Positions 1 to 64,000 of a DNA stretch of 64,000 bases are shown one piece after another (the stretch's first letter is position 1; each line of letters starts with the position of its first letter). Under the pieces are notes generated by a model, which was given only the letters and a program-made list of their open reading frames with translations, was not told where the DNA came from and did not search any database. This DNA is from a bacterium (GTDB lineage: Bacteria; Patescibacteriota; Patescibacteriia; UBA9570), in NCBI GenBank assembly GCA_030698395.1, contig JAUYKW010000018.1, positions 44,726 through 108,725 of the forward strand, in the 5' to 3' direction. Position numbers and translations under genes: made by a program.

Positions 1-311
1 TCGGTTACAGTACCAACAGTGGAACGAGGATTATGAGTAGTTGTTTTTTGATCTATAGAGATAGCAGGAGATAGTCCATCGATTCTGTCTACATCTGGTT
101 TATCCATTAAACCTAAAAATTGACGCGCATATGCTGATAAACTTTCTACATATCTACGTTGTCCTTCAGCATAAATTGTATCGAAAGCCAATGAAGATTT
201 ACCAGAACCTGATAAACCTGTAATTACAACTAATTTGTTTCGCGGAATGTCTATTGAGACATTTTTTAAGTTATGAACTCTCGCGTTTTTTATTGAAATC
301 GCATCTTCCAT
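1..311 (-). CDS. uvrA: Excinuclease ABC subunit A (UvrA), N-terminal fragment; continues past the window edge
   Basis: Reverse-complement translation from the ATG at 311..309 gives [67 protein letters not shown]..., the canonical UvrA N-terminus with its Walker A motif. Not in the ORF track because it is truncated by the window start. Confidence 0.85.
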
Positions 312-316
312 GATTT

Positions 317-334
317 AGAAAAACATGTTTAACT
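317..334. promoter_or_regulatory. Palindrome AAACATGTTT (321..330, imperfect wider arms) in the uvrA-uvrC divergent intergenic region; candidate operator
   Basis: Perfect 10 bp palindrome read directly at 321..330, between divergent uvrA (start 311) and uvrC (start 401). It loosely resembles GAAC-N4-GTTC-type SOS boxes but does not match them exactly. Confidence 0.3.
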
Positions 335-400
335 AATTTGAACTCGAGTAGTATATATGAATATTTAATCTACGTCAAGGTGGTATACTAAGAGGAGCTT

Positions 401-1681
401 ATGACTAGCAAGGTAAAAAAACAATTAGCAACATTACCACAAAAGCCAGGAATTTATTTGTTTAAAAATTCTATTGGTAATGTACTTTATGTAGGTAAAG
501 CGAAGTCTTTAAGTAGCCGAGTTCGATCATACTTTAGACAGCATAATGATTTGAATGAAGCTAAACAAATTATGGTACGGCAAATTGTTGATGTAGATTG
601 GATAGAAACAAAAACTGAATCTGATGCCATAATTTTAGAAGATAAGTTGATCAAAGATTATCAACCTAGATTTAATGTATTAGCAAAGGATGATAAAAGT
701 TTTTTGTATATTCATATAACGGATGAGAAGTTTCCTCAGGTACTAGCAGTACGGAGACCAAATCTTCGTAAAGCTGGAATATTTTATGGACCATATCCAT
801 TTGCTCGTAGTATTAGAGAAGTTCTAAAATTATTACATAACATTTTTCCATATCGGACTTGTAAAAATTTACCAAAAAAGGCTTGTTTAGAATATTACAT
901 TTATAAATGTAAAGCACCGTGCATTAATAAGATTTCAGAATCAGATTATCAAGCATTGATATATGATGTGTTAGCTTTTTTTGAAGGTAGAAATACTTTA
1001 GAGCTAGAATCAAGATTGGAAGAAATGATGCAGGTAGCTTCTGAAGATAAAAAGTTCGAAGATGCAGCAAAGTATCGTGATCAGTTAAAAGCAATAAAAA
1101 AGCTGCGTTCATTTCAAAAAACTCCACGTGAGTATTTAACTGATTATTACCAATTTAAGGCTATCGATCCTGATTTAGGCCTTCAACAGCTACAGGATGC
1201 TCTGGTTTTGCCAGCTCAGCCAAAGAGGGTAGAAGTTTATGATATTTCAAATATCCAAGGAACATATGCGGTTGGATCGATGGTGGTGTTTATTGATGGA
1301 TTGCCAGCTAGGAGTGAATATCGGAGATTTAAAATTAAAACTGTCCAAGGTGCAGATGATTATAAAAGTTTGCAAGAAGTGGTTAGACGGCGATTAAAAA
1401 GAGATTGGCCAAAACCAGATTTAGCTATCATGGATGGAGGTAAGGGGCAATTAAATGCTGTAAAACATTTTTGGCAAGATCATGACGTATCAGTTGTTGC
1501 TTTAGCCAAGAAAAGAGAAGAGCTATTTCTACCTGATCAAGCGATACCAATTACAATGGAAGCTGGTAGTCAGGGATTATTTCTAATTCAAAGAATGCGT
1601 GATGAAGCGCATCGTTTTGCCATCACTTATTATCGTAAATTGCACTCTAAATCAATGCGAGCTAATACCACTAAAAGCTAG
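401..1681 (+). CDS. uvrC: Excinuclease ABC subunit C (UvrC), short form lacking the C-terminal (HhH)2 domain
   Basis: N-terminal GIY-YIG motif (GIYLFKN...VLYVGKAKSLSSRVRSY). UVR-domain-like segment (KFEDAAKYRDQLKAIKKL). C-terminal UvrC endonuclease region (YDISNIQG...FIDG...YRRFKIK...DDY...RRRL...IMDGGKGQLNA). AGGAG Shine-Dalgarno 5 nt upstream. At 426 aa it is about 170 aa shorter than typical UvrC. Confidence 0.8.
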   Translation: MTSKVKKQLATLPQKPGIYLFKNSIGNVLYVGKAKSLSSRVRSYFRQHNDLNEAKQIMVRQIVDVDWIETKTESDAIILEDKLIKDYQPRFNVLAKDDKSFLYIHITDEKFPQVLAVRRPNLRKAGIFYGPYPFARSIREVLKLLHNIFPYRTCKNLPKKACLEYYIYKCKAPCINKISESDYQALIYDVLAFFEGRNTLELESRLEEMMQVASEDKKFEDAAKYRDQLKAIKKLRSFQKTPREYLTDYYQFKAIDPDLGLQQLQDALVLPAQPKRVEVYDISNIQGTYAVGSMVVFIDGLPARSEYRRFKIKTVQGADDYKSLQEVVRRRLKRDWPKPDLAIMDGGKGQLNAVKHFWQDHDVSVVALAKKREELFLPDQAIPITMEAGSQGLFLIQRMRDEAHRFAITYYRKLHSKSMRANTTKS

Positions 1682-3083
1682 GGGGAGTAGCTGGTGGAGT
1701 ACCACTTGGTGTTGATGGAATTATTTCCGGAGAATTTGTTGGAGTAGGAGGAATTGGACCTGATGGGGGAATTCCCTGAGTAGGTGCTTGTGGTTGTTGT
1801 GGCAGTGTAGGTTCTAATATTTCAGGGGTAGTAGGAGGATTATCTTGAGTTGGTGGTATAGGTTGTTGAATTGTAGCTGTTTCATCAGCTAGAGTATTTG
1901 CAATCGATGGTTCAGCTTCGAAGGCTGGTGCCATTTCTAAGGAAGCTAAGTCGGTTGCATTAATACCGGTTTGGATTAGTTCAGCATCTGAAATATGAAT
2001 TGCATCTATACCAATTCCAATAACTATGCCATTTTTATCTTGAGAACGATATATTTTTGCATCCGAAGCTAACGAGGCGTTTAATTCTGGTTGTTCTAGA
2101 GTTTTTAATTTGTCTGTAATTGATGAGGGCTCAGTGGTGAGTGTAGATTTAACAGCTGGAGATTCAGTTTTTTGCGGTAGCATGTGCAAGTCTTCTGTTG
2201 TGATGTCAGCATCAGTTACTTCTGTCGGAGAAAAATGTACAGATCCAGTAGCATGTTCAATTAGTAATCCCATTTCGGGTGTGGCATATACTTGAGCACC
2301 GGAAACGACAGTGTTTGCAACTGCCGGATTAGTATCGGAGAATTTTTTATTAAGAATTTCTATAATTTGCTCTGGCGTTAATGACTCTCGCTCTTTCTCG
2401 AGTGGAGTAACAGGCGATTCGGGTGCTTCTTCAATTGGTGAAATAGCTGGTGTGTTCGAAGTTGCTGGAGGAATGGAACCAGATTTATCAATGGTAGGAG
2501 TTGGTTGTTCATCTGTTGAGTTGACTTCAACAGGATGAGGTTTAATAAATTCTAAATCTTTAAAGATGTCTTCACTTTTTTCTGGATCGGTTTTAATTTG
2601 TGTTCGAGCTTCTTGAATTTTCTTTATTTGGTTATTTAGTTTACCCTCATTACTTTCCATGAAGCCGGTTTGTTCAATGAGCTTCTTTAGTTTATCAATT
2701 AAGCCGGTTTGTTCAGAATTAATACTTTCTAATTCAGAGATTAGTTTTTCTTCTGCACTATCCAATTTAGCCAAATAATCGACAGTCGTATCGGATGGTA
2801 CATCTTGAAGGGGTATTACTTGTGGTTTTAGAGATTCTCCAGGATTTTCTACTGGTGTCGATGTTGTCATGGGTTCAGGAGATGTTGTATCAGATTCTGA
2901 AGTAGGTGTTACTGGATTAGTTGTAGCTGAAGCAGTATTCACAAAAGGAAGTGTGATAGCTGGTCCAGACGTTGGAGTAGTTGAATTATCGTTGGGTGTA
3001 CCCATTGGTTGAGGAGGTACTGGATTTGAGGTTGATTCATTCATAATTAATATAATAATAGCATTTTTTTTAAGAAAAATCAA
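1671..3083 (-). CDS. Hypothetical Pro/Thr/Ser-rich low-complexity protein with a short N-terminal hydrophobic segment and a central coiled-coil-like stretch
   Basis: 470 aa ORF. N-terminus MIFLKKNAIIILIM. Long PT-rich tracts (PTTPEILEPTLPQQPQAPTQGIPPSGPIPPTPTNSPEIIPSTPSGTPPATPP). Overlaps the uvrC stop by 11 bp (convergent). No recognisable enzymatic motif. Confidence 0.5.
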   Translation of the reverse strand: MIFLKKNAIIILIMNESTSNPVPPQPMGTPNDNSTTPTSGPAITLPFVNTASATTNPVTPTSESDTTSPEPMTTSTPVENPGESLKPQVIPLQDVPSDTTVDYLAKLDSAEEKLISELESINSEQTGLIDKLKKLIEQTGFMESNEGKLNNQIKKIQEARTQIKTDPEKSEDIFKDLEFIKPHPVEVNSTDEQPTPTIDKSGSIPPATSNTPAISPIEEAPESPVTPLEKERESLTPEQIIEILNKKFSDTNPAVANTVVSGAQVYATPEMGLLIEHATGSVHFSPTEVTDADITTEDLHMLPQKTESPAVKSTLTTEPSSITDKLKTLEQPELNASLASDAKIYRSQDKNGIVIGIGIDAIHISDAELIQTGINATDLASLEMAPAFEAEPSIANTLADETATIQQPIPPTQDNPPTTPEILEPTLPQQPQAPTQGIPPSGPIPPTPTNSPEIIPSTPSGTPPATPPSF

Positions 3084-3100
3084 GTTGAAATATTTTAGAA

Positions 3101-3134
3101 ATACAAAAAAGTGGAGCGTTAAACCCCACTTTTA
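3101..3134 (-). terminator. Rho-independent terminator downstream of the 3170..5656 gene
   Basis: On the minus strand: stem AAAAGTGG, loop GGTTTAACGCT, stem CCACTTTT, followed by a T-tract. Read from plus-strand caaaaaagtggagcgttaaaccccacttttat. Confidence 0.55.
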
Positions 3135-3169
3135 TAATTTGATTTAGTTATTTATTATTTTTTAATGCT

Positions 3170-5656
3170 TTAAACTGTAGCATTTGCATCAGGATGTTTA
3201 AGAGTTGGCAGTTCAGCTGATATTCTATCAACATTCTTTTCAGCTTCAGCATCTCTTGAGGCCTGAGCTATATCTCCGATTTTTCCAAAAGACATATATT
3301 CAGTAGGAAGTTCATCGTTTGCTACTGATTGCAGACCCTCTAAGGCTGTTTGGATATTTAACTGACCTGCATCTGCTAATGCCTCGGATAGTTGTGGTAA
3401 ATTGATATATTCAACCCCTGCATAATTACCTGGTTCGCCAGATAATATGTAAACACCCTGAGCATTTTGTGCAGTTGTGCCTTCTGGTAATCGAATATCA
3501 ATTAATCTTCCTTGTGCTGGCAAATCTACAAGCATGCGACGCAGATTGTCATTACTAGTTGCGAACTTTTTAGCTAAAGCATTTTTAATTTCGCTTACAT
3601 TATGTTCTCTCGTTTTTACTGCTTCAGTTTTTTCCGTTCCAGCTTCTGCATACGCTTTTTCTTCTGCTGCTTCAATCTGTTCAGACATGCGGGAATACTT
3701 ATTGTCTACACTTGGTGTTTGAACTGTTTCATTTCTGGCCGCTATGGAATCTTGAACGGATTTTGGTAAAGGTATACCAGATAAAGTAGCTTCTAGTTCC
3801 CAGGCATTTTCCATATTAGCATTTGCTTCATTACTAGCTTTTGTGGCTATTGATATTTTTTTATCAAGCGTAGCTAAAGCTTTGCGTAGTGCTCTGCCTT
3901 TTAGCGTTTCTGATTTTTCTAAGTTTGCTCTTTCAACAATTAAGTTACTTTCTATTTGTGAAGCTTTAATAAATGTGTTGGCAGCTTCCATAGATGCTTG
4001 AGATGCTTGTTCTATTGCTGCATTATCGGCATCTTCATTTGTTCTTGATAGTGTTTCAACGAGTTCTTGAGAGCCAGCAACATTGGCTTCAGCTTCTTTA
4101 ATACCAGCCTGAGTATCACGACTAATTTTTTCAAATAACTTGGCTCTTCCTTTTTCATCTGTTTTTCCTGCAAGGAAACGTTGATTTACTTCCCCAATCT
4201 TATCTGATCGTGCATCAAGTAAAGTTTTTAACTTCGCTTGTGCTTGTTCTAAACTTTGTTGAGCAGGCTCTAGAGCAGCGGATTTTTCTGCAGGCGTCAT
4301 TTGTTCCATTGGACGCATTGGTGTAATCATATCTTTAGCCAAAGCAGGGCTGTTTATTGTTACATCATATACGCTTTTGTCTGTTGTGAATCTAAAATCT
4401 TGTTTTTGTCTTGGCGAAAGTTTCGATGCACCTAGTGCTGTTTGTTCATATTCATCACGGAGTGCTCTCTGTTCATGTATATCCGATGGTGTTAGAGGAT
4501 TCATTGCCTCTCCATATTTAACTGGAGCTAGACCTTCTCCTTGTTTAAAAAATTCTTGTTCAACATCGTCACCAGCAAGTTCGCTAATGGCTTTTTCTGT
4601 TTGTTTATCTTCTACTTTTTGAATTTCAACTCCAAAATCACCTAAGTTAATAACTAGGCCACGAGCTCCATCAATTCTGCCATCATATTCTTCATTTATT
4701 TTTGCAATTGCCCGTTTAATCTCAGCGTCATTTAGTTTATCTGTATCAATTTCTGCAATTGCGATTGCCTTAGCATCCATAATTTGTTTGAGTTCTTCTT
4801 GAGCATTAGCAAGAGCTTTGGTTTTTTCTGCAGGTGTCATTTCTGGTTTATTAAAGTCCATGCGAGTTCTTGCTCCAGTACCGGATTCACCAACTTTTAT
4901 ACTATACGGGCTAGCTTGGCTTGATGTTGCAGTCTCTGTTCGTTGTAACTTAATACCACCACTAGCTGTGCGCATATAGAATTCATCTGCCATGTCATTG
5001 ACAATACTGGTCATGCCTGAATCTTGCATATGAGACATCTTCCACATGCTTTGGAATAACTTATTTTGATGTTCTGGGTCAGTAGAGGTTGCAATAGCTT
5101 CTCTTAATTTTCCTACAGCTTCTTGAATACGTTGTAGTTTAGTTTCTTGTCTGGTAAATAAACCAACACGTTCTGCTAGGCGTGTTACTTGAGCTCTTAG
5201 TACACTACGTTGCTCATCCATGGCTTCGTGTCGATTGCTAACAATCGTTTCTAATATTTTTAAGCTGTTAACCATGTGCTCTGCGCTAAGTAATCCTTCT
5301 GGTTTTTCAGCTGTAGCTTCTGCATCTTCATTAGGCAAATCTGAATAATCAACATCACTCATAGGTGTTTGGTAATTTCTAGCTTCAGGAATTCTATTAT
5401 AAGTTACCACTCCTTGGTCTTCTGGTTCTCCAATGTGTTGATCTAAATCTAACATTATGTCATCACTTGGGTCGTGGGAAATGTTTGGTAGTTGAGTTCT
5501 ATCTATTGGTGTTGTGGGGGCATTGTTATCTATATTGTCATCACCTGTATCTTCAAAACGTTCTGCGCCAGATAAAGGTAAGCCAGCATTATTTTCTATT
5601 TTTTTGGCTGGTAGATCTCTTTTATTTATTGGGTCTGTTCTTTCTCTTGCAACCAT
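3170..5656 (-). CDS. Hypothetical large coiled-coil protein (828 aa), no TM or signal peptide, with an internal repeat (MTPAEK...)
   Basis: A/E/K/Q-rich heptad-like sequence throughout. Two related segments start at EMTPAEKTKALANAQEEL and QMTPAEKSAALEPAQQSL. No catalytic motifs recognised. Confidence 0.5.
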   Translation of the reverse strand: MVARERTDPINKRDLPAKKIENNAGLPLSGAERFEDTGDDNIDNNAPTTPIDRTQLPNISHDPSDDIMLDLDQHIGEPEDQGVVTYNRIPEARNYQTPMSDVDYSDLPNEDAEATAEKPEGLLSAEHMVNSLKILETIVSNRHEAMDEQRSVLRAQVTRLAERVGLFTRQETKLQRIQEAVGKLREAIATSTDPEHQNKLFQSMWKMSHMQDSGMTSIVNDMADEFYMRTASGGIKLQRTETATSSQASPYSIKVGESGTGARTRMDFNKPEMTPAEKTKALANAQEELKQIMDAKAIAIAEIDTDKLNDAEIKRAIAKINEEYDGRIDGARGLVINLGDFGVEIQKVEDKQTEKAISELAGDDVEQEFFKQGEGLAPVKYGEAMNPLTPSDIHEQRALRDEYEQTALGASKLSPRQKQDFRFTTDKSVYDVTINSPALAKDMITPMRPMEQMTPAEKSAALEPAQQSLEQAQAKLKTLLDARSDKIGEVNQRFLAGKTDEKGRAKLFEKISRDTQAGIKEAEANVAGSQELVETLSRTNEDADNAAIEQASQASMEAANTFIKASQIESNLIVERANLEKSETLKGRALRKALATLDKKISIATKASNEANANMENAWELEATLSGIPLPKSVQDSIAARNETVQTPSVDNKYSRMSEQIEAAEEKAYAEAGTEKTEAVKTREHNVSEIKNALAKKFATSNDNLRRMLVDLPAQGRLIDIRLPEGTTAQNAQGVYILSGEPGNYAGVEYINLPQLSEALADAGQLNIQTALEGLQSVANDELPTEYMSFGKIGDIAQASRDAEAEKNVDRISAELPTLKHPDANATV

Positions 5657-5835
5657 ATATTTGATAGTTAAAGAATAGTGATTTTATTTGAATTTTTTAT
5701 TTTTGATTAATATAAGTATAGCAGAAATTTGAATTTTGTCAAGTAAAATAAGGCTTTTTGTATTATTTTTTATGGATTTTAAATGCTTATTACTTATATC
5801 AATTATTAGTAACATATTTGTATGATGATTAGACC

Positions 5836-5864
5836 TTGACAAATTGTAATATATCGGTGATAAT
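5836..5864 (+). promoter_or_regulatory. Near-consensus sigma70-type promoter (TTGACA, 17 bp spacer, GATAAT) at the AT-rich edge of the GC-rich island
   Basis: TTGACA at 5836..5841, 17 bp spacer, GATAAT at 5859..5864, predicted TSS about 5871. The ORF track's TTG start at 5836 is this -35 hexamer, not a start codon. Confidence 0.5.
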
Positions 5865-5867
5865 GTT

Positions 5868-7080
5868 CTGTCCTCTTCGTTATGGAGGGGTCTGGTTCTT
5901 ACGGCACTCTATGTCGTTGGCGCCACGCTCTTTTTTACTAGACCGGTTTAGGATAATGCCCTATTCCAAATCGTCGTGCTTTTTCGACAAATCCTTAACT
6001 CACCACAAGGGAGATAACATGACTGCGCAAGTCATTCCTTTCCCTAGCGGTGGAAGCCGGTCAGGGAAACAAGATATCTATGCTGAGATTCGGCCAAGCC
6101 AATCTCGGCTACAACAACATCGTCAAACCACAATGCAGGTAATTACGGGGACTGAGTGGACGGAACAATACCTCCACCCCCAGAACGTACGCGTGGAGCT
6201 GCCCCAACGTGGGGATGCAGAGCTCTTCGTGACAGTACACGTTCACATCCCGGCAATTCGTGGCCGGCTCCAGATTGGAGCGCAGGCGCTTGAACCGGGT
6301 AGACGACCCAGTGGTTGGGTGATGGCACAGGTAGAGGTGAGCGATCTTCGGCACCACCTCGTGTATGGACCAAGATACAAGAAGGTTCAGTATACGGTGC
6401 GACATGCCTTGGATGGCACTCACATGACCTTCCGGGTCAAGGTGGATCAATTCCCCTTCGGTCAGGCACAGGTGGTGCTTTGGTGGGTAGGCAAGAACGC
6501 CAACACCGATGGCATTTTCGTGCAGGCCAGGGAGATACCAGCTCTGACCTTGTCGACGAACGACCCTACAAGAACGATCACGCCTACGGGAGCGGTCGAT
6601 CGAACGGGAAAGGTCGTCGATAGCAACGTTGTAGTCGAGACCCACAGGTACGCATCCGGGTTTTTAACCGACTTCATCATCAACCTCCCGCACATGGATG
6701 GACAACAACATCCTGGTGTACCGCGGGTTCTCCCACGGCTGGACAAGGTGAACGTGCAAAAGGTGAACGTGCAAGACGGCACGTTGACGGTGATTGACCA
6801 ACTCACTGGCTCTGCCAAGGTGTACGACCATATCGTCTTTACGTGCGAGCGTTCAGACGAGGCTACACACCTCCGGTTCAGAGTCGAGGGGATGGACGCA
6901 ATTCCTGTCGGGTCCGAAGAGCTGGTCCTAGAATGGAGATCGACGTCTCTGGGTGGTTACTACATCCAGGTGATCGTTGATCGCTGAAATGTCCAGCATG
7001 GAAGTGAGAGGTACTGCGTACAACGCAGGACTTGAAACGTCGTCGCACATCAACTGCTGACTACCTCTCCATCTTCCCCT
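5868..7080 (+). other. GC-rich island of about 1.2 kb (roughly 55-60% GC by eye against 30-38% flanks) confined to one intergenic gap; putative horizontally acquired cargo
   Basis: Abrupt composition shift visible in the raw sequence at about 5868 and about 7080. Codon third positions in the embedded ORF are G/C-heavy, unlike all neighbouring genes. No flanking inverted repeats, tRNA or integrase seen. Confidence 0.6.
6019..6987 (+). CDS. Hypothetical GC-rich protein (323 aa) of unknown function, predicted beta-rich, no TM
   Basis: ATG at 6019 preceded by AAGGGAG Shine-Dalgarno (6008..6014), in frame within ORF-track 5836..6987. Sequence MTAQVIPFPSGGSRSGKQDIYAEIRPS... with no motif I recognise. 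Contains a perfect 15 bp in-frame tandem duplication (6745..6774, KVNVQKVNVQ). The antisense ORFs in the same region are typical GC-rich artefacts. Confidence 0.55.
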   Translation: MTAQVIPFPSGGSRSGKQDIYAEIRPSQSRLQQHRQTTMQVITGTEWTEQYLHPQNVRVELPQRGDAELFVTVHVHIPAIRGRLQIGAQALEPGRRPSGWVMAQVEVSDLRHHLVYGPRYKKVQYTVRHALDGTHMTFRVKVDQFPFGQAQVVLWWVGKNANTDGIFVQAREIPALTLSTNDPTRTITPTGAVDRTGKVVDSNVVVETHRYASGFLTDFIINLPHMDGQQHPGVPRVLPRLDKVNVQKVNVQDGTLTVIDQLTGSAKVYDHIVFTCERSDEATHLRFRVEGMDAIPVGSEELVLEWRSTSLGGYYIQVIVDR

Positions 7081-7166
7081 TAATCTTATAAATTATGTTT
7101 TAGACTTTTTTGTTTGTAAGTAACACAAAAGTTGAAAGCAGAATTTGTTTCTTTTAGAATCGCTAA

Positions 7167-8093
7167 CTAAGTTATTTTTAAGAGCATTACGAATTGCTCG
7201 AATGCAGAAAAATATTTCTTCGGACGTAATGTTGTATTTTGGTATTCCAACATTACTTCTATCATATAATCATCATGTGTAAACAGAACTACTCGTGATG
7301 GAGAGCTGGTTGTTGTTTCTAACATTAATCCATTTCGTTGGGAGATTTCTGGAATTGATTCAAGAATGTTAGCATTAATATATTCTGGTCTGTATTTTTT
7401 AATCCAATCAAGTGTTGTAACAGTGTCATTTTCTGCTAGTGATATTGTAAGGCTAGCACTTTCTCGATCCTTTGTTTGTAATTTTATTTTGTCTGGACCG
7501 ACTGTATTTACTTCAAAATAGTCTTCATACTCAATCGATAACTCTCCAGCATTAGTATTGAATTGTCTTTCTTGCATTGCTACCGGGTGAGTTATTTTTC
7601 CGTAGGATATATTTTCATCATATGCAGACACCATATTAATATGAGAGCTATATACAACAACTAATACCATAAAACCAATTACAACTAACGCGCAAGCGCT
7701 AAAGAAATGTTCGCCAAAACTTAACTTATTAATTTTAGATTTTTCTTCAATAGTTATTACAGGTGTTTCATTGTCACTCTCAATAGATTCAATGGGTGCA
7801 ACAGAATCGATACTTTCTATCGGTGAAATTGGTTCTAATTCTAATTTTTCAACTATGGACTGTTTTTCTGGAACTGGTTTTGATTTCTTTTGTACTTTTT
7901 TCTTAGCAACAGGTTTCTTAACAACAGTCTTTTTTGTAGTAATTTTTTTAGGTGCTTTTTTAACGGCAATGCTTTTCTTCTTTTTATTAGCTGTAACCTT
8001 TGTTACTTTAGTCGGGGCTTTGGCTTTATTCTCTTTTGCCTTGCTGACTTTAGTATTTTTTGGTTTGCTTATTTTTTTTGTTATTTTTGCCAT
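7167..8093 (-). CDS. Hypothetical single-pass membrane protein with a histone-H1-like Lys/Ala/Pro-rich cytoplasmic N-terminal tail (about 75 aa) and a C-terminal extracytoplasmic domain of about 165 aa
   Basis: N-terminus MAKITKKISKPKNTKVSKAKENKAKAPTKVTK...KKAPKKITTKKTVVKKPVAKKKVQKKSKP. Acidic repeat PIESIDSVAPIESIESD. TM segment FFSACALVVIGFMVLVVVYS. Confidence 0.5.
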   Translation of the reverse strand: MAKITKKISKPKNTKVSKAKENKAKAPTKVTKVTANKKKKSIAVKKAPKKITTKKTVVKKPVAKKKVQKKSKPVPEKQSIVEKLELEPISPIESIDSVAPIESIESDNETPVITIEEKSKINKLSFGEHFFSACALVVIGFMVLVVVYSSHINMVSAYDENISYGKITHPVAMQERQFNTNAGELSIEYEDYFEVNTVGPDKIKLQTKDRESASLTISLAENDTVTTLDWIKKYRPEYINANILESIPEISQRNGLMLETTTSSPSRVVLFTHDDYMIEVMLEYQNTTLRPKKYFSAFEQFVMLLKIT

Positions 8094-8138
8094 GGTTTAA
8101 TATTATATTCCTCCAAATAAAAATATATTATAGCGAAG

Positions 8139-10247
8139 CTACATTTTTTCTACAAGTTTTTCTGGAATATCTGCAATAAATCTAGAAGCACTTACAATTT
8201 TTGTAGTACCAAACACAGTTCGCTGATTAGCATAAATAAGATATGCTCGTTCACGGGCGCGGGTTAATGCCACATAGCATAGACGACGCTCTTCCTCCAT
8301 TTCTAGTGGTTGGAATAAACTTCTGGCATGTGGAAATAGCCCTTCTTCCATACCTGCAACGAATACGTTATTGAATTCTAAACCTTTAGCAGCGTGTACA
8401 GTCATCATAGTGACTGCATTGGTGCTTTCGTCAACATCATCTTGATCTGAAATGAGAGCAACTTCTTCTAAGAAAGAGTTGATGCCAGCTTGACCAGGTA
8501 AATGATCGAATTTTTTGGTAACTGATTTTAATTCTTCAATATTTTCTATGCGACGTTGATCTTCTGATAGCTTTGGTGAGAATTGATCAGTGTAGCCGGT
8601 TTTGTCTGCAATCATAGTTAGTAAATCAGACGGAGTTTTTTCTGGAGCTGCCGCAATAATTTCTTGCATGGTTTTTTGAAAATTTAAAAAAGCTAGCCTT
8701 TGCTTTTCTCTTAAGGGTGGTAATTTGGTTTCAGATAATTCAACAAAGGTTGCTTCATTATCTCTGCAGGCTTGTTCTATTTTTAGCCAGCTATTTCTGC
8801 CTAATGATCTGGCAGGTATATTATAAATTCGTTCTAAACTTACCCAGTCAGCCGGATTAGCTACTACTTTCATATAAGCGATGAAATCCTTAATTTCTTT
8901 GCGCTCGTAAAATTTAATACCACCGATTAAACGATAAGGGATATTGTATTTCATGAAAGTTTCTTCTAGAGCACGTGATTGAGCATTGGTTCTATATAAA
9001 ATCACATACTCAGCAAGGTTGATATCTCGTTTTTGCCTTTTAATAACTTCTTCTAGAGCTAGATCCACTTTGTAATCTTTGAAAGTTTGACTTTTCATAA
9101 TTTTATCCAAAATGGACTCATCGGCTTCTGCTATTTGAATAGGGGTATATGAAATATCGTCATTGTCTTTTGGTTCGTTATTGTCCGAAAAATCAAATAT
9201 CTCTCTGATAATGAATTCTCCTTCGAGTTGTTCGTTTTCTACCTCTTTTACGACAATTTTATGTCCCCTGTCATTATCCGTCCAAAGAACCTTTTCCTTT
9301 TGAGAGGTATTATATTTAATAACTTCGTTGGCTGCTTCTAAAATACGTTTGGTGGATCGATAATTTTGTTCTAGTAGCACAACAACTGCATCTGGGTAAT
9401 CATCTTCGAAGTCTAGAATATTTTGTAAATTAGCTCCTCGCCATGAGTAGATGGACTGAAAGTCATCTCCTACTACACAGATATTATGATGCTTATCAGC
9501 TAATTGGTGGACTAATGTATATTGAGCATGATTAGTATCTTGATACTCATCAACCAAGATGTATTTAAATGCTGCTTGGTATTTTTTTAATACTTCTGGA
9601 TGTTCCTGAAAAAGTTTTACTGTTAATTGAATCAAATCATCAAAATCAAGTGCATTATTTCGTTGTAATTCCCCTTGATATTTACTATAAACATGAGCAG
9701 CAGTTTTTTCGATAGTTTCACTTGCCTCAGCTTCGTATGCACTAACATCCTTTAAATCATTTTTTGCACTCGATATCATGTATTTAATTATTTTAGGTGC
9801 GATTACTTTAGTATCGTATCCTAAATCTTTCATACATTTTTTAATCAAGGAATCACTATCCGATGCATCGTAGATGACATAATTAGTATCGTATCCTAAG
9901 ATTTCAATTTCTCGTCTTAAAATTTGTACACAAATTGAATGGAATGTACCTACTACCGGTAATTTTTTTACTTTGCCTTTAAGTAACTTTTGTAAGCGAT
10001 CTTTAATTTCTCCAGCAGCTTTGTTTGTGAATGTTACTGCTAAAATATTCCATGGCTTAACATCTTCCGTTGCAATAATGTAAGCAATCCGATGAATTAA
10101 GGTTTTGGTTTTTCCAGAACCAGCTCCAGCTAAAATTAAAAGGGGTCCATTAGTTTGTTGGACCGCTTTGCGTTGTCTATCGTTTAGAGGGGCTAGTAAT
10201 ATATGCATAGCGGATGATAGAATACCACATTTTTTGCAGTGATACAA
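8139..10247 (-). CDS. ATP-dependent DNA helicase, UvrD/PcrA family
   Basis: LNDRQRKAVQQTNGPLLILAGAGSGKTKTLIHRIAYII (helicase motif I), DEYQDTN, VGDDFQSIYSWRGA, and other SF1 UvrD motifs. The true start may be the internal Met at 10208 (MHILLAPLNDRQ). Confidence 0.85.
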   Translation of the reverse strand: MYHCKKCGILSSAMHILLAPLNDRQRKAVQQTNGPLLILAGAGSGKTKTLIHRIAYIIATEDVKPWNILAVTFTNKAAGEIKDRLQKLLKGKVKKLPVVGTFHSICVQILRREIEILGYDTNYVIYDASDSDSLIKKCMKDLGYDTKVIAPKIIKYMISSAKNDLKDVSAYEAEASETIEKTAAHVYSKYQGELQRNNALDFDDLIQLTVKLFQEHPEVLKKYQAAFKYILVDEYQDTNHAQYTLVHQLADKHHNICVVGDDFQSIYSWRGANLQNILDFEDDYPDAVVVLLEQNYRSTKRILEAANEVIKYNTSQKEKVLWTDNDRGHKIVVKEVENEQLEGEFIIREIFDFSDNNEPKDNDDISYTPIQIAEADESILDKIMKSQTFKDYKVDLALEEVIKRQKRDINLAEYVILYRTNAQSRALEETFMKYNIPYRLIGGIKFYERKEIKDFIAYMKVVANPADWVSLERIYNIPARSLGRNSWLKIEQACRDNEATFVELSETKLPPLREKQRLAFLNFQKTMQEIIAAAPEKTPSDLLTMIADKTGYTDQFSPKLSEDQRRIENIEELKSVTKKFDHLPGQAGINSFLEEVALISDQDDVDESTNAVTMMTVHAAKGLEFNNVFVAGMEEGLFPHARSLFQPLEMEEERRLCYVALTRARERAYLIYANQRTVFGTTKIVSASRFIADIPEKLVEKM

Positions 10248-10305
10248 TTTTTCTATATTTTACTAAATTTGTAACCAAGTTGTATTTTTGTGGTAACATT
10301 ATTCT

Positions 10306-11223
10306 ATGCAAGACTTTATAATAAAAACTTCAACCGGAGACGAAATTGAGGTTTATGCTGAACAGTTAGTTAAAAAAAGCAATCAAGGAACAATCGTTGC
10401 CGGTAAACATTTAGGAACCAATGAAGATGTGGTAGTAAAAATATCTCATCCTTTTTCTTTGATTAATGATACAGATCATACAGCTGGTGATAAGACTCAT
10501 GTATTAAGAGAATTAGAGATTTTACCACAGCTGTCTGGAGTTGATGGTATTCCAAAATTCATCGCATCTCATAAGCTGGTTGAGCCAGGAAAAAATGAAC
10601 GATATATTTTTGCAATGTCAAAAGTTAATGGGATTGATTTTGAAGAACGGCGGAAGCAAGATACGGAGCGAAGATTAACATGTGCGGAGGCGACAGATTT
10701 ATTAAAGCAAGTTGGATTAATTTTACAGCAAGCACATGAGCGGGATATTATTCATCGTGATTTAAAATTGAGTAACTTTATGATTTCACCGGATGGTAAG
10801 ATTTCGATAGTGGATTGGGGTACAGCTAAACATATTAGTCAGCCAAAAGATTCTTTTAGCGGTAGTACGCCAGATCATACTGTTATAGGAACGGTGCAAT
10901 TTGTTTCTTACGAACAGATAACTGGTCAGAAGCTAGATCAACGAACAGACATTTATTCACTTGGAGCAGTTACAGCATTGTTACGTTATGGGCCAAAAAT
11001 TAGTCAACGTTACGTGATTGATGAACAAGGTACGGTAACACAGCGCGAGAAAGGAAAGATAGCGAAAGCAGTTGCCGCTCGCGAAACTTTAAAATATGAA
11101 CTGTTTCCTAAGCCTGAAGATGACTGTGAACGTACTTTGCAGGCTGTACTTAAAAAAATGACAGATCCGGATAAGGAGAAGCGTTTTCAGTCAATGAGAG
11201 CAATGATTGAGGCAATTTCTTGA
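10306..11223 (+). CDS. Hanks-type Ser/Thr protein kinase-like protein (catalytic domain only, degenerate Gly-rich loop, DWG in place of DFG)
   Basis: Catalytic loop IIHRDLKLSNFMI. ISIVDWGTAKH (DFG-like). SYE (APE-like). DIYSLGAVTAL (subdomain IX). No TM or sensor domain. Confidence 0.65.
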   Translation: MQDFIIKTSTGDEIEVYAEQLVKKSNQGTIVAGKHLGTNEDVVVKISHPFSLINDTDHTAGDKTHVLRELEILPQLSGVDGIPKFIASHKLVEPGKNERYIFAMSKVNGIDFEERRKQDTERRLTCAEATDLLKQVGLILQQAHERDIIHRDLKLSNFMISPDGKISIVDWGTAKHISQPKDSFSGSTPDHTVIGTVQFVSYEQITGQKLDQRTDIYSLGAVTALLRYGPKISQRYVIDEQGTVTQREKGKIAKAVAARETLKYELFPKPEDDCERTLQAVLKKMTDPDKEKRFQSMRAMIEAIS

Positions 11224-11305
11224 TATATGTTGACGATGATAAAAGTGCATAATTTTAGACGTTGACAATATATAACTAATATTGTAGTATCACTACGTTC
11301 AATTT

Positions 11306-11530
11306 ATGGATCTTAATATCGTAATTTTAATAGCACAGATCATAGTTTCCATTTTAATGGTTGTTGTGATATTGATGCAACAAAAAGGTGCAGGCTTGGG
11401 CTCGGCTTTTGGTGGTGGTGATGCAGTGTACACAACTCGGAGAGGACCAGAAAAGTTTATTTTCAATTCAACTATAATTTTAGCAGTATTATTCCTTGGT
11501 CTAAGTATAGTAGCCTTTTTTCTGCAGTAA
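11306..11530 (+). CDS. secG: Preprotein translocase subunit SecG
   Basis: 74 aa with two hydrophobic helices and the central LMQQKGAGLGSAFGGG motif typical of SecG. Confidence 0.8.
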   Translation: MDLNIVILIAQIIVSILMVVVILMQQKGAGLGSAFGGGDAVYTTRRGPEKFIFNSTIILAVLFLGLSIVAFFLQ

Positions 11531-11538
11531 AGTAATTT

Positions 11539-13308
11539 ATGCCAAATAAGAATCGACGAGAGCGGGCAAGCCGACTTGTTGTGGGAGTATCTAAAAAGAA
11601 GATGCCTTCACTAGGACAGCTCCGCTACATTAATAATTTATTATCAGGTAAAGAAAGAATAATCATTGGATTGAGTTTTTTATTTTTTTTCCTGTCTATT
11701 ATTTTTATTGGGTCTTATCGTTATTTATCAACTACAGAAGTGCAACCAAAGATTGGTGGAGAATACATAGAAGCAGTGGTTGGACATCCGCAATATATTA
11801 ATCCAGTATTATCACAGACCAATGACGTTGATTTGGATATTTCTAAATTATTGTATTCTGGATTATTTATTCGGACCAAGGTTCAGCGTCTAGAACCTGA
11901 TTTAGTGAGCGATTATGAAATTTCAGAAGATCAACTAACATATACATTTTATTTACGAAGAGATGCATATTGGCATGATGGTGAGGCGTTAACTGCTAAT
12001 GACGTAATTTTTACAATACAATCAATTCAAGATCCAAATTATCAGAGTCCTTTAGAACCAAGTTTGCGTGGTGTAGAGGTAGTTAAAGTTGATGACTATA
12101 CATTAACTTTAACATTGAAAGAACCATTTGCTCCTTTCTTATCTAGCTTAACATTCGGTATTTTGCCGGAACATATTTGGTTTAATGCCTATAAAGGATC
12201 GGTACAAAATATTACATTGTCAGAATATAATGTGAAACCTATTGGATCCGGACCCTTCGTGTTTGATAAATTAGTAAAAGATAGTGCTGGAGTACTAAAA
12301 TCTTATACAGTAGTGCCATTTGAAAAATATTATGGAAAACATCCATATCTAGAAAGCGTTACTTTTGTTTTTACACCAGACTTAATAAGTGCTACAGAGT
12401 TATTGCGTCGGAAGGAAGTTGATGCTGTAGCTTTTATCTCACCAGATCAAAAGTTAGAGCTACAAAAACAACATAAACAATTACAATATTACAATTTGAA
12501 ATTGCCTCAGTATACAGCCTTATTTTTTAATCAGGAACATTCCGATATATTAGCTAGAGATGAGGTAAGACAAGCAATTGTGTGGGGTGTAGATCGTGAT
12601 TCAATGATAGAACAGGCATTGCAAGGAGATGGAGAGCCAATTTTCACACCAATTTTAAAAGGGTACATTGGACATAATGATGATATTGAAAAATATGGCT
12701 TTGATATTGCTAAGGGAATAGAAATATTGGAAGAAGGTGGCTGGATACTGGAGGATGGTACTGAATTTAGAACTCGTAAGGACGAAACTTTAGAATTTGG
12801 AATTGCTACGGTGAATCAAGATGAATTCTTAAAAACTTTAGAGATTTTAAAAGAGAATTGGACAAAAATGGGCATAAAGGTTACTGTAGATGTGTATGAG
12901 CCGGAGGATATTCATGAGCAAATCATAAAGCCACGTAAATACGAAGCATTACTATTTGGAGAGATTGTTGGTGTTGATCCAGATCCATACGCATTCTGGC
13001 ATTCAACTCAAATGGAGCATCCTGGGTTAGCATTATCTATTTTTTATCAAAAAAATATTGATGATTTGCTAGAAACTGCACGTAAAGAAAGTGATGAAGA
13101 AGAACGACGATTAAAATACTTACATTTCCAGAATATTTTAGCTGAAGAGTTACCGGCAATTTTCCTTTATAATCCATACTATACTTATGCAATCCATCGA
13201 GATGTGCAGGGTGTAGATCCACAATATATTACTACTCCGGCTGATAGATTTGCTGATATATCCAACTGGTATAGAAAAACTGAACGGGTAAAGAATACGG
13301 ACTCCTAA
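11539..13308 (+). CDS. ABC transporter substrate-binding protein, family 5 (peptide/nickel Opp/Dpp-like), N-terminally membrane-anchored
   Basis: 589 aa with an N-terminal TM (IIIGLSFLFFFLSIIFIGSY). Overall similarity pattern of SBP_bac_5 proteins (YTFYLRRDAYWHDGEALTANDVIFT...). Confidence 0.6.
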   Translation: MPNKNRRERASRLVVGVSKKKMPSLGQLRYINNLLSGKERIIIGLSFLFFFLSIIFIGSYRYLSTTEVQPKIGGEYIEAVVGHPQYINPVLSQTNDVDLDISKLLYSGLFIRTKVQRLEPDLVSDYEISEDQLTYTFYLRRDAYWHDGEALTANDVIFTIQSIQDPNYQSPLEPSLRGVEVVKVDDYTLTLTLKEPFAPFLSSLTFGILPEHIWFNAYKGSVQNITLSEYNVKPIGSGPFVFDKLVKDSAGVLKSYTVVPFEKYYGKHPYLESVTFVFTPDLISATELLRRKEVDAVAFISPDQKLELQKQHKQLQYYNLKLPQYTALFFNQEHSDILARDEVRQAIVWGVDRDSMIEQALQGDGEPIFTPILKGYIGHNDDIEKYGFDIAKGIEILEEGGWILEDGTEFRTRKDETLEFGIATVNQDEFLKTLEILKENWTKMGIKVTVDVYEPEDIHEQIIKPRKYEALLFGEIVGVDPDPYAFWHSTQMEHPGLALSIFYQKNIDDLLETARKESDEEERRLKYLHFQNILAEELPAIFLYNPYYTYAIHRDVQGVDPQYITTPADRFADISNWYRKTERVKNTDS

Positions 13309-13409
13309 TAAATATAAAATATAACTTTGATAGCAGAGGGACTTCGCTAATGTCTCTGCTGTCGTAATTAATAAAGTACTAACAAATAATTGTTAGTTTA
13401 AGAATAAAT

Positions 13410-15218
13410 ATGATAAAAAAATCAGACAAAACATACAGATCAAATGAAGCAGATACAAGGAAGCGAAAAGCGCGAACACTGCAAAGAACGGTAAGTAAAA
13501 GATCCGGTGGTAGAAAAACATTAAGTATTAATGGTTACCAAGGACCAACAAATAAACGTTCAAAATTACGTGTTGCCATTGTAGGTGGCGCAGAAGAAGT
13601 AGGAAGAAACATGACCATGGTTGAATACGGTAATGATATCGTATTGATTGATTGTGGTTTACAGTTTCCAGAAGAAGATCAACCGGGTATTGATTACATC
13701 ATCCCAAATGTTTCTTATCTAAAGGGACGAGAAAAAGATGTAAAGGGTATTATAATTACTCACGGTCATTATGATCACATTGGTGGTATTCCACATATTT
13801 CACCAGTTCTTCACCATCCTCCAATTTATGGTACGAAATTAACTAATGGAATAATTAACAAGCGTCAGGATGATTTTCCTGATAAGGGTAAATTAGATTT
13901 ACGGGAAATTGATCCTGAGAAATCTATTCAACTTGGTATTTTTAACATCGAATTTTTTCGAGTGAATCATAACATCCCTGATTGCGTTGGTATTATTGTA
14001 CATACACCCGAAGGTACATTAGTTCATACTGGAGATTTTAAATTTGACCTTCAACCAATCATGGATGAAGTTACTGATTTTGCAAAGATTGCAAATATTG
14101 GTAAGCAAGGTGTATTAGCTTTGTTGTCCGATTCTACAAATGCTCCTTCACCAGGACATCAGTTATCTGAAAGTAAAATTGGCTTAACACTTGATGAAAT
14201 ATTTAGTAAGTCTACTGGACGAATTATAGTTGGAACATTTGCTTCGTTGTTAAATCGTTTACAGCAAGTAATCTGGATTTCTGAAAAATACGGTCGTAAA
14301 GTAGTTGTAGAAGGATATAGCATGAAGAGTAATATTGAAATATCTCATAAGTTGGGATATTTGAAAGTTAATCCAAAAACATTAATTTCACCAAAAGAAG
14401 CTTTGAAGTTACCAGATGATAAGGTAACTATCATGTGTACTGGTGCTCAAGGAGAGAGTAATGCTGCTTTGATGCGGATTGCAAATCGTGAGCATAGATT
14501 TTTCAAGATTGCTCAAGGAGATACAATAATCTTTTCTTCTTCAGTTATTCCTGGAAACGAAAGAACAGTACAGCGATTGAAAGATACTCTTTTAAAGGAA
14601 GGTGCACATGTAATTCATTATGAAATGATGGATGTTCATGCTGGTGGTCATGCTAAAGCTGAAGATTTGAAATTACTATTCAGATTGTTAAATCCAAAAT
14701 ACATTATCCCTGTGGAAGGAAATAGATTCTTATTAGAAGCTTCAAAAGGTATAGCGAAAGAGTTGGGTTGGACAGATGAGACCGCCTTAGTAACAACTAA
14801 CGGACAAATCATTCAATTTTCTGGTGGCGAAGGTAAGTTACTGAAAGAAAAAATTCCAACTGATTATGTAATGGTTGATGGATTAGGTGTTGGAGATGTA
14901 CAAGAAATTGTATTACGTGATCGACAGTTAATGAGTGAGGACGGAATGTTTGTGATTATCGTTACTATTAAGAAACAAACTGGAGAATTAATCGGTAGTC
15001 CAGATATTATTTCTCGTGGTTTCGTGTACATGAAAGATGCAAAGCATTTAATTGAGGATGCTCGTAGTCAAGTAAAGAAAATATGTGCTAAGAATAATCC
15101 AGAGAATGCATCAAATCCTATGTGGTTGAAGAATAAGTTGCGAGATGATATGGGTCAGTTCTTATTTCAAAGAATTCAAAGACGACCAATGATTCTGCCA
15201 GTTGTGGTAGAAGTTTAA
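13410..15218 (+). CDS. rnj: Ribonuclease J (metallo-beta-lactamase/beta-CASP RNase) with a basic N-terminal extension of about 50 aa
   Basis: LRVAIVGGAEEVGRNMTMVEYGNDIVLIDCG, HGHYDHIGG motif, beta-CASP region and C-terminal domain. N-terminal MIKKSDKTYRSNEADTRKRKARTLQRTVSKRSGGRK is K/R-rich. Confidence 0.85.
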   Translation: MIKKSDKTYRSNEADTRKRKARTLQRTVSKRSGGRKTLSINGYQGPTNKRSKLRVAIVGGAEEVGRNMTMVEYGNDIVLIDCGLQFPEEDQPGIDYIIPNVSYLKGREKDVKGIIITHGHYDHIGGIPHISPVLHHPPIYGTKLTNGIINKRQDDFPDKGKLDLREIDPEKSIQLGIFNIEFFRVNHNIPDCVGIIVHTPEGTLVHTGDFKFDLQPIMDEVTDFAKIANIGKQGVLALLSDSTNAPSPGHQLSESKIGLTLDEIFSKSTGRIIVGTFASLLNRLQQVIWISEKYGRKVVVEGYSMKSNIEISHKLGYLKVNPKTLISPKEALKLPDDKVTIMCTGAQGESNAALMRIANREHRFFKIAQGDTIIFSSSVIPGNERTVQRLKDTLLKEGAHVIHYEMMDVHAGGHAKAEDLKLLFRLLNPKYIIPVEGNRFLLEASKGIAKELGWTDETALVTTNGQIIQFSGGEGKLLKEKIPTDYVMVDGLGVGDVQEIVLRDRQLMSEDGMFVIIVTIKKQTGELIGSPDIISRGFVYMKDAKHLIEDARSQVKKICAKNNPENASNPMWLKNKLRDDMGQFLFQRIQRRPMILPVVVEV

Positions 15219-15256
15219 GATCCTTTCCTGTCTGTAAAAATGTAGGGTCAGTATTT

Positions 15257-15296
15257 GAAAAGTAGAAACGTAGCATGCTACGTTTCTACTTTTTTA
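15257..15296 (+). terminator. Rho-independent terminator (perfect 28 nt palindrome plus T-tract) after rnj
   Basis: GTAGAAACGTAGCATGCTACGTTTCTAC at 15262..15289, flanked by AAAA and TTTTTT. Confidence 0.8.
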
Positions 15297-15300
15297 TTTA

Positions 15301-15309
15301 TGCTATAAT
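15301..15309 (+). promoter_or_regulatory. Extended -10 promoter element TGcTATAAT, 7 nt upstream of the trpS ATG (probable leaderless transcript)
   Basis: TGCTATAAT at 15301..15309, ATG at 15316, no Shine-Dalgarno. Confidence 0.45.
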
Positions 15310-15315
15310 ACAAAT

Positions 15316-16296
15316 ATGAAAAAACGTATATTATCAGGAGTACAACCAACTGGAGCATTACATTTAGGTAATTATATTGGTGCTTTAAGACAATGGGTTG
15401 ATCTACAGCATGAAACAGATGCATATTTTTGTATCGTTGATTATCATGCTATTACCGTGAAACAGGATACTCAGGAATTGTATGATAATATTCATTCATT
15501 AGCAGCCATGTATGTGGCAGTAGGTTTAGATCCATCAAAAGTTACTTTATTCAAGCAATCTGATGTGTCGGCTCATACTGAGTTGGCATGGATTTTGAAT
15601 AATTTCACTCACATGGGAGAGCTACAGCGTATGACGCAGTATAAGGATAAAGCAAAGGGAAACGGTAAACAAACTGTTGGCCTGTTTACATATCCAGTAT
15701 TAATGGCAGCAGATATTTTGTTGTACCAACCGCACATGGTTCCAGTGGGTGAAGATCAAAAGCAACATGTTGAATTGACTAGGAATATAGCTCAGAGATT
15801 TAATAATAGATTTAGCGAAACTTTTCGTGTACCAGATGTAATGCATCCAAAAGACGGAGCAAGAATTATGAGTTTGGATGATCCTAATACCAAGATGAGC
15901 AAAACGGGATCTTCTCAGTGGGGATACATTGCTCTAAGTGATGCTCCAGATGTAGTGATGAAAAAAATTAAGAAGGCAGTAACTGATTCAGGTAGTACGA
16001 TAGAAGCATCTGCTGATAAACCAGCATTAACAAATTTATTAGTTATATATTCAGCAGTTTCCGGAAAAACAGTTGGTGAGTTAGAAGAATTGTATCATGG
16101 TCAGGGTTATGGAAAATTTAAGAAAGAATTAGGTGAAGCTATAGTTACTTGGTTAGAGCCGATTCAAGAACGATATCACGAGTTAATACAGAATTATGAT
16201 GAGTTACAGGCAATTCTTAAACAAGGTCAGGAACGAGCCTCAGTTGTAGCGCAGGTCACCTTGGATGATGTAAAAACAAAGATCGGAGTTATTTAG
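15316..16296 (+). CDS. trpS: Tryptophan--tRNA ligase
   Basis: Class I aaRS N-terminus SGVQPTGALHLGNYIGAL (HIGH-like) and KMSKTG (KMSKS). Length 326 aa. Confidence 0.9.
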   Translation: MKKRILSGVQPTGALHLGNYIGALRQWVDLQHETDAYFCIVDYHAITVKQDTQELYDNIHSLAAMYVAVGLDPSKVTLFKQSDVSAHTELAWILNNFTHMGELQRMTQYKDKAKGNGKQTVGLFTYPVLMAADILLYQPHMVPVGEDQKQHVELTRNIAQRFNNRFSETFRVPDVMHPKDGARIMSLDDPNTKMSKTGSSQWGYIALSDAPDVVMKKIKKAVTDSGSTIEASADKPALTNLLVIYSAVSGKTVGELEELYHGQGYGKFKKELGEAIVTWLEPIQERYHELIQNYDELQAILKQGQERASVVAQVTLDDVKTKIGVI

Positions 16297-16297
16297 T

Positions 16298-17575
16298 ATG
16301 ATTTTAATTTTGGGATTAGGTAGCTATCCCCAAGGCAGTGGCACATCAGCTGCATTATTTTTAGCTAAACAAGGGCATGAACTTGTAGTGACTGACTTAA
16401 AAACAGCTAATCAACTTCATCAACCAACTTTACGTAAGTTGAAAGCATTTTCTAATGTTACATTAGTATTAAGAAAACATCGCAAGCAGGACATTAAGCG
16501 AGCAAAATTAATTGTCAGAAATCCTGGTGTACCAGATTGGTCACCTTTTATTGAATATGCTCATCAATTAAAGAAGCCTATTACAAATGATGTGGGATTA
16601 TTCCTGGATGCTTTACGAGAAAGGTACTCACATGCAGAGGTTCCTGTAATTGGTATAACTGGTACCAGAGGCAAGAGTACAACTACTGCGATTATGGGTG
16701 ATGTGTTTAAAACTCATTTTGGAGAGCAGACTATTCATGTTGGTGGAAATATTGGAAAATCCCCATTAACTTTTTTGCATCATATTAAGTCTAGACATAT
16801 TGTGATATTAGAATTATCTAGTTGGCTTTTACATGATTTGCACAAACCTAGATTTACGGTAACAGTGATGACAAATCTTTTGCGTGATCATATGAATTAT
16901 TATCCATCCATGACTTTGTATCGCAAAGATAAAGAAAGAATTTTTTTAGGCCAAACTGCTGATGAATATGCGATTGTTAATCAGGATGACGTGATAGTAC
17001 AAAAAATGGCCAAGCATACTAAAGCATCAGTAATAAGTTTTCAAAAGGAGCGAGTGGCTGGCATGAAGTTATTGGGAGAGCATAATCAATATAATATTGG
17101 CGCTGCAATTGAAGTAGCGAAACTATTTAATATTCCAACAACTACAATTGAGAGAGTTATTAAGAATTTTTCTGGAATAGCTAATCGGTTAGAACAAATC
17201 AGAGTATATAAAAAACGAGAATTCTATAATGATACGACTGCAACTACTCCAGATGCAACTATAGCGGCATTAAGATCGTTCAAGAAAAAGGTTATTCTAA
17301 TTGCGGGCGGTAACACCAAACGATTATCCTTGAAAGATTTAAATAAGGAGATCGTTGGCGGAGTAAAGAGTTTAATTTTACTTCCAGGAAATGCAACAAA
17401 TCAATTTCCAGCTGGTATTGAGGTAGCAACTATGAAACAAGCTGTACATACTGCGTGGAATTTATCAAAACAAGGAGATATTATTTTATTATCTCCGGGT
17501 GTAACTTGGTTACCAAAAATGAACGAGTTTGAGCGTGGCAAGCTATTCGTTCGTGAGGTTAAAAGATTAAAATAA
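16298..17575 (+). CDS. murD: UDP-N-acetylmuramoylalanine--D-glutamate ligase (MurD)-like Mur ligase
   Basis: N-terminal Rossmann-like MILILGLGSYPQGSGTSAALFLAKQGHELVVTDLK. Mur ligase P-loop IGITGTRGKSTTTAIM. C-terminal Mur ligase domain. Confidence 0.7.
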   Translation: MILILGLGSYPQGSGTSAALFLAKQGHELVVTDLKTANQLHQPTLRKLKAFSNVTLVLRKHRKQDIKRAKLIVRNPGVPDWSPFIEYAHQLKKPITNDVGLFLDALRERYSHAEVPVIGITGTRGKSTTTAIMGDVFKTHFGEQTIHVGGNIGKSPLTFLHHIKSRHIVILELSSWLLHDLHKPRFTVTVMTNLLRDHMNYYPSMTLYRKDKERIFLGQTADEYAIVNQDDVIVQKMAKHTKASVISFQKERVAGMKLLGEHNQYNIGAAIEVAKLFNIPTTTIERVIKNFSGIANRLEQIRVYKKREFYNDTTATTPDATIAALRSFKKKVILIAGGNTKRLSLKDLNKEIVGGVKSLILLPGNATNQFPAGIEVATMKQAVHTAWNLSKQGDIILLSPGVTWLPKMNEFERGKLFVREVKRLK

Positions 17576-17576
17576 T

Positions 17577-18320
17577 TTAGGCAACTGGTAGATGAGTGTG
17601 TTTTTCTACTTCACGTAGAAAAGATTTCTTATCGCCACTACATTCAAAAATGTATTTTGGTTCTGTTTGAGGATCTTCAAGTTTTTCTTTGCGCATTATT
17701 CGTAGTACATGCCTAGTCACAGCTTCATTGGAATCAAGAATGATGACGTCTGGTCCAAATTTATTTTGCAATTTTCCTTTTATTAAAGTGTAATGCGTGC
17801 AACCAAGAATTAATACATCTGCTGTTTTGGCATCTATAGTACATTTATTTAACAATTCATCTTGTTTCGCATCATCTCCGTACTCAACGGCGTCAGCTAA
17901 GCCACTGCAAGAAACTTTTATAATTTCGCAGTTTCCTGCAAAGCGACCAATTAGTTCTGAAATATATTTAGCTGATACTGTTGATGTTGTTGCTAGTAAA
18001 GCAATTTTTTTGGTTTGAGAAATATGAGCTGCTGTTTTAATAACTGGAACAACCGCGATAATTGGTATTTTAATATTTTCGCGATAATACGCTAGATCAT
18101 TTACCGAAGCAGTATTACAAGCGATCACTAGTAAGGAACATTTCTTTTCTAATTTTTTTAAACCAGCTAGAGTGATTTTTCTAATTTCTTCCATGCTACG
18201 ATCACCGAATGGAAAATATTTAGTATCACCAAAATAGAAGATACTTTCTTGAGGAAGTACTTGAATAATGGTATTAAATATACCTAGTCCGCCAATACCT
18301 GAATCGTAAATTCCTATCAT
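17577..18320 (-). CDS. murI: Glutamate racemase
   Basis: IGIYDSGIGGLGIF, VIACNTAS, LGCTHY catalytic motifs. Convergent with murD and separated from it by 1 nt. Confidence 0.9.
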   Translation of the reverse strand: MIGIYDSGIGGLGIFNTIIQVLPQESIFYFGDTKYFPFGDRSMEEIRKITLAGLKKLEKKCSLLVIACNTASVNDLAYYRENIKIPIIAVVPVIKTAAHISQTKKIALLATTSTVSAKYISELIGRFAGNCEIIKVSCSGLADAVEYGDDAKQDELLNKCTIDAKTADVLILGCTHYTLIKGKLQNKFGPDVIILDSNEAVTRHVLRIMRKEKLEDPQTEPKYIFECSGDKKSFLREVEKHTHLPVA

Positions 18321-18330
18321 GTGTTTATTA

Positions 18331-19167
18331 TTAGGGCACGCGATTGAATAAAATAGCTGATATTGTAATCAGTACTACGGAGAATATTACCAGAATTCCT
18401 ATATCTATCAATACTGTTGGATATATATTGAATACAGAGAACGATAATTTATTAATGGCATCTATGGGAATGTCTTGATTTATCAGTACTATTCTGCGCA
18501 TGCCATCAACTGCATAACTAGCAGGATTTAGCTTTACTAGCGGATTCATCCAAGCTGGAACTTGTCCTAATGGAAAAAGTGCGCCGGATAAGAAGAACAT
18601 GGGCATGTTTACGAAGTTTACTACATATTGAAAAGCTTCTTGATTATCGAAGAATGAAACCATTACCATACCAATTGATGTGAGAGCGAATGCTACTAGC
18701 CAAATCATCGGAATTAGCAGGACAACCATCGTAAGAGTAAGGTGAACGCCAATAAAGGGAGCAAGGATTAGAATTAGCGTACCTTGAATTGCTGAAGTTG
18801 AGGCTGCACCTAATGCTCTGCCAATTACTATTGTAGAACGGGGGACTGGAGCTACTAAAATTTCTTTTAGAAAACCAAATTCTTTATCTTTAACGGTGCT
18901 CAGGGCAGAAAAAATTGCATTGAAAATTAAACTCATAGCGATAACTCCAGGGAAGATGAATTGTATATAATCAACGCCACTACCATTTGTCATGCTTTGG
19001 CTAGATCCACTTAATGACGATGCCATGCCACCACCAAAAATGAACAGCCATAGCATGGGCATAGTTAAACCTACTAACGCTCTAATTCTATTACGCCAAT
19101 AATGTAACAAATCTCTTTTCCAAAGAATTAGCGCTACGTTGGTATATTTTTTAACAGTATTCATCAT
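18331..19167 (-). CDS. ABC-2 type transporter permease
   Basis: 278 aa with six predicted TM helices, immediately downstream of an ABC ATPase. Confidence 0.65.
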   Translation of the reverse strand: MMNTVKKYTNVALILWKRDLLHYWRNRIRALVGLTMPMLWLFIFGGGMASSLSGSSQSMTNGSGVDYIQFIFPGVIAMSLIFNAIFSALSTVKDKEFGFLKEILVAPVPRSTIVIGRALGAASTSAIQGTLILILAPFIGVHLTLTMVVLLIPMIWLVAFALTSIGMVMVSFFDNQEAFQYVVNFVNMPMFFLSGALFPLGQVPAWMNPLVKLNPASYAVDGMRRIVLINQDIPIDAINKLSFSVFNIYPTVLIDIGILVIFSVVLITISAILFNRVP

Positions 19168-19172
19168 ATTTT

Positions 19173-19985
19173 TTAGTGTGCAGGACCAGTTGGTCTTTGA
19201 GATCGTTGGCGGTTTTCTCCACTTAACTCATCATCTCGGATACCATGGCCGGTTGCTTCTAGAAACACCTGATTCATTGTTGGTACATTATATTTATCTT
19301 TTAGTTTAGCAGGAGTATCAAGATCAATTATTTTCCCTGAATCAATAATGGCAATGCGATCGCAATTTTCAACTTCATCAAGATAGTGAGTTGTAAGAAA
19401 AATTGTCATTTTATGTTCCCGCCGAACTTTATTAATATACTGCCAGATGTGTTCACGTGTTTGCGGATCTAGACCTAGAGTTGGTTCATCAAGAAATAAC
19501 ACTTCCGGAAAATGCATTAAACCGCGAGCGATCTCCAAGCGACGTTTCATACCTCCAGAAAATTGTTCAACAACAGAATGCGCCCTATCATCTAATTCAA
19601 CCATTTTGAGTAAGTGCGTTATTTGTTCTTTTCTTTGTTCTTTCGACATGCCATATAAAGTTCCGTGAAAATTCAAGTTTTCATATGCAGTGAGTTTTAT
19701 ATCTAATGTAGTATCTTGAAAAATGATACCAACCTTTTTTCTTACTTCATCTCTTTCTTTTATAATGTCATGGCCAGCAACTTTAGCACTTCCACCTGTA
19801 GGATTTAGCAAAGTTGTTAGCATCGAAATAGTTACACTTTTTCCAGCTCCGTTTGGACCAAGAAAGCCAAATAGTTCTCCAGGATTTACAGAAAATGAGA
19901 TACCATCTACTGCTTTTAGTATTTTGGCATTTTTCCCTTTAATCTTAAAAGTACGAGATAAATTCTCAACTTGTATAGTAGACAC
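19173..19985 (-). CDS. ABC transporter ATP-binding protein
   Basis: Walker A GPNGAGKS. ABC signature FSGGMKRRLEIA. Walker B LFLDEPTLGLD. Confidence 0.85.
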   Translation of the reverse strand: MSTIQVENLSRTFKIKGKNAKILKAVDGISFSVNPGELFGFLGPNGAGKSVTISMLTTLLNPTGGSAKVAGHDIIKERDEVRKKVGIIFQDTTLDIKLTAYENLNFHGTLYGMSKEQRKEQITHLLKMVELDDRAHSVVEQFSGGMKRRLEIARGLMHFPEVLFLDEPTLGLDPQTREHIWQYINKVRREHKMTIFLTTHYLDEVENCDRIAIIDSGKIIDLDTPAKLKDKYNVPTMNQVFLEATGHGIRDDELSGENRQRSQRPTGPAH

Positions 19986-19989
19986 GATA

Positions 19990-21537
19990 CTATTGTTTAT
20001 CAGTGATAATTAAATTTTTCCCAGTCATTTCTACTGGTGGTTCTTCTCCTAACAGATAAAGTATAGTTGATGCACAATCTTGGAGTGTTCCATTGTCGCG
20101 TAATTTTGAATGTCTATTTTCTTCGTCTACCAAAATGAATGGAACAAACGAATCTGTATGGAAGGTATGTGGGCAATCCCATTCTTCATCCCACATAAGT
20201 TCGGCATCACCATGATCTGCTGTAATGATAATGACACCATTATGTTTGCGAATTTCAGTATATATTTCTGCTAGTGCCATATCAATTGCTTGTACGCCAA
20301 GGATAGCTGCATCTTTGTTTCCAGTATGTCCTAACATATCAGCATTTGGGAAGTTCATAAAGTAAGTATCAAAAGCCTGTGCTTGTAAATGCTTCACTGC
20401 TTCCTTCGCAATGTTAGCTGCTTGCATTTCTGGCTTTAAATCGTAAGTAGCAACTTTGTCGGATGGAATTAATATTCGTTCTTCACCAGCAAATGGATTT
20501 TCTCGCATAACATTGAATATTTTTGTCATGTATACCCACTTTTCTGTTTCGGTTAATCTTAATTGACTGTATTTACGATCACTTAACACTTCTCCCAAAA
20601 TATTTTTTACTTCTAGTTCAGTTCTTTCTAAGGCAGTAGGTGTTTTCATGTCTGCATAATATTTACTCATGCCAACATAATGTATCTTTGGCCAGTTGCG
20701 TCGTTCAAAATGTTCAAAATCATCTTCAATGAGAGCTTTGGTTATCTCAATTTCTCTATCAACACGAAAATTAAAATTAATAACTACATCATTTTCTTGA
20801 ATTGTGCCAGCTGGATCAATTAGTGTTGGTTGGATGAACTCATCAGTTTCACCTCGGCTATATGCATCGCTAATACCCATGTGAATATTTTGAGCTTCTT
20901 GCAATCCTTCACCTAAGACCAGTAGTTTGTAGGCAGCTTCTATTCTTTCCCAACGATTATCACGATCCATTACCCACCAACGTCCTTGGAGGGAAGCGAT
21001 GGTACCTACACCGGCTGTAGCTATTTTATTTTCTAGCTTGTGAGCAAATTTTGAAACTGATTTTGGTGGTACATCTCTACCATCACTAATTACATGTACA
21101 AAGACATTTGCGATATCATATTCCTTCGCGATGTCTAATAATTCATGACAAGCTCTATCATACGTGTGCACGCCACCATCCGATAATAATCCCATTAGAT
21201 GTAAACGGCCATTACCTTGAGAGGCTTTGGTCATAGCTTCTACGATTGCTGTATTTTTACGCAGACCTCCGCTTTCAATTGCACTCAATAGTTGCATTTG
21301 AGGTAATAGTAAATTTCGTCCAGCACCCATAATGAGGTGTCCCATTTCAGTTGAGCCCGGATGTCCATTTGGTAATCCAATATGTGGACCAGCTGCACCA
21401 ATTGGTTTATTAGGATAGTTTGCGAGGAAGAAATCAATTTGCGGTGTATCTGCTAAAAAAATTGCATTATGTGCATCATCAGTACCAATGCCCCAGCCAT
21501 CTAGGACAATAAACATTATTGGTCGCTTTGCTTTCAT
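19990..21537 (-). CDS. gpmI: 2,3-bisphosphoglycerate-independent phosphoglycerate mutase
   Basis: N-terminus MKAKRPIMFIVLDGWGIG. Length 515 aa. Metal-binding alkaline-phosphatase-like core. Confidence 0.9.
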   Translation of the reverse strand: MKAKRPIMFIVLDGWGIGTDDAHNAIFLADTPQIDFFLANYPNKPIGAAGPHIGLPNGHPGSTEMGHLIMGAGRNLLLPQMQLLSAIESGGLRKNTAIVEAMTKASQGNGRLHLMGLLSDGGVHTYDRACHELLDIAKEYDIANVFVHVISDGRDVPPKSVSKFAHKLENKIATAGVGTIASLQGRWWVMDRDNRWERIEAAYKLLVLGEGLQEAQNIHMGISDAYSRGETDEFIQPTLIDPAGTIQENDVVINFNFRVDREIEITKALIEDDFEHFERRNWPKIHYVGMSKYYADMKTPTALERTELEVKNILGEVLSDRKYSQLRLTETEKWVYMTKIFNVMRENPFAGEERILIPSDKVATYDLKPEMQAANIAKEAVKHLQAQAFDTYFMNFPNADMLGHTGNKDAAILGVQAIDMALAEIYTEIRKHNGVIIITADHGDAELMWDEEWDCPHTFHTDSFVPFILVDEENRHSKLRDNGTLQDCASTILYLLGEEPPVEMTGKNLIITDKQ

Positions 21538-22910
21538 GAATCTTTTCTAATGATTGCTAAAATTTCATCTGTTTTAGCTCGCATGGTTTCTTCGTTGATA
21601 GATTCTAAATTTAGTCGTAATACAGATTCGGTGTTAGATGGTCTAACGTTGAACCAATAATCTTCATATTCAACCGTGATGCCATCTAGTTTAGATATAC
21701 TTTTGGCATCTGCTTCATAAATTTCTAAAAGTTTATTCATTATGCCCTCTTTATCTTTAACTGCAGAATTAATCTCTCCAGAATGAGCATATTTTCTGTA
21801 TGGTCGAACCTGATCTGCTACTGATTCTTCTTTACGGCTAAAGAATTTAAGAAGCATCATTGCTACAATAACAGGTGTTTCAAATACACCGAGTTCTGTA
21901 CGCATAAAAAAGTGTCCAGATGATTCGCCAGCAAATGCAGCCCCTTCTTTAATGGCTTGATCTTTAATAAAAGAATGACCAACCTTTGTAACAGATGGCT
22001 TTCCTCCGGCTGCTTCTATCATATCGCGAGTGATACGACCGGGTCGGATATCATAACAAATAGTAGAATTTGGTTCGCGTTCTAGCACTAGTTTTGCAAC
22101 CAATCCTCGAATGATAGCTGGTTCAATCATATTCCCTTCATTATCGATAAAGAATATTCTATCACCGTCTCCATCTGTTGCAATTCCTAAATCTGCACCT
22201 TCCTCAACTACACGTTTCATTAAGTCTTGATTATTTTCTTCTTTGAATGGATCTGCTTCATGCGCCGGCATATTACCATCGAGCTCAAAATTCATTTCAA
22301 TAAGTTCACATGGTAGGTGAGAGAACATGGCTCGAACATATGTACTTCCCATTGCATTTGCACAATCAGCAACAATCTTAAATGGGCGAATTCCTTCAGT
22401 ACCAACCCAATCAACTTCGAATTTTGTATGTTCTTCTACAATGCCACTTTGTTCTTCAACGTTGCCACCAGCAGTTGGTGCAGCGAAGTTATCAGCAATT
22501 ACTGTATCTCTGATCTCAGCAATACCATTTTCCATGCTTACAGGCTTTACTCCGGCACGCACAAATTTTAAACCATTAAATTCTTTTGGATTATGTGATG
22601 CAGTTACCATGATGCCACCATCGTAGGCATACTTTGCCACAGCATAATAAAAAGCTGGCGTAGATACGATGCCAACGTGCATAACGTGTAAGCCCTCATC
22701 AGTAAGCCCAGCTATTACTTGATCTTTAAGTGACGGTGATGACAAACGCATATCTTCACCTACTGCAACTGTAAGTAGTTTACCTGCGTTTTCTTTTTTT
22801 AAAAGCTGCGCATATGCTCGAGCAGTTTTATATGTAACTTCTTCGGTTAGTTCAGATCCGTAAATTCCACGAATGTCGTATGCTTTATAAATGTTACTTG
22901 CTACTTCCAT
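21534..22910 (-). CDS. Phosphohexomutase (phosphoglucomutase/phosphomannomutase family)
   Basis: Active-site TASHNP (VTASHNPKEFNGLKF), metal-binding DGDGDR, GESSGH loop. Confidence 0.85.
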   Translation of the reverse strand: MEVASNIYKAYDIRGIYGSELTEEVTYKTARAYAQLLKKENAGKLLTVAVGEDMRLSSPSLKDQVIAGLTDEGLHVMHVGIVSTPAFYYAVAKYAYDGGIMVTASHNPKEFNGLKFVRAGVKPVSMENGIAEIRDTVIADNFAAPTAGGNVEEQSGIVEEHTKFEVDWVGTEGIRPFKIVADCANAMGSTYVRAMFSHLPCELIEMNFELDGNMPAHEADPFKEENNQDLMKRVVEEGADLGIATDGDGDRIFFIDNEGNMIEPAIIRGLVAKLVLEREPNSTICYDIRPGRITRDMIEAAGGKPSVTKVGHSFIKDQAIKEGAAFAGESSGHFFMRTELGVFETPVIVAMMLLKFFSRKEESVADQVRPYRKYAHSGEINSAVKDKEGIMNKLLEIYEADAKSISKLDGITVEYEDYWFNVRPSNTESVLRLNLESINEETMRAKTDEILAIIRKDS

Positions 22911-24258
22911 ATTTTGATTTTAAAAATAAGACGATTGCTCCCGTAGCCCAAATAATGCCAAGTGCATTAACAAAAGTGCCAATAAAATTGTAAGGAAACG
23001 GAATGCTACCAAGAATTGTAGTTATTAAATAAAAAATAGTTATACCTACAACCATGGATAAATAAATATTTTTTTGCTTTGGTAATATTATTTTTCCAAT
23101 AGCTAATCCAACATAAATTTTTGCTAGAAATACTGTTGTTCCAAATATCAATACGCCAAGAATACTGAGGGGAATTCCAATTAAGGAAAAAAGCAACATA
23201 GCAATTATTAAAGGAACTATAACCACGTAACCAAAGCCCCAGGCAAAACAGATTCCAGCTTTAGATAGCATTAGTTTTTTTACGGCTAGTGATTTTTCTT
23301 TCAGTACTACTAAAACAACTACACCTAACATTATGTAACCGAGCAAGCTAATTATTTTCCTAAGAAAAAACCACACGGTAAAACGAGATTTTTGTTCTTT
23401 CGGTTCTACTAAGGGAGGTGAATATGATTCTGTACCATTTATATGTGCCGCCGGATCAATTGTTGCATGGTTTGCAGATGAATAAAGTACGTCCCCACTA
23501 ATTTTTGCAGTTTCATTTATTATTAGATTGTTTACACTTTGAAAATATACATCGTTACCAATAGTACCGTTGATAGTTGCATTACCTATACTGCCCGATA
23601 GCTTTCCATTAATAACTCCATTTAATGTTAAGTCTCCAGCTTGTATTATGGCATCACGACTAATAACTGCACCTTTTTTTAGGGTGACTTTTCCTGCAGC
23701 CACAGTAAGGCTTCTATTTATATCTTCATTGATAATTACATTGTTACCACCAACTCTAAGATCCCCATCTACTGGAGCATTGATAGTTACGTTGGCTCCA
23801 ACAGCCATTAAATCTCCATCAACTATTCCATTAATGGTTACATTGTTGCCGATTACAATTACGTCACTTTTAAAATGACCAGTAACATCGATTGTTTCGC
23901 TAGCTACAAAATAAACGTCTTCATATATCTTTAAAGTAGATATATTTGGTGTTTCATCTAAAAATGATGTAGTGTCAATATTTTTCTCTAGTTCTGGAAA
24001 TCCTGAATTAATAACTTCTTCCGAGGCAGGCTTGGCAAGTTGTGCAGCTAGTTGACCAGTAGCAGTTTCTTGGTCTGCGGAAAAATCATCTGTCAGTAGC
24101 GCTGCATCAGCTTTAGAGAACGAAAAAAACAGTACGCTTACAACGAGTACTGCTCCAAAGGTGAATAATAATGGGAGTGCTTCTCGAAACTCTTTCATTT
24201 TCATAACCGGTATACTATACAGAATTTGTTCGATTTTGGCAAGCACTAATAAGGCCAT
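22894..24258 (-). CDS. Hypothetical membrane protein with an N-terminal TM, a central bactofilin-like beta-helical repeat region and a C-terminal multi-TM domain
   Basis: Repeats VIGNNVTINGIVDGDLMAVGANVTINAPVDGDLRVGGNNVIIN... resemble polymer-forming (bactofilin/DUF583-like) left-handed beta-helix repeats. Hydrophobic N-terminal helix and four to five C-terminal helices. Confidence 0.45.
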   Translation of the reverse strand: MALLVLAKIEQILYSIPVMKMKEFREALPLLFTFGAVLVVSVLFFSFSKADAALLTDDFSADQETATGQLAAQLAKPASEEVINSGFPELEKNIDTTSFLDETPNISTLKIYEDVYFVASETIDVTGHFKSDVIVIGNNVTINGIVDGDLMAVGANVTINAPVDGDLRVGGNNVIINEDINRSLTVAAGKVTLKKGAVISRDAIIQAGDLTLNGVINGKLSGSIGNATINGTIGNDVYFQSVNNLIINETAKISGDVLYSSANHATIDPAAHINGTESYSPPLVEPKEQKSRFTVWFFLRKIISLLGYIMLGVVVLVVLKEKSLAVKKLMLSKAGICFAWGFGYVVIVPLIIAMLLFSLIGIPLSILGVLIFGTTVFLAKIYVGLAIGKIILPKQKNIYLSMVVGITIFYLITTILGSIPFPYNFIGTFVNALGIIWATGAIVLFLKSKYGSSK

Positions 24259-24300
24259 TTTTAGGGCTAAAAAAGCACCAATTCTAGCAATAAAATATGG

Positions 24301-24996
24301 TTATTTTTTCGCGATAGTGATGATGTTTCTACCTAACTTTTGATCAGTTTTTTCGTTATTTGTAGAGTAGAAGTTGTCAGCATTTTTCCATGATGCATCA
24401 TCTAGCAGTTCATTTAGTTCAGGAATTGTGAAACCATGATAATAACGTTCTGCTAACACTTCTCCTTGTTCGTTTTTCCAAGGAACGATTGCATCACCAT
24501 TTTCGAATTCATTTGGAACATTCGTAAAGTAGTCAGGTAATGCTGGTTGATATAAATTCCAGTTCATCATAAATAAAGAACCTCCCGGTTTAGTAACTCG
24601 GGACATTTCCTGTAAAGCTTGAAGACGATATTTTTTCGATGGAATGTGCTGTAAGCTTGCAATCGCGATAGTGACATTGAACTCCTCATTGGCAAAAGGA
24701 AGTTCCAGCATGGATCCTTGAACTAGTTTAATATCAGGGTATAATTTCTTACCTTCCGTGATTAGTTTTTTTGAGACATCAAGGCCAGTATAGTAACCCT
24801 TGATTTTTTCTATAATTTCCGCTAGTCTGCCATTGCCACAACCAACGTCCAATACTTGATCTTCCGGTTTTACTAACTTATGAAGTAGTTGAAATTCCGG
24901 CCAATCATGTTGACGAGTTTGAGAAAAGTGTGGCGCAATTAAATTATAATCACTTTCAACTTTTTTTATCAATTTTTGAGCAAATGAATCAAGCAT
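24301..24996 (-). CDS. Class I SAM-dependent methyltransferase
   Basis: Motif I VLDVGCGNGRL, post-I LDVS, 231 aa. Confidence 0.75.
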   Translation of the reverse strand: MLDSFAQKLIKKVESDYNLIAPHFSQTRQHDWPEFQLLHKLVKPEDQVLDVGCGNGRLAEIIEKIKGYYTGLDVSKKLITEGKKLYPDIKLVQGSMLELPFANEEFNVTIAIASLQHIPSKKYRLQALQEMSRVTKPGGSLFMMNWNLYQPALPDYFTNVPNEFENGDAIVPWKNEQGEVLAERYYHGFTIPELNELLDDASWKNADNFYSTNNEKTDQKLGRNIITIAKK

Positions 24997-26534
24997 TACG
25001 GGACATTATTAATAAATCTATAAATCGTAGCGTAAGTGACGTTTTAAGTTTGCGGAGTGTAAAAGCAGAGGTGGCAAAAGAGTATGGCATCCATATGCCT
25101 ACTAATGCTAACATATTGTCCGAATACAAAACAATGATAGAGCAGGGCGATGCAGAGGAGGATATGATATTTATGCAGGTATTGCAAGTGAGAAGTATTC
25201 GTACTCTTTCTGGAATTGCTCCTATTACAGTACTTACTAAGCCTTATGCGTGCCCAGGTAAATGCATATATTGTCCATCTGAAGCGAATATGCCCAAGAG
25301 CTATATTGATACTGAGCCAGGTGCTATGCGGGCGTTGGCTTTAAAATTTGATCCTTATGAACAAGTTAGCAAACGTTTAACTGCCTTAGAAAGAAATGGC
25401 CATATTCCAGAAAAGTGTGAGTTGTTAGTTTTGGGTGGCACTTGGTCATCTTATCCGCATGATTATCAAGAGTGGTTCATGAAACGTTGTTATGATGCTT
25501 TTAATGAGGAGGAGTCTGAGACTTTGGCAGAAGCGAAAATTAAAAATGAAACTGCTAAATACCGAGTTATCGGATGTACATTAGAAACTCGCCCGGATTT
25601 TATTACAGAGGAAGAAGTAAAACGCTTACGATGGTTTGGCGCAACTCGAATGCAGATAGGAGTTCAATCTTTAAATAAACATGTATTAGAGCTGAATCGG
25701 AGAGAACAAACGAATGAACAAGTCCAAGTAGCTACGAAGCTTTTAAAAGAGGCAGGAATAAAAATTTCGTATCATATGATGCAAAATTTACCAGGCTCTA
25801 CTCCAGAAGGTGATTTACAGGATATTAAAACAATTTTTTCTGATCCTGGATATCAGCCTGATCATATAAAAGTGTATCCATGTGTAGTGGTTAAGTCTGC
25901 TCCGTTGTATCGACATTGGAAAGCTGGAAGATATAAATCTTATTCCCGAGAAGTGCTTACTGATTTGCTGATCAAGATTAAAAATGAAGTTCCATATTAT
26001 TGTAGGATTGAGCGTTTAGTACGAGATATTCCAGAAAATTCTATTGAAGGTGGAAATACCGTTACAAATCTACGACAAATGATGCAAGATAAGGGCGCAC
26101 AGTGTAATTGCATTCGTTGTCGAGAACCGCGCGCTGATACAACAGGAATAGAAGATGCAAAAATGTATGTTGATGAATACGAATCTGCTGACGGTGTTGA
26201 ATATTTTATTTCATTAGAAAATGATGATCGGACAAAGTTATTTGGCTTCGTGCGATTACGTTTACAAGATCGAGAACAACATTGGCTGGAAGAGTTGCAA
26301 GATTGTGCAATTATTCGAGAGTTGCACGTGTATGGTCAGTTGGTTCCAGTGGCAGCAAAAGGTAAGGCAGTTCAACACAAGGGCTTCGGTCGTAAGTTGA
26401 TGGTTGCCGCAGAAAAGATTGCTCAAGAACAAGGTGCTAAAAAAATAGCAGTAATTGCCGGAGTTGGAGTGAGAAAGTATTATGAAAAATTGGGTTATCA
26501 GTTAGATCAGGAATACATGATAAAATCACTTTAG
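24984..26534 (+). CDS. Elp3-like radical SAM / GNAT protein (elongator protein 3 homolog; putative tRNA wobble-uridine modification)
   Basis: Radical SAM CxxxCxxC (CPGKCIYCPS) preceded by IRTLSGIAPITVLTKPYAC. C-terminal GNAT region (QHKGFGRKLMVAAEKIA). ORF-track start is 24930; the ATG at 24984 is the more plausible start. Either start overlaps the divergent methyltransferase start. Confidence 0.7.
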   Translation: MNQALRDIINKSINRSVSDVLSLRSVKAEVAKEYGIHMPTNANILSEYKTMIEQGDAEEDMIFMQVLQVRSIRTLSGIAPITVLTKPYACPGKCIYCPSEANMPKSYIDTEPGAMRALALKFDPYEQVSKRLTALERNGHIPEKCELLVLGGTWSSYPHDYQEWFMKRCYDAFNEEESETLAEAKIKNETAKYRVIGCTLETRPDFITEEEVKRLRWFGATRMQIGVQSLNKHVLELNRREQTNEQVQVATKLLKEAGIKISYHMMQNLPGSTPEGDLQDIKTIFSDPGYQPDHIKVYPCVVVKSAPLYRHWKAGRYKSYSREVLTDLLIKIKNEVPYYCRIERLVRDIPENSIEGGNTVTNLRQMMQDKGAQCNCIRCREPRADTTGIEDAKMYVDEYESADGVEYFISLENDDRTKLFGFVRLRLQDREQHWLEELQDCAIIRELHVYGQLVPVAAKGKAVQHKGFGRKLMVAAEKIAQEQGAKKIAVIAGVGVRKYYEKLGYQLDQEYMIKSL

Positions 26535-26657
26535 ACCAAAAATTCATTAATTTGAGGACTATTATAGTATTTGGTAGGGGTGGAATTGCATAGCTAGTAA
26601 TAAGATATTTATCTGTGCTACAATAGGGATGAATTAATCATTTATTCATAAATTTTC

Positions 26658-27899
26658 ATGTTAGAACACCTCAAAAAACAGGATCCAGACTTAGCTGGAT
26701 ATATCGAAGGGGAGCTAGAGCGACAGCGAACTAATTTAGAGTTGATTCCTTCGGAAAATTTTGTATCTCCAGCAGTATTAGAAGCTTTAGGTAGTATTTG
26801 TACGAATAAATATTCGGAAGGTTATCCAGGAAAGCGTTATTATGGTGGTCAGGAATGGATCGATAAAATTGAACAGTTAGCAATTGATAGAGCAAAGGAC
26901 ATATTTCAAGCCGAACATGTGAACGTTCAGCCGTTATCTGGTGCACCAGCAAATTTGGCTGTATATACAGCGCTATTAGAACAAGGAGATACGGTATTAG
27001 GAATGGATCTTTCACATGGTGGTCATCTTACTCATGGTCATCCGGTTACATTCATGGCTAAGGTGTACAATTTTGTTCGTTATAAGACAGGTGCTGATGG
27101 CTTGATTGATTTTGATAATTTACGGGAGATGGCTTTAGAGCATAAACCAAAAATGATTCTAGCTGGTTTCTCTGCTTATTCTCGAGATTTAGATTATGCT
27201 AAGTTCAAGGAAATTGCTGATGAAGTAGGAGCTCTTACGATGGCTGATATTGCTCATATTTCTGGATTGATCGCTGCTGGAGAATTAAATAATCCAGTGC
27301 CACATTTTGATGTTGTATCTACCACCACTCATAAGACTTTGCGTGGTCCTCGGGGTGGCATGATTATGTGCAAAGCAAAACATGCCAAAGCGATTAATAA
27401 AGCAGTATTCCCAGGATTGCAGGGTGGCCCACATGAAAATCAGATTGCAGCTTTAGCAGTTGCTTTAGGTGAAGCTCAACAGCCAGAGTTTAAAGATTAT
27501 GCTGCTCAAATTCGGAAGAATGCAAAAGTATTGTGTAATAAATTGCAAGAAGCTGGATTGAAAATAATGTTTGGAACTACTGATAATCATCTTATTTTGG
27601 CAGATGTTACACCGCTTGGAATTACAGGTAAGATCGCGCAGACAGTTTTAGATGAAGCTCGCATGACACTTAATATGAATATGATTCCGGATGATCCACG
27701 ATCACCAATGGATCCATCTGGTATTAGGTTAGGTACACCCCCTGTCACAACCCGCGGAATGAAAGAACCGGAGATGGAGCAAATTGCTGAGATGATGATC
27801 CGTGTTTTAACTAATCATGAAGACGAGTCTGTAAAAGAGGAAGTTCGGCAGGAAGTGAAAGCTTTAACCGATAGATTTCCACTTTATCCAGGCATGTAA
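26658..27899 (+). CDS. glyA: Serine hydroxymethyltransferase
   Basis: N-terminal LELIPSENFVSPAVLEALGS. PLP-lysine region TTTHKTLRGPRGG. Confidence 0.95.
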   Translation: MLEHLKKQDPDLAGYIEGELERQRTNLELIPSENFVSPAVLEALGSICTNKYSEGYPGKRYYGGQEWIDKIEQLAIDRAKDIFQAEHVNVQPLSGAPANLAVYTALLEQGDTVLGMDLSHGGHLTHGHPVTFMAKVYNFVRYKTGADGLIDFDNLREMALEHKPKMILAGFSAYSRDLDYAKFKEIADEVGALTMADIAHISGLIAAGELNNPVPHFDVVSTTTHKTLRGPRGGMIMCKAKHAKAINKAVFPGLQGGPHENQIAALAVALGEAQQPEFKDYAAQIRKNAKVLCNKLQEAGLKIMFGTTDNHLILADVTPLGITGKIAQTVLDEARMTLNMNMIPDDPRSPMDPSGIRLGTPPVTTRGMKEPEMEQIAEMMIRVLTNHEDESVKEEVRQEVKALTDRFPLYPGM

Positions 27900-27905
27900 A
27901 ATATA

Positions 27906-28958
27906 ATGGCATTACAGTTAGGAATTGTTGGTCTACCAAATGTTGGAAAATCTACATTATTCAAAGCACTTACCAAGCAACAAGTTGAAGCTAGCAACTA
28001 TCCTTTTTGTACTATCGATCCAAATGTAGGGTGCGTTTCTGTTCCTGATGAACGTTTAGAAAAATTACGGAATCTTTCTCAATCAGAAAATATTATTCCG
28101 GCTGCTATTGAATTTGTGGATATTGCCGGACTAGTTGCAGGCGCACATAAAGGTGAGGGCTTAGGAAATAAGTTTTTAGCAAATATTCGAGAGGTAGATG
28201 CAGTTGTGCAAGTAGTGAGAAATTTTACTGATGAAAATGTTACGCATGTACATAACGATGTGAATCCAAAAAATGATATTGAAGTGATTAATTTAGAATT
28301 AATCATGGCTGACGTTCAGTTATTGCAAAGCCATTATCAAAAAGTAGAAAAAAAAGCAAAGGGGCAAGATAAAGAAGCGATGCAAGAAAAAGCTGTAATA
28401 GAGAAGGTACTACCAATTTTAGAGGGTGGCGTGATGGCAAACACAATTGTATTAGATCCAGAAACTGAAGAACCATTTATTAAACATTTAAATTTACTCA
28501 CCCGCAAACCATTTCTATATGTAGTGAATGTTGATGAAGGAGAAACTGTTACACCCATTGAAGGGGCAGTGGTAATATCTGCAAAGATTGAAGCCGAGCT
28601 TACGGAATTATCAGACACTGAAGCAAAAGAGATGATGGATGCTTTGGGAATGGAATCTACTGGTTTGAATAAACTCATTCAAGCAGGGTATAAACTTCTT
28701 AATTTGATATCATATTTCACAACTGGAGAAAAAGAAACCAGAGCTTGGACCGTTGAACGTGGTGCTTTGGCGCCTGAAGCAGCTGGAGTTATTCATTCTG
28801 ATTTTGAGGAAAAGTTTATTAGAGCGGAGGTTATTGGTTGGGAGAAGTTGTTAGAGGCTGGAAGTTGGAGCTCTGCAAGAGATAAGGGTTGGCTGAGAAT
28901 GGAAGGCAAGGAATATGAGACTCAGGATGGAGATGTGATGGTATTTCATCATTCTTAA
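27906..28958 (+). CDS. ychF: Ribosome-binding ATPase YchF (Obg-family GTPase)
   Basis: G1 GIVGLPNVGKST, YchF-type C-terminal TGS domain, 350 aa. Confidence 0.9.
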   Translation: MALQLGIVGLPNVGKSTLFKALTKQQVEASNYPFCTIDPNVGCVSVPDERLEKLRNLSQSENIIPAAIEFVDIAGLVAGAHKGEGLGNKFLANIREVDAVVQVVRNFTDENVTHVHNDVNPKNDIEVINLELIMADVQLLQSHYQKVEKKAKGQDKEAMQEKAVIEKVLPILEGGVMANTIVLDPETEEPFIKHLNLLTRKPFLYVVNVDEGETVTPIEGAVVISAKIEAELTELSDTEAKEMMDALGMESTGLNKLIQAGYKLLNLISYFTTGEKETRAWTVERGALAPEAAGVIHSDFEEKFIRAEVIGWEKLLEAGSWSSARDKGWLRMEGKEYETQDGDVMVFHHS

Positions 28959-28961
28959 AAA

Positions 28962-30827
28962 ATGAATAAAAAAAAATATCAAGCTAAATTTGATGCTTTC
29001 ATAAAAAGGCATCCATTATTGTTACCAGTTATTGTTTCAGTTTTATGTGGATTGGTGTTATTAATTATTGCATTAAAATCTAGTGGTTCAGATTGGTTTT
29101 TTTCGGAGGTGTTAGCGGAGACAATCTATTCAGCAATTGTCTATCATCATGAGTTTCCATTTTTTTCTTACTTTCTAAATGGTGGAACACCTTTTATTCA
29201 AGATCCACAAGGGCCATTATTATCTATTAGTACGTTATGGATTTTGATATTTGGGCCTTGGGGTGGCTTAAGATTTGCCGCATTTTTTTGGGGATTTATC
29301 GGTACCTTTTCCTGCTGGGGGTGGCTAAGACCTAAATTAGGAAGTGGGCCAGCGTTAGTTTCTGCTACTGCCTGGATTTTGAGCATGGGTTTCTTTTGGC
29401 GTTTAGTAGTTGGTCACGATATGTTCTTGTGGCACTTAGCATTACCATTATTTTTAATAGTTATTGAAAAGTTAATATTTAAACCAACATGGAAGAATAG
29501 TATATTACTTGGATTGCTAACTGGATTATTTATCCTCGGACCATCATTACATTCACTTTTATATTTTATTATCCCAGCTGTAGTAATCTGGTACGTGGTG
29601 TTGTTGGTTGGTAATCACAAAAGAATAGCTATTAAGAATATATTTCTATTTTCAGCAATGGCTATTGTTATAGCATTAGCAATTGCATCACCAAAAGTTG
29701 CTGCATGGTCACGGCTAGATATGGTGAGAGAGACACAGAGTGAAAGTGCAATGTATTTAAAGGATGCTTTAATATCAATTGTTGACACTCAAGTTAGATC
29801 TGATCGTGGGTATTTGCTGGACGAGAAGTATGAGCGGGAAAGTTGGGGTATTTGGGAAAGTAATGTTGCCGCAACACCAATAATTCTTACATTAGCAATA
29901 TTAGCGCTTTTCATAGTAGCTTTCAAAAAAGAAAAACCAAATAGTTTGTTCATTTTTTCTATTACACTGTTTTTTGTAGGATTATTTATTGCGACAAACT
30001 CTTGGTTTTGGCAAGTATTTAGAGAATTATCGAATGGTAGTTTTAGGGTATCAGGCAGATTTTTAGGATTAGCTAATTTTTCAATAATTATCTTAGCGGG
30101 TATCGCAACAAAGTATTTGACAGGAATTGTCTCAAAAAAAATTCCTCATTTATCTGCAATTTTTATATTATCAACATTTGTTTTTAGTGCATTACTGATC
30201 TATCAAGCGAGCGTGACATTATCACCATATGTAAGTTCTGGAGGTAATATCCTTAAGCCAATCACAGCTATCTGGAATCATTCAAAAAAGAAAACTGACT
30301 CACCCATGTTAACAGGAGTAAATCATTATTATTATGATCAGGAGATAGAAGCAAATCAAATTAGTTCTGGTAACCTATATTTATTATATGGTCATAAAAT
30401 AATTGGAGATTCTGTTTCTGAAATACCTCTTGATGATTTTATGAAGATATTACCGAATAAAGATATAGAAATTCCAGTCTCACCAGAATTATCACCAGAT
30501 CGTTTAGAAGTATTTCATACTAAATTAGTGATTAGTAATTTACAGCCATTGGAAGAAGTAAACATCAGATTAAAGGTTGCACCATTAGGACAGGAAATTA
30601 TCACAGAACCTAGCGGGGCTAATATCACATTAGAGGAAAATGCAGGCACAATGACATTAATTAATAATGAGAATTACTTAATAGAAAAAATTACGATAAA
30701 ACCAAAGTCTCCTGTACCAGTAATAGCATGGATAGTGTCAATATTAACGTTAATAGCCTCTATAGGCTATCTAGTGGCCAAATCTGGAATTAGTGCTAGA
30801 ATAAGGTTTCAAAAAAATAAGGCATAA
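28962..30827 (+). CDS. Hypothetical polytopic membrane protein, possible GT-C-fold glycosyltransferase
   Basis: 621 aa. At least ten hydrophobic helices in the N-terminal two thirds and a soluble C-terminal region. Sits directly upstream of a Dpm1-like GT2. Confidence 0.35.
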   Translation: MNKKKYQAKFDAFIKRHPLLLPVIVSVLCGLVLLIIALKSSGSDWFFSEVLAETIYSAIVYHHEFPFFSYFLNGGTPFIQDPQGPLLSISTLWILIFGPWGGLRFAAFFWGFIGTFSCWGWLRPKLGSGPALVSATAWILSMGFFWRLVVGHDMFLWHLALPLFLIVIEKLIFKPTWKNSILLGLLTGLFILGPSLHSLLYFIIPAVVIWYVVLLVGNHKRIAIKNIFLFSAMAIVIALAIASPKVAAWSRLDMVRETQSESAMYLKDALISIVDTQVRSDRGYLLDEKYERESWGIWESNVAATPIILTLAILALFIVAFKKEKPNSLFIFSITLFFVGLFIATNSWFWQVFRELSNGSFRVSGRFLGLANFSIIILAGIATKYLTGIVSKKIPHLSAIFILSTFVFSALLIYQASVTLSPYVSSGGNILKPITAIWNHSKKKTDSPMLTGVNHYYYDQEIEANQISSGNLYLLYGHKIIGDSVSEIPLDDFMKILPNKDIEIPVSPELSPDRLEVFHTKLVISNLQPLEEVNIRLKVAPLGQEIITEPSGANITLEENAGTMTLINNENYLIEKITIKPKSPVPVIAWIVSILTLIASIGYLVAKSGISARIRFQKNKA

Positions 30828-30830
30828 TCT

Positions 30831-31592
30831 ATGGATATAAAAGTATCAGTAATACTTCCAACTTATAATGAAAAGGATAATATTGGAGATTTAGTATTGG
30901 CCATTGATAAGGAAGTTCAAGCTAGTAAAGAAATTATTGTGGTTGACGACGATTCTCCAGATGGGACGTCTCAAATAATTCAAAAGATGATCGATCAGCA
31001 TCAGGTGCTTAATTTAAGATTGATTACAAGAAAACAAGATAAGGGATTAACCAATAGTATTTGGGAAGGAATTCAGCAAGCACATGGTGAGATTGTGCTA
31101 TGGATGGATTGTGATTTTTCAATGCCTCCAAAAGATATACCTCGTTTATTAAAGAAAATTGATGAAGGTAATGATGTTGCAGTTGGTTCTCGTTTTGTGA
31201 AGGGTGGAAGCTTTAAAGAAGATACGTCAGATTCAGAAGATTCTTGGTTGGCAGTTGTGCTTAGTAGATTGATGAATGTATTTATTCGCATGATGTTAGG
31301 TAGAGATTTTAAGGATTATACGAGTGGTTTTATTGCTATTAAACGAAGCATCTTTGATAAGATAACTCTTACTGGAGATTATGGAGAATATTTTATAGAT
31401 TTGATTGTGCGAGCTAAATTATTCAATTTTAAAATTATTGAAATTCCATATACATGCTTACCCCGTGAAAAAGGTGAGTCTAAGACTGGTAGTAATTTAT
31501 CTGATTATATTAAGCGTGGCAGTAAATACGTTTGGGTGACTTTAAAGCTTTTTAAATTAAGGATGAAGTATAAGTTTTTTAGAATTGTGTAG
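30831..31592 (+). CDS. Glycosyltransferase family 2, polyprenyl-phosphate sugar synthase (Dpm1/GtrB-like)
   Basis: VSVILPTYNEKDNI, VVDDDSPDGT, WMDCDFSMPP (DxD). Confidence 0.8.
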   Translation: MDIKVSVILPTYNEKDNIGDLVLAIDKEVQASKEIIVVDDDSPDGTSQIIQKMIDQHQVLNLRLITRKQDKGLTNSIWEGIQQAHGEIVLWMDCDFSMPPKDIPRLLKKIDEGNDVAVGSRFVKGGSFKEDTSDSEDSWLAVVLSRLMNVFIRMMLGRDFKDYTSGFIAIKRSIFDKITLTGDYGEYFIDLIVRAKLFNFKIIEIPYTCLPREKGESKTGSNLSDYIKRGSKYVWVTLKLFKLRMKYKFFRIV

Positions 31593-32181
31593 GACTATGG
31601 TTTTACCATTAAAAAAAGAAAGTATTTCAAAAGTAGTAGATCTTCATAAGCAAGTATTGGGACACACTCTAAACGCTAGAATAGGTTCATGGTTTTTAGA
31701 GAAATTATATGAAGAGACTATGCTAGCAAAAGAAAATGGTAGGTGCTTTGTCTCGTTTGAGGATGAAAAAGTTGTTGGCTTTGTTAGTATTTGTTTAGAT
31801 TATGAAGCTCTCAGTTCACGAATTATGAGTTCATTAACATTGGTACAAAAAATTAAGGTAAGCATTTTTATGGGAAGTCATTTTTGGTTAATACCAGATT
31901 TTTTCAAGAAGCAATTGTTCTCTAGATACATAAAAGCAAATATGCCACAGCCATATCCTATGGTATTAACAATTGGTGTAGATTCTAACCAACAGGGTAA
32001 TGGGATTGGTAAACAATTGATGCATGAGGTAAAAACTAGCTTTCGTAAGCATAATTTAACAGAATTTTATCTAGATACAGAAGAAACAAACGAACAGGCT
32101 ATCGGATTTTATAAGAAAATTGGTTTTGATGAGATTGCCAGGAAATACGGCAACGTAGTTTTGCAATATAAATTGAACTGA
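31585..32181 (+). CDS. GNAT-family N-acetyltransferase
   Basis: Motif A QQGNGIGKQLMHEV. Length 198 aa. Confidence 0.55.
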   Translation: MCRTMVLPLKKESISKVVDLHKQVLGHTLNARIGSWFLEKLYEETMLAKENGRCFVSFEDEKVVGFVSICLDYEALSSRIMSSLTLVQKIKVSIFMGSHFWLIPDFFKKQLFSRYIKANMPQPYPMVLTIGVDSNQQGNGIGKQLMHEVKTSFRKHNLTEFYLDTEETNEQAIGFYKKIGFDEIARKYGNVVLQYKLN

Positions 32182-33440
32182 TGAGCATTGGTAAGAGAGA
32201 AATTAAAAAGGAGCATCTTCCGATTATAGTATTGGTTGCATTTAGTATCTTGGTGCAGTTAGCAATCTTGCCAAATTTTGGTTCTTTAGATACTAATGCA
32301 TTTATTAGAGTTGTTGATACAGTGGAGGCTTTTGGATTAAAACAAGGGTATGCAATTTATAATTTAGTGTATCCGCCACTAAGCTCCATCTTTGCATATG
32401 GTATTCATTTGATAATTCCGCTTTATTCTTTTATGCCTAAGCATCTACAGGTATTGGCTATAAAAGTGGGTTTGGCAATATTTCATTATGGTTTCCTAGC
32501 TTGTATATTATTGTTTCATAGAAAAAATAAAAAGTTATCTTGGTTCGCAGCAACAAAAGAAACAATTCCTATTTTATTGAACATTGCATTGATTGAGTCT
32601 ACGTTTATTATAGGATCATTTGATATTCTTTTGGCCATTCCGTTATTTTTTGCTTTTTATTTTGTATATAAGAAAAAGTTTTTTTGGTCTGGTTTTTTTC
32701 TCGCCACCGCTTTTTGTACTAAATTATTGCCGATTCTTTTAATTCCAGCTTTTTTAGTTTTCTTTTCATCGAAATTGTCGAAGGAAAAAATTACCCTTAA
32801 TTGGAGAGCGGTAAATTTATTTTTTCTGGGTATGTTAGTTGTAGTTGTACCTTTAGTGGCGTATTTTGGTTATCCGGAGATTAGAGAAATATTTGTAAAA
32901 TCATCAGTTCATAGTGATAAGTTGTCAGCGGCTTTTAATTTTAATAGAATAGTTCGTGAATTATTTATGCCGGAGAATATAACTACGCCGGCTATTTACT
33001 ATTTTGGTCGAGGAGTATTCTTTCTAACCTCAGCATTTTTACTAATAAGATTATGGATGAGTCCAAAGAATATTCAAAATCTACTATATACTAGCATTGG
33101 AATAATCATAACTTATTTTACTTTTCTTGCTGGCGTGCATCAGAATCATATTTTTCCGGCACTAATCTTTGCTATCCTCTTGGTGATGTATAACAAAAAT
33201 AGCATAAATATGTTTATTTATTATTCTATCACTGCAATAGCCTTTATAAATTGGTTCGCACCTTATGGGTTTGGATATTTTGAAACTGTTGAATATACCG
33301 GAATTAGATATTTGTGGCAGCTTCCAGTTACTACCATTGGTTTGATATATGCTTTGTTAAGCTTGCTTACTGTTTTCTTTTTTGGGGGATATATGTGGTT
33401 GGTGTTACGACCAAAATTCTTCAGGCAGACTGAGAAATAA
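32181..33440 (+). CDS. Hypothetical polytopic membrane protein (possible GT-C / DUF2029-like glycosyltransferase)
   Basis: 419 aa, hydrophobic throughout, within the glycan gene cluster. Confidence 0.35.
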   Translation: MSIGKREIKKEHLPIIVLVAFSILVQLAILPNFGSLDTNAFIRVVDTVEAFGLKQGYAIYNLVYPPLSSIFAYGIHLIIPLYSFMPKHLQVLAIKVGLAIFHYGFLACILLFHRKNKKLSWFAATKETIPILLNIALIESTFIIGSFDILLAIPLFFAFYFVYKKKFFWSGFFLATAFCTKLLPILLIPAFLVFFSSKLSKEKITLNWRAVNLFFLGMLVVVVPLVAYFGYPEIREIFVKSSVHSDKLSAAFNFNRIVRELFMPENITTPAIYYFGRGVFFLTSAFLLIRLWMSPKNIQNLLYTSIGIIITYFTFLAGVHQNHIFPALIFAILLVMYNKNSINMFIYYSITAIAFINWFAPYGFGYFETVEYTGIRYLWQLPVTTIGLIYALLSLLTVFFFGGYMWLVLRPKFFRQTEK

Positions 33441-34530
33441 GTTTCATTTGTTCACAAACATAATCAATCTGTTCATCTGTGATTGCTAGACCAGAAGGTA
33501 AATATAGGCCATGTTTTGCTATGTAATCCGTGTTGGGGTAGGATCCAATATCCCCGTAAGTATTTATTAGTACTGGCTGATCTGTTGGCGAGTAAAAGAA
33601 ATCTCTAGTATCAATATCTACTTCTTTTAGCTGTGTTCGGACTTCGTCTTTAGTTTTGCCAAATTCCTCTTCAATTAAAATTGCATACATCCAAAAAACA
33701 TTTTTATTTTTCGGAAGTGTGGTTGGCAACTTAATACCTGGAATATCTTTTAGTACGCTATTATACCTTTCTGCCATCTGATTCTTCTTTTCAATATATT
33801 CATCAATATGCTGAAGTTCCCCGCATCCTATTGCAGCTTGCATATTAGTCATTCTATAGTTATAGCCAACGTGTTCATGGATGAATCTTGTATCAGAGTG
33901 ATAGAGATCTTTTAATTTTCTAGCTTTTTCAGCAATTGCATCGTCATTTGTTACTACCATACCGCCTTCTCCAGTAGTGATTATTTTATTTCCATAAAAA
34001 CTAAAACATGCAATGTCGGACATGCTTCCACAAATTCTTCCTTTGTAGGTTGCACCATGAGCTTCAGCAGCATCTTCAATTACGATCAAATTATGTTTCT
34101 GGGCAATTTCTAATATTGGATCCATATCGCAGGAATGGCCATAGATATGAACGGGCATTATTGCTTTGGTATTTTTGGTAATTTTTTCTTCAAGTTTAGC
34201 TGGATCTAAATTATATGTTTCTAATTCACAATCTACAAAAACTGGTTTAGCCCCAGTGTACATTACTGCAAATATTGTTGCGATCATTGTAAACGCAGGT
34301 ACGATTACTTCATCTCCAGGTCCAATATTCATTGTGAGTAAGGCAGTGTGTAATGCTGTTGTTCCATTATTTGTAGTAATGGCGTGCTTAACACCAAGAT
34401 AAGATGCGAACTTGTTTTCGAATTCTTCTACAAATTTTCCAGCAGATGAGATCCAACCTGTTTCTACTGCTTCTAATATATTTTTTTTTGCTTCTTCTGA
34501 TATCAGCGGTTCATTAACGGGTACACGCAT
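33421..34530 (-). CDS. DegT/DnrJ/EryC1/StrS-family PLP-dependent sugar aminotransferase
   Basis: N-terminal PVNEPLISEEAKKNILEAVETGWIS. SxxxK-type PLP region (FSFYGNKIITTGEGG). Length 369 aa. Confidence 0.85.
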   Translation of the reverse strand: MRVPVNEPLISEEAKKNILEAVETGWISSAGKFVEEFENKFASYLGVKHAITTNNGTTALHTALLTMNIGPGDEVIVPAFTMIATIFAVMYTGAKPVFVDCELETYNLDPAKLEEKITKNTKAIMPVHIYGHSCDMDPILEIAQKHNLIVIEDAAEAHGATYKGRICGSMSDIACFSFYGNKIITTGEGGMVVTNDDAIAEKARKLKDLYHSDTRFIHEHVGYNYRMTNMQAAIGCGELQHIDEYIEKKNQMAERYNSVLKDIPGIKLPTTLPKNKNVFWMYAILIEEEFGKTKDEVRTQLKEVDIDTRDFFYSPTDQPVLINTYGDIGSYPNTDYIAKHGLYLPSGLAITDEQIDYVCEQMKLISQSA

Positions 34531-34533
34531 ATA

Positions 34534-34950
34534 TTAATCCATAAATATTTTAGCTTTCTTATCTCCAGGATATGGGCCTTGTTTGATTTCAATGATTCTA
34601 CATTTACTTAACATTTTAAATGAATGACCGCCAGCAACGAATAGTGCAAAATCTCCTTTATTTAGTTTAACTTTTTTTAGTACGGTCCAATCATTGCGGT
34701 AAATAGTAGCTTCAACACTGCCCTTTTCAATGTAGAGAAATTCTTGAGTAGTGGATACATTGTATTTTAAGCTTGGATGTCGATGAGGTTTTACTTTGTG
34801 ACCTTTAGGATGTTCTAATAGACCAACTTGAAGCGGGTAATTTTGTGGAGTTAAAAAACGCACTCCATCAGCCTTCATGTCTGCGGAATAAATTAAGGCG
34901 TAGACTTTTTTCCCCTCTGTAATTTCGTTTACTGCTTTCATTTGATGCAA
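34534..34950 (-). CDS. Cupin-fold WxcM/FdtA-like protein (putative NDP-sugar 3,4-ketoisomerase)
   Basis: 138 aa small beta-barrel with HPKGHKVKPHRHP His-rich metal or sugar-binding stretch, directly downstream of the DegT aminotransferase. Confidence 0.45.
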   Translation of the reverse strand: MHQMKAVNEITEGKKVYALIYSADMKADGVRFLTPQNYPLQVGLLEHPKGHKVKPHRHPSLKYNVSTTQEFLYIEKGSVEATIYRNDWTVLKKVKLNKGDFALFVAGGHSFKMLSKCRIIEIKQGPYPGDKKAKIFMD

Positions 34951-35073
34951 GTATTAATTGAAAATCAGATTATATTATAGGTTCAAAGTACGGGGGAGTC
35001 AATTATTGAAGAATTTCATTATCATTGTTTTTTTTAACCTTTGTCTATATAATAAAGCCTCATTGAAATAATT

Positions 35074-35496
35074 ATGAAACAGTTTATTAGTCAGTTTGTA
35101 AAATTTTGTATTACGGGAACAATCAATGCTGGCATTGATTTCTTAGTATATTTAGGGTTAACGCGCTACTTTGATTTTTGGGAAAATCGTTTAGTCATGG
35201 CCACCGGAGTTGCGTTTGTGATAGCAAATATCAATAGTTATATCATGAATAAATACTGGACATTTCGAGATCCTAACGGTAGGCACAAAATACAATATCC
35301 AAAATTCTTTGCAGTTTCATTGGTTGGTTTAGCAATAAACTTAGCTGTCTTTTATTATCTAGTTCATGTATTAATGATAGACGACATTCTTAGCAAGGTA
35401 ATAGTTGCAGCAATTGTATTAGTATGGAATTTTTTCGCGAATAAATTTTGGACTTTTATTAAGCCAAAAAAAGATTTATTGGAATCTAAAAGTTAA
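35074..35496 (+). CDS. GtrA-family membrane protein (polysaccharide biosynthesis / flippase accessory)
   Basis: 140 aa, four TM, N-terminus FVKFCITGTINAGIDFLVYLGL typical of GtrA-like proteins. Confidence 0.75.
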   Translation: MKQFISQFVKFCITGTINAGIDFLVYLGLTRYFDFWENRLVMATGVAFVIANINSYIMNKYWTFRDPNGRHKIQYPKFFAVSLVGLAINLAVFYYLVHVLMIDDILSKVIVAAIVLVWNFFANKFWTFIKPKKDLLESKS

Positions 35497-36636
35497 TTAG
35501 CCTTGATAGGTTAGAAATAGTATTTTACGTACTACTCGTGCTTCTGGTCGGGAGTAAAAAATTGGTTCATGAAATTGTGAGTAGTTTAGTTTTGTATAAT
35601 ATTTTGCCAGCGGTAATGTCAAAGTATCATCATGTCTGCGCCATGCTGGTACAGCCAATACTATTCTGGCTTGAGGAGCAAGAATATCTGTAAGTGCTAG
35701 AAATGTTTCTTCATATAACTTGATCATTTGGCGATGAACTTTATCTGTTTTCTTTGGTCGCAGCGGTCCCAGATATCCTTCAGCGACAACTCTATTTATT
35801 GACTCTTTTCCTAAAATATTTTTAATATCCTTAACATCACTAACATGTAATGGAATTTTTGGTAGGTTTAACCATGCCAGATTATCTGTTGTGTCTAAAA
35901 TACTTTTCTTCGAAATGTCGGAACCTATTACATTTTTGTAGCCTGATAATAGAGCTTCCTGCAATATAGTGCCTGATCCGCAAAAGGGATCTAGAATAGT
36001 ATCATCTAAATTTGGTTGTGAAATATTTATCATCATTCTAGCGATTTTTGGTGGGAGCATTCCAGAATGATGATCTCTTTGTGGTCTGCCGTAATCTCGT
36101 TTTGAAAAATCTCTGAATGGTTGTACTGAGGTGGTGCGAGCTAATAAAATACTCTTATTATAAAGCACTAAACAAAAATCTGTTTGGTTATCTAACAAAT
36201 GTTCTTTTTGTACAATTACAGAAGACAGCGCTGGTTCTTTACTACTAACATATCTAATTGATTTACCGGTAGCTCTGACTTCTTTTTTCCAGTCTATCCC
36301 TATGCGTTCTAATTTTTTTGCGTAATGCTTTACTATATTATCGGTCATGGCATTTTCTCCTGCATAAACACTAAAACCAAACCTAATTTTATTTTCTCCT
36401 GTTAAGTATTTTTTAAAAATATCCAAGCCCGCTAAATCACGGGATATTTCATCAACGACTGTACATATTTTTATGGTACCTCCTAAGATATTAATGTCTA
36501 CATCATTAGAAAGTTCTGCTATATTTCCGCCAGACCATTTTTTCAAAACATTAAGTGATTCTAATTCTAATGCTGAGAGATCTGGTGTAGTACCAAGAAT
36601 TGCTATTTGTTTCATATACGATTGTTTTGATACCAT
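35497..36636 (-). CDS. Putative THUMP-domain RNA methyltransferase (Trm11/RlmL-like)
   Basis: SAM motif I ILDPFCGSGTILQEA in the C-terminal half. N-terminal half resembles THUMP/ferredoxin-like RNA-binding modules. Confidence 0.5.
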   Translation of the reverse strand: MVSKQSYMKQIAILGTTPDLSALELESLNVLKKWSGGNIAELSNDVDINILGGTIKICTVVDEISRDLAGLDIFKKYLTGENKIRFGFSVYAGENAMTDNIVKHYAKKLERIGIDWKKEVRATGKSIRYVSSKEPALSSVIVQKEHLLDNQTDFCLVLYNKSILLARTTSVQPFRDFSKRDYGRPQRDHHSGMLPPKIARMMINISQPNLDDTILDPFCGSGTILQEALLSGYKNVIGSDISKKSILDTTDNLAWLNLPKIPLHVSDVKDIKNILGKESINRVVAEGYLGPLRPKKTDKVHRQMIKLYEETFLALTDILAPQARIVLAVPAWRRHDDTLTLPLAKYYTKLNYSQFHEPIFYSRPEARVVRKILFLTYQG

Positions 36637-37550
36637 GAGGCAAATTTATTTAAACCTTCTTCTAGACTTGTAGTTGGTTTAAAGTTTAAAAGTTTTTTTG
36701 CTTTATCTATATTAGCGTATGTTTGATGAACGTCACCTGGTTGCATGCCAACCTGTTTAATGATTGCAGTTTTACCAGTAACTTTTTCTACAGTAGCAAT
36801 GAAATCATTTAACGAGATTGGTTCATTATTTCCTAGGTTGATAATTTCATAAGGAAATGGATTTTCTACGGCAGCTTTTACACCCTGTACTATGTCTGCT
36901 ATGTAAGTATAATCTCTACTAGTATTTCCATCACCAAATTTTATAATTTCCTTTTCTTTTAGAATTTTTTCTGTAAATAGATATGGAGCCATGTCTGGCC
37001 TACCACGTTCACCATATACTGTGAAGAATCGTAGGATGGTAGTTTGAATGTTGTGCAAATGATGATTGGTATAAAGCATTAGTTCAGCTGCTCGTTTTGT
37101 AGCTGCATATGGAGAAATCGGCTCATTAACATTTACATCTTCTGAAAAAGGCACTGTCGTAGTATCTCCGTAAACCGCGGAAGTTGATCCGAAGATAAAA
37201 CGATTTACATTATATTCCATCGCTAACTTTGCTAAATTTGTTGTGCCTAGTAAATTTACTTTCGCATATAAATCTGGTTCTAGCAAAGATGATCGGACAC
37301 CTGCACGAGCTGCCAAATGAATTATCAGATCAAATTTATGATCTTTAAATATTTCAGTTAGAGCTGTAGAATCTGTAACATCAACTTGATAAAATTTTTC
37401 TGGTCGTAATAATGCTAAATTTTCTTTTTTGAATTCTGGATTATAGTAATCATTAATATTATCAATAATTACAACGTTATGATCAGCTTGTAGAGCTTCT
37501 ACTATATGAGAGCCAATGAAACCAGCGCCTCCGGTTACTAATATATTCAT
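36612..37550 (-). CDS. NAD-dependent nucleotide-sugar epimerase/dehydratase (SDR family)
   Basis: MNILVTGGAGFIGSHIVEAL Rossmann motif, catalytic YxxxK (YAATKRAAE), 312 aa. Confidence 0.85.
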   Translation of the reverse strand: MNILVTGGAGFIGSHIVEALQADHNVVIIDNINDYYNPEFKKENLALLRPEKFYQVDVTDSTALTEIFKDHKFDLIIHLAARAGVRSSLLEPDLYAKVNLLGTTNLAKLAMEYNVNRFIFGSTSAVYGDTTTVPFSEDVNVNEPISPYAATKRAAELMLYTNHHLHNIQTTILRFFTVYGERGRPDMAPYLFTEKILKEKEIIKFGDGNTSRDYTYIADIVQGVKAAVENPFPYEIINLGNNEPISLNDFIATVEKVTGKTAIIKQVGMQPGDVHQTYANIDKAKKLLNFKPTTSLEEGLNKFASWYQNNRI

Positions 37551-37582
37551 ATTAAATTTTTATCCATTACTTCCATATTCTA

Positions 37583-37831
37583 TCACCTTTTCTTAATAAC
37601 GAGCATCATAATACCAGCTATCATCGATAAAGCAATACTAAACCATGTAAATGCCCATGCAGCAAAAGCTCTTTGGTGAGCTAAAATTTGATCTTCATAA
37701 TATGGATCTCCTAATAGAGTGGTATCTTGCAAGGTGGCTAAATAGATAATATAAATAGCAGTTAGCGCAATTAGTGCAGTGATTACCCACATAATAGATG
37801 AAAAAATCTTATTTTTAAGGTTTGAGGTCAT
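37583..37831 (-). CDS. Hypothetical small membrane protein (2 TM)
   Basis: 82 aa, two hydrophobic helices, overlaps the upstream membrane-protein gene by 17 bp. Confidence 0.4.
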   Translation of the reverse strand: MTSNLKNKIFSSIMWVITALIALTAIYIIYLATLQDTTLLGDPYYEDQILAHQRAFAAWAFTWFSIALSMIAGIMMLVIKKR

Positions 37832-39383
37832 AAATAACGTATGATGTATTTTCGTAAATAACAGGATAATATTCTGATTTGTTTGTACTCCAGATACTTT
37901 TATAAACCGGTGAATCTTTACTAATAATGAAGTAACTAATACCTAGCTCAGCAATATTGGATGTATTTCTTTCGTTTTTTGGTTTAGCAATAATAGTATA
38001 CATTGCATGAAGTCTTTGATAAGTTGGGTTTTCTGGTTGATTGATAATTTCGGAAAATGGAGAAGATGGATTAAGAACATTAAATTTTTGTATATCACGA
38101 TGATTTAAACTGTACCATGGGTAATAAATAGTATGGCCAGAGTACCATAATGGAGCATGGAGAATTTCTTGATTAGTTGCGCTTTGGACACCTAATAACC
38201 TGCCAGTATGATTCGTATCATCTAGCCATTCAAGCGCTTCAGCAAAACCATCATGTGGTCGATAGCGGAAAGACCACCCTTCGATATCATCTTTCATAAA
38301 CACTACGGCATGAGTTGCTTGTGCACCTACAATTAAAACTGCAAACAAGACAAATACAATAGGTGTAAATTTTAAATACTTTCGTAATTCTACTAAGCCG
38401 AAACTTGCAAAAATAGCCAGACTTATCCAAGCAAAAGGAATGAATCTGTTAGGTAGGATGCCAATTCCAAACAATGGTAGGTGGCCTAGAATTATAGGTA
38501 CTAGCAACATGATTAGAAGTAACCATTTTATTTGTTTAGTTATTTTTGATAAACCAAAAACTAAACCAACTCCTGCTAGCATTGTAATTAAGTATCCCCA
38601 AATTGCTGGATGATCCCAAATTGGATGATAAAAACCAGGCAGACTATTATTTATGAAGTAGCCGATCATACCTTTGATAGACACAGGAAATATAGCTAAT
38701 GTAAAATCAAGCACTAAAACAATAATTCCAGTAGTAATTAGACCAATTTTTATTTTCCATGATTTTATATAAAAAAGAACAAACCATGAGGAAAATACAA
38801 TTGCCGCAATGCCGAAAGATAAATCATGAACGAGAGCTAGTAGGCTAAATGGTGACAAAGCAAAAGCGATCCATCGATGTTGCTGTTTAGTGATGGCCAA
38901 AATAGCAAAAATAATACAAAAAATAATTAGCATATAACCAAATAGATTTTGCGGAGTCAAAACTAATGACCTTATTAGAGCAGGAGACAAAGCAGAAAAT
39001 AATCCAGCAAATAGAGCAATGGTTGGAGATTTACTTAATAACCAGCCTATTAACCAAACTCCTACAACGCATGCCAAAAAAGCTAGACCACCTGTTAATA
39101 ATAATAGATGATGACTTTGGATGGGCAATATTTTTAATAATCCTGCATGGATGATTTGTAGAACAGGATAGGTAGATGGTCGCCAACACATTTCATAACT
39201 ATTTCCGGTTAATGAATAAGTACTGAACTCACCGGTTTCGGCTAATACTTTGGCTCCGCAGGCTAATCCACTAGCATCTGGCGTGATGGCAAAATCATTC
39301 CAATATAGTGATATGAAAACTAAAAATATAGCCACTATTGCTACAATACTTAAGCTGAGGGTGATTTTTAATTTTTTATTCAT
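37815..39383 (-). CDS. Hypothetical polytopic membrane protein (possible GT-C-fold glycosyltransferase / polymerase)
   Basis: 522 aa, about 11 TM helices then a soluble C-terminal domain of about 150 aa. Confidence 0.35.
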   Translation of the reverse strand: MNKKLKITLSLSIVAIVAIFLVFISLYWNDFAITPDASGLACGAKVLAETGEFSTYSLTGNSYEMCWRPSTYPVLQIIHAGLLKILPIQSHHLLLLTGGLAFLACVVGVWLIGWLLSKSPTIALFAGLFSALSPALIRSLVLTPQNLFGYMLIIFCIIFAILAITKQQHRWIAFALSPFSLLALVHDLSFGIAAIVFSSWFVLFYIKSWKIKIGLITTGIIVLVLDFTLAIFPVSIKGMIGYFINNSLPGFYHPIWDHPAIWGYLITMLAGVGLVFGLSKITKQIKWLLLIMLLVPIILGHLPLFGIGILPNRFIPFAWISLAIFASFGLVELRKYLKFTPIVFVLFAVLIVGAQATHAVVFMKDDIEGWSFRYRPHDGFAEALEWLDDTNHTGRLLGVQSATNQEILHAPLWYSGHTIYYPWYSLNHRDIQKFNVLNPSSPFSEIINQPENPTYQRLHAMYTIIAKPKNERNTSNIAELGISYFIISKDSPVYKSIWSTNKSEYYPVIYENTSYVIYDLKP

Positions 39384-39643
39384 GCGAAACAGACTGTGTT
39401 ATTTTACGTATATAATTAAGTCTTGAATATTAGCACTATAGCGCACGTTGGTCGATATTGCCTTATATTGTTATCCTTCTATTAGATTTGAGATGATTGA
39501 GATCTATAAATATGACAATAATGACAATTAATTATAACATGATCAATTAAGCTGGTTTAGTATAATATAATATCATTATCTCTTGCAAATATTGAGAAAA
39601 TGTGGTTTTCTTAACGATACATTAGTAAAAATTAAGTAAATTC

Positions 39644-40306
39644 ATGAAATCAATAGCAGTAATACCGGCATATAATGAAGAGATTCATTTACAAGAAGTG
39701 TTAGATAAAGTTAGGTCATATGTATCTCAAGTTATTGTGATTGATGATGGTTCATCAGATAGTAGTTTTGAGATCGCAGATAGTATGGGTGGCCAGGTAA
39801 TCGCTCTTCAGCATGAAATAAATTTAGGAAAGGGAGCAGCTCTAAAGACTGGATGTGACGCTGCCAAAAAGTTGGGTGCAGATTATATAATATGTATGGA
39901 TGCGGATAATCAGCACAAGCCAGAGAGTATACCAAAATTTCTAGATGCATTAGTAGATGAAGATATTGATATAGTATTCGGAGCAAGACAGTTTAATAAA
40001 GATATGCCATTTATGATGTTTATGGGAAATAGAGTTTTATCGGTAATTATTAATAAACTTTTTCATATTTTTGTTCACGACACTCAATCTGGCTATCGGG
40101 CGTTTACAGTTGATGCTTATGATAAGTTGAAATGGGAGAGTAGTGGATATGAGGCAGAAACCGAAATGATTGTTCGAGCCAGTGAGTATCATTTAAAATA
40201 TGCAGAGGTAGATATTGATACTATTTATCATGATGACTATAAAGGGACTACAGCAATAGACGGGATCAAGATATTACTTCAAATAATTAAGTGGAAACTT
40301 CTATGA
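39644..40306 (+). CDS. Glycosyltransferase family 2 (GtrB/ArnC-like polyprenyl-phosphate glycosyltransferase)
   Basis: IAVIPAYNEE, VIVIDDGSSDSS, ICMDADNQH (DxD). Confidence 0.8.
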   Translation: MKSIAVIPAYNEEIHLQEVLDKVRSYVSQVIVIDDGSSDSSFEIADSMGGQVIALQHEINLGKGAALKTGCDAAKKLGADYIICMDADNQHKPESIPKFLDALVDEDIDIVFGARQFNKDMPFMMFMGNRVLSVIINKLFHIFVHDTQSGYRAFTVDAYDKLKWESSGYEAETEMIVRASEYHLKYAEVDIDTIYHDDYKGTTAIDGIKILLQIIKWKLL

Positions 40307-40650
40307 CAAATATTCAAATAGTAGCATCAATTTTTGGCTTAGCTATGATATATATGACGTTTTTGCAGTATAAACGAGGAGCGTTCAATAGATATCAATT
40401 TGTTATTTGGGTAGTATTATTTCTTAGTTTTGTAATTGTAATTTGGTTGCCGGATAAGTTTAATTTTATAACGGAACGTTTAGGTATTTCACGCGCATTT
40501 GATTTATTTTCTATCATTGCTTTTGTTATCATATTGTTTCTTACATTTCATAATTATTTATTAATAACGAGGATAGAAAAGAGATTAGAAACTAAAGTTC
40601 GAGAAAAAACTTTAACGAAAGTAGATTCATTTAAGGATAAACAACAATAA
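40291..40650 (+). CDS. Hypothetical small membrane protein (DUF2304-like partner of GT2)
   Basis: 119 aa, three TM. Start overlaps the GT2 gene by 16 bp, as is common for GtrB partner proteins. Confidence 0.45.
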
Positions 40651-40660
40651 TAAAATTTTT

Positions 40661-41710
40661 ATGAAAAAAGCATTACTAATTGGAATCACAGGACAAGACG
40701 GATCTTACTTAGCAGAACTATTATTAGACAAAGGCTATGAAGTTCATGGTACAATGCGGAGATCTAGCCAATTTAATACTGGACGAATTGATCACTTGTA
40801 TAAGGATCCACATTTAAATGGAGTAAGACTTTTTTTACATTATAGTGATTTAACTGATGGAAGTAATTTAGCTAGATTAATTAGAGAAATTAAACCAGAC
40901 GAAATTTATAATTTAGGTGCTCAAAGTCATGTGCGGGTTAGTTTTGATATTCCGGAATATACAGCTATGGTGACTGGATTAGGAACGCTTAAAATTTTAG
41001 ATGCGATTCGCGATGTAAAAAAGGATACAAAGTTTTATCAAGCATCAAGTTCAGAGATGTTTGGTTTAGTACAGGAAGTACCACAAAAAGAAGATACGCC
41101 TTTTTATCCAAGATCACCATATGCAGTGGCTAAAGTTTATTCATACTGGATTACTAGAAATTACCGGGAAGGATATGATCTTTTTGCTAGTAATGGTATT
41201 TTGTTTAATCATGAATCACCCCGACGTGGAGAAACATTCGTAACTAGAAAGATAACCAGAGCTTTATCTAAGATAAAATTGGGCATCGATAAAAAATTGT
41301 ATTTGGGCAACATGGATGCAAAACGTGATTGGGGATATGCTCCTGATTATGTTGAAGCTATGTGGATGATGATGCAACAAGATAAACCAGATGATTATGT
41401 AATAGCAACTGGGGAAACTCATTCAGTGCGAGAGTTTGTAGAAGTTGCTGCAAAATGTTTGGATATTGATGTTATTTGGGAGGGTAAGGGAGTTGATGAG
41501 AAAGGCTATAATAAAAAAACGGGAGAGGAAATTGTTAATATAGATCCTAAATATTTTCGACCAACTGAGGTTGATTTATTAATTGGTGATTATTCCAAAG
41601 CTAAGAAAGATTTAGGTTGGGAACCGAAAGTTACTTTTAAAGAGCTAACTCAAATCATGATAGATGCGGATTACGATTATTATGTACGCGAGAAAGGACA
41701 TATAAAATAG
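40661..41710 (+). CDS. gmd: GDP-mannose 4,6-dehydratase
   Basis: [30 protein letters not shown], catalytic [10 protein letters not shown], 349 aa. Confidence 0.95.
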
Positions 41711-41711
41711 T

Positions 41712-42641
41712 ATGGATAAAAATGATAAAATATATATTGCTGGACACCGAGGATTAGTTGGTAGTGCGATAGTACGAAAGTTGGAAGCAGAGGGTTTTAC
41801 TAACATTATTAAGCGTACTAGAAAAGAATTAGATTTAGTAAATCAAGCAGCCGTTACAGAATTTTTTGCTACTGAAAAACCAGATTATGTATTTTTAGCT
41901 GCAGCTAAAGTAGGTGGCATTAATGCTAACGATATTTATCCTGGTGATTTTATTTATCAGAATTTACAGATTCAGAATAACATTATTAGTAATGCTAAAG
42001 AAGTTGGAGTTAAGAAATTATTGTTTTTAGGCAGTAGCTGTATTTATCCTAAATTGTCTAAGCAGCCAATGAAAGAAGAGTATCTTTTAACAGGAACTTT
42101 AGAGCCAACAAATGAACCGTATGCTATAGCAAAGATTGCTGGTATAAAAATGTGTCAATCATACAATAAACAATATGGGACGAATTTTATCTCTGTGATG
42201 CCGACAAATTTATTTGGTTTTAATGATAACTTTGATTTAGAAAAATCACATGTACTACCAGCATTATTACGAAAAATTTATGAAGCAAAAAAAAATAATC
42301 AATCCACTGTTACGGTTTGGGGAACAGGAAAGCCACGTCGTGAATTTTTGTTTGTTGACGATTTAGCTGATGCAGTTTATTTTTTGATGCAGAACTATGA
42401 TGAGGATGAAATAGTAAATATTGGCACTGGTGAAGATATTATGATTTCAGAGTTAGCAGAATTGATTAAGAAGGTAATAGGTTTTGAAGGCGAAATTGTA
42501 TATGACGCAAGTAAACCTGATGGAACTCCGCGAAAATTATTAGATGTAAGTAAATTAAATGGACTTGGTTGGAAAGCAGATACTTCGCTTGAGGACGGTA
42601 TTAGAAAAACTTTTGAATGGTTTCAGGCTAACTTGCCTTAA
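41712..42641 (+). CDS. fcl: GDP-L-fucose synthase (GDP-4-keto-6-deoxymannose 3,5-epimerase/4-reductase)
   Basis: [19 protein letters not shown], catalytic YAIAKIAG, 309 aa, immediately downstream of gmd. Confidence 0.95.
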
Positions 42642-42643
42642 AT

Positions 42644-43414
42644 ATGAAGGTATCTATAATTACACCTTCATATAATCAGAAAAATTTTATTGCCCAAACA
42701 ATAGAAAGCGTTATTAATCAGCGTGGTGATTTTGAGTTGGAGTATATTATTATTGATGGTTCATCTACTGATGGATCAATTGATATTATTAAAAAGTATG
42801 CAGCAATGGATGCTAGAATAAAATGGCTTTCTGAAGAGGATCGTGGGCAATCACATGCAATCAATAAAGGATTAAAAATGGCTACTGGTGATATAGTTGC
42901 TTATTTGAATTCGGATGATGTTTATCTAAAAGATGCTTTAAAAAAATTAGTGGCAGAATTTTCCAAACAGAAAGACTTAAAATGGTTATATGGTGGTTGT
43001 AATATCATAGATGAATCTGGAGATGAAACACGAGGCATAATAACAAAATATAAAGAGTGGCTAGGAAAAAAATATTCGTATAACAAACTATTAGTAGTGA
43101 ATTTTATTAGCCAGCCAGCAGTTTTTTGGCGACGGGATTTATTAGATGAAATTGGATTTATCAATGAAGATGAGCACTTAGTTATGGATTATGAATATTG
43201 GTGCAGACTTGGCAAGAAGTACCAACCTTATAAGCTAACAGATAACATAGCTGCGTTTCGTTCGTATACTGATAATAAAAGTAGCCAAGGTTTTGTAAAG
43301 CAATTTAAGCGAGAAGCACAAATAGCTAAAAAATATTCCAATAGTTTTATATTAAACATTTTGCATTTGATACACGTAGGAGGAATAATTATGATTTATA
43401 AAATAATTTCTTAG
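42644..43414 (+). CDS. Glycosyltransferase family 2
   Basis: MKVSIITPSYNQKNFIAQTIESV, IIIDGSSTDGS, YLNSDDVY (DxD). Confidence 0.85.
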   Translation: MKVSIITPSYNQKNFIAQTIESVINQRGDFELEYIIIDGSSTDGSIDIIKKYAAMDARIKWLSEEDRGQSHAINKGLKMATGDIVAYLNSDDVYLKDALKKLVAEFSKQKDLKWLYGGCNIIDESGDETRGIITKYKEWLGKKYSYNKLLVVNFISQPAVFWRRDLLDEIGFINEDEHLVMDYEYWCRLGKKYQPYKLTDNIAAFRSYTDNKSSQGFVKQFKREAQIAKKYSNSFILNILHLIHVGGIIMIYKIIS

Positions 43415-44578
43415 ATGAAAATTCTTCAGGTTATTCCATATTTTGTGCCGGCCTTTAGTTATGGCGGTCCTATCCAGACATGTTTAGTTATATCTCAGCA
43501 CATGGTTAATAATGGCCATGAGGTAACTGTTGCTACAACAGATACTCTTGATGGTAAAGAGAGAATATATTTTCTAAATGAGGATATCGATGGAATTAGA
43601 GTTGTGAGGTTTCGGAATGTAAGTAATTCAATTGCAAAAAAAACTAATTTATTTTTGCCGATAGGTTTTAGAAAATGGTGTAAAGATAATATAAAACAAT
43701 TTGATATTATTCATTGTCATGATTTTTTTACGTACCAAAATATTGTAGTTAGGTACTATGCAAAGAAATATCACATTCCTTTCATAATTCAACCACATGG
43801 ATCTTTAGAGGATGTGCGATTACAGGCTAGGTTTGGTTTTATAAAAAGATTTTTTATTCGAAAAGTTCTTTTTTTATTATTAGAAGCTAAATATGTTATT
43901 GCTCTAACTAAAGCAGAACAACTGACAATAAATAAGATTGATTCAAATGCAAATGTTTCAATTGTACCAAATGGCATTAATTTGGATCAGTATTATGATG
44001 TTCAAGAAATTAATTTGCATGCGAAATATAATTTACCTGCAGATACAAAGTTAATTTGTTTCTTAGGAAGAGTACAATACATCAAGGGATTAGATCATTC
44101 CTTATTAACACTTAAGCATCTAGTTGGTAAGGTGGCATTTCATTTTTTTATTATCGGACCCAACGAAGGTGATGAACAACAACGATTAGAGAATATAATT
44201 AAAGAAGATAATTTAGAAAAATTTGTTACTTTTGTAGGATTATTATCTGGAATGGAAAAGAAGCAATTTATTAAATCATGTGATTCATTTTTAATGTTAT
44301 CACGCAGTGAAGGATTGCCAATATCTATTTTAGAAGCTGCGGCCGTTGGTTTACCGACTATGATTTCATATGAGTGTCATGTTCCAGAATTAGCAGTTTT
44401 AAATGCTGGGTACGAAGTTGATAAGATTGATTATGTTAATAATGCAAAAATACTCAAGAATTTTTTTGATTCTTCTGATATTTCAGATAACATGCGGATG
44501 CAAGCAAGGGCAGTAGTTGCGGATAAATTTTCCGTCCCAAAGATGGTAACCAAAATAAAGTCTTTATATCAGGATTAG
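43415..44578 (+). CDS. Glycosyltransferase family 4 (GT-B, Pfam Glycos_transf_1)
   Basis: MKILQVIPYFVPAFSYGGP N-terminus. C-terminal SRSEGLPISILEAAAVGLPTM nucleotide-sugar binding motif. Confidence 0.85.
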   Translation: MKILQVIPYFVPAFSYGGPIQTCLVISQHMVNNGHEVTVATTDTLDGKERIYFLNEDIDGIRVVRFRNVSNSIAKKTNLFLPIGFRKWCKDNIKQFDIIHCHDFFTYQNIVVRYYAKKYHIPFIIQPHGSLEDVRLQARFGFIKRFFIRKVLFLLLEAKYVIALTKAEQLTINKIDSNANVSIVPNGINLDQYYDVQEINLHAKYNLPADTKLICFLGRVQYIKGLDHSLLTLKHLVGKVAFHFFIIGPNEGDEQQRLENIIKEDNLEKFVTFVGLLSGMEKKQFIKSCDSFLMLSRSEGLPISILEAAAVGLPTMISYECHVPELAVLNAGYEVDKIDYVNNAKILKNFFDSSDISDNMRMQARAVVADKFSVPKMVTKIKSLYQD

Positions 44579-46554
44579 CTATCTGGCGTATTTATTTTTT
44601 TGGTACCGTATATTGTACGGTATTTTTTGTGATTGAATTTGTAGAGCATCCATTGTGTTCGGTTGCCAATTCTCTGTTCATCTACTTTGGTAAATGCTAA
44701 AGGGTATTTATCTAATACCTTGTAAAATTCTTGGAGATCTTTTTGATTATTACTATTATTTAGGATCCAGTAATAATTAATTCCATTTTTACGTAACTTA
44801 TTTGTGAGTAGTTCATTTGGTTTGATGGTGAAATATCTTTGTTGGTAATTTGTGTCGAATGTTCTAATAAGGGCTACAGCGTGATTATTACGAATTTGTA
44901 TATCTGAGGAATAGTATTGAGTTTCATAGAAATGAGCATTACTAGCTATTAAACCATTATTAGATGCATTTTTTAATGAGTCTGTAGCGGTAGGTGCGCC
45001 ATAATCATATCCGTAAGTTGCTAAGGACAACTTGTTATTAAAATAAAAAGGAGCCATTTTTAAACAGAGTAAGGTAATTATTATTAATCCGAGGATGGGG
45101 TATTTCTGTTTGAGTTTTATCTTTGGGAATAATATGACTCCTATTAAGAGAATCACAAAAAGTGCAATAAAAATTATCGGTTTATAAGTTAATAGAGTTG
45201 CAAGAAATGAGGCATTTGCTAGTGCACTACCATATACAAGATCTTTGATATCAAACCAATACAAAATTACAAAAAATATAAATACTGATGAAAATATAAT
45301 TGATTGTCGTTTGGAGAATTTTGTTAGTATTTGGCGAGCGGCGAGAAATGTAAAGTAAATAATACAAACTAATATTGGCAATGTAACTCGGAAACCAATA
45401 ATGCTTTCAGCCTCATGATAATTCAGATAAACGAATACGAGGAGTAATGTCATCATTACAATGTCTGGTCGTATTTTACTATAATGTTTTTTAAAATTGT
45501 TAAATATTCGCTTTGCACTTATCCAAATCCCTAGAGATGTTAAAGGTAAAATAAAAATATTTAAATCTTGCTCGGAAAAATTATAAGAATAAATCAACCA
45601 AAGTTTTTGAAAGAAGTTAGCAGGTGCGCGTTGAATTTGAGATTCAACTAATCCTGTTGGAATTTCTCTTGAGTATTCCGCAATAGCAATTTTAGATTGG
45701 CTTAATTCACTTATTAGTGGAGTATCAGATGGGCTAAGAGAAAGAATTTGATCCAGCACAGAAAAAATAAGTTTGTTGATGAAAATGTATATATCACCAA
45801 ATACAAAACGAAGAAGATTTTCATATAAGCGGGGATATGGCAACATGTTAAAATCTAGTAATAGTATCGTTGCAATAAAAGTAGGGAAGGCAATTATTAA
45901 AGATTCTTTTATGATATATAATATTTTATATGATATTTCTTTATTTATTTTCCAAGAGTCTAGTATAGTAATTGTAAAAATCATTGGAGCAGCCAGCAAC
46001 AAATAGTAATCTTTTATCAACATTAGCAACAATAGGCCAAGACCAATTTGATATGCTTTGGCTTTTTTTGCCAGTAAGTAGACTAGGAAAGTAAATGCAA
46101 AAGTTGCTGGAATGTCTAGCATTAAACGAACCGAGAATATCCAAAAACCTGGAATTAGTAATAAGATAAAAAGAAACCACTTGCGTCTTTCCTTTTTAAT
46201 GTCTAAATGATTAGTAAGTAAATAAAGGGATATTATAAATCCAGCAGCGAAGATAAAAATTGGAATTCTATATTCAGTTAGAGTCTGAGGATTTGTGATT
46301 AGATTGTATAAAAATGCTACAAACGCCACTAAAAATGTATGCTCTGTATTAATGTTATACCAGGAAATTTCTCCATTAAATGCACCTTTGAAAGCGTTAA
46401 CAATGTTTGCATAGATATACTCATCAGGTGTGGGCCATATCCAGTTATTTAAAAGGGCAAGAAATATTAAGGAAAATAATAAAAAAAATATCAAGGTAGA
46501 ATGTTGTTTGAGGAATTTTACTAGTTGTTGTATTATCTTCATTTTATATCTCAC
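44575..46554 (-). CDS. Hypothetical large polytopic membrane protein (possible Wzy-like polymerase/ligase or GT-C)
   Basis: 659 aa with at least 12 TM helices and a C-terminal soluble domain, within the glycan cluster. Confidence 0.35.
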   Translation of the reverse strand: MRYKMKIIQQLVKFLKQHSTLIFFLLFSLIFLALLNNWIWPTPDEYIYANIVNAFKGAFNGEISWYNINTEHTFLVAFVAFLYNLITNPQTLTEYRIPIFIFAAGFIISLYLLTNHLDIKKERRKWFLFILLLIPGFWIFSVRLMLDIPATFAFTFLVYLLAKKAKAYQIGLGLLLLMLIKDYYLLLAAPMIFTITILDSWKINKEISYKILYIIKESLIIAFPTFIATILLLDFNMLPYPRLYENLLRFVFGDIYIFINKLIFSVLDQILSLSPSDTPLISELSQSKIAIAEYSREIPTGLVESQIQRAPANFFQKLWLIYSYNFSEQDLNIFILPLTSLGIWISAKRIFNNFKKHYSKIRPDIVMMTLLLVFVYLNYHEAESIIGFRVTLPILVCIIYFTFLAARQILTKFSKRQSIIFSSVFIFFVILYWFDIKDLVYGSALANASFLATLLTYKPIIFIALFVILLIGVILFPKIKLKQKYPILGLIIITLLCLKMAPFYFNNKLSLATYGYDYGAPTATDSLKNASNNGLIASNAHFYETQYYSSDIQIRNNHAVALIRTFDTNYQQRYFTIKPNELLTNKLRKNGINYYWILNNSNNQKDLQEFYKVLDKYPLAFTKVDEQRIGNRTQWMLYKFNHKKYRTIYGTKKINTPDS

Positions 46555-46586
46555 TAGAAGCAGGCTTTATTATATAAAAAAGTCTA

Positions 46587-47450
46587 TTATCTCACCAATT
46601 TGAACGGGGATAGAATAGCTACTTTTGTAATTTTTATAGCATGAAATCCAATAAGTAGGACAATATGCTTTATTTTGTAGTATTGGTTGGGACAATTCTT
46701 TAATAAATATTTAATCATATAAATCATATTGCTGTGTGATTTTATATGAAAGGCATCATCAAAAGCTTGTTTGAGAGTTGGGTTTTTTATCCTAGATTCA
46801 ATTCCTGATTTAATCCCAGTATCGTGAGAAACAGCATCATAAGATACCACCATTTTAAAACCAGCCCTTTTTACTTGCAGAAAAAAATCATAATCTGATA
46901 GATAATGGGGAAAGCGTTTATAATCAAAGGCAACTTTAGAAAAAACTTCTATCGGTAGGAGCGTGAATCTGCCTGTCATTACATCAATCTGTCCATCATA
47001 AACACCATTTTCTTGAATTGGTATCAGAGGATATGTTCTGGTTTTCCATTTAGCTACATGCCCGCCACTAATTATTTTTCCCGTGGAATTTTTTATTGCT
47101 GCAGCAACGACAGCTCTATTATACTTCAAGCTAGTTTGATAGCAGATTTCTAAAGCATCTTTTTCTGGAAAGTGATCATTGTTAGCAAACAGAATGAAAT
47201 CTTCCGGTTGAGCTTCTTTTTTTATATACTCAACCCCCATAGCCATGGTTCTTGTCCAGAAAACGTCACCCTTAGTAGATAGTATTTTTACTTTTGGAAA
47301 ATGTTTTTTTATTGCTTCAACCGAACCATCTGTTGAAGCATCATCAACTACCACAATTTCAAAATCTTGCATTGTTTGGCTATAAATTTTTTCTATAAAC
47401 TTGAGCGTAGTGTCTCGACGATTATAAATGGCTGTTAATACATAAATCAT
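46587..47450 (-). CDS. Glycosyltransferase family 2
   Basis: MIYVLTAIYNRRDTTLKFIEKI, VVVDDASTDGS, FANNDHF (DxD-like). Confidence 0.8.
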   Translation of the reverse strand: MIYVLTAIYNRRDTTLKFIEKIYSQTMQDFEIVVVDDASTDGSVEAIKKHFPKVKILSTKGDVFWTRTMAMGVEYIKKEAQPEDFILFANNDHFPEKDALEICYQTSLKYNRAVVAAAIKNSTGKIISGGHVAKWKTRTYPLIPIQENGVYDGQIDVMTGRFTLLPIEVFSKVAFDYKRFPHYLSDYDFFLQVKRAGFKMVVSYDAVSHDTGIKSGIESRIKNPTLKQAFDDAFHIKSHSNMIYMIKYLLKNCPNQYYKIKHIVLLIGFHAIKITKVAILSPFKLVR

Positions 47451-47462
47451 AATTGATACAAT

Positions 47463-48635
47463 CTATTCAGAAAGTTCTAATAAATTATCAGCAAAGGCTT
47501 TGATGGTGAATTTCTGTTGGGAGCGTAGATAGTTACTTTCCAAAATTTTTGTTCGTTCAGTATCATCAAGATTTAAACAGAAAAGTATTTTTTCTATCAT
47601 GGATTGTTGATTTCCTTGCTGAAAGATAAATCTATCATCTCCTACAACTTCAGGGATTGCTCCATTGTTACTTCCAAGAATTAATGTTTTCGTCATCATA
47701 GCTTCAACCAAAACTCTTCCAAATAATTCATAGAAGTCTCTCTTTCCTTTATTAGTAGGCAAAATAAGTAAATCAATTATATTATATAGATATACTAGAC
47801 GATCGTAATCTTGGGCACCTAACATAAAGCAACGTTTTTCTAATTTATGTTCTGTAATGTATTTTTTACATTTCATAATATATTCTTCATTCCCATCACC
47901 AGCCACTACAAATGAAACATGTTCTGGTAAATCAGCTAATGCTTGAATTATATTCAATACTCCTTTTTCAGGAACAACTCGGCCAACAAAGCCGAGAATA
48001 TATTTTTGATCAAAAATAATTTCCTGCTTTAACTTTTTTACGAGTTTTGCACTTGATAAGTTAAGAGGTTTAAATTGAGCGGGGTCACTACTCCAGTAAA
48101 CAGTTTTAACTTTATTGCCGATTGGTAAAGCTTTCTTAATTCTTTCTTCTTGGCCATGGTTACGGGCTACAAATCTATGGGCAAATAACTTATTAAATTT
48201 TAAAAGTATTCTAACAGGCCATGGTAGGTAGCTGGAATCTTCAAAATATTTTGCCTGACTCCAGGTAACAATACGATATCGTTTAAAGAAGAGTAATTTG
48301 TAAAGAACTACAAAGAACGTATCGAATGTAAAGGTTTCATCGGTTACAATTATTATATCTGGATTATGTTGCATGATAGCCAAAGGTAAGGCTGGGAAGT
48401 ATCCAGATAATAGATACGTTTTTTTTCTGAATAATTTTCCCGGAATGTACTCAACATTATTAATCGTTTTACGTTCCAGAAAATATTGTGGCTGATATCC
48501 ATTGGTATATTGCACTTCTTTTGGTAAAACTACTTTTACCTCAAATCCAGGTCGATTTCCTATTTCACTAAAAAAATCTTGAAATTGGTGATTTGCCCCG
48601 TAATGGCTTAAGAATAGAATTTTTGTGATATCCAT
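47463..48635 (-). CDS. Glycosyltransferase family 4
   Basis: GT4 C-terminal motif region (LILPTNKGKRDFYELFGRVLVEAMMTKTLILGSNNGAIPEVV). Likely start at internal MDITKILFLSHY (48635); ORF-track start is 48683. Confidence 0.75.
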   Translation of the reverse strand: MDITKILFLSHYGANHQFQDFFSEIGNRPGFEVKVVLPKEVQYTNGYQPQYFLERKTINNVEYIPGKLFRKKTYLLSGYFPALPLAIMQHNPDIIIVTDETFTFDTFFVVLYKLLFFKRYRIVTWSQAKYFEDSSYLPWPVRILLKFNKLFAHRFVARNHGQEERIKKALPIGNKVKTVYWSSDPAQFKPLNLSSAKLVKKLKQEIIFDQKYILGFVGRVVPEKGVLNIIQALADLPEHVSFVVAGDGNEEYIMKCKKYITEHKLEKRCFMLGAQDYDRLVYLYNIIDLLILPTNKGKRDFYELFGRVLVEAMMTKTLILGSNNGAIPEVVGDDRFIFQQGNQQSMIEKILFCLNLDDTERTKILESNYLRSQQKFTIKAFADNLLELSE

Positions 48636-48721
48636 AAATTGCCTACTATTTTCATTGTAGCTTTGTGTATGGTAACAGAACAATGATATGAGGACAATAT
48701 CATGGATACATTATCATTGCC

Positions 48722-49573
48722 TTGTCACACAGCTATATTTTCAGTATAATATCGACAACTTTATATAACTCCAAATTCAACTGCATGAGCCTCATTTCGC
48801 ATCTAGCAACAGTTGCAAAGCCAAGTAATGTTTTGGAAAGCATTAAGAGTATCAAGTTATCGTCCCAATATTCGATTAAGGGGGACTATAAACGGATATA
48901 TCTATATCATATTCGAAAAACTGGTGGAACAAGCTTAAACCACATGTTTTTATCTCTAGGTGGTAGAGATGGCAGAGATGTTTATCGAGAGATGATGCAA
49001 AAGCCTAATCATCGAATAATTAGTAGCAATAAGGTATTTGCTGGTTTTAACCACAGTATAATTAAAAGGGGTAATTATTATTATGCTTTTTCTCATGAGC
49101 CAATGCATGAAGTTGTGATTCCTGATAAAACCTTTACTGTTACTTGTGTACGAGATCCCTTAGAAAGAGTTGTGTCTCATTATAAAATGTTGATTGAAAT
49201 GAAACAGGATAATGCAAAACATCCGGGAATGCAAAAACAAAGTAAATGGCTAGGAAATAGTTTTGAAGATTTTTTAAAGAATATTCCAAAAAAGTTTTTA
49301 TTAAATCAGTTATACATGTTTTCAAAGGAATATAGTATAGACGAAGCTACTACTAATATTGTATCTTGTTCACATTTTTTCTTCACAGAAAATTTTTCGC
49401 AAGGTGTTGCTGGGTTATCCGATAAGTTAGGAATTCAACTGCAAGCTCTTCATACTCGTAAGACCCCAAGTAGCATTATGGTTACAGAAAAAGAGCAAGA
49501 TCAGCTACGAGAAATGTTGGAACCTGAATATATTTTATATAAAAAATTATCACAAATAAAAGAATCAGCTTAA
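48722..49573 (+). CDS. Sulfotransferase (Sulfotransfer_2-like; carbohydrate sulfotransferase family)
   Basis: 5'-PSB-like YHIRKTGGTSLNHMF and 3'-PB-like VTCVRDPLERVVSHY motifs, characteristic of PAPS-dependent carbohydrate sulfotransferases. Confidence 0.6.
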   Translation: MSHSYIFSIISTTLYNSKFNCMSLISHLATVAKPSNVLESIKSIKLSSQYSIKGDYKRIYLYHIRKTGGTSLNHMFLSLGGRDGRDVYREMMQKPNHRIISSNKVFAGFNHSIIKRGNYYYAFSHEPMHEVVIPDKTFTVTCVRDPLERVVSHYKMLIEMKQDNAKHPGMQKQSKWLGNSFEDFLKNIPKKFLLNQLYMFSKEYSIDEATTNIVSCSHFFFTENFSQGVAGLSDKLGIQLQALHTRKTPSSIMVTEKEQDQLREMLEPEYILYKKLSQIKESA

Positions 49574-49575
49574 TT

Positions 49576-50316
49576 ATGAATGTTTTTAATATACCCTCAG
49601 TTATTTGGAAGAGAGTTAATAACAAAGTATATGGTTTACTAGGTAAAGATCCATTAACCAAGGAGAAAATTTATCAAGTTAAGACTGAACGAATCGGTAC
49701 AAATTATGGTGGCTGGGTGATTCCAGCAAATTATCTAACTAAAGATTCAGTTTGTTATTGTGCAGGCGTTGGTGAAGATGTTAGTTTTGATTTGGGTATA
49801 ATTAAAAAATATGTTTGTAAAGTTTATGCTTTTGATCCTACGCCACGCGCGCAAGAATACATAGAGAAAAATGTTGAGCCAGATCCAAATTTTGTTTTTG
49901 TGGACGTTGGTTTATGGGATGAAGACACCACCATGAAGTTTTATTCTCCAAAAAATCCAGATCATGTCTCACATTCGATTGTGAATCTACAGAAAACTGA
50001 TACTTATTTTGAAGCAAAGGTAAAAAGATTATCGACTATTATGAGAGAGTTACAGCATGATAAATTATCTTTATTAAAGTTAGACATTGAAGGTGCTGAG
50101 TATAAAGTGTTAGATTCTTTAGTAGATGATAAGGTTGATATTGATATATTATGTATCGAATTTGATGAGGGGCATACTAAAATGGACAATGATTATAAAT
50201 CTCGAATCAAAGGATCGTTAGAAAAACTTTTTGCCATGGGTTACGTGATGATAGATGTTGATCAGAGTTGTAATTACACCTTGATTAAAGAGAATATGTT
50301 AAGAGAATTGGCTTAG
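49576..50316 (+). CDS. FkbM-family methyltransferase
   Basis: CYCAGVGEDVSFDL (SAM-binding), LKLDIEGAEYKVL (FkbM motif). Confidence 0.75.
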   Translation: MNVFNIPSVIWKRVNNKVYGLLGKDPLTKEKIYQVKTERIGTNYGGWVIPANYLTKDSVCYCAGVGEDVSFDLGIIKKYVCKVYAFDPTPRAQEYIEKNVEPDPNFVFVDVGLWDEDTTMKFYSPKNPDHVSHSIVNLQKTDTYFEAKVKRLSTIMRELQHDKLSLLKLDIEGAEYKVLDSLVDDKVDIDILCIEFDEGHTKMDNDYKSRIKGSLEKLFAMGYVMIDVDQSCNYTLIKENMLRELA

Positions 50317-50319
50317 AGC

Positions 50320-51570
50320 ATGAAAGTTGCACAGTTGAGTACAATGGATATCAAAGGAGGTGGCGGTTCTATGGCCGCCTATCGCTTGCATACTGCTTTG
50401 CGTGCTAACAATGTAGATTCTTCACTATTGGTAAAATTCAAATATAGTGATGATAAAAATGTAATCGGTAAACATCCGACTAACGAGTTAGTAAGAAAAA
50501 TTAGTTCGTTCAGTTCATTTATGGATGAAATTCCTGGTAAATTTTCTAACTCGCCTGATACGGTGTATCGTTCGAGTGCATGGTATCCGGATGGTGTGGC
50601 ACGAAAGTTAAAAGAGTTGAATCCTGACGTAATAAATCTACATTGGATTAATGGTGGCTTTGTGCGATTGGAATCTCTTGCTAAGTGGCAAGGGTCAATT
50701 GTATGGACGATGCATGATATGTGGGCATTTTGTGGCACAGAGCATTACACTAGTGATCAACGTTATCAAGAGGGATATTTAAAAACAAATCGACCAGCTG
50801 GAGAATCTGGATTTGATGTAAATCGTTGGACGTGGCAACGAAAACAAAAGGCATGGTCTACACTAACTGATCTAGTTGTAGTAACACCTAGTAAGTGGTT
50901 AGCAAGTTGTGTTCGAAAAAGTGTATTGTTCAAGAATTATCGAATTGAAGTAATTCCAAATAGTGTTAACCAAGAAATTTTTAAACCACAAGAAAAGATT
51001 GTGTTACGAAAGAAACATAATATAAATCCACAGAGTAAACTTATTTTGTTTGGCGCTGGAAATACTGCTAGTCCAAGAAAGGGAGTGGATTTACTAAAAA
51101 AAGCATTAAAAAAATTAAGTGTTAATGCTACACATAATTATATTGAGTTAGTAGTTTTTGGTAAGTATCAGCCAGAGGATTACAGTGATATTAATTTACC
51201 AATTAAGCATTTAGGTCATGTTGCTGGAGAGTCTGAGATTGCAGAAATATATTCTATGGCCGATGTATTTGTTGCTCCGTCCCGCCAAGATAATCTACCA
51301 AATACAATTGTAGAGGCTTTAGCTTGTGGAACACCATGTGTGGCATTTAATATTGGCGGCATGCCAGATATGATTGATCATCAAAATAATGGGTATTTAG
51401 CTAAAGCATTTGATGTGGATGAATTAGCTGCTGGAATTGTTTGGGTATTGGAAGATAAAGAACGATGGCAGAAGCTTTCTAGTCAATCTAGAATTAAGGC
51501 TGAAAATAATTATACATATTCAGAGCAAGCAAAAAAATATAGTGAACTTTATCAAAGCATCACTGTTTAA
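50320..51570 (+). CDS. Glycosyltransferase family 4
   Basis: MKVAQLSTMDIKGGGGSMAAYRLHTAL N-terminus. C-terminal SRQDNLPNTIVEALACGTPCVAFNIGGMPDMI. Confidence 0.8.
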   Translation: MKVAQLSTMDIKGGGGSMAAYRLHTALRANNVDSSLLVKFKYSDDKNVIGKHPTNELVRKISSFSSFMDEIPGKFSNSPDTVYRSSAWYPDGVARKLKELNPDVINLHWINGGFVRLESLAKWQGSIVWTMHDMWAFCGTEHYTSDQRYQEGYLKTNRPAGESGFDVNRWTWQRKQKAWSTLTDLVVVTPSKWLASCVRKSVLFKNYRIEVIPNSVNQEIFKPQEKIVLRKKHNINPQSKLILFGAGNTASPRKGVDLLKKALKKLSVNATHNYIELVVFGKYQPEDYSDINLPIKHLGHVAGESEIAEIYSMADVFVAPSRQDNLPNTIVEALACGTPCVAFNIGGMPDMIDHQNNGYLAKAFDVDELAAGIVWVLEDKERWQKLSSQSRIKAENNYTYSEQAKKYSELYQSITV

Positions 51571-51582
51571 GGAGTTGTCTTT

Positions 51583-52479
51583 TTATTGACCTGCCTTATA
51601 TATAGCGTATCGATCAGCTAACCAATTTTGGGGAGATTGTTTTTTTGGTTGGAGTTTAGCTAGCTCGGATAAGATAGATTCAATATTATATCCAAGGAGG
51701 GATAATTTTTCTGAGTCTAATGAACGTAGATATTTTTTTGCGTACTGTATACGTAAATTTGTATTGAATGTAGTTTTCCATTTTTCTAATGACTTATTCT
51801 GTACCTGTTTTTCTTTAGCTATATAGGGATCTCCCATGGTGCCATGAAGTTTTTCTTTTTGAATATTTTGGATCATATTTGAATTGAATGGTATTTCTAG
51901 ATAGTTACAAATCTTCTCTGTAACTTCGCTTGATTTTTCTACTAACTCTTCATATTTAATTAATATACTTTTTTCTTTCAGCAATTCATATCCATCACTC
52001 AGGAGATGTGGACCTTCATACAGATCTGTATTTGAAGGTTTTACATTTAATTTACCAAAGTTCCATGTTTCAATCACTGAAGCTAATGTTGCCAAAGGAT
52101 TTCTGCCTAAAAAAATAAATTTTGCCTCAGGAAATAATTTTGCTATTTCTGGAATAATAAAATAGTAACGAGGAGTTTTATCAAGAAAATATTTTTCATT
52201 GTCACAAGCTGAACTATATATGTCAGTGACAAATTCTTTTAATGACTTATCATAAGAAAACATTTTTTTTGGAAGTTCTGAAAAAAAATCTTGTAGCGCT
52301 TGACGACAAACTTCCTTATCGTAATCTACTGTTAGATCATTTTGTTTTTTTGGATATAGGAGTGGTAACAATATCCATGGTTCAGATACAGAACAAATTT
52401 CTGGATGAGACATTAATATTTTCTGCAGTAAAGTTGAACCAGAACGAGGTGTGGAAAAGAGGAAGATTAAATTATCCAT
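51583..52479 (-). CDS. Sulfotransferase (Sulfotransfer_3-like, PAPS-dependent)
   Basis: N-terminal IFLFSTPRSGSTLLQKILMSHPEI (5'-PSB P-loop) and FIFLGRNPLATLASV (3'-PB-like). Length 298 aa. Confidence 0.75.
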   Translation of the reverse strand: MDNLIFLFSTPRSGSTLLQKILMSHPEICSVSEPWILLPLLYPKKQNDLTVDYDKEVCRQALQDFFSELPKKMFSYDKSLKEFVTDIYSSACDNEKYFLDKTPRYYFIIPEIAKLFPEAKFIFLGRNPLATLASVIETWNFGKLNVKPSNTDLYEGPHLLSDGYELLKEKSILIKYEELVEKSSEVTEKICNYLEIPFNSNMIQNIQKEKLHGTMGDPYIAKEKQVQNKSLEKWKTTFNTNLRIQYAKKYLRSLDSEKLSLLGYNIESILSELAKLQPKKQSPQNWLADRYAIYKAGQ

Positions 52480-53491
52480 TTTTTCTAATTAATTTGCTAT
52501 AAGCTAGAGCTAACATATCTTGAAGTTGAGTTTTTTTACAAGAAATTATTCTTCGACGTAAATCATTTGGTATTACTTGCTGAATATCATCTTGCTCATT
52601 TAATTCTTGTATTTCAGCAACATAATCTTTATTTTTTTCGTAGAGTATATCAGCGTATTCTGTTCTATCAGATAGCTTTGGATTATTATGTTCCTCAGGC
52701 CACTTTAAAAGTTGTTCTTGCAATTTAAAATAAAGTTTAACTTTTTCACTAGTTCGTAAACCATTAGTCCCAATTGGATGCCATGGGTGTGCCGTGTATG
52801 TGTCTGTAAGTACAGCTCCTTTGCTGTTAGCGGCCATTTCCAATCTGATACTGACATCTTCTCCAATTTTGGATAGAGAAGTACTCCAAAGAGGATTAGT
52901 GTCATATCCTTCTATTATATCCCAATACTTTCTTGCCGCGGATATCATTGGTCCAAAATTTCGGCGGGGTGGAAATAATTCAGGTTGTCTATATTTTGTT
53001 GGGCAAGTTGCTAGCACAGATGCTAGATCGTTGTTAGCATTTTGCCATTCCTTAAAGGATGCCCCAGCTGGGTATTGAGCCATTCTACGAAACGCATTAA
53101 ATACTTTGTACTTTCCTTGTTGATGATGCTTTGTTAGCACAGTTAGAAAGTCTTTAGGTAGAAGTTGATCTCCATCCATTACTGAAATTATATCGCCTTG
53201 AGATGCCGCTATGCCAGCATTATTACATTTTGATAAGTGATAAGCTTCAGTATTAACATTCTCGTCCAAATAAATTATCTTGATATTCATTTGGTCTTTA
53301 ACTTCTTTATGGCGATCGAACAGCGATTTTAATCCCTTTTTGTGATTATACTTATCGGCAAATTCACGGCTTCTTTGTTCAACATAAATAAGTTCAAAAT
53401 TATTCCTAGGGAAATCTTGATTTAGTAGACCATTAATTAGATGAAAAAAATTACGATAACTCGAGTCCCAACTAATGATAGAGTGTAACAT
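52472..53491 (-). CDS. Glycosyltransferase family 2-like protein
   Basis: LINGLLNQDFPRNNFELIYVEQ, GDIISVMDGDQLL (DxD). Confidence 0.5.
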   Translation of the reverse strand: MLHSIISWDSSYRNFFHLINGLLNQDFPRNNFELIYVEQRSREFADKYNHKKGLKSLFDRHKEVKDQMNIKIIYLDENVNTEAYHLSKCNNAGIAASQGDIISVMDGDQLLPKDFLTVLTKHHQQGKYKVFNAFRRMAQYPAGASFKEWQNANNDLASVLATCPTKYRQPELFPPRRNFGPMISAARKYWDIIEGYDTNPLWSTSLSKIGEDVSIRLEMAANSKGAVLTDTYTAHPWHPIGTNGLRTSEKVKLYFKLQEQLLKWPEEHNNPKLSDRTEYADILYEKNKDYVAEIQELNEQDDIQQVIPNDLRRRIISCKKTQLQDMLALAYSKLIRKNG

Positions 53492-53495
53492 ATAG

Positions 53496-54467
53496 TTATT
53501 TTATATCAGTCAACCAAGCTCTTACAAGTTTGATTTCGTCGTTGGATACAAATCCATTTTTATGAAGAGCAGTGTAAACAATTTCTAAGTTTTTCAATAA
53601 ATCTTTACCTAGTTTTATATTTTGAAGTAATTCAATGATTGGTTTAGTGTTTTGATATACTTCAACTTCATCAGCAAAATCTTTCATTAAGTTGTGAGCA
53701 TTTCTTTCTTGGTAAACAGTTGCCTCAGTAAAACCTAAATGCATGCCATGTAGCCACATAATATGTTGTGCCAGATAACCTCTTAGAATATCAGTAAATC
53801 TAAAACTAACAGTTGCGGGGAGATATAATAATGGAAATGCTTTTTTTTGCCAGAAAGTATTTTGCGAATTAAACGGACAGTAACACTTTTTTGGTAAATG
53901 AATACTTTTTTTTCGATCGAATTTGGTAGTGTCGTTAAAGACTAAGCGATAAATGGCATCAACATCTGGATCTGTATCAGCTAAACCTTGCCATGCTCCA
54001 ATACTAGTTAATTTAGAATGTTGTTTTAACTTGCTCTTATTTTTTGTTTGAATGAGGTCTAACGGGTATCCTCGTGGCCAAATTAATTTCTTTGAAAAGT
54101 AATTGTATACATTATAATATTTGTCTTTTGTCTCTATACTTCTTTTGCTAGTAAAATCTGGACACTTCCAATGTTTGTATGGCAGATTGTCGTCATCTGT
54201 ATCATAGATAATATCTGCTCCTTGACGCATTGCATAAATATACCCGATGTTTTTTCTAGTATAGTGGTTATAAGGACTGTAGCGAACAAATTCGTAGCCT
54301 AGTTTTTTTTGATCTTGAACTGAAAGGAAGGTTAAGTTTTTTGAACTTTTAATTTGTGGAGTTTTTTTATCTCCAACAAGAACAACGTGCCAATCTGGAA
54401 TTTTTTCAAAAGCTTTTACCGCTTTAGTTCTGTCGTTAATGCTAGTTATGACTATGAATTTTTTCAT
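53496..54467 (-). CDS. Hypothetical protein, possible GT-A-fold glycosyltransferase
   Basis: N-terminal Rossmann-like KKFIVITSIND and DTDDDN (DxD-like). 323 aa. No confident family assignment. Confidence 0.3.
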   Translation of the reverse strand: MKKFIVITSINDRTKAVKAFEKIPDWHVVLVGDKKTPQIKSSKNLTFLSVQDQKKLGYEFVRYSPYNHYTRKNIGYIYAMRQGADIIYDTDDDNLPYKHWKCPDFTSKRSIETKDKYYNVYNYFSKKLIWPRGYPLDLIQTKNKSKLKQHSKLTSIGAWQGLADTDPDVDAIYRLVFNDTTKFDRKKSIHLPKKCYCPFNSQNTFWQKKAFPLLYLPATVSFRFTDILRGYLAQHIMWLHGMHLGFTEATVYQERNAHNLMKDFADEVEVYQNTKPIIELLQNIKLGKDLLKNLEIVYTALHKNGFVSNDEIKLVRAWLTDIK

Positions 54468-55675
54468 GATAGTTGCGTAATTTTATAATCAGTTGGAGGA
54501 CAAGATCCTAAGACATCTCTGCGCGACACAATAAAAGGATCAATTACACTAGTTGGTTGCATTTCAAAGAATAATAATTGTGGACGGTAAAAAATTCCTG
54601 TATCAAGCAGTCCCAGCCCTAAGCTAATGCTGTAATTTCCGGGTGGAAGATTTGTATCTTCAGCAGAAATTTCAAGTTTATGTTTTCCTTTAGGAATGGC
54701 ATCTATTTTTGCTGTAACTGTCATGATGCGTGCTAACTGACTGTTAAATATTTGGATACCAACTCTAATATTATTGAGTTCTTTATCGGTGTTATTAGTT
54801 ACTAGCAACTCTGTAATCAGAGGCTTGCTGTACTGCATTTGGGACAATCTAATTTGTTCAATAGTAAAGTTTTTGATTTTTGTATCAAACGGACCAGTTC
54901 CTGATTCTTGAGAATTTGTCAGGCGTAGATATTCTTGAACAGCTTTGTCTGTATCTGCGATCGTTACAATTTTTCCTTGATTCAGCACAACGCATGATTT
55001 ACATAAGCTTTGAATTGCTCCCATATTGTGGCTAACAAAAATGATAGTGCGACCATCTTCTTTTGTTACTTCATCCATTTTGCCAAGGCACTTTTTTTGA
55101 AACTGGGTATCACCAACAGCTAGTACTTCATCTACTAAAAGAATCTCTGGTTCTAGATGGGCAGCTACAGCAAATGCTAAACGCACGCGCATCCCACTAG
55201 AATATCTTTTTACTGGGGTGTCTAAGAATTTTTCTACTTCTGCGAATTCAACAATTTCATCAAACTTTTTTGAGATTTCTCTTTTTGTCATGCCCAATAC
55301 AGCTCCATTTAGAAATACATTTTCTCGGCCAGTTAATTCTGGATGAAATCCAGTGCCAACTTCCAATAAGCTAGCAACTCTGCCACGTAAAGTTATTTTA
55401 CCAGTGGTTGGTGATGTGATGCGGGACAATACTTTTAATAGGGTACTTTTACCAGCTCCGTTACTACCGATTAATCCTATTACTTCACCTTTCTCTATAG
55501 AAAAATTTATATCTTTAAGTGCCCAGAATGTTTCTCGATGGGATTCTTTGTTTGTGAACCATTTTTTTGGATTTAAAGATTTAGCAATTACATCACGTAA
55601 AGCTACATAGGGTTCCATTTCCCCTAGTTGATATTGTTTTGAAATATTTTCAGCTAGAATTACAGGTTTGGACAT
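54464..55675 (-). CDS. O-antigen/teichoic-acid-type ABC exporter ATP-binding protein (Wzt/TagH-like) with a C-terminal extension of about 150 aa (putative glycan-binding domain)
   Basis: Walker A GSNGAGKSTLLKVL. Signature YSSGMRVRLAFA. Walker B ILLVDEVLAVGD. Extra C-terminal domain beyond the NBD. Confidence 0.8.
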   Translation of the reverse strand: MSKPVILAENISKQYQLGEMEPYVALRDVIAKSLNPKKWFTNKESHRETFWALKDINFSIEKGEVIGLIGSNGAGKSTLLKVLSRITSPTTGKITLRGRVASLLEVGTGFHPELTGRENVFLNGAVLGMTKREISKKFDEIVEFAEVEKFLDTPVKRYSSGMRVRLAFAVAAHLEPEILLVDEVLAVGDTQFQKKCLGKMDEVTKEDGRTIIFVSHNMGAIQSLCKSCVVLNQGKIVTIADTDKAVQEYLRLTNSQESGTGPFDTKIKNFTIEQIRLSQMQYSKPLITELLVTNNTDKELNNIRVGIQIFNSQLARIMTVTAKIDAIPKGKHKLEISAEDTNLPPGNYSISLGLGLLDTGIFYRPQLLFFEMQPTSVIDPFIVSRRDVLGSCPPTDYKITQLS

Positions 55676-55679
55676 AATT

Positions 55680-56501
55680 TTATACTACATCTGCGAACTT
55701 TTGTTCGGTTTTACGGAAATAAAATAAGCCTACAATAAATAACAATATTGAAATACCTATAGACATGGCTAGACTTTCTAGATTAATTGGCGTATTTCCA
55801 ATAATGATGGCACGAGCGTTTTCAATTACACCAGACATTGGATTAAGATTTAGAATCCATTGGTATTTCTCGCCAGCAATTTTTGCGGGATAAATTACGG
55901 GTGTTAAAAAAAGTAGCATTTGAATAAAAAACGGAATAATATATCGGACATCACGATATTTTACATTTACTGCTGATAGAAATAATCCCATACCTAAACT
56001 AGTGAAGTAGGTAATGAGAATCAATATTGGAATAAGAAATAGACTAATTGGTTTAGGGACGAATTGATAATAAAACATCATGGCACAGAGGATGGAGCTG
56101 GCAATTAAGAAATCAATAAAAGCAACAATTACTGTTGATGATGGTAATATTAATCTTGGAAAATAGATTTTTTTGATCATCTCTTGATCAGATACTAAGC
56201 TACCGCTAGCACTTGATAGTGCTTGTGAGAAAAAGAGCCAGAAAACTAAACCAACATAAACAAATATTGGATATGGAGCACCGCTAGAATCTATTTGAGC
56301 TAGGTTTCCAAAAAAGACTGTAAAAATTACCATACTTATGATAGGTACAAAAAAAGCCCACAATATTCCAATGGCTGTTTGTTTGTATCTTACTTTTACA
56401 TCTCTAAGTGCAAGAAAGTAAAAGAGATCTTTATATTGGAGCATTTCCCGGAAGTCTATCCGTAGCCAGCTACGTTTTGGTAGGATAATTGTTTCTTTCA
56501 T
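55680..56501 (-). CDS. ABC-2 type polysaccharide exporter permease (Wzm/TagG-like)
   Basis: 273 aa, six TM, directly upstream of and co-oriented with the Wzt-like ATPase. Confidence 0.75.
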   Translation of the reverse strand: MKETIILPKRSWLRIDFREMLQYKDLFYFLALRDVKVRYKQTAIGILWAFFVPIISMVIFTVFFGNLAQIDSSGAPYPIFVYVGLVFWLFFSQALSSASGSLVSDQEMIKKIYFPRLILPSSTVIVAFIDFLIASSILCAMMFYYQFVPKPISLFLIPILILITYFTSLGMGLFLSAVNVKYRDVRYIIPFFIQMLLFLTPVIYPAKIAGEKYQWILNLNPMSGVIENARAIIIGNTPINLESLAMSIGISILLFIVGLFYFRKTEQKFADVV

Positions 56502-56575
56502 TTACGAAGAATATTTATAATTGAGCAGGCATACTCTACTATTTTTAAGGGTATAAGTCAACAAGTTTTATTAGT

Positions 56576-57586
56576 CTATGCTTTTTCCAGAAATACAATA
56601 AAGCTCTCTCCTTTGCCGGCTTTATCGCGTATCCGCCATGCTGGAATGGTGAAGTAACTATTCAATAATGCTAGAACTCTCAAACTGAATTCTTTGAAAC
56701 TTAAGTATTTAATATATTCTAATGTATTCATGTTCTTAGGACGCGGTTGCCAGATGGTTTCTTTGTTTCCCAGTGATACTCGTTCTTTTTTATTGGTAAG
56801 ATATTGTAATGCAACCCAACCCATTGGAGTGGTAGTTTCGGATTTAAGAACTTTGAATCCAGTTTCTTTAGCCAGAACATTTATACTTTTTTGTGAAAAA
56901 AAATTTACGTGATATGGAATGTGCCAGTTAATCCATTTTTTTTCGGTTCGCTTTGCATTTGCACTTTCTATATTTGGTGTACTAAGAATTATTTTACCAC
57001 CAACCTTTAATTTTTTTGATATTTTGATTAAAAAATCTTTAGGATCAGGTATATGTTCTATTAACTGACTCATTGTGATGAAATCAAAGAAATCATCAGG
57101 GTAAGGCATTGTGTCTATGTCGCCAAAATGTATTTCTAAATTTAGTTCGTCTGCAATTGGTTTTATATTTTTATCTAGTTCTGTTCCGTATGCATCACCA
57201 CCAAGTTTAGTAATTTCTAAAAGAGATACTCCGTTTCCGCAACCTATATCCAAAACTTTGCTACCAGCAGTTATATAACTATGACATTTATTTTTTTCTC
57301 CTTGTAGATTGTTTTTGTCGCTATTTGGTTTTCTAGAGAAATTATCAGCAGTTGCTTTTACATCATCAGCAGTCATTGCTTTTCTGGGATAATAATCTGT
57401 ATAAATACTTTCTAATACTTCACTAGATGGAATTGGGTTAATTTCAGCAAAGTTACATGATGAACATTTATTCACTGAGTATTGTTCAGGGTATCCATAA
57501 CGATCATCATGCATTTCATTGTACAGGAGTGTCGTCGGAGATTTGCATATTTTGCAGTATAATACTGCATTTTCTTCACTTAGCAT
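56576..57586 (-). CDS. Class I SAM-dependent methyltransferase with an N-terminal Cys4 zinc-ribbon-like segment
   Basis: CKICKSPT...CSSCNF. Motif I VLDIGCGNGVSL, post-II GKIILSTPN. Length 336 aa. Confidence 0.7.
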   Translation of the reverse strand: MLSEENAVLYCKICKSPTTLLYNEMHDDRYGYPEQYSVNKCSSCNFAEINPIPSSEVLESIYTDYYPRKAMTADDVKATADNFSRKPNSDKNNLQGEKNKCHSYITAGSKVLDIGCGNGVSLLEITKLGGDAYGTELDKNIKPIADELNLEIHFGDIDTMPYPDDFFDFITMSQLIEHIPDPKDFLIKISKKLKVGGKIILSTPNIESANAKRTEKKWINWHIPYHVNFFSQKSINVLAKETGFKVLKSETTTPMGWVALQYLTNKKERVSLGNKETIWQPRPKNMNTLEYIKYLSFKEFSLRVLALLNSYFTIPAWRIRDKAGKGESFIVFLEKA

Positions 57587-57816
57587 GCTTTATTGGGTTG
57601 AAAAGATTCAATAGTTATCATGTATAGATCGCTTGTAACTAGATTAGTCTACAATTTTCATTATCTAGCGTCAATTGCCAGCTCTTGACTGAAAATATCC
57701 TTTTTGTTACTGTTTGTTCACTAAATAAATAATACTTCTACTCTTTAATCCATATTATAGGAGCGAGATCATATCGCGACGCTATAATGGGTAGTTGTTA
57801 AGAACAATACAATACA

Positions 57817-58470
57817 ATGATACAACACTATGAACTTATGTTCATTATACCTGGTTCTATTGATGCGGCTGCAGTTAAGCCCGTTCAGGAGCGAGTATTT
57901 GAACTAATCAAGCAAGCTAACGCTACTATGTCTAGTCAGTATGACATGGGACGGCGAAAATTAGCATACAAAATTAAACAGCAAACATATGGCCATTACT
58001 ATGTGTTGCAGTTTGATGCAGAAGCAGAAGTAATAAAAGATTTGGATACTAAATTACGACTCGATCACGAGATTTTGCGTTATATGTTAGTTAAGGGAAA
58101 GCCTTTGACTAATGAACAATTGAAAGCGATGATTGAGGAGCCAGAAAAGGAAGAAGTGGAACCGGCAGAGGAAATGAGCGACATATCAGGCGCACTCCCT
58201 GCGGAGCCACAGGTGCAAGTACAACCAGTTGTAAAATCTGCAACAGAGGTTAAGGTTGAAGCAGAGCCTGTTACAGAAGTAGCAGAGCCAGAAACTGTAA
58301 CAACTGAAGTTGTGGAAGAATCTATTGTTACAGAGGTTGCTGAACCAGAAGTAGCGGAATCAACTCCAACTCCAGAATCAGAGGTTATGAAATCAAAATT
58401 AACTATGGAAGAACTGGATAAAAAATTGGAAGATATTCTAGGTGATACTGATTTAGAATCACAATTATAA
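57817..58470 (+). CDS. rpsF: 30S ribosomal protein S6 with an acidic C-terminal extension of about 120 aa
   Basis: MIQHYELMFII...RRKLAYKI...GHYYVLQFDA core S6 fold. C-terminal E/V/P/T-rich tail (EPVTEVAEPETVTTEVVEESIVTEVAEPEVAE...). Confidence 0.85.
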   Translation: MIQHYELMFIIPGSIDAAAVKPVQERVFELIKQANATMSSQYDMGRRKLAYKIKQQTYGHYYVLQFDAEAEVIKDLDTKLRLDHEILRYMLVKGKPLTNEQLKAMIEEPEKEEVEPAEEMSDISGALPAEPQVQVQPVVKSATEVKVEAEPVTEVAEPETVTTEVVEESIVTEVAEPEVAESTPTPESEVMKSKLTMEELDKKLEDILGDTDLESQL

Positions 58471-58506
58471 CTTAGTAACAAAACATAACTACTAAATTAC
58501 AAATAT

Positions 58507-58944
58507 ATGGATCTTAATAAAGTAATGATAATTGGTAGAATTACCAAAGATCCAGAAGTGCGTACAATTACTTCTGGACAAACTGTTGCATCGTTCTCTA
58601 TTGCAACAAATCGACAGTGGAAAGACCAATCTGGCCAAAAACAAGAAAAAGCAGAATTTCATAATGTTGTTGCTTGGAGAAAATTGGCTGAGATAATCCA
58701 ACAATATGTAAAAAAAGGATCAAAAATTTACATAGAAGGTAGATTAGAAACTCGTTCTTGGGATGATCCTCAGGGAGTGAAAAAATATCGTACAGAAATT
58801 GTTGCTGATAATATGATCATGCTTGATTCAAAAGGATCAGTAGCCAATACAGGTGGAGGATCTGTTCCTGCACCATCTATTGCCCCAGAGCCAGCTGTTG
58901 AAGATCCTGGAGAAGAAATCACAGTTGAGGATATTCCATTCTAG
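58507..58944 (+). CDS. ssb: Single-stranded DNA-binding protein
   Basis: MDLNKVMIIGRITKDPEVRTITSGQTVASFSIATNRQW OB-fold. Acidic C-terminal tail ending DIPF. Confidence 0.95.
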   Translation: MDLNKVMIIGRITKDPEVRTITSGQTVASFSIATNRQWKDQSGQKQEKAEFHNVVAWRKLAEIIQQYVKKGSKIYIEGRLETRSWDDPQGVKKYRTEIVADNMIMLDSKGSVANTGGGSVPAPSIAPEPAVEDPGEEITVEDIPF

Positions 58945-58962
58945 AAATTAATATATATAACA

Positions 58963-59196
58963 ATGAGACCACAAAAAAGAAAAAATAGAAAAAAGCGAGA
59001 TCCACTAGATATTAGTATCGATGATATTGATTACAAAAATGTTGCAGTACTAAGAAAAGTTGTATCAAATTACTCAAAAATTTTACCAGCAAAACGTACG
59101 GGTGCAAGTTCTAAGATGCAACGTAAATTTGCTAAGGAAATTAAGCGAGCTCGCACCATGGGTTTATTGCCATTTATTCCATTCATTAAGAAGTAG
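58963..59196 (+). CDS. rpsR: 30S ribosomal protein S18
   Basis: IDYKNVAVLRKVVSNYSKILPAKRTGASSKMQRKFAKEIKRARTMGLLPF. rpsF-ssb-rpsR gene order conserved. Confidence 0.9.
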   Translation: MRPQKRKNRKKRDPLDISIDDIDYKNVAVLRKVVSNYSKILPAKRTGASSKMQRKFAKEIKRARTMGLLPFIPFIKK

Positions 59197-59199
59197 GGT

Positions 59200-59757
59200 A
59201 TGTTAAACATGAGTGACATCAAAATGGGGAAGGTTGTCGATATGGATGGCGCTCCCTTTCAGGTGATGAATACCGATCATTTGCAAATGGGCCGAGGTAG
59301 TGCAGTATTGCGTACAAAATTACGTAATTTAATTGATGGTTCTGTTCGTGAGCATACATTTAAATCTGGAGATAAAATTGAGGAAGCTGATTTATCACGG
59401 ATGCGAGCGAGCTTTCTTTATCGAGAGGATGATCAATTTCATTTTATGAATAATGAAAATTACGAGCAGTTCGCATTTGATCTTGAACAGATTGGAGAAA
59501 TCTCTAATTTTGTAAAGGAAGGTGAGGATGTTGATGTAATGAGTTTTAATGGTAATCCAGTAACTATTACAATACCTACAAAGGTAGAGCTTAAAGTAGT
59601 TGAATCTCCTCCGGGAATAAAAGGTGATTCTGCAGCTAATGTTACTAAACGAGTAAAGTTAGAAACAGGTTATGAAATTCCAGTACCATTATTTGTAAAA
59701 CAAGATGATATAATCAGAGTGAATACTGAGACTGGAGAATACGTAGAGCGAGTGTAA
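59200..59757 (+). CDS. efp: Elongation factor P
   Basis: GKVVDMDGAPFQVMNTDHLQMGRGSAVLRTKLRNLIDGSVREHTFKSGDKIEEAD with the conserved loop Lys/Arg region. Length 185 aa. Confidence 0.9.
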   Translation: MLNMSDIKMGKVVDMDGAPFQVMNTDHLQMGRGSAVLRTKLRNLIDGSVREHTFKSGDKIEEADLSRMRASFLYREDDQFHFMNNENYEQFAFDLEQIGEISNFVKEGEDVDVMSFNGNPVTITIPTKVELKVVESPPGIKGDSAANVTKRVKLETGYEIPVPLFVKQDDIIRVNTETGEYVERV

Positions 59758-59785
59758 TTTATATCCGAGCATAGAAAAATATAAT

Positions 59786-59820
59786 AAAGGCGCTAATATT
59801 TGCGCCTTTATTACTTTATA
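59786..59820 (+). terminator. Candidate rho-independent terminator after efp
   Basis: Stem AAAGGCGC (59786..59793), loop TAATATTT, stem GCGCCTTT (59802..59809), then T-rich ATTACTTTATATTT. Confidence 0.5.
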
Positions 59821-59830
59821 TTTCATATTA

Positions 59831-59839
59831 TGCTAAAAT
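59831..59839 (+). promoter_or_regulatory. Extended -10 element TGcTAAAAT, 7 nt upstream of the pyk ATG (probable leaderless transcript)
   Basis: TGCTAAAAT at 59831..59839, ATG at 59847, no Shine-Dalgarno. Same geometry as upstream of trpS. Confidence 0.4.
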
Positions 59840-59846
59840 TATTGAT

Positions 59847-61271
59847 ATGAAAAAAACAAAAATTGTCTGTACAATCGGACCAGCATCAGAGAATAAAATA
59901 GTATTAGAAAAAATGGCGCGAGCCGGAATGAATGTTGCTCGGCTTAATTTTTCGCACGGTACATATGATAATCATAGACTGTTGATTAAGAATATTCGGG
60001 ATATGGCAAAAAAAGTTGGGACACCAATTGCAATTATGCAAGATTTGCAAGGGCCTCGCATTAGGGTTGGTGATGTACATAAAGATGGTATTGATATATT
60101 AAGAGGAGAAAAAGTAGTATTGGTTCCTGAGAAACTGATTAACTATAAATTATTAGTTACTGGTGATGATAAAATTATTCCGATTGGATATCAAGATTTA
60201 CATAAGTATGTAAAAGTTGGTGGACACGTTCTAATTAGTGATGGTCTGATAGATATTAAAGTAAATAAGGTTAAAGATGGATTTATTCATGGTAAAGTTA
60301 TCAAACCTGGTATTATTTTGTCTCATAAAGGAATTAATTTACCAGGTACGTTAATTGAAGCTGAGGTAATCACAGCTAAAGATAAAAAGGATTTAATATT
60401 TGGTCTATCACAAGGAATTGATTTTGTTGCCCTTTCATTTGTGAAGGATGCAGCAAACGTAATAGCATTGAGAAAATTATTAGGTAATAAAGATGTTCAA
60501 ATAATATCAAAGATAGAACGCAAAGAAGCATTGAATAATTTCGATGAAATTTTAGAAGTTACAGATGGTGTGATGGTTGCTCGGGGAGATTTAGGTATTG
60601 AGATTCCACCAGCTGATGTACCATTAGCTCAAAAAGATATGATTCAGAGATGTATGCTAGTTGGTAAGCCTGTTATTGTAGCAACACAAATGTTGGAATC
60701 AATGATGTTAAATCCACGACCAACCAGAGCTGAAGTTTCAGATGTTGCTAACGCAGTAATTGATCATACAGATGCAGTGATGCTTTCTGGTGAGTCTGCT
60801 TATGGTAAATATCCGGTAGAGTCCGTGCAGATGATGGCGGATGTTATTAAAAAAACAGAAGCTTCTAGATTTGACGATTTACCTGGACATTACTTAAAAA
60901 TTACTCATCCTAATATTCAAGATTCAATATCTATTGTAGCCTATGATTTAGCATTGCAAGAAGATGTGAAAGCTATTGTGGTAAATTCTCTTTCTGGTAG
61001 AGCTGCGCGCATGGTTGTTCGGCATCGTCCGGAAACAACTATTGCAGTATTGACTAATAACCAGAGAACTCAAAATAAACTTGCTTTGTCTTGGGGGATT
61101 CAAGCATTACTATTACCTAAGTGCAAAACTTTGGATGAGTTGATTCGTAAATCGGTTACTTTAATGAAAAATAGTAAATTAGTTAAAGCGGGAGATAATA
61201 TTGTATTGGTATCCGGACATCCAGTAGGAACATCTGAAGGGGTTAACATGGTAAAACTTCATTCAATATAA
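59847..61271 (+). CDS. pyk: Pyruvate kinase
   Basis: MKKTKIVCTIGPASENKIVLEKMARAGMNVARLNFSHG. Catalytic region MVARGDLGIEIP. Length 474 aa. Confidence 0.95.
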   Translation: MKKTKIVCTIGPASENKIVLEKMARAGMNVARLNFSHGTYDNHRLLIKNIRDMAKKVGTPIAIMQDLQGPRIRVGDVHKDGIDILRGEKVVLVPEKLINYKLLVTGDDKIIPIGYQDLHKYVKVGGHVLISDGLIDIKVNKVKDGFIHGKVIKPGIILSHKGINLPGTLIEAEVITAKDKKDLIFGLSQGIDFVALSFVKDAANVIALRKLLGNKDVQIISKIERKEALNNFDEILEVTDGVMVARGDLGIEIPPADVPLAQKDMIQRCMLVGKPVIVATQMLESMMLNPRPTRAEVSDVANAVIDHTDAVMLSGESAYGKYPVESVQMMADVIKKTEASRFDDLPGHYLKITHPNIQDSISIVAYDLALQEDVKAIVVNSLSGRAARMVVRHRPETTIAVLTNNQRTQNKLALSWGIQALLLPKCKTLDELIRKSVTLMKNSKLVKAGDNIVLVSGHPVGTSEGVNMVKLHSI

Positions 61272-61432
61272 AAAAACAGCTAGAAGCTAGATATTAAAAT
61301 TCATTATCTATTGGGTGATTTTTTTATGTTCTACGGAGAACAATCAATAATTTATTTATTTTCTGATTAAGGATAAAAAACTACTAAGATTAGTACATAA
61401 TAGATTCTATCCACCGTTGTTGTGTATATAAG

Positions 61433-61461
61433 TAGACAATAGTACGCGGTTTTTATATAAT
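61433..61461 (+). promoter_or_regulatory. Candidate sigma70-type promoter (TAGACA, 17 bp spacer, TATAAT) upstream of ppsA
   Basis: TAGACA at 61433..61438, 17 bp spacer, TATAAT at 61456..61461. Predicted TSS about 61468, which argues against the ORF-track start at 61472. Confidence 0.4.
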
Positions 61462-61528
61462 ACGCCTTAGTGTGTCCATATCGAAAATGGACTTTTATTT
61501 ATCTCGAATAGTAAACAGAATAAAGATT

Positions 61529-63967
61529 ATGGCAGACAATAAGCAAACAGATTACATTCTATGGTTTAAAGATCTTGGTATTGAAGATGTACCTTTAGTA
61601 GGCGGAAAAAATGCATCCTTGGGTGAGATGTATCAAAACATGGCTGAAAAAGGAGTTGCAGTACCAAATGGCTTTGCTATTACTGCATATGCATATGAGC
61701 ATTTCTTAGAAGAAACAGGTGTGAAACAGCAAATTGTTGATATTTTGGCTACGTTAGATACTGCGGATTTAAGAAACTTGCAGGAGCATGGCCTAAAAGT
61801 AAGAGAAGCTATATTACGAGCAGAATTACCAGATGATTTGAAAACAGCAATTGAGAAAGCTTATAAAGAAATGACTGAGTTAGAAGGAAATGGTGAGAAT
61901 ATGGATGTAGCAGTGCGGAGCTCTGCAACAGCAGAAGATATGCCAGATGCTTCATTTGCAGGACAACAAGAAACATTCTTAAATATTCGTGGTGGTTTTG
62001 AGGTTATTGAAGCTACAAAAAAATGTATGGCATCACTTTTTACAAATCGAGCAATTTCTTATCGGCATGATAAGGGATATGATCAGTTTAATGTTTCTTT
62101 ATCTGTTGGTGTACAAAAGATGGTGCGAGCTGATGAAGCTGGTTCTGGTGTAATGTTTACAATTGATACAGAATCTGGTTTTCAAAACGCTGTGTTGATA
62201 AATGCATCGTGGGGATTAGGTGAAATGGTTGTACAAGGTAAAGTTGAGCCAGATGAGTACTATGTTTATAAACCAACATTAAAAGAAGGATCTACCAGAA
62301 ATGATGATGACACGCTAAATTTTAAGTATCGTCCAATAGTTGCGAAGAGCCTTGGTAATAAAGAAGAAAAAATGATTTACAGCTTAGAAGGTAACGATCC
62401 TGTGAGAGAGGTGCCAGTAGCAGAGGAAGATAGAAAGAAATTTGTTCTAACTGATGACGAAGTATTGCAATTGGCATACTGGGCATGTTTAATCGAGGAT
62501 CATTATGGCAAACCAATGGATATTGAGTGGGCCAAGGATGGTATCACTGAAAAGTTATATATCGTACAAGCCAGACCAGAGACTGTACATGCACAGGTTG
62601 AAGGAAATATATTGGAAGAGTACGAAATCCATGGTAAAGGTGAAATATTAACTGAAGGTGTATCAGTGGGATCAAAGATTGGTCAAGGTAAAGTACATGT
62701 GTTAAAAGATGCATCAGAAATTCATGATTTTAAAGAAGGTGAAGTATTAGTAACAGAAATTACTGATCCGGATTGGGAGCCAATCATGAAAATCGCATCT
62801 GCCATTGTTACAAATTCAGGTGGTAGAACTTCTCATGCAGCAATTGTGTCTCGTGAGTTAGGTATTCCAGCAGTTGTAGGAACTAAAGATGCAACCATGG
62901 TATTAAAGACTGGCCAAGAAGTAACAGTCTCTTGTGCTGAAGGTGAGAAGGGATTTATTTACGATGGTAATGTTCCTTATGATATAAAGAAAACAGATTT
63001 GGGAGATCTAAGGCCACCGAAAACTGACATTATGCAAATTGTGGGAGATCCATCACGGGTGTTTGATTTTTCCATGATTCCAAATCGTGGCGTTGGTTTG
63101 GCTCGTTTAGAAATGATTATCCTTAATGCTATTAAAGTTCATCCATTAGCATTACTTAAATTTGATGAGCTAGAAGAGGAAGAAGTAAAAAAAGAAATAA
63201 CTGAGCTAACTCGTAACTACGAAAAGAAGGAAGATTTCTTTATTGATCAATTAGCATTAGGAGTGGGAAGAATTGCTGCGGCTTATGCTCCACATCAGGT
63301 GATTGTGCGTATGTCGGATTTTAAATCTAATGAATATGCAAATTTGATTGGTGGAAAGCAATTTGAACCACATGAAGAAAATCCTATGCTAGGTTGGAGA
63401 GGAGCTTCTCGTTATTACTCTGAAGAATATAAAGATGCTTACATCTTAGAGTGTAAAGCGATGAAGATTGTGCGTGAAGAAATGGGATTAACTAACATGA
63501 AATTGATGATTCCTTTTGTGCGCACTCCAGAAGAGGGCCAAAAAGTTATTGATATTCTGGCTGAAAATGGTTTGAAGCAAGGAGATGGTGGGCTAGAAAT
63601 TTACATGATGTGCGAGATACCATCAAATGTACTTTTAGCTGAAGAGTTTATTAAAATCTTTGATGGTTTCTCAATCGGATCAAATGATCTTACTCAACTT
63701 ACATTAGGCTTAGATCGTGATTCTGGATTAGTAGCTCATATCTATGATGAGCGTAATGAGGCTGTAAAGAAGTTGTTAGGACAAGCTATCGATGTAGTTC
63801 ACGCTGCTGGTAAGAAGATTGGTATTTGCGGGCAAGCACCATCTGATTTTCCAGAAATTGCTGAGTTTTTAGTTGATAAGGGAATCGATACTATATCTGT
63901 CACTCCTGATACTGGATTAAAGACATGGCTTAACGTAGCAGCTTACGAAGAAAAAGTCGGCAAATAA
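61529..63967 (+). CDS. ppsA: Phosphoenolpyruvate synthase (pyruvate, water dikinase)
   Basis: N-terminus MADNKQTDYILWFKDLGIEDVPLVGGKNASLGEM. Phosphohistidine motif GGRTSHAAIVSRELGIPAVVG. C-terminal PEP-utilising TIM barrel. Start taken at the internal ATG 61529; the ORF track begins at 61472. Confidence 0.85.
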   Translation: MADNKQTDYILWFKDLGIEDVPLVGGKNASLGEMYQNMAEKGVAVPNGFAITAYAYEHFLEETGVKQQIVDILATLDTADLRNLQEHGLKVREAILRAELPDDLKTAIEKAYKEMTELEGNGENMDVAVRSSATAEDMPDASFAGQQETFLNIRGGFEVIEATKKCMASLFTNRAISYRHDKGYDQFNVSLSVGVQKMVRADEAGSGVMFTIDTESGFQNAVLINASWGLGEMVVQGKVEPDEYYVYKPTLKEGSTRNDDDTLNFKYRPIVAKSLGNKEEKMIYSLEGNDPVREVPVAEEDRKKFVLTDDEVLQLAYWACLIEDHYGKPMDIEWAKDGITEKLYIVQARPETVHAQVEGNILEEYEIHGKGEILTEGVSVGSKIGQGKVHVLKDASEIHDFKEGEVLVTEITDPDWEPIMKIASAIVTNSGGRTSHAAIVSRELGIPAVVGTKDATMVLKTGQEVTVSCAEGEKGFIYDGNVPYDIKKTDLGDLRPPKTDIMQIVGDPSRVFDFSMIPNRGVGLARLEMIILNAIKVHPLALLKFDELEEEEVKKEITELTRNYEKKEDFFIDQLALGVGRIAAAYAPHQVIVRMSDFKSNEYANLIGGKQFEPHEENPMLGWRGASRYYSEEYKDAYILECKAMKIVREEMGLTNMKLMIPFVRTPEEGQKVIDILAENGLKQGDGGLEIYMMCEIPSNVLLAEEFIKIFDGFSIGSNDLTQLTLGLDRDSGLVAHIYDERNEAVKKLLGQAIDVVHAAGKKIGICGQAPSDFPEIAEFLVDKGIDTISVTPDTGLKTWLNVAAYEEKVGK

Positions 63968-64000
63968 AATTACAAATAACGGATAGAAAAGTAGCGACAT

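Follow-up and report, generated by a model that had tools for sequence, protein, structure and literature searches.

In Vibrio cholerae O1 a GDP-derived 4-amino-4,6-dideoxy sugar is built into a homopolymer that leaves by an ABC exporter, and the FkbM-related methyltransferase RfbT/WbeT places a methyl group on O-2 of its terminal sugar; this methyl group sets the serotype, and we know of no requirement for it in export. A separate, polyprenyl-phosphate-sugar route of glycosylation is typified by mycobacterial PpgS (Rv3631), Rv3632 and Rv3779 and by the GtrABC-type three-component systems. The general scheme of such systems has been described (PMC11127046). In Escherichia coli O9a/O8, the cytoplasmic terminator WbdD puts a small group on the non-reducing end of the chain, and this group is read by the carbohydrate-binding domain (CBD) of the transporter component Wzt (2R5O; PMC3482155). 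The WbbB-Wzt systems of Klebsiella pneumoniae O12 and Raoultella terrigena (5HNO/5HNP) use an anionic cap; in this case a glycosyltransferase domain attaches a sugar, beta-Kdo. In Aquifex aeolicus (7K2T, 8DKU, 6O14, 8DKY), the cap bound by the CBD is 3-O-methyl-mannose or -rhamnose, and the CBD is required to export capped chains and passes the chain to the Wzm/Wzt channel; the caps read by the Wzt CBDs solved to date are all methyl, methyl-phosphate or Kdo (PMC9445017). Sulfotransferases have been encountered in two related settings. In the ABC-dependent O-antigen cluster of Aeromonas salmonicida A450, a diderm with LPS, a sulfotransferase-domain ORF directly follows the gene for a long Wzt (438 aa), with no sulfate being reported in the O-antigen (PMC4483657). 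In Nod-factor tailoring by Rhizobium sp. NGR234, NoeE sulfates 2-O-methylfucose (PMC5080398), its substrate being a lipo-chitooligosaccharide signal and not a polymer.

The 64 kb stretch of DNA analysed here (the window) contains about 27 kb of genes (Table 1) which, in our judgement, probably specify a fucose-containing surface glycan exported by an ABC transporter in a probable member of the Patescibacteria (CPR). All the ORFs named in an earlier note on this DNA are present at the coordinates it gives and match the Pfam and NCBIfam families given there, and its proposal of an ABC-dependent glycan cluster with GDP-L-fucose genes is supported by the family matches of Gmd, Fcl, Wzm and Wzt. 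The same note described a single block of about 28 kb; the glycan genes are indeed there, but the span is not uninterrupted. Since the ORF at 35497..36636 encodes a conserved RNA-type methyltransferase and not a glycan enzyme, the glycan genes form two blocks, A (28962..35496) and B (36612..57586), in a variable region. Four relatives (L012, L020, L022 and L032) have homologues of this methyltransferase (33-38% identity) immediately upstream of rpsF-ssb-rpsR-efp and encoded on the other strand; the gene marks the ancestral junction between the blocks. The cluster has a GC content of 31-34%, lower than that of the adjoining upstream stretch (20 to 30 kb), where it is 36-39%.

Table 1. Genes of the two glycan blocks and the methyltransferase between them
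Coordinates	Strand	Assignment	Basis and remarks
28962..30827	+	Polytopic membrane protein, 621 aa, extracytoplasmic C-terminal part; candidate GT-C	~12 predicted TM segments; no Pfam or NCBIfam match, even at E<=5; first gene of block A
30831..31592	+	GT2 glycosyltransferase	PF00535, E 4.3e-33
31585..32181	+	GNAT N-acetyltransferase	PF00583, E 4.3e-17
32181..33440	+	GT87-like polytopic (GT-C) glycosyltransferase, ~9 TM segments	PF09594, 43.1 bits vs GA 25
33421..34530	-	DegT/DnrJ/EryC1 sugar aminotransferase	PF01041, E 1.5e-128; top NCBIfam match LegC (acts on GDP-sugar), 360.7 bits, below 420 cut-off
34534..34950	-	WbuC-like cupin, putative sugar-modification role	TIGR04366, 33.5 bits, below cut-off 42
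35074..35496	+	GtrA-family small membrane protein (lipid-linked sugar translocation component)	PF04138, E 5.2e-28
35497..36636	-	RNA-type methyltransferase, UPF0020/TIGR01177-type (Trm11/Trm14-like)	Pfam and NCBIfam; outside the pathway
36612..37550	-	GalE-like NAD-dependent sugar epimerase/dehydratase	PF01370, E 2.5e-59; TIGR01179 (GalE) 200.6 bits, below 262 cut-off
37815..39383	-	Polytopic membrane protein, 522 aa, soluble C-terminal part; candidate GT-C	~11 predicted TM segments; no family match in Pfam or NCBIfam
39644..40306	+	PpgS/AglJ-like GT2 polyprenyl-phosphate-sugar synthase	PF00535; NCBIfam PpgS 117.7 and AglJ 107 bits, both below cut-off
40291..40650	+	DUF2304 small membrane partner of PpgS-like GT2	PF10066, 55.5 bits
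40661..41710	+	Gmd	GDP_Man_Dehyd, E 3.5e-154
41712..42641	+	Fcl	NCBIfam GDP-L-fucose synthase equivalog, 511.7 bits vs cut-off 500
42644..43414	+	GT2, cytoplasmic	Pfam
43415..44578	+	GT4, cytoplasmic	Pfam
44575..46554	-	Polytopic protein, 659 aa	No Pfam match; weak NCBIfam 'cell surface glycopolymer formation protein'
46587..47450	-	GT2	Pfam
47463..48683	-	GT4 glycosyltransferase	PF00534, E 1e-28
48785..49573	+	Sulfotransferase 1 (ST1), Sulfotransfer_2 family	PF03567, 35.6 bits vs GA 22; longest ORF 48722..49573
49576..50316	+	FkbM-family SAM methyltransferase	PF05050, 53.3 bits; TIGR01444, 64 bits
50320..51570	+	GT4 glycosyltransferase	PF00534, E 2.3e-30
51583..52479	-	Sulfotransferase 2 (ST2), Sulfotransfer_3/_1	PF13469, 108.6 bits; last in exporter operon
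52472..53491	-	GT2-like protein	Pfam, weak
53496..54467	-	STELLO-like glycosyltransferase	Pfam; directly downstream of Wzt
54464..55675	-	Wzt, 403 aa	NBD ~residues 1-250, C-terminal CBD residues 251-403 (by modelling)
55680..56501	-	Wzm ABC-2 permease, 6 TM segments	PF01061, 68 bits; NCBIfam galactan and KpsM permease matches, both below cut-off
56576..57586	-	Class I SAM methyltransferase, Methyltransf_23 (MT23)	PF13489, E 7.8e-25; first gene of exporter operon

The exporter genes lie in a minus-strand operon of the order MT23-Wzm-Wzt-STELLO-GT2-ST2, in which a first gap of 74 nt is followed by overlaps of 4-8 nt or 4-nt gaps. The closest described relative of the Wzt, in both sequence and structure, is that of A. 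aeolicus: the full-length protein is the top PDB sequence match (E 1.1e-68, aligned to residue 354), and the two proteins match in length (403 and 404 aa, respectively) and in combining an NBD with a C-terminal jelly-roll CBD. The C-terminal extension of about 150 aa had been recognised in the earlier note. As the Pfam Wzt_C score for it is below threshold (21.9 bits, GA 30.4), we assigned the domain by structure, which supports what the profile did not. A CBD-only AlphaFold model (pLDDT 90.5) retrieves all three solved Wzt CBDs as its best Foldseek matches, with those of A. aeolicus leading (6O14 and 8DKY; TM 0.61-0.64, rmsd 2.6 A), followed by 5HNO (E 9e-5) and 2R5O (E 3e-4). This confident model indicates that residues 251-403 adopt a genuine Wzt-type CBD fold and are not a degenerate linker. 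However, the CBDs of the window and of A. aeolicus are only ~19% identical, and in a hand alignment the residue equivalent to the cap-binding His350 appears unconserved, so that the ligand is not transferable from the A. aeolicus structure. Furthermore, A. aeolicus is a diderm that exports a rhamnan/mannan carried by its LPS, whereas the genes here indicate fucose, an amino sugar and sulfotransferases in a host that probably lacks an outer membrane. We know of no LPS pathway in Patescibacteria.

The candidate terminators also differ from the described ones. WbdD is a large protein that joins kinase and methyltransferase activities to a coiled-coil ruler, whereas the candidates here are small single-domain enzymes of 246-336 aa in which Pfam finds no kinase domain. 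In contrast to the WbbB systems, the window contains neither a Kdo transferase gene nor a CMP-Kdo gene. The two SAM methyltransferases proposed earlier, one of the FkbM family and one of class I with a zinc ribbon, were confirmed through PF05050, PF13489 and the N-terminal CxxC...CxxC motif of MT23. The former is a candidate O-methyltransferase acting on the terminal sugar. Its counterpart adjoining Wzt in a Patescibacteria relative (L090) additionally matches PF05575 (V_cholerae_RfbT), whereas the window's FkbM protein matches PF05050 only. MT23 is 32% identical to proteins encoded near Wzm/Wzt in two further loci (L107 and L116).

Both sulfotransferases score above their Pfam thresholds and keep their PAPS-binding motifs, in line with the earlier assignment to two different families. 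In ST1, H-I-R-K-T-G-G-T-S and R-D-P-x2-R-x2-S are 85-100% conserved across 120 homologues, and searching the PDB with the family profile brings up heparan sulfate 2-O-sulfotransferase (E 0.003); in ST2, P-R-S-G-S-T and R-N-P...S are 84-100% conserved, and its closest PDB relatives are the CurM sulfotransferase and tyrosylprotein sulfotransferases. The ST1 protein probably starts at Met22 (48785), giving 262 aa, as in the NCBI (MDP3970733.1, sulfotransferase family 2) and Logan gene calls; the best promoter-like match overlies the TTG at 48722, with promoter matches there overall being not above chance. ST1 lies in a plus-strand unit, ST1-FkbM-GT4, and these 2-3 nt gaps between ORFs are the basis on which we regard the GT4 (50320..51570) as co-transcribed with ST1 and FkbM; homologues of the GT4 adjoin those of ST1 in 11 of 36 metagenome loci. 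The sole NCBIfam match of ST2 is NoeE, but at 84 bits it is far below the 500-bit cut-off, and ST2 was rejected as a NoeE orthologue because the similarity is this remote. The statement that glycan sulfation is rare in bacteria proved exaggerated at the gene level, with 408 homologues of ST1 and 3685 of ST2, commonly within polysaccharide or glycosylation clusters and several of them adjoining Wzm/Wzt.

On the side of precursor supply, Gmd and Fcl, both clear assignments, are predicted to convert GDP-mannose to GDP-L-fucose, and the GNAT enzyme of block A probably acetylates an amino sugar made by the DegT aminotransferase. The PpgS-like GT2 overlaps its DUF2304 partner by 16 nt, and together with GtrA and GT-C enzymes acting outside the membrane the pair resembles the PpgS/GtrABC systems. 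However, its PpgS and AglJ matches fall short of the equivalog cut-offs, and of the four polytopic proteins only the GT87-like one falls into a described family, the other three having 10-13 predicted TM segments each. One of these three, the 659-aa protein, represents a family with only 42 representatives among 1.84 billion; its most distant member has a weak PMT_2 (GT-C) match. In another member, P0377, the N-terminal part is a GT2 with 38% identity (E 2e-57) to the GT2 at 46587..47450; from this fused form the neighbouring GT2 and polytopic protein appear to be a functional pair.

Parts of this arrangement recur elsewhere. One locus (L089) has the order Wzm-Wzt-STELLO-x-FkbM-sulfotransferase-GT10 fucosyltransferase...MT23, its STELLO-like protein being 56% identical to that of the window and in the same position; another (L088) has Wzm-Wzt-x-DUF268-GT11 fucosyltransferase. 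In the Patescibacteria relative (L090/L092) the order is Wzm-Wzt-RfbT-like FkbM-MT-GT4-MT23...FkbM-GT4-ST1 homologue-GT2-GNAT-GT87-DegT-cupin, all contiguous on one 19 kb contig and, except for DegT and the cupin, on one strand. Identities to block A, with which it has the order GT2-GNAT-GT87-DegT in common, are 70% for the GT2 (which there adjoins the sulfotransferase gene), 47% for GNAT, 55% for GT87, 75% for DegT and 72% for the cupin; those to block B are 53% for ST1, 40% for the GT4, 51% for MT23, 59% for Wzm and 53% for Wzt. Because this relative carries both sets contiguously, blocks A and B probably act together.

The best overall explanation, to which we give a probability of about 0.6, is an ABC-exported glycan that is end-modified in the cytoplasm and whose cap is bound by the Wzt CBD. 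GDP-L-fucose would come from Gmd and Fcl, and an N-acetylated amino-deoxy sugar probably from the DegT aminotransferase, GNAT and cupin. The five GT2 (one of them a weak match) and three GT4 enzymes would assemble the chain on polyprenyl-phosphate at the cytoplasmic face. There it would be modified by FkbM and MT23, using SAM, and by the two sulfotransferases, using PAPS, and one or more of these changes to the sugar at the non-reducing end would stop elongation and act as the cap, which is most likely an O-methyl group, perhaps on a fucose that is also sulfated. The dimeric CBD would bind this cap and feed the chain into the Wzm/Wzt channel. By analogy, side-chain sugars may then be added outside the membrane by GT87 and up to three of the unclassified polytopic enzymes, from polyprenyl-phosphate sugars made by the PpgS-like/DUF2304 pair and handled by GtrA, before the finished glycan would be linked to an acceptor, which could be a lipid anchor, peptidoglycan, an S-layer protein or a pilus protein. 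We favour this pathway because of the family assignments, the operon structure, the CBD fold, the conserved PAPS motifs and the recurrence in L088, L089 and L090, to which are added six of 36 metagenome loci (of at least 8 kb) with an ST1 homologue at 2-5 kb from Wzm/Wzt, because profile searches of the window with Pfam and NCBIfam found no Wzx, recognisable Wzy or synthase-type exporter, and because NoeE offers a precedent for the predicted chemistry, in which fucose carries an O-methyl group as well as an O-sulfate from a PAPS enzyme. Against it stand the sub-threshold Wzt_C match, the His350 position and the remoteness of NoeE, as well as the housekeeping gene that divides the glycan genes and the unrelated cargo of their region in relatives, with part of the genes perhaps serving a separate pathway; the 64 kb window also has no initiating phosphoglycosyl transferase, ligase, LCP enzyme, PAPS-synthesis gene or member of a known fucosyltransferase family such as GT10 or GT11, and in 30 of the 36 loci with ST1 homologues no close Wzt was seen.

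A possible but less probable variant keeps the export scheme and has the sulfotransferases, perhaps along with one methyltransferase, decorate only internal repeat residues to give an anionic polymer, the cap being simply an O-methylated sugar, like those of A. aeolicus, E. coli O8 and V. cholerae O1 Ogawa. The nature of the known caps and the Aeromonas O-antigen fit this variant, as do the FkbM/RfbT-like genes next to Wzt in L086 and at the Wzt end of L090, where no sulfotransferase adjoins them, and the ST2 homologues, which lie mostly in Wzx/Wzy-type clusters where a cap is unnecessary. However, translation of ST2 is coupled to that of the Wzm-Wzt operon, and a sulfotransferase again lies within a few genes of the closely related Wzm-Wzt-STELLO module of L089. 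We consider it unlikely that the plastic region instead holds at least two independent systems, namely an ABC-exported polymer (~42644..57586) and a lipid-carrier/GT-C system (GtrA, PpgS-like/DUF2304, GT87 and the polytopic proteins) serving, for example, protein or lipoglycan glycosylation. The conserved housekeeping methyltransferase splits the span, the equivalent intervals in relatives carry genes for type IV pili, for restriction-modification or for a reverse transcriptase, and all four polytopic proteins are mutually unrelated; the contiguity of block A and B genes in L090/L092 argues otherwise.

Genomes of the CPR are metabolically reduced, and the sulfotransferase genes could be horizontally acquired passengers, idle in a host that cannot make PAPS, with the glycan being methylated and unsulfated. 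In the 64 kb window, profile searches with Pfam and NCBIfam found no sat, cysDN, cysC or cysQ, while a Deferribacter cluster has PAPS-synthesis genes beside its sulfotransferase, and the nearest non-self relatives of ST1 and ST2 (52-57% identity) come from unrelated phyla or metagenome contigs. Nevertheless, both ORFs are intact with all PAPS-binding motif residues conserved, each sits in a tight operon, and a second Patescibacteria MAG retains the ST1 orthologue in the same context, which argues for selection; we regard idle genes as improbable. On the capped-export reading the polymer is predicted to be methylated and sulfated in the cytoplasm and then exported by the ABC transporter, making this locus a further example of a known export scheme and not a new kind of system.

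The ORF map drawn in an earlier note for a glycan cluster at 28962..57586 was reproduced exactly, with each assignment backed by Pfam and NCBIfam. The exporter of this cluster comprises an ABC-2 type permease, Wzm (PF01061), adjoining a Wzt/TagH-type ATPase, Wzt (PF00005), with TagH and galactan Wzt as the top NCBIfam matches of the latter. The nucleotide-binding domain (NBD) of Wzt is 42% identical to 6M96 over the Foldseek alignment (TMt 0.85). The Pfam Wzt_C profile (PF14524) matches residues 291-373 with a score of 21.9 bits (E 1.8e-4), under its GA of 30.4, and a precomputed match to the same profile is present in most Wzt homologues at about 50% identity. A phmmer search of the PDB with the isolated C-terminal 147 residues recovered no significant match; the relationship of this region to the carbohydrate-binding domains (CBDs) of other Wzt proteins is visible only from full-length alignment and structure comparison. 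Full-length Wzt aligned best with full-length Aquifex aeolicus Wzt (E 1.1e-68), the alignment reaching well into the binding domain, and its AlphaFold model (pLDDT 88) can be superposed on complete Aquifex chains across 384-391 columns. When residues 251-403 were modelled alone (pLDDT 90.5, pTM 0.85), the best PDB matches were the Aquifex Wzt CBD structures 6O14 (TM 0.61-0.64, rmsd 2.6 A) and 8DKY, which has 3-O-methyl-mannose bound, followed by the Kdo-cap domain 5HNO and then the Escherichia coli O9a domain 2R5O; the top 11 Foldseek matches are all Wzt CBDs (6O14, 8DKY, 8DL0, 7K2T and 5HNO). The last strand of the model (residues 395-401) is detached behind a low-confidence linker, an arrangement compatible with C-terminal strand exchange in a dimer.

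Since both the full-length alignment and the predicted fold match solved Wzt CBDs, the extension is a genuine Wzt-type CBD, a jelly-roll beta-sandwich following the NBD. The C-terminal extension proposed in the earlier note is thus a real domain, and a degenerate linker is ruled out by the CBD fold and the pLDDT above 90. The Aquifex CBD binds chains at their methylated end, and capped chains need it for loading (PMC9445017). However, the window domain is just about 19% identical to it in sequence and, in a hand alignment, the cap-binding histidine of Aquifex Wzt is seemingly not kept; hence, the ligand of the window CBD is not readable from the Aquifex structure. A second ABC-2 permease/ATPase pair in the window is devoid of a C-terminal binding domain and adjoins murD, glutamate racemase, iPGM and phosphomannomutase-family genes. 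Its ATPase shows about 27% identity, and no more, to the Wzt locus on L001, and the substrate of the pair could be another polymer or a drug.

The two sulfotransferases claimed for the cluster, of the Sulfotransfer_2 and Sulfotransfer_3/_1 families, were recovered with HMM matches above threshold and intact PAPS motifs. ST1 matches Sulfotransfer_2 with 35.6 bits (GA 22) and ST2 matches Sulfotransfer_3/_1 with 108.6 bits (GA 27). The motifs for the 5'-phosphosulfate and 3'-phosphate of PAPS are H-I-R-K-T-G-G-T-S and R-D-P-x2-R-x2-S in ST1, and P-R-S-G-S-T and R-N-P...S in ST2, and their residues show 84-100% conservation across 120 homologues of each protein. In searches against the PDB, the ST1 family profile retrieves heparan sulfate 2-O-sulfotransferase, and ST2 retrieves the CurM sulfotransferase and tyrosylprotein sulfotransferases. 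The only NCBIfam match of ST2 is NoeE, at 84 bits, far under the 500-bit cut-off. As the substrate sulfated by NoeE is 2-O-methylfucose on Nod factors (PMC5080398), we treat this match as a possible lead on chemistry and make no claim of orthology. The true start of ST1 (NCBI protein MDP3970733.1) is most likely Met22, giving the length found in independent gene calls. The NCBI contig that carries this gene is 112,874 bp long and also encodes MDP3970739.1. A scan for promoters and terminators was not above chance overall; its best sigma-70-like match in 44000..58000 (TTGTCA-17-TATAAT, 11/12) lies over the TTG start codon of the longest ST1 ORF, which fits a start at Met22. No gene for PAPS supply (ATP sulfurylase and APS kinase) was found in the 64-kb window.

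Features of the window and of comparison loci (L-numbers) from other genomes
Sequence	Coordinates	Strand	Length (aa)	Feature
Window	1671..5656	-	470 and 828	Two large ORFs
Window	5836..6987	+	383	ORF with TTG start
Window	6001..8000			Stretch of 44% G+C
Window	18331..19985	-	278 and 270	Second ABC-2 permease/ATPase pair
Window	22894..24258	-	454	Protein with short central repeats
Window	24930..26534	+		Elp3-like protein (radical SAM, Radical_SAM_C, GNAT)
Window	28962..35496			Glycan block A
Window	35497..36636	-		UPF0020/TIGR01177 RNA methyltransferase (Trm11/Trm14-like)
Window	36612..57586			Glycan block B
Window	44575..47450	-		659-aa polytopic protein with its neighbouring GT2
Window	46587..47450	-		GT2 of this pair
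Window	48722..48750	+		Sigma-70-like match
Window	48785..49573	+	262	ST1, Sulfotransfer_2 sulfotransferase
Window	49576..50316	+	246	FkbM methyltransferase
Window	51583..52479	-		ST2, Sulfotransfer_3/_1 sulfotransferase
Window	53496..54467	-		STELLO-like glycosyltransferase
Window	54464..55675	-	403	Wzt ATPase; CBD, residues 251-403
Window	55680..56501	-		Wzm, ABC-2 permease
Window	56576..57586	-	336	MT23, Methyltransf_23 methyltransferase
Window	57817..58470	+	217	Ribosomal protein S6; S6 domain, residues 4-93
L012	11072..17673			Type IV pilus genes PilM, PilO, T2SSF, T2SSE
L032	11062..16638			Reverse transcriptase and PGA_cap protein
L020	11576..17532			Two DNA methylases and Eco47II-type endonuclease (restriction-modification)
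L003 (Flexistipes sinusarabici, CP002858.1)	10001..17306			Three Sulfotransfer_1/_3 genes with GT2 genes in between

The genes for MT23, Wzm, Wzt, the STELLO-like glycosyltransferase, a GT2-like enzyme and ST2 are co-oriented, with a 74-nt gap and thereafter overlaps of 4-8 nt or gaps of 4 nt, and ST1, FkbM and a GT4 enzyme form a convergent unit; this arrangement in operons links the modifying enzymes with export. In contrast to a WbdD-type terminator, both methyltransferases are single-domain proteins, MT23 with an N-terminal CxxC...CxxC motif, and Pfam detects no kinase domain. Both enzymes of the GDP-L-fucose pathway are encoded in the cluster, namely Gmd (Pfam E 3.5e-154) and Fcl (511.7 bits, above the 500-bit NCBI equivalog cut-off), alongside five GT2, three GT4 and one GT87-type polytopic glycosyltransferase. 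Pfam detected no fucosyltransferase of the GT10, GT11 or similar families within the 64-kb window, whereas related loci do have GT10 or GT11; because no such dedicated family is present, fucose transfer here would have to fall to a GT2 or GT4 enzyme. Likewise, no window ORF matches PF00953 or PF02397, the profiles for initiating phosphoglycosyl transferases of the WecA/TagO or WbaP type, and the gene for this enzyme may lie elsewhere, as it does in many ABC-dependent systems.

The cluster also encodes all component types of a three-component GtrA/polyprenyl-phosphate-sugar GT2/GT-C set: a GtrA protein (PF04138, 98 bits), a GT2 resembling PpgS and AglJ together with its DUF2304 partner, and the GT87 protein, which scores above GA; we infer that GtrA, the PpgS/AglJ-like GT2 and GT87 work together. 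Three more polytopic proteins of 522-659 aa with 10-13 predicted membrane spans have no Pfam match even at E<=5 and nothing useful in NCBIfam, and comparison with each other revealed no paralogy; the 64-kb window, where these three remain without a class, contains no match to the profiles used to look for a Wzx flippase or Wzy polymerase (Polysacc_synt, MurJ and Wzy_C). The family of the 659-aa member is very small, with 42 representatives in a library of 1.84 billion proteins, and an all-against-library search found no named family for it. In one homologue, P0377, the polytopic region and a GT2 make up a single fusion protein; this GT2 shares 38% identity with the window neighbour of the 659-aa protein, and the two window proteins are therefore a functional pair. 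Two other members, P0364 and P0371, carry N-terminal extensions of 320-430 aa that have no Pfam match.

The earlier note treated the cluster as a single unit; it instead proved to be an island-like region of two blocks, A and B, split by a housekeeping gene. This gene encodes an RNA methyltransferase whose start overlaps the 3' end of a GalE-like gene by 25 nt. Four related MAGs (L012, L020, L022 and L032) have its homologue on the opposite strand to rpsF-ssb-rpsR-efp and immediately upstream of these genes, and a role as a glycan methyltransferase is ruled out because relatives without the cluster keep this position next to rpsF. In relatives the corresponding intervals between ychF, the RNA methyltransferase gene and rpsF hold unrelated cargo, such as pilus or restriction-modification genes. 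From these gene orders the ychF-rpsF region looks like a plastic one, a hot spot for variable genes. The G+C content of the cluster is 31-34%, versus 36-39% immediately upstream, between 20 and 30 kb. The YchF protein encoded just left of the cluster has no match above 58% identity among the 185,579 species genomes of GTDB, its best matches being mostly from Patescibacteria/Parcubacteria MAGs; the species is therefore absent from that set. The homologues of blocks A and B are contiguous on one 19 kb contig of another Patescibacteria MAG (GCA_043814725.1; L090/L092), and this contiguity speaks for a single pathway that uses both blocks. On this contig every cluster homologue except DegT and cupin is on one strand, and identities to the window are 59% for Wzm, 53% for Wzt, 51% for MT23, 40% for GT4 and 53% for ST1 (block B), and 70% for GT2, 47% for GNAT, 55% for GT87, 75% for DegT and 72% for cupin (block A).

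Several other features of the window came to light. The Elp3-like protein recurs at 46-48% identity, in the equivalent position upstream of SHMT and YchF, in L008 and L032. The 454-aa protein has no family match; a signal or anchor at its N-terminus is followed by a centre of short 'G-D-L/N-V-x-I-N' type repeats that appear beta-helix-like and, at the C-terminus, by about five membrane spans in a bundle, and a weak homologue (25% identity) occurs in the equivalent neighbourhood of L032. In ribosomal protein S6 the S6 domain is followed by a tail about 120 residues long, acidic and of low complexity, in which E, V, P and T abound. No match emerged when the window was scanned for Rfam families and tRNAs. 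The stretch of 44% G+C, in surroundings of about 35%, likewise has no rRNA, tRNA or Rfam match; several overlapping ORFs occur there on both strands, the 383-aa ORF has no Pfam match, and the stretch may be foreign DNA. The two large ORFs at the left end have no Pfam match at E<=5, and the 470-aa one gave coiled-coil-like noise only.

The claim that glycan sulfation is rare in bacteria was overstated. At the thresholds used we recovered 3685 homologues of ST2 and 408 of ST1, the nearest non-self relatives being about 45-57% identical, and the inspected ST2 relatives, from Deferribacter, Flexistipes and Maribellus, are encoded in clusters for polysaccharides or protein glycosylation; in Deferribacter, cysC, cysD, cysN and cysQ adjoin the sulfotransferase gene. 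Given these counts and recurring contexts, sulfotransferases in bacterial glycan clusters are not rare: they are common passengers, and several lie beside Wzm/Wzt. ST1 homologues occur 2-5 kb from Wzm/Wzt in 6 of the 36 metagenome loci that span 8 kb or more (scored for a close Wzt within 10 kb), a fraction that rules out an ST1 family specific to ABC-dependent clusters. The Wzt relatives with the most similar CBDs neighbour FkbM methyltransferases, fucosyltransferases (GT10 and GT11) and, in L089, also a sulfotransferase; this locus shares the Wzm-Wzt-STELLO order of the window, with a STELLO protein 56% identical. In the O-antigen cluster of Aeromonas salmonicida an unexplained sulfotransferase-domain gene lies right behind wzt (PMC4483657). 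Full-text literature searches found no characterised sulfotransferase neighbouring a Wzt, no relevant paper linking a sulfotransferase with Patescibacteria and nothing usable on the Candidate Phyla Radiation (CPR) and PAPS. Genes for an STT3/PglB-type oligosaccharyltransferase and for an initiating enzyme of the Bac_transf type follow directly downstream of the three sulfotransferase genes of Flexistipes sinusarabici, in what looks like a predicted sulfated N-glycosylation cluster.

The established capped-chain scheme is the most economical reading of the cluster, and we assign this overall scheme a probability of about 0.6. The glycan would be assembled in the cytoplasm on a lipid carrier, a terminal modification of the chain would end elongation, and the Wzt CBD would recognise the modified end, with export following. 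Because SAM and PAPS are cytoplasmic, methylation and sulfation would have to precede export. In a second stage outside the membrane, GtrA, the PpgS-like GT2/DUF2304, GT87 and the other polytopic proteins would add lipid-linked sugars. The earlier interpretation was reasonable in outline, its shortcomings being the supposed rarity of sulfation and the treatment of two blocks as one. Within the capped-chain scheme, it is rather unlikely that the cap read by this CBD subfamily is a sulfate ester, alone or on O-methyl-fucose. If it were, sulfate would join methyl, methyl-phosphate and Kdo as the fourth chemical class among export signals, and a CPR episymbiont would possess a sulfated, glycosaminoglycan-like surface polymer with its length set by a sulfotransferase.

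The cluster is probably a further case of ABC-transporter-dependent, cap-recognising glycan export, in a lineage whose polymers of this kind are unstudied. It offers compact reagents, namely a 153-residue CBD, two small sulfotransferases and two methyltransferases, for asking whether sulfate can signal export or termination, and the locus yields the testable prediction of an ABC-exported, O-methylated, O-sulfated, fucose-containing polymer. The surface glycans of CPR bacteria are essentially uncharacterised; because CPR bacteria live on the hosts to which they attach, the polymers at their very surface probably play a part in attachment and in phage recognition.
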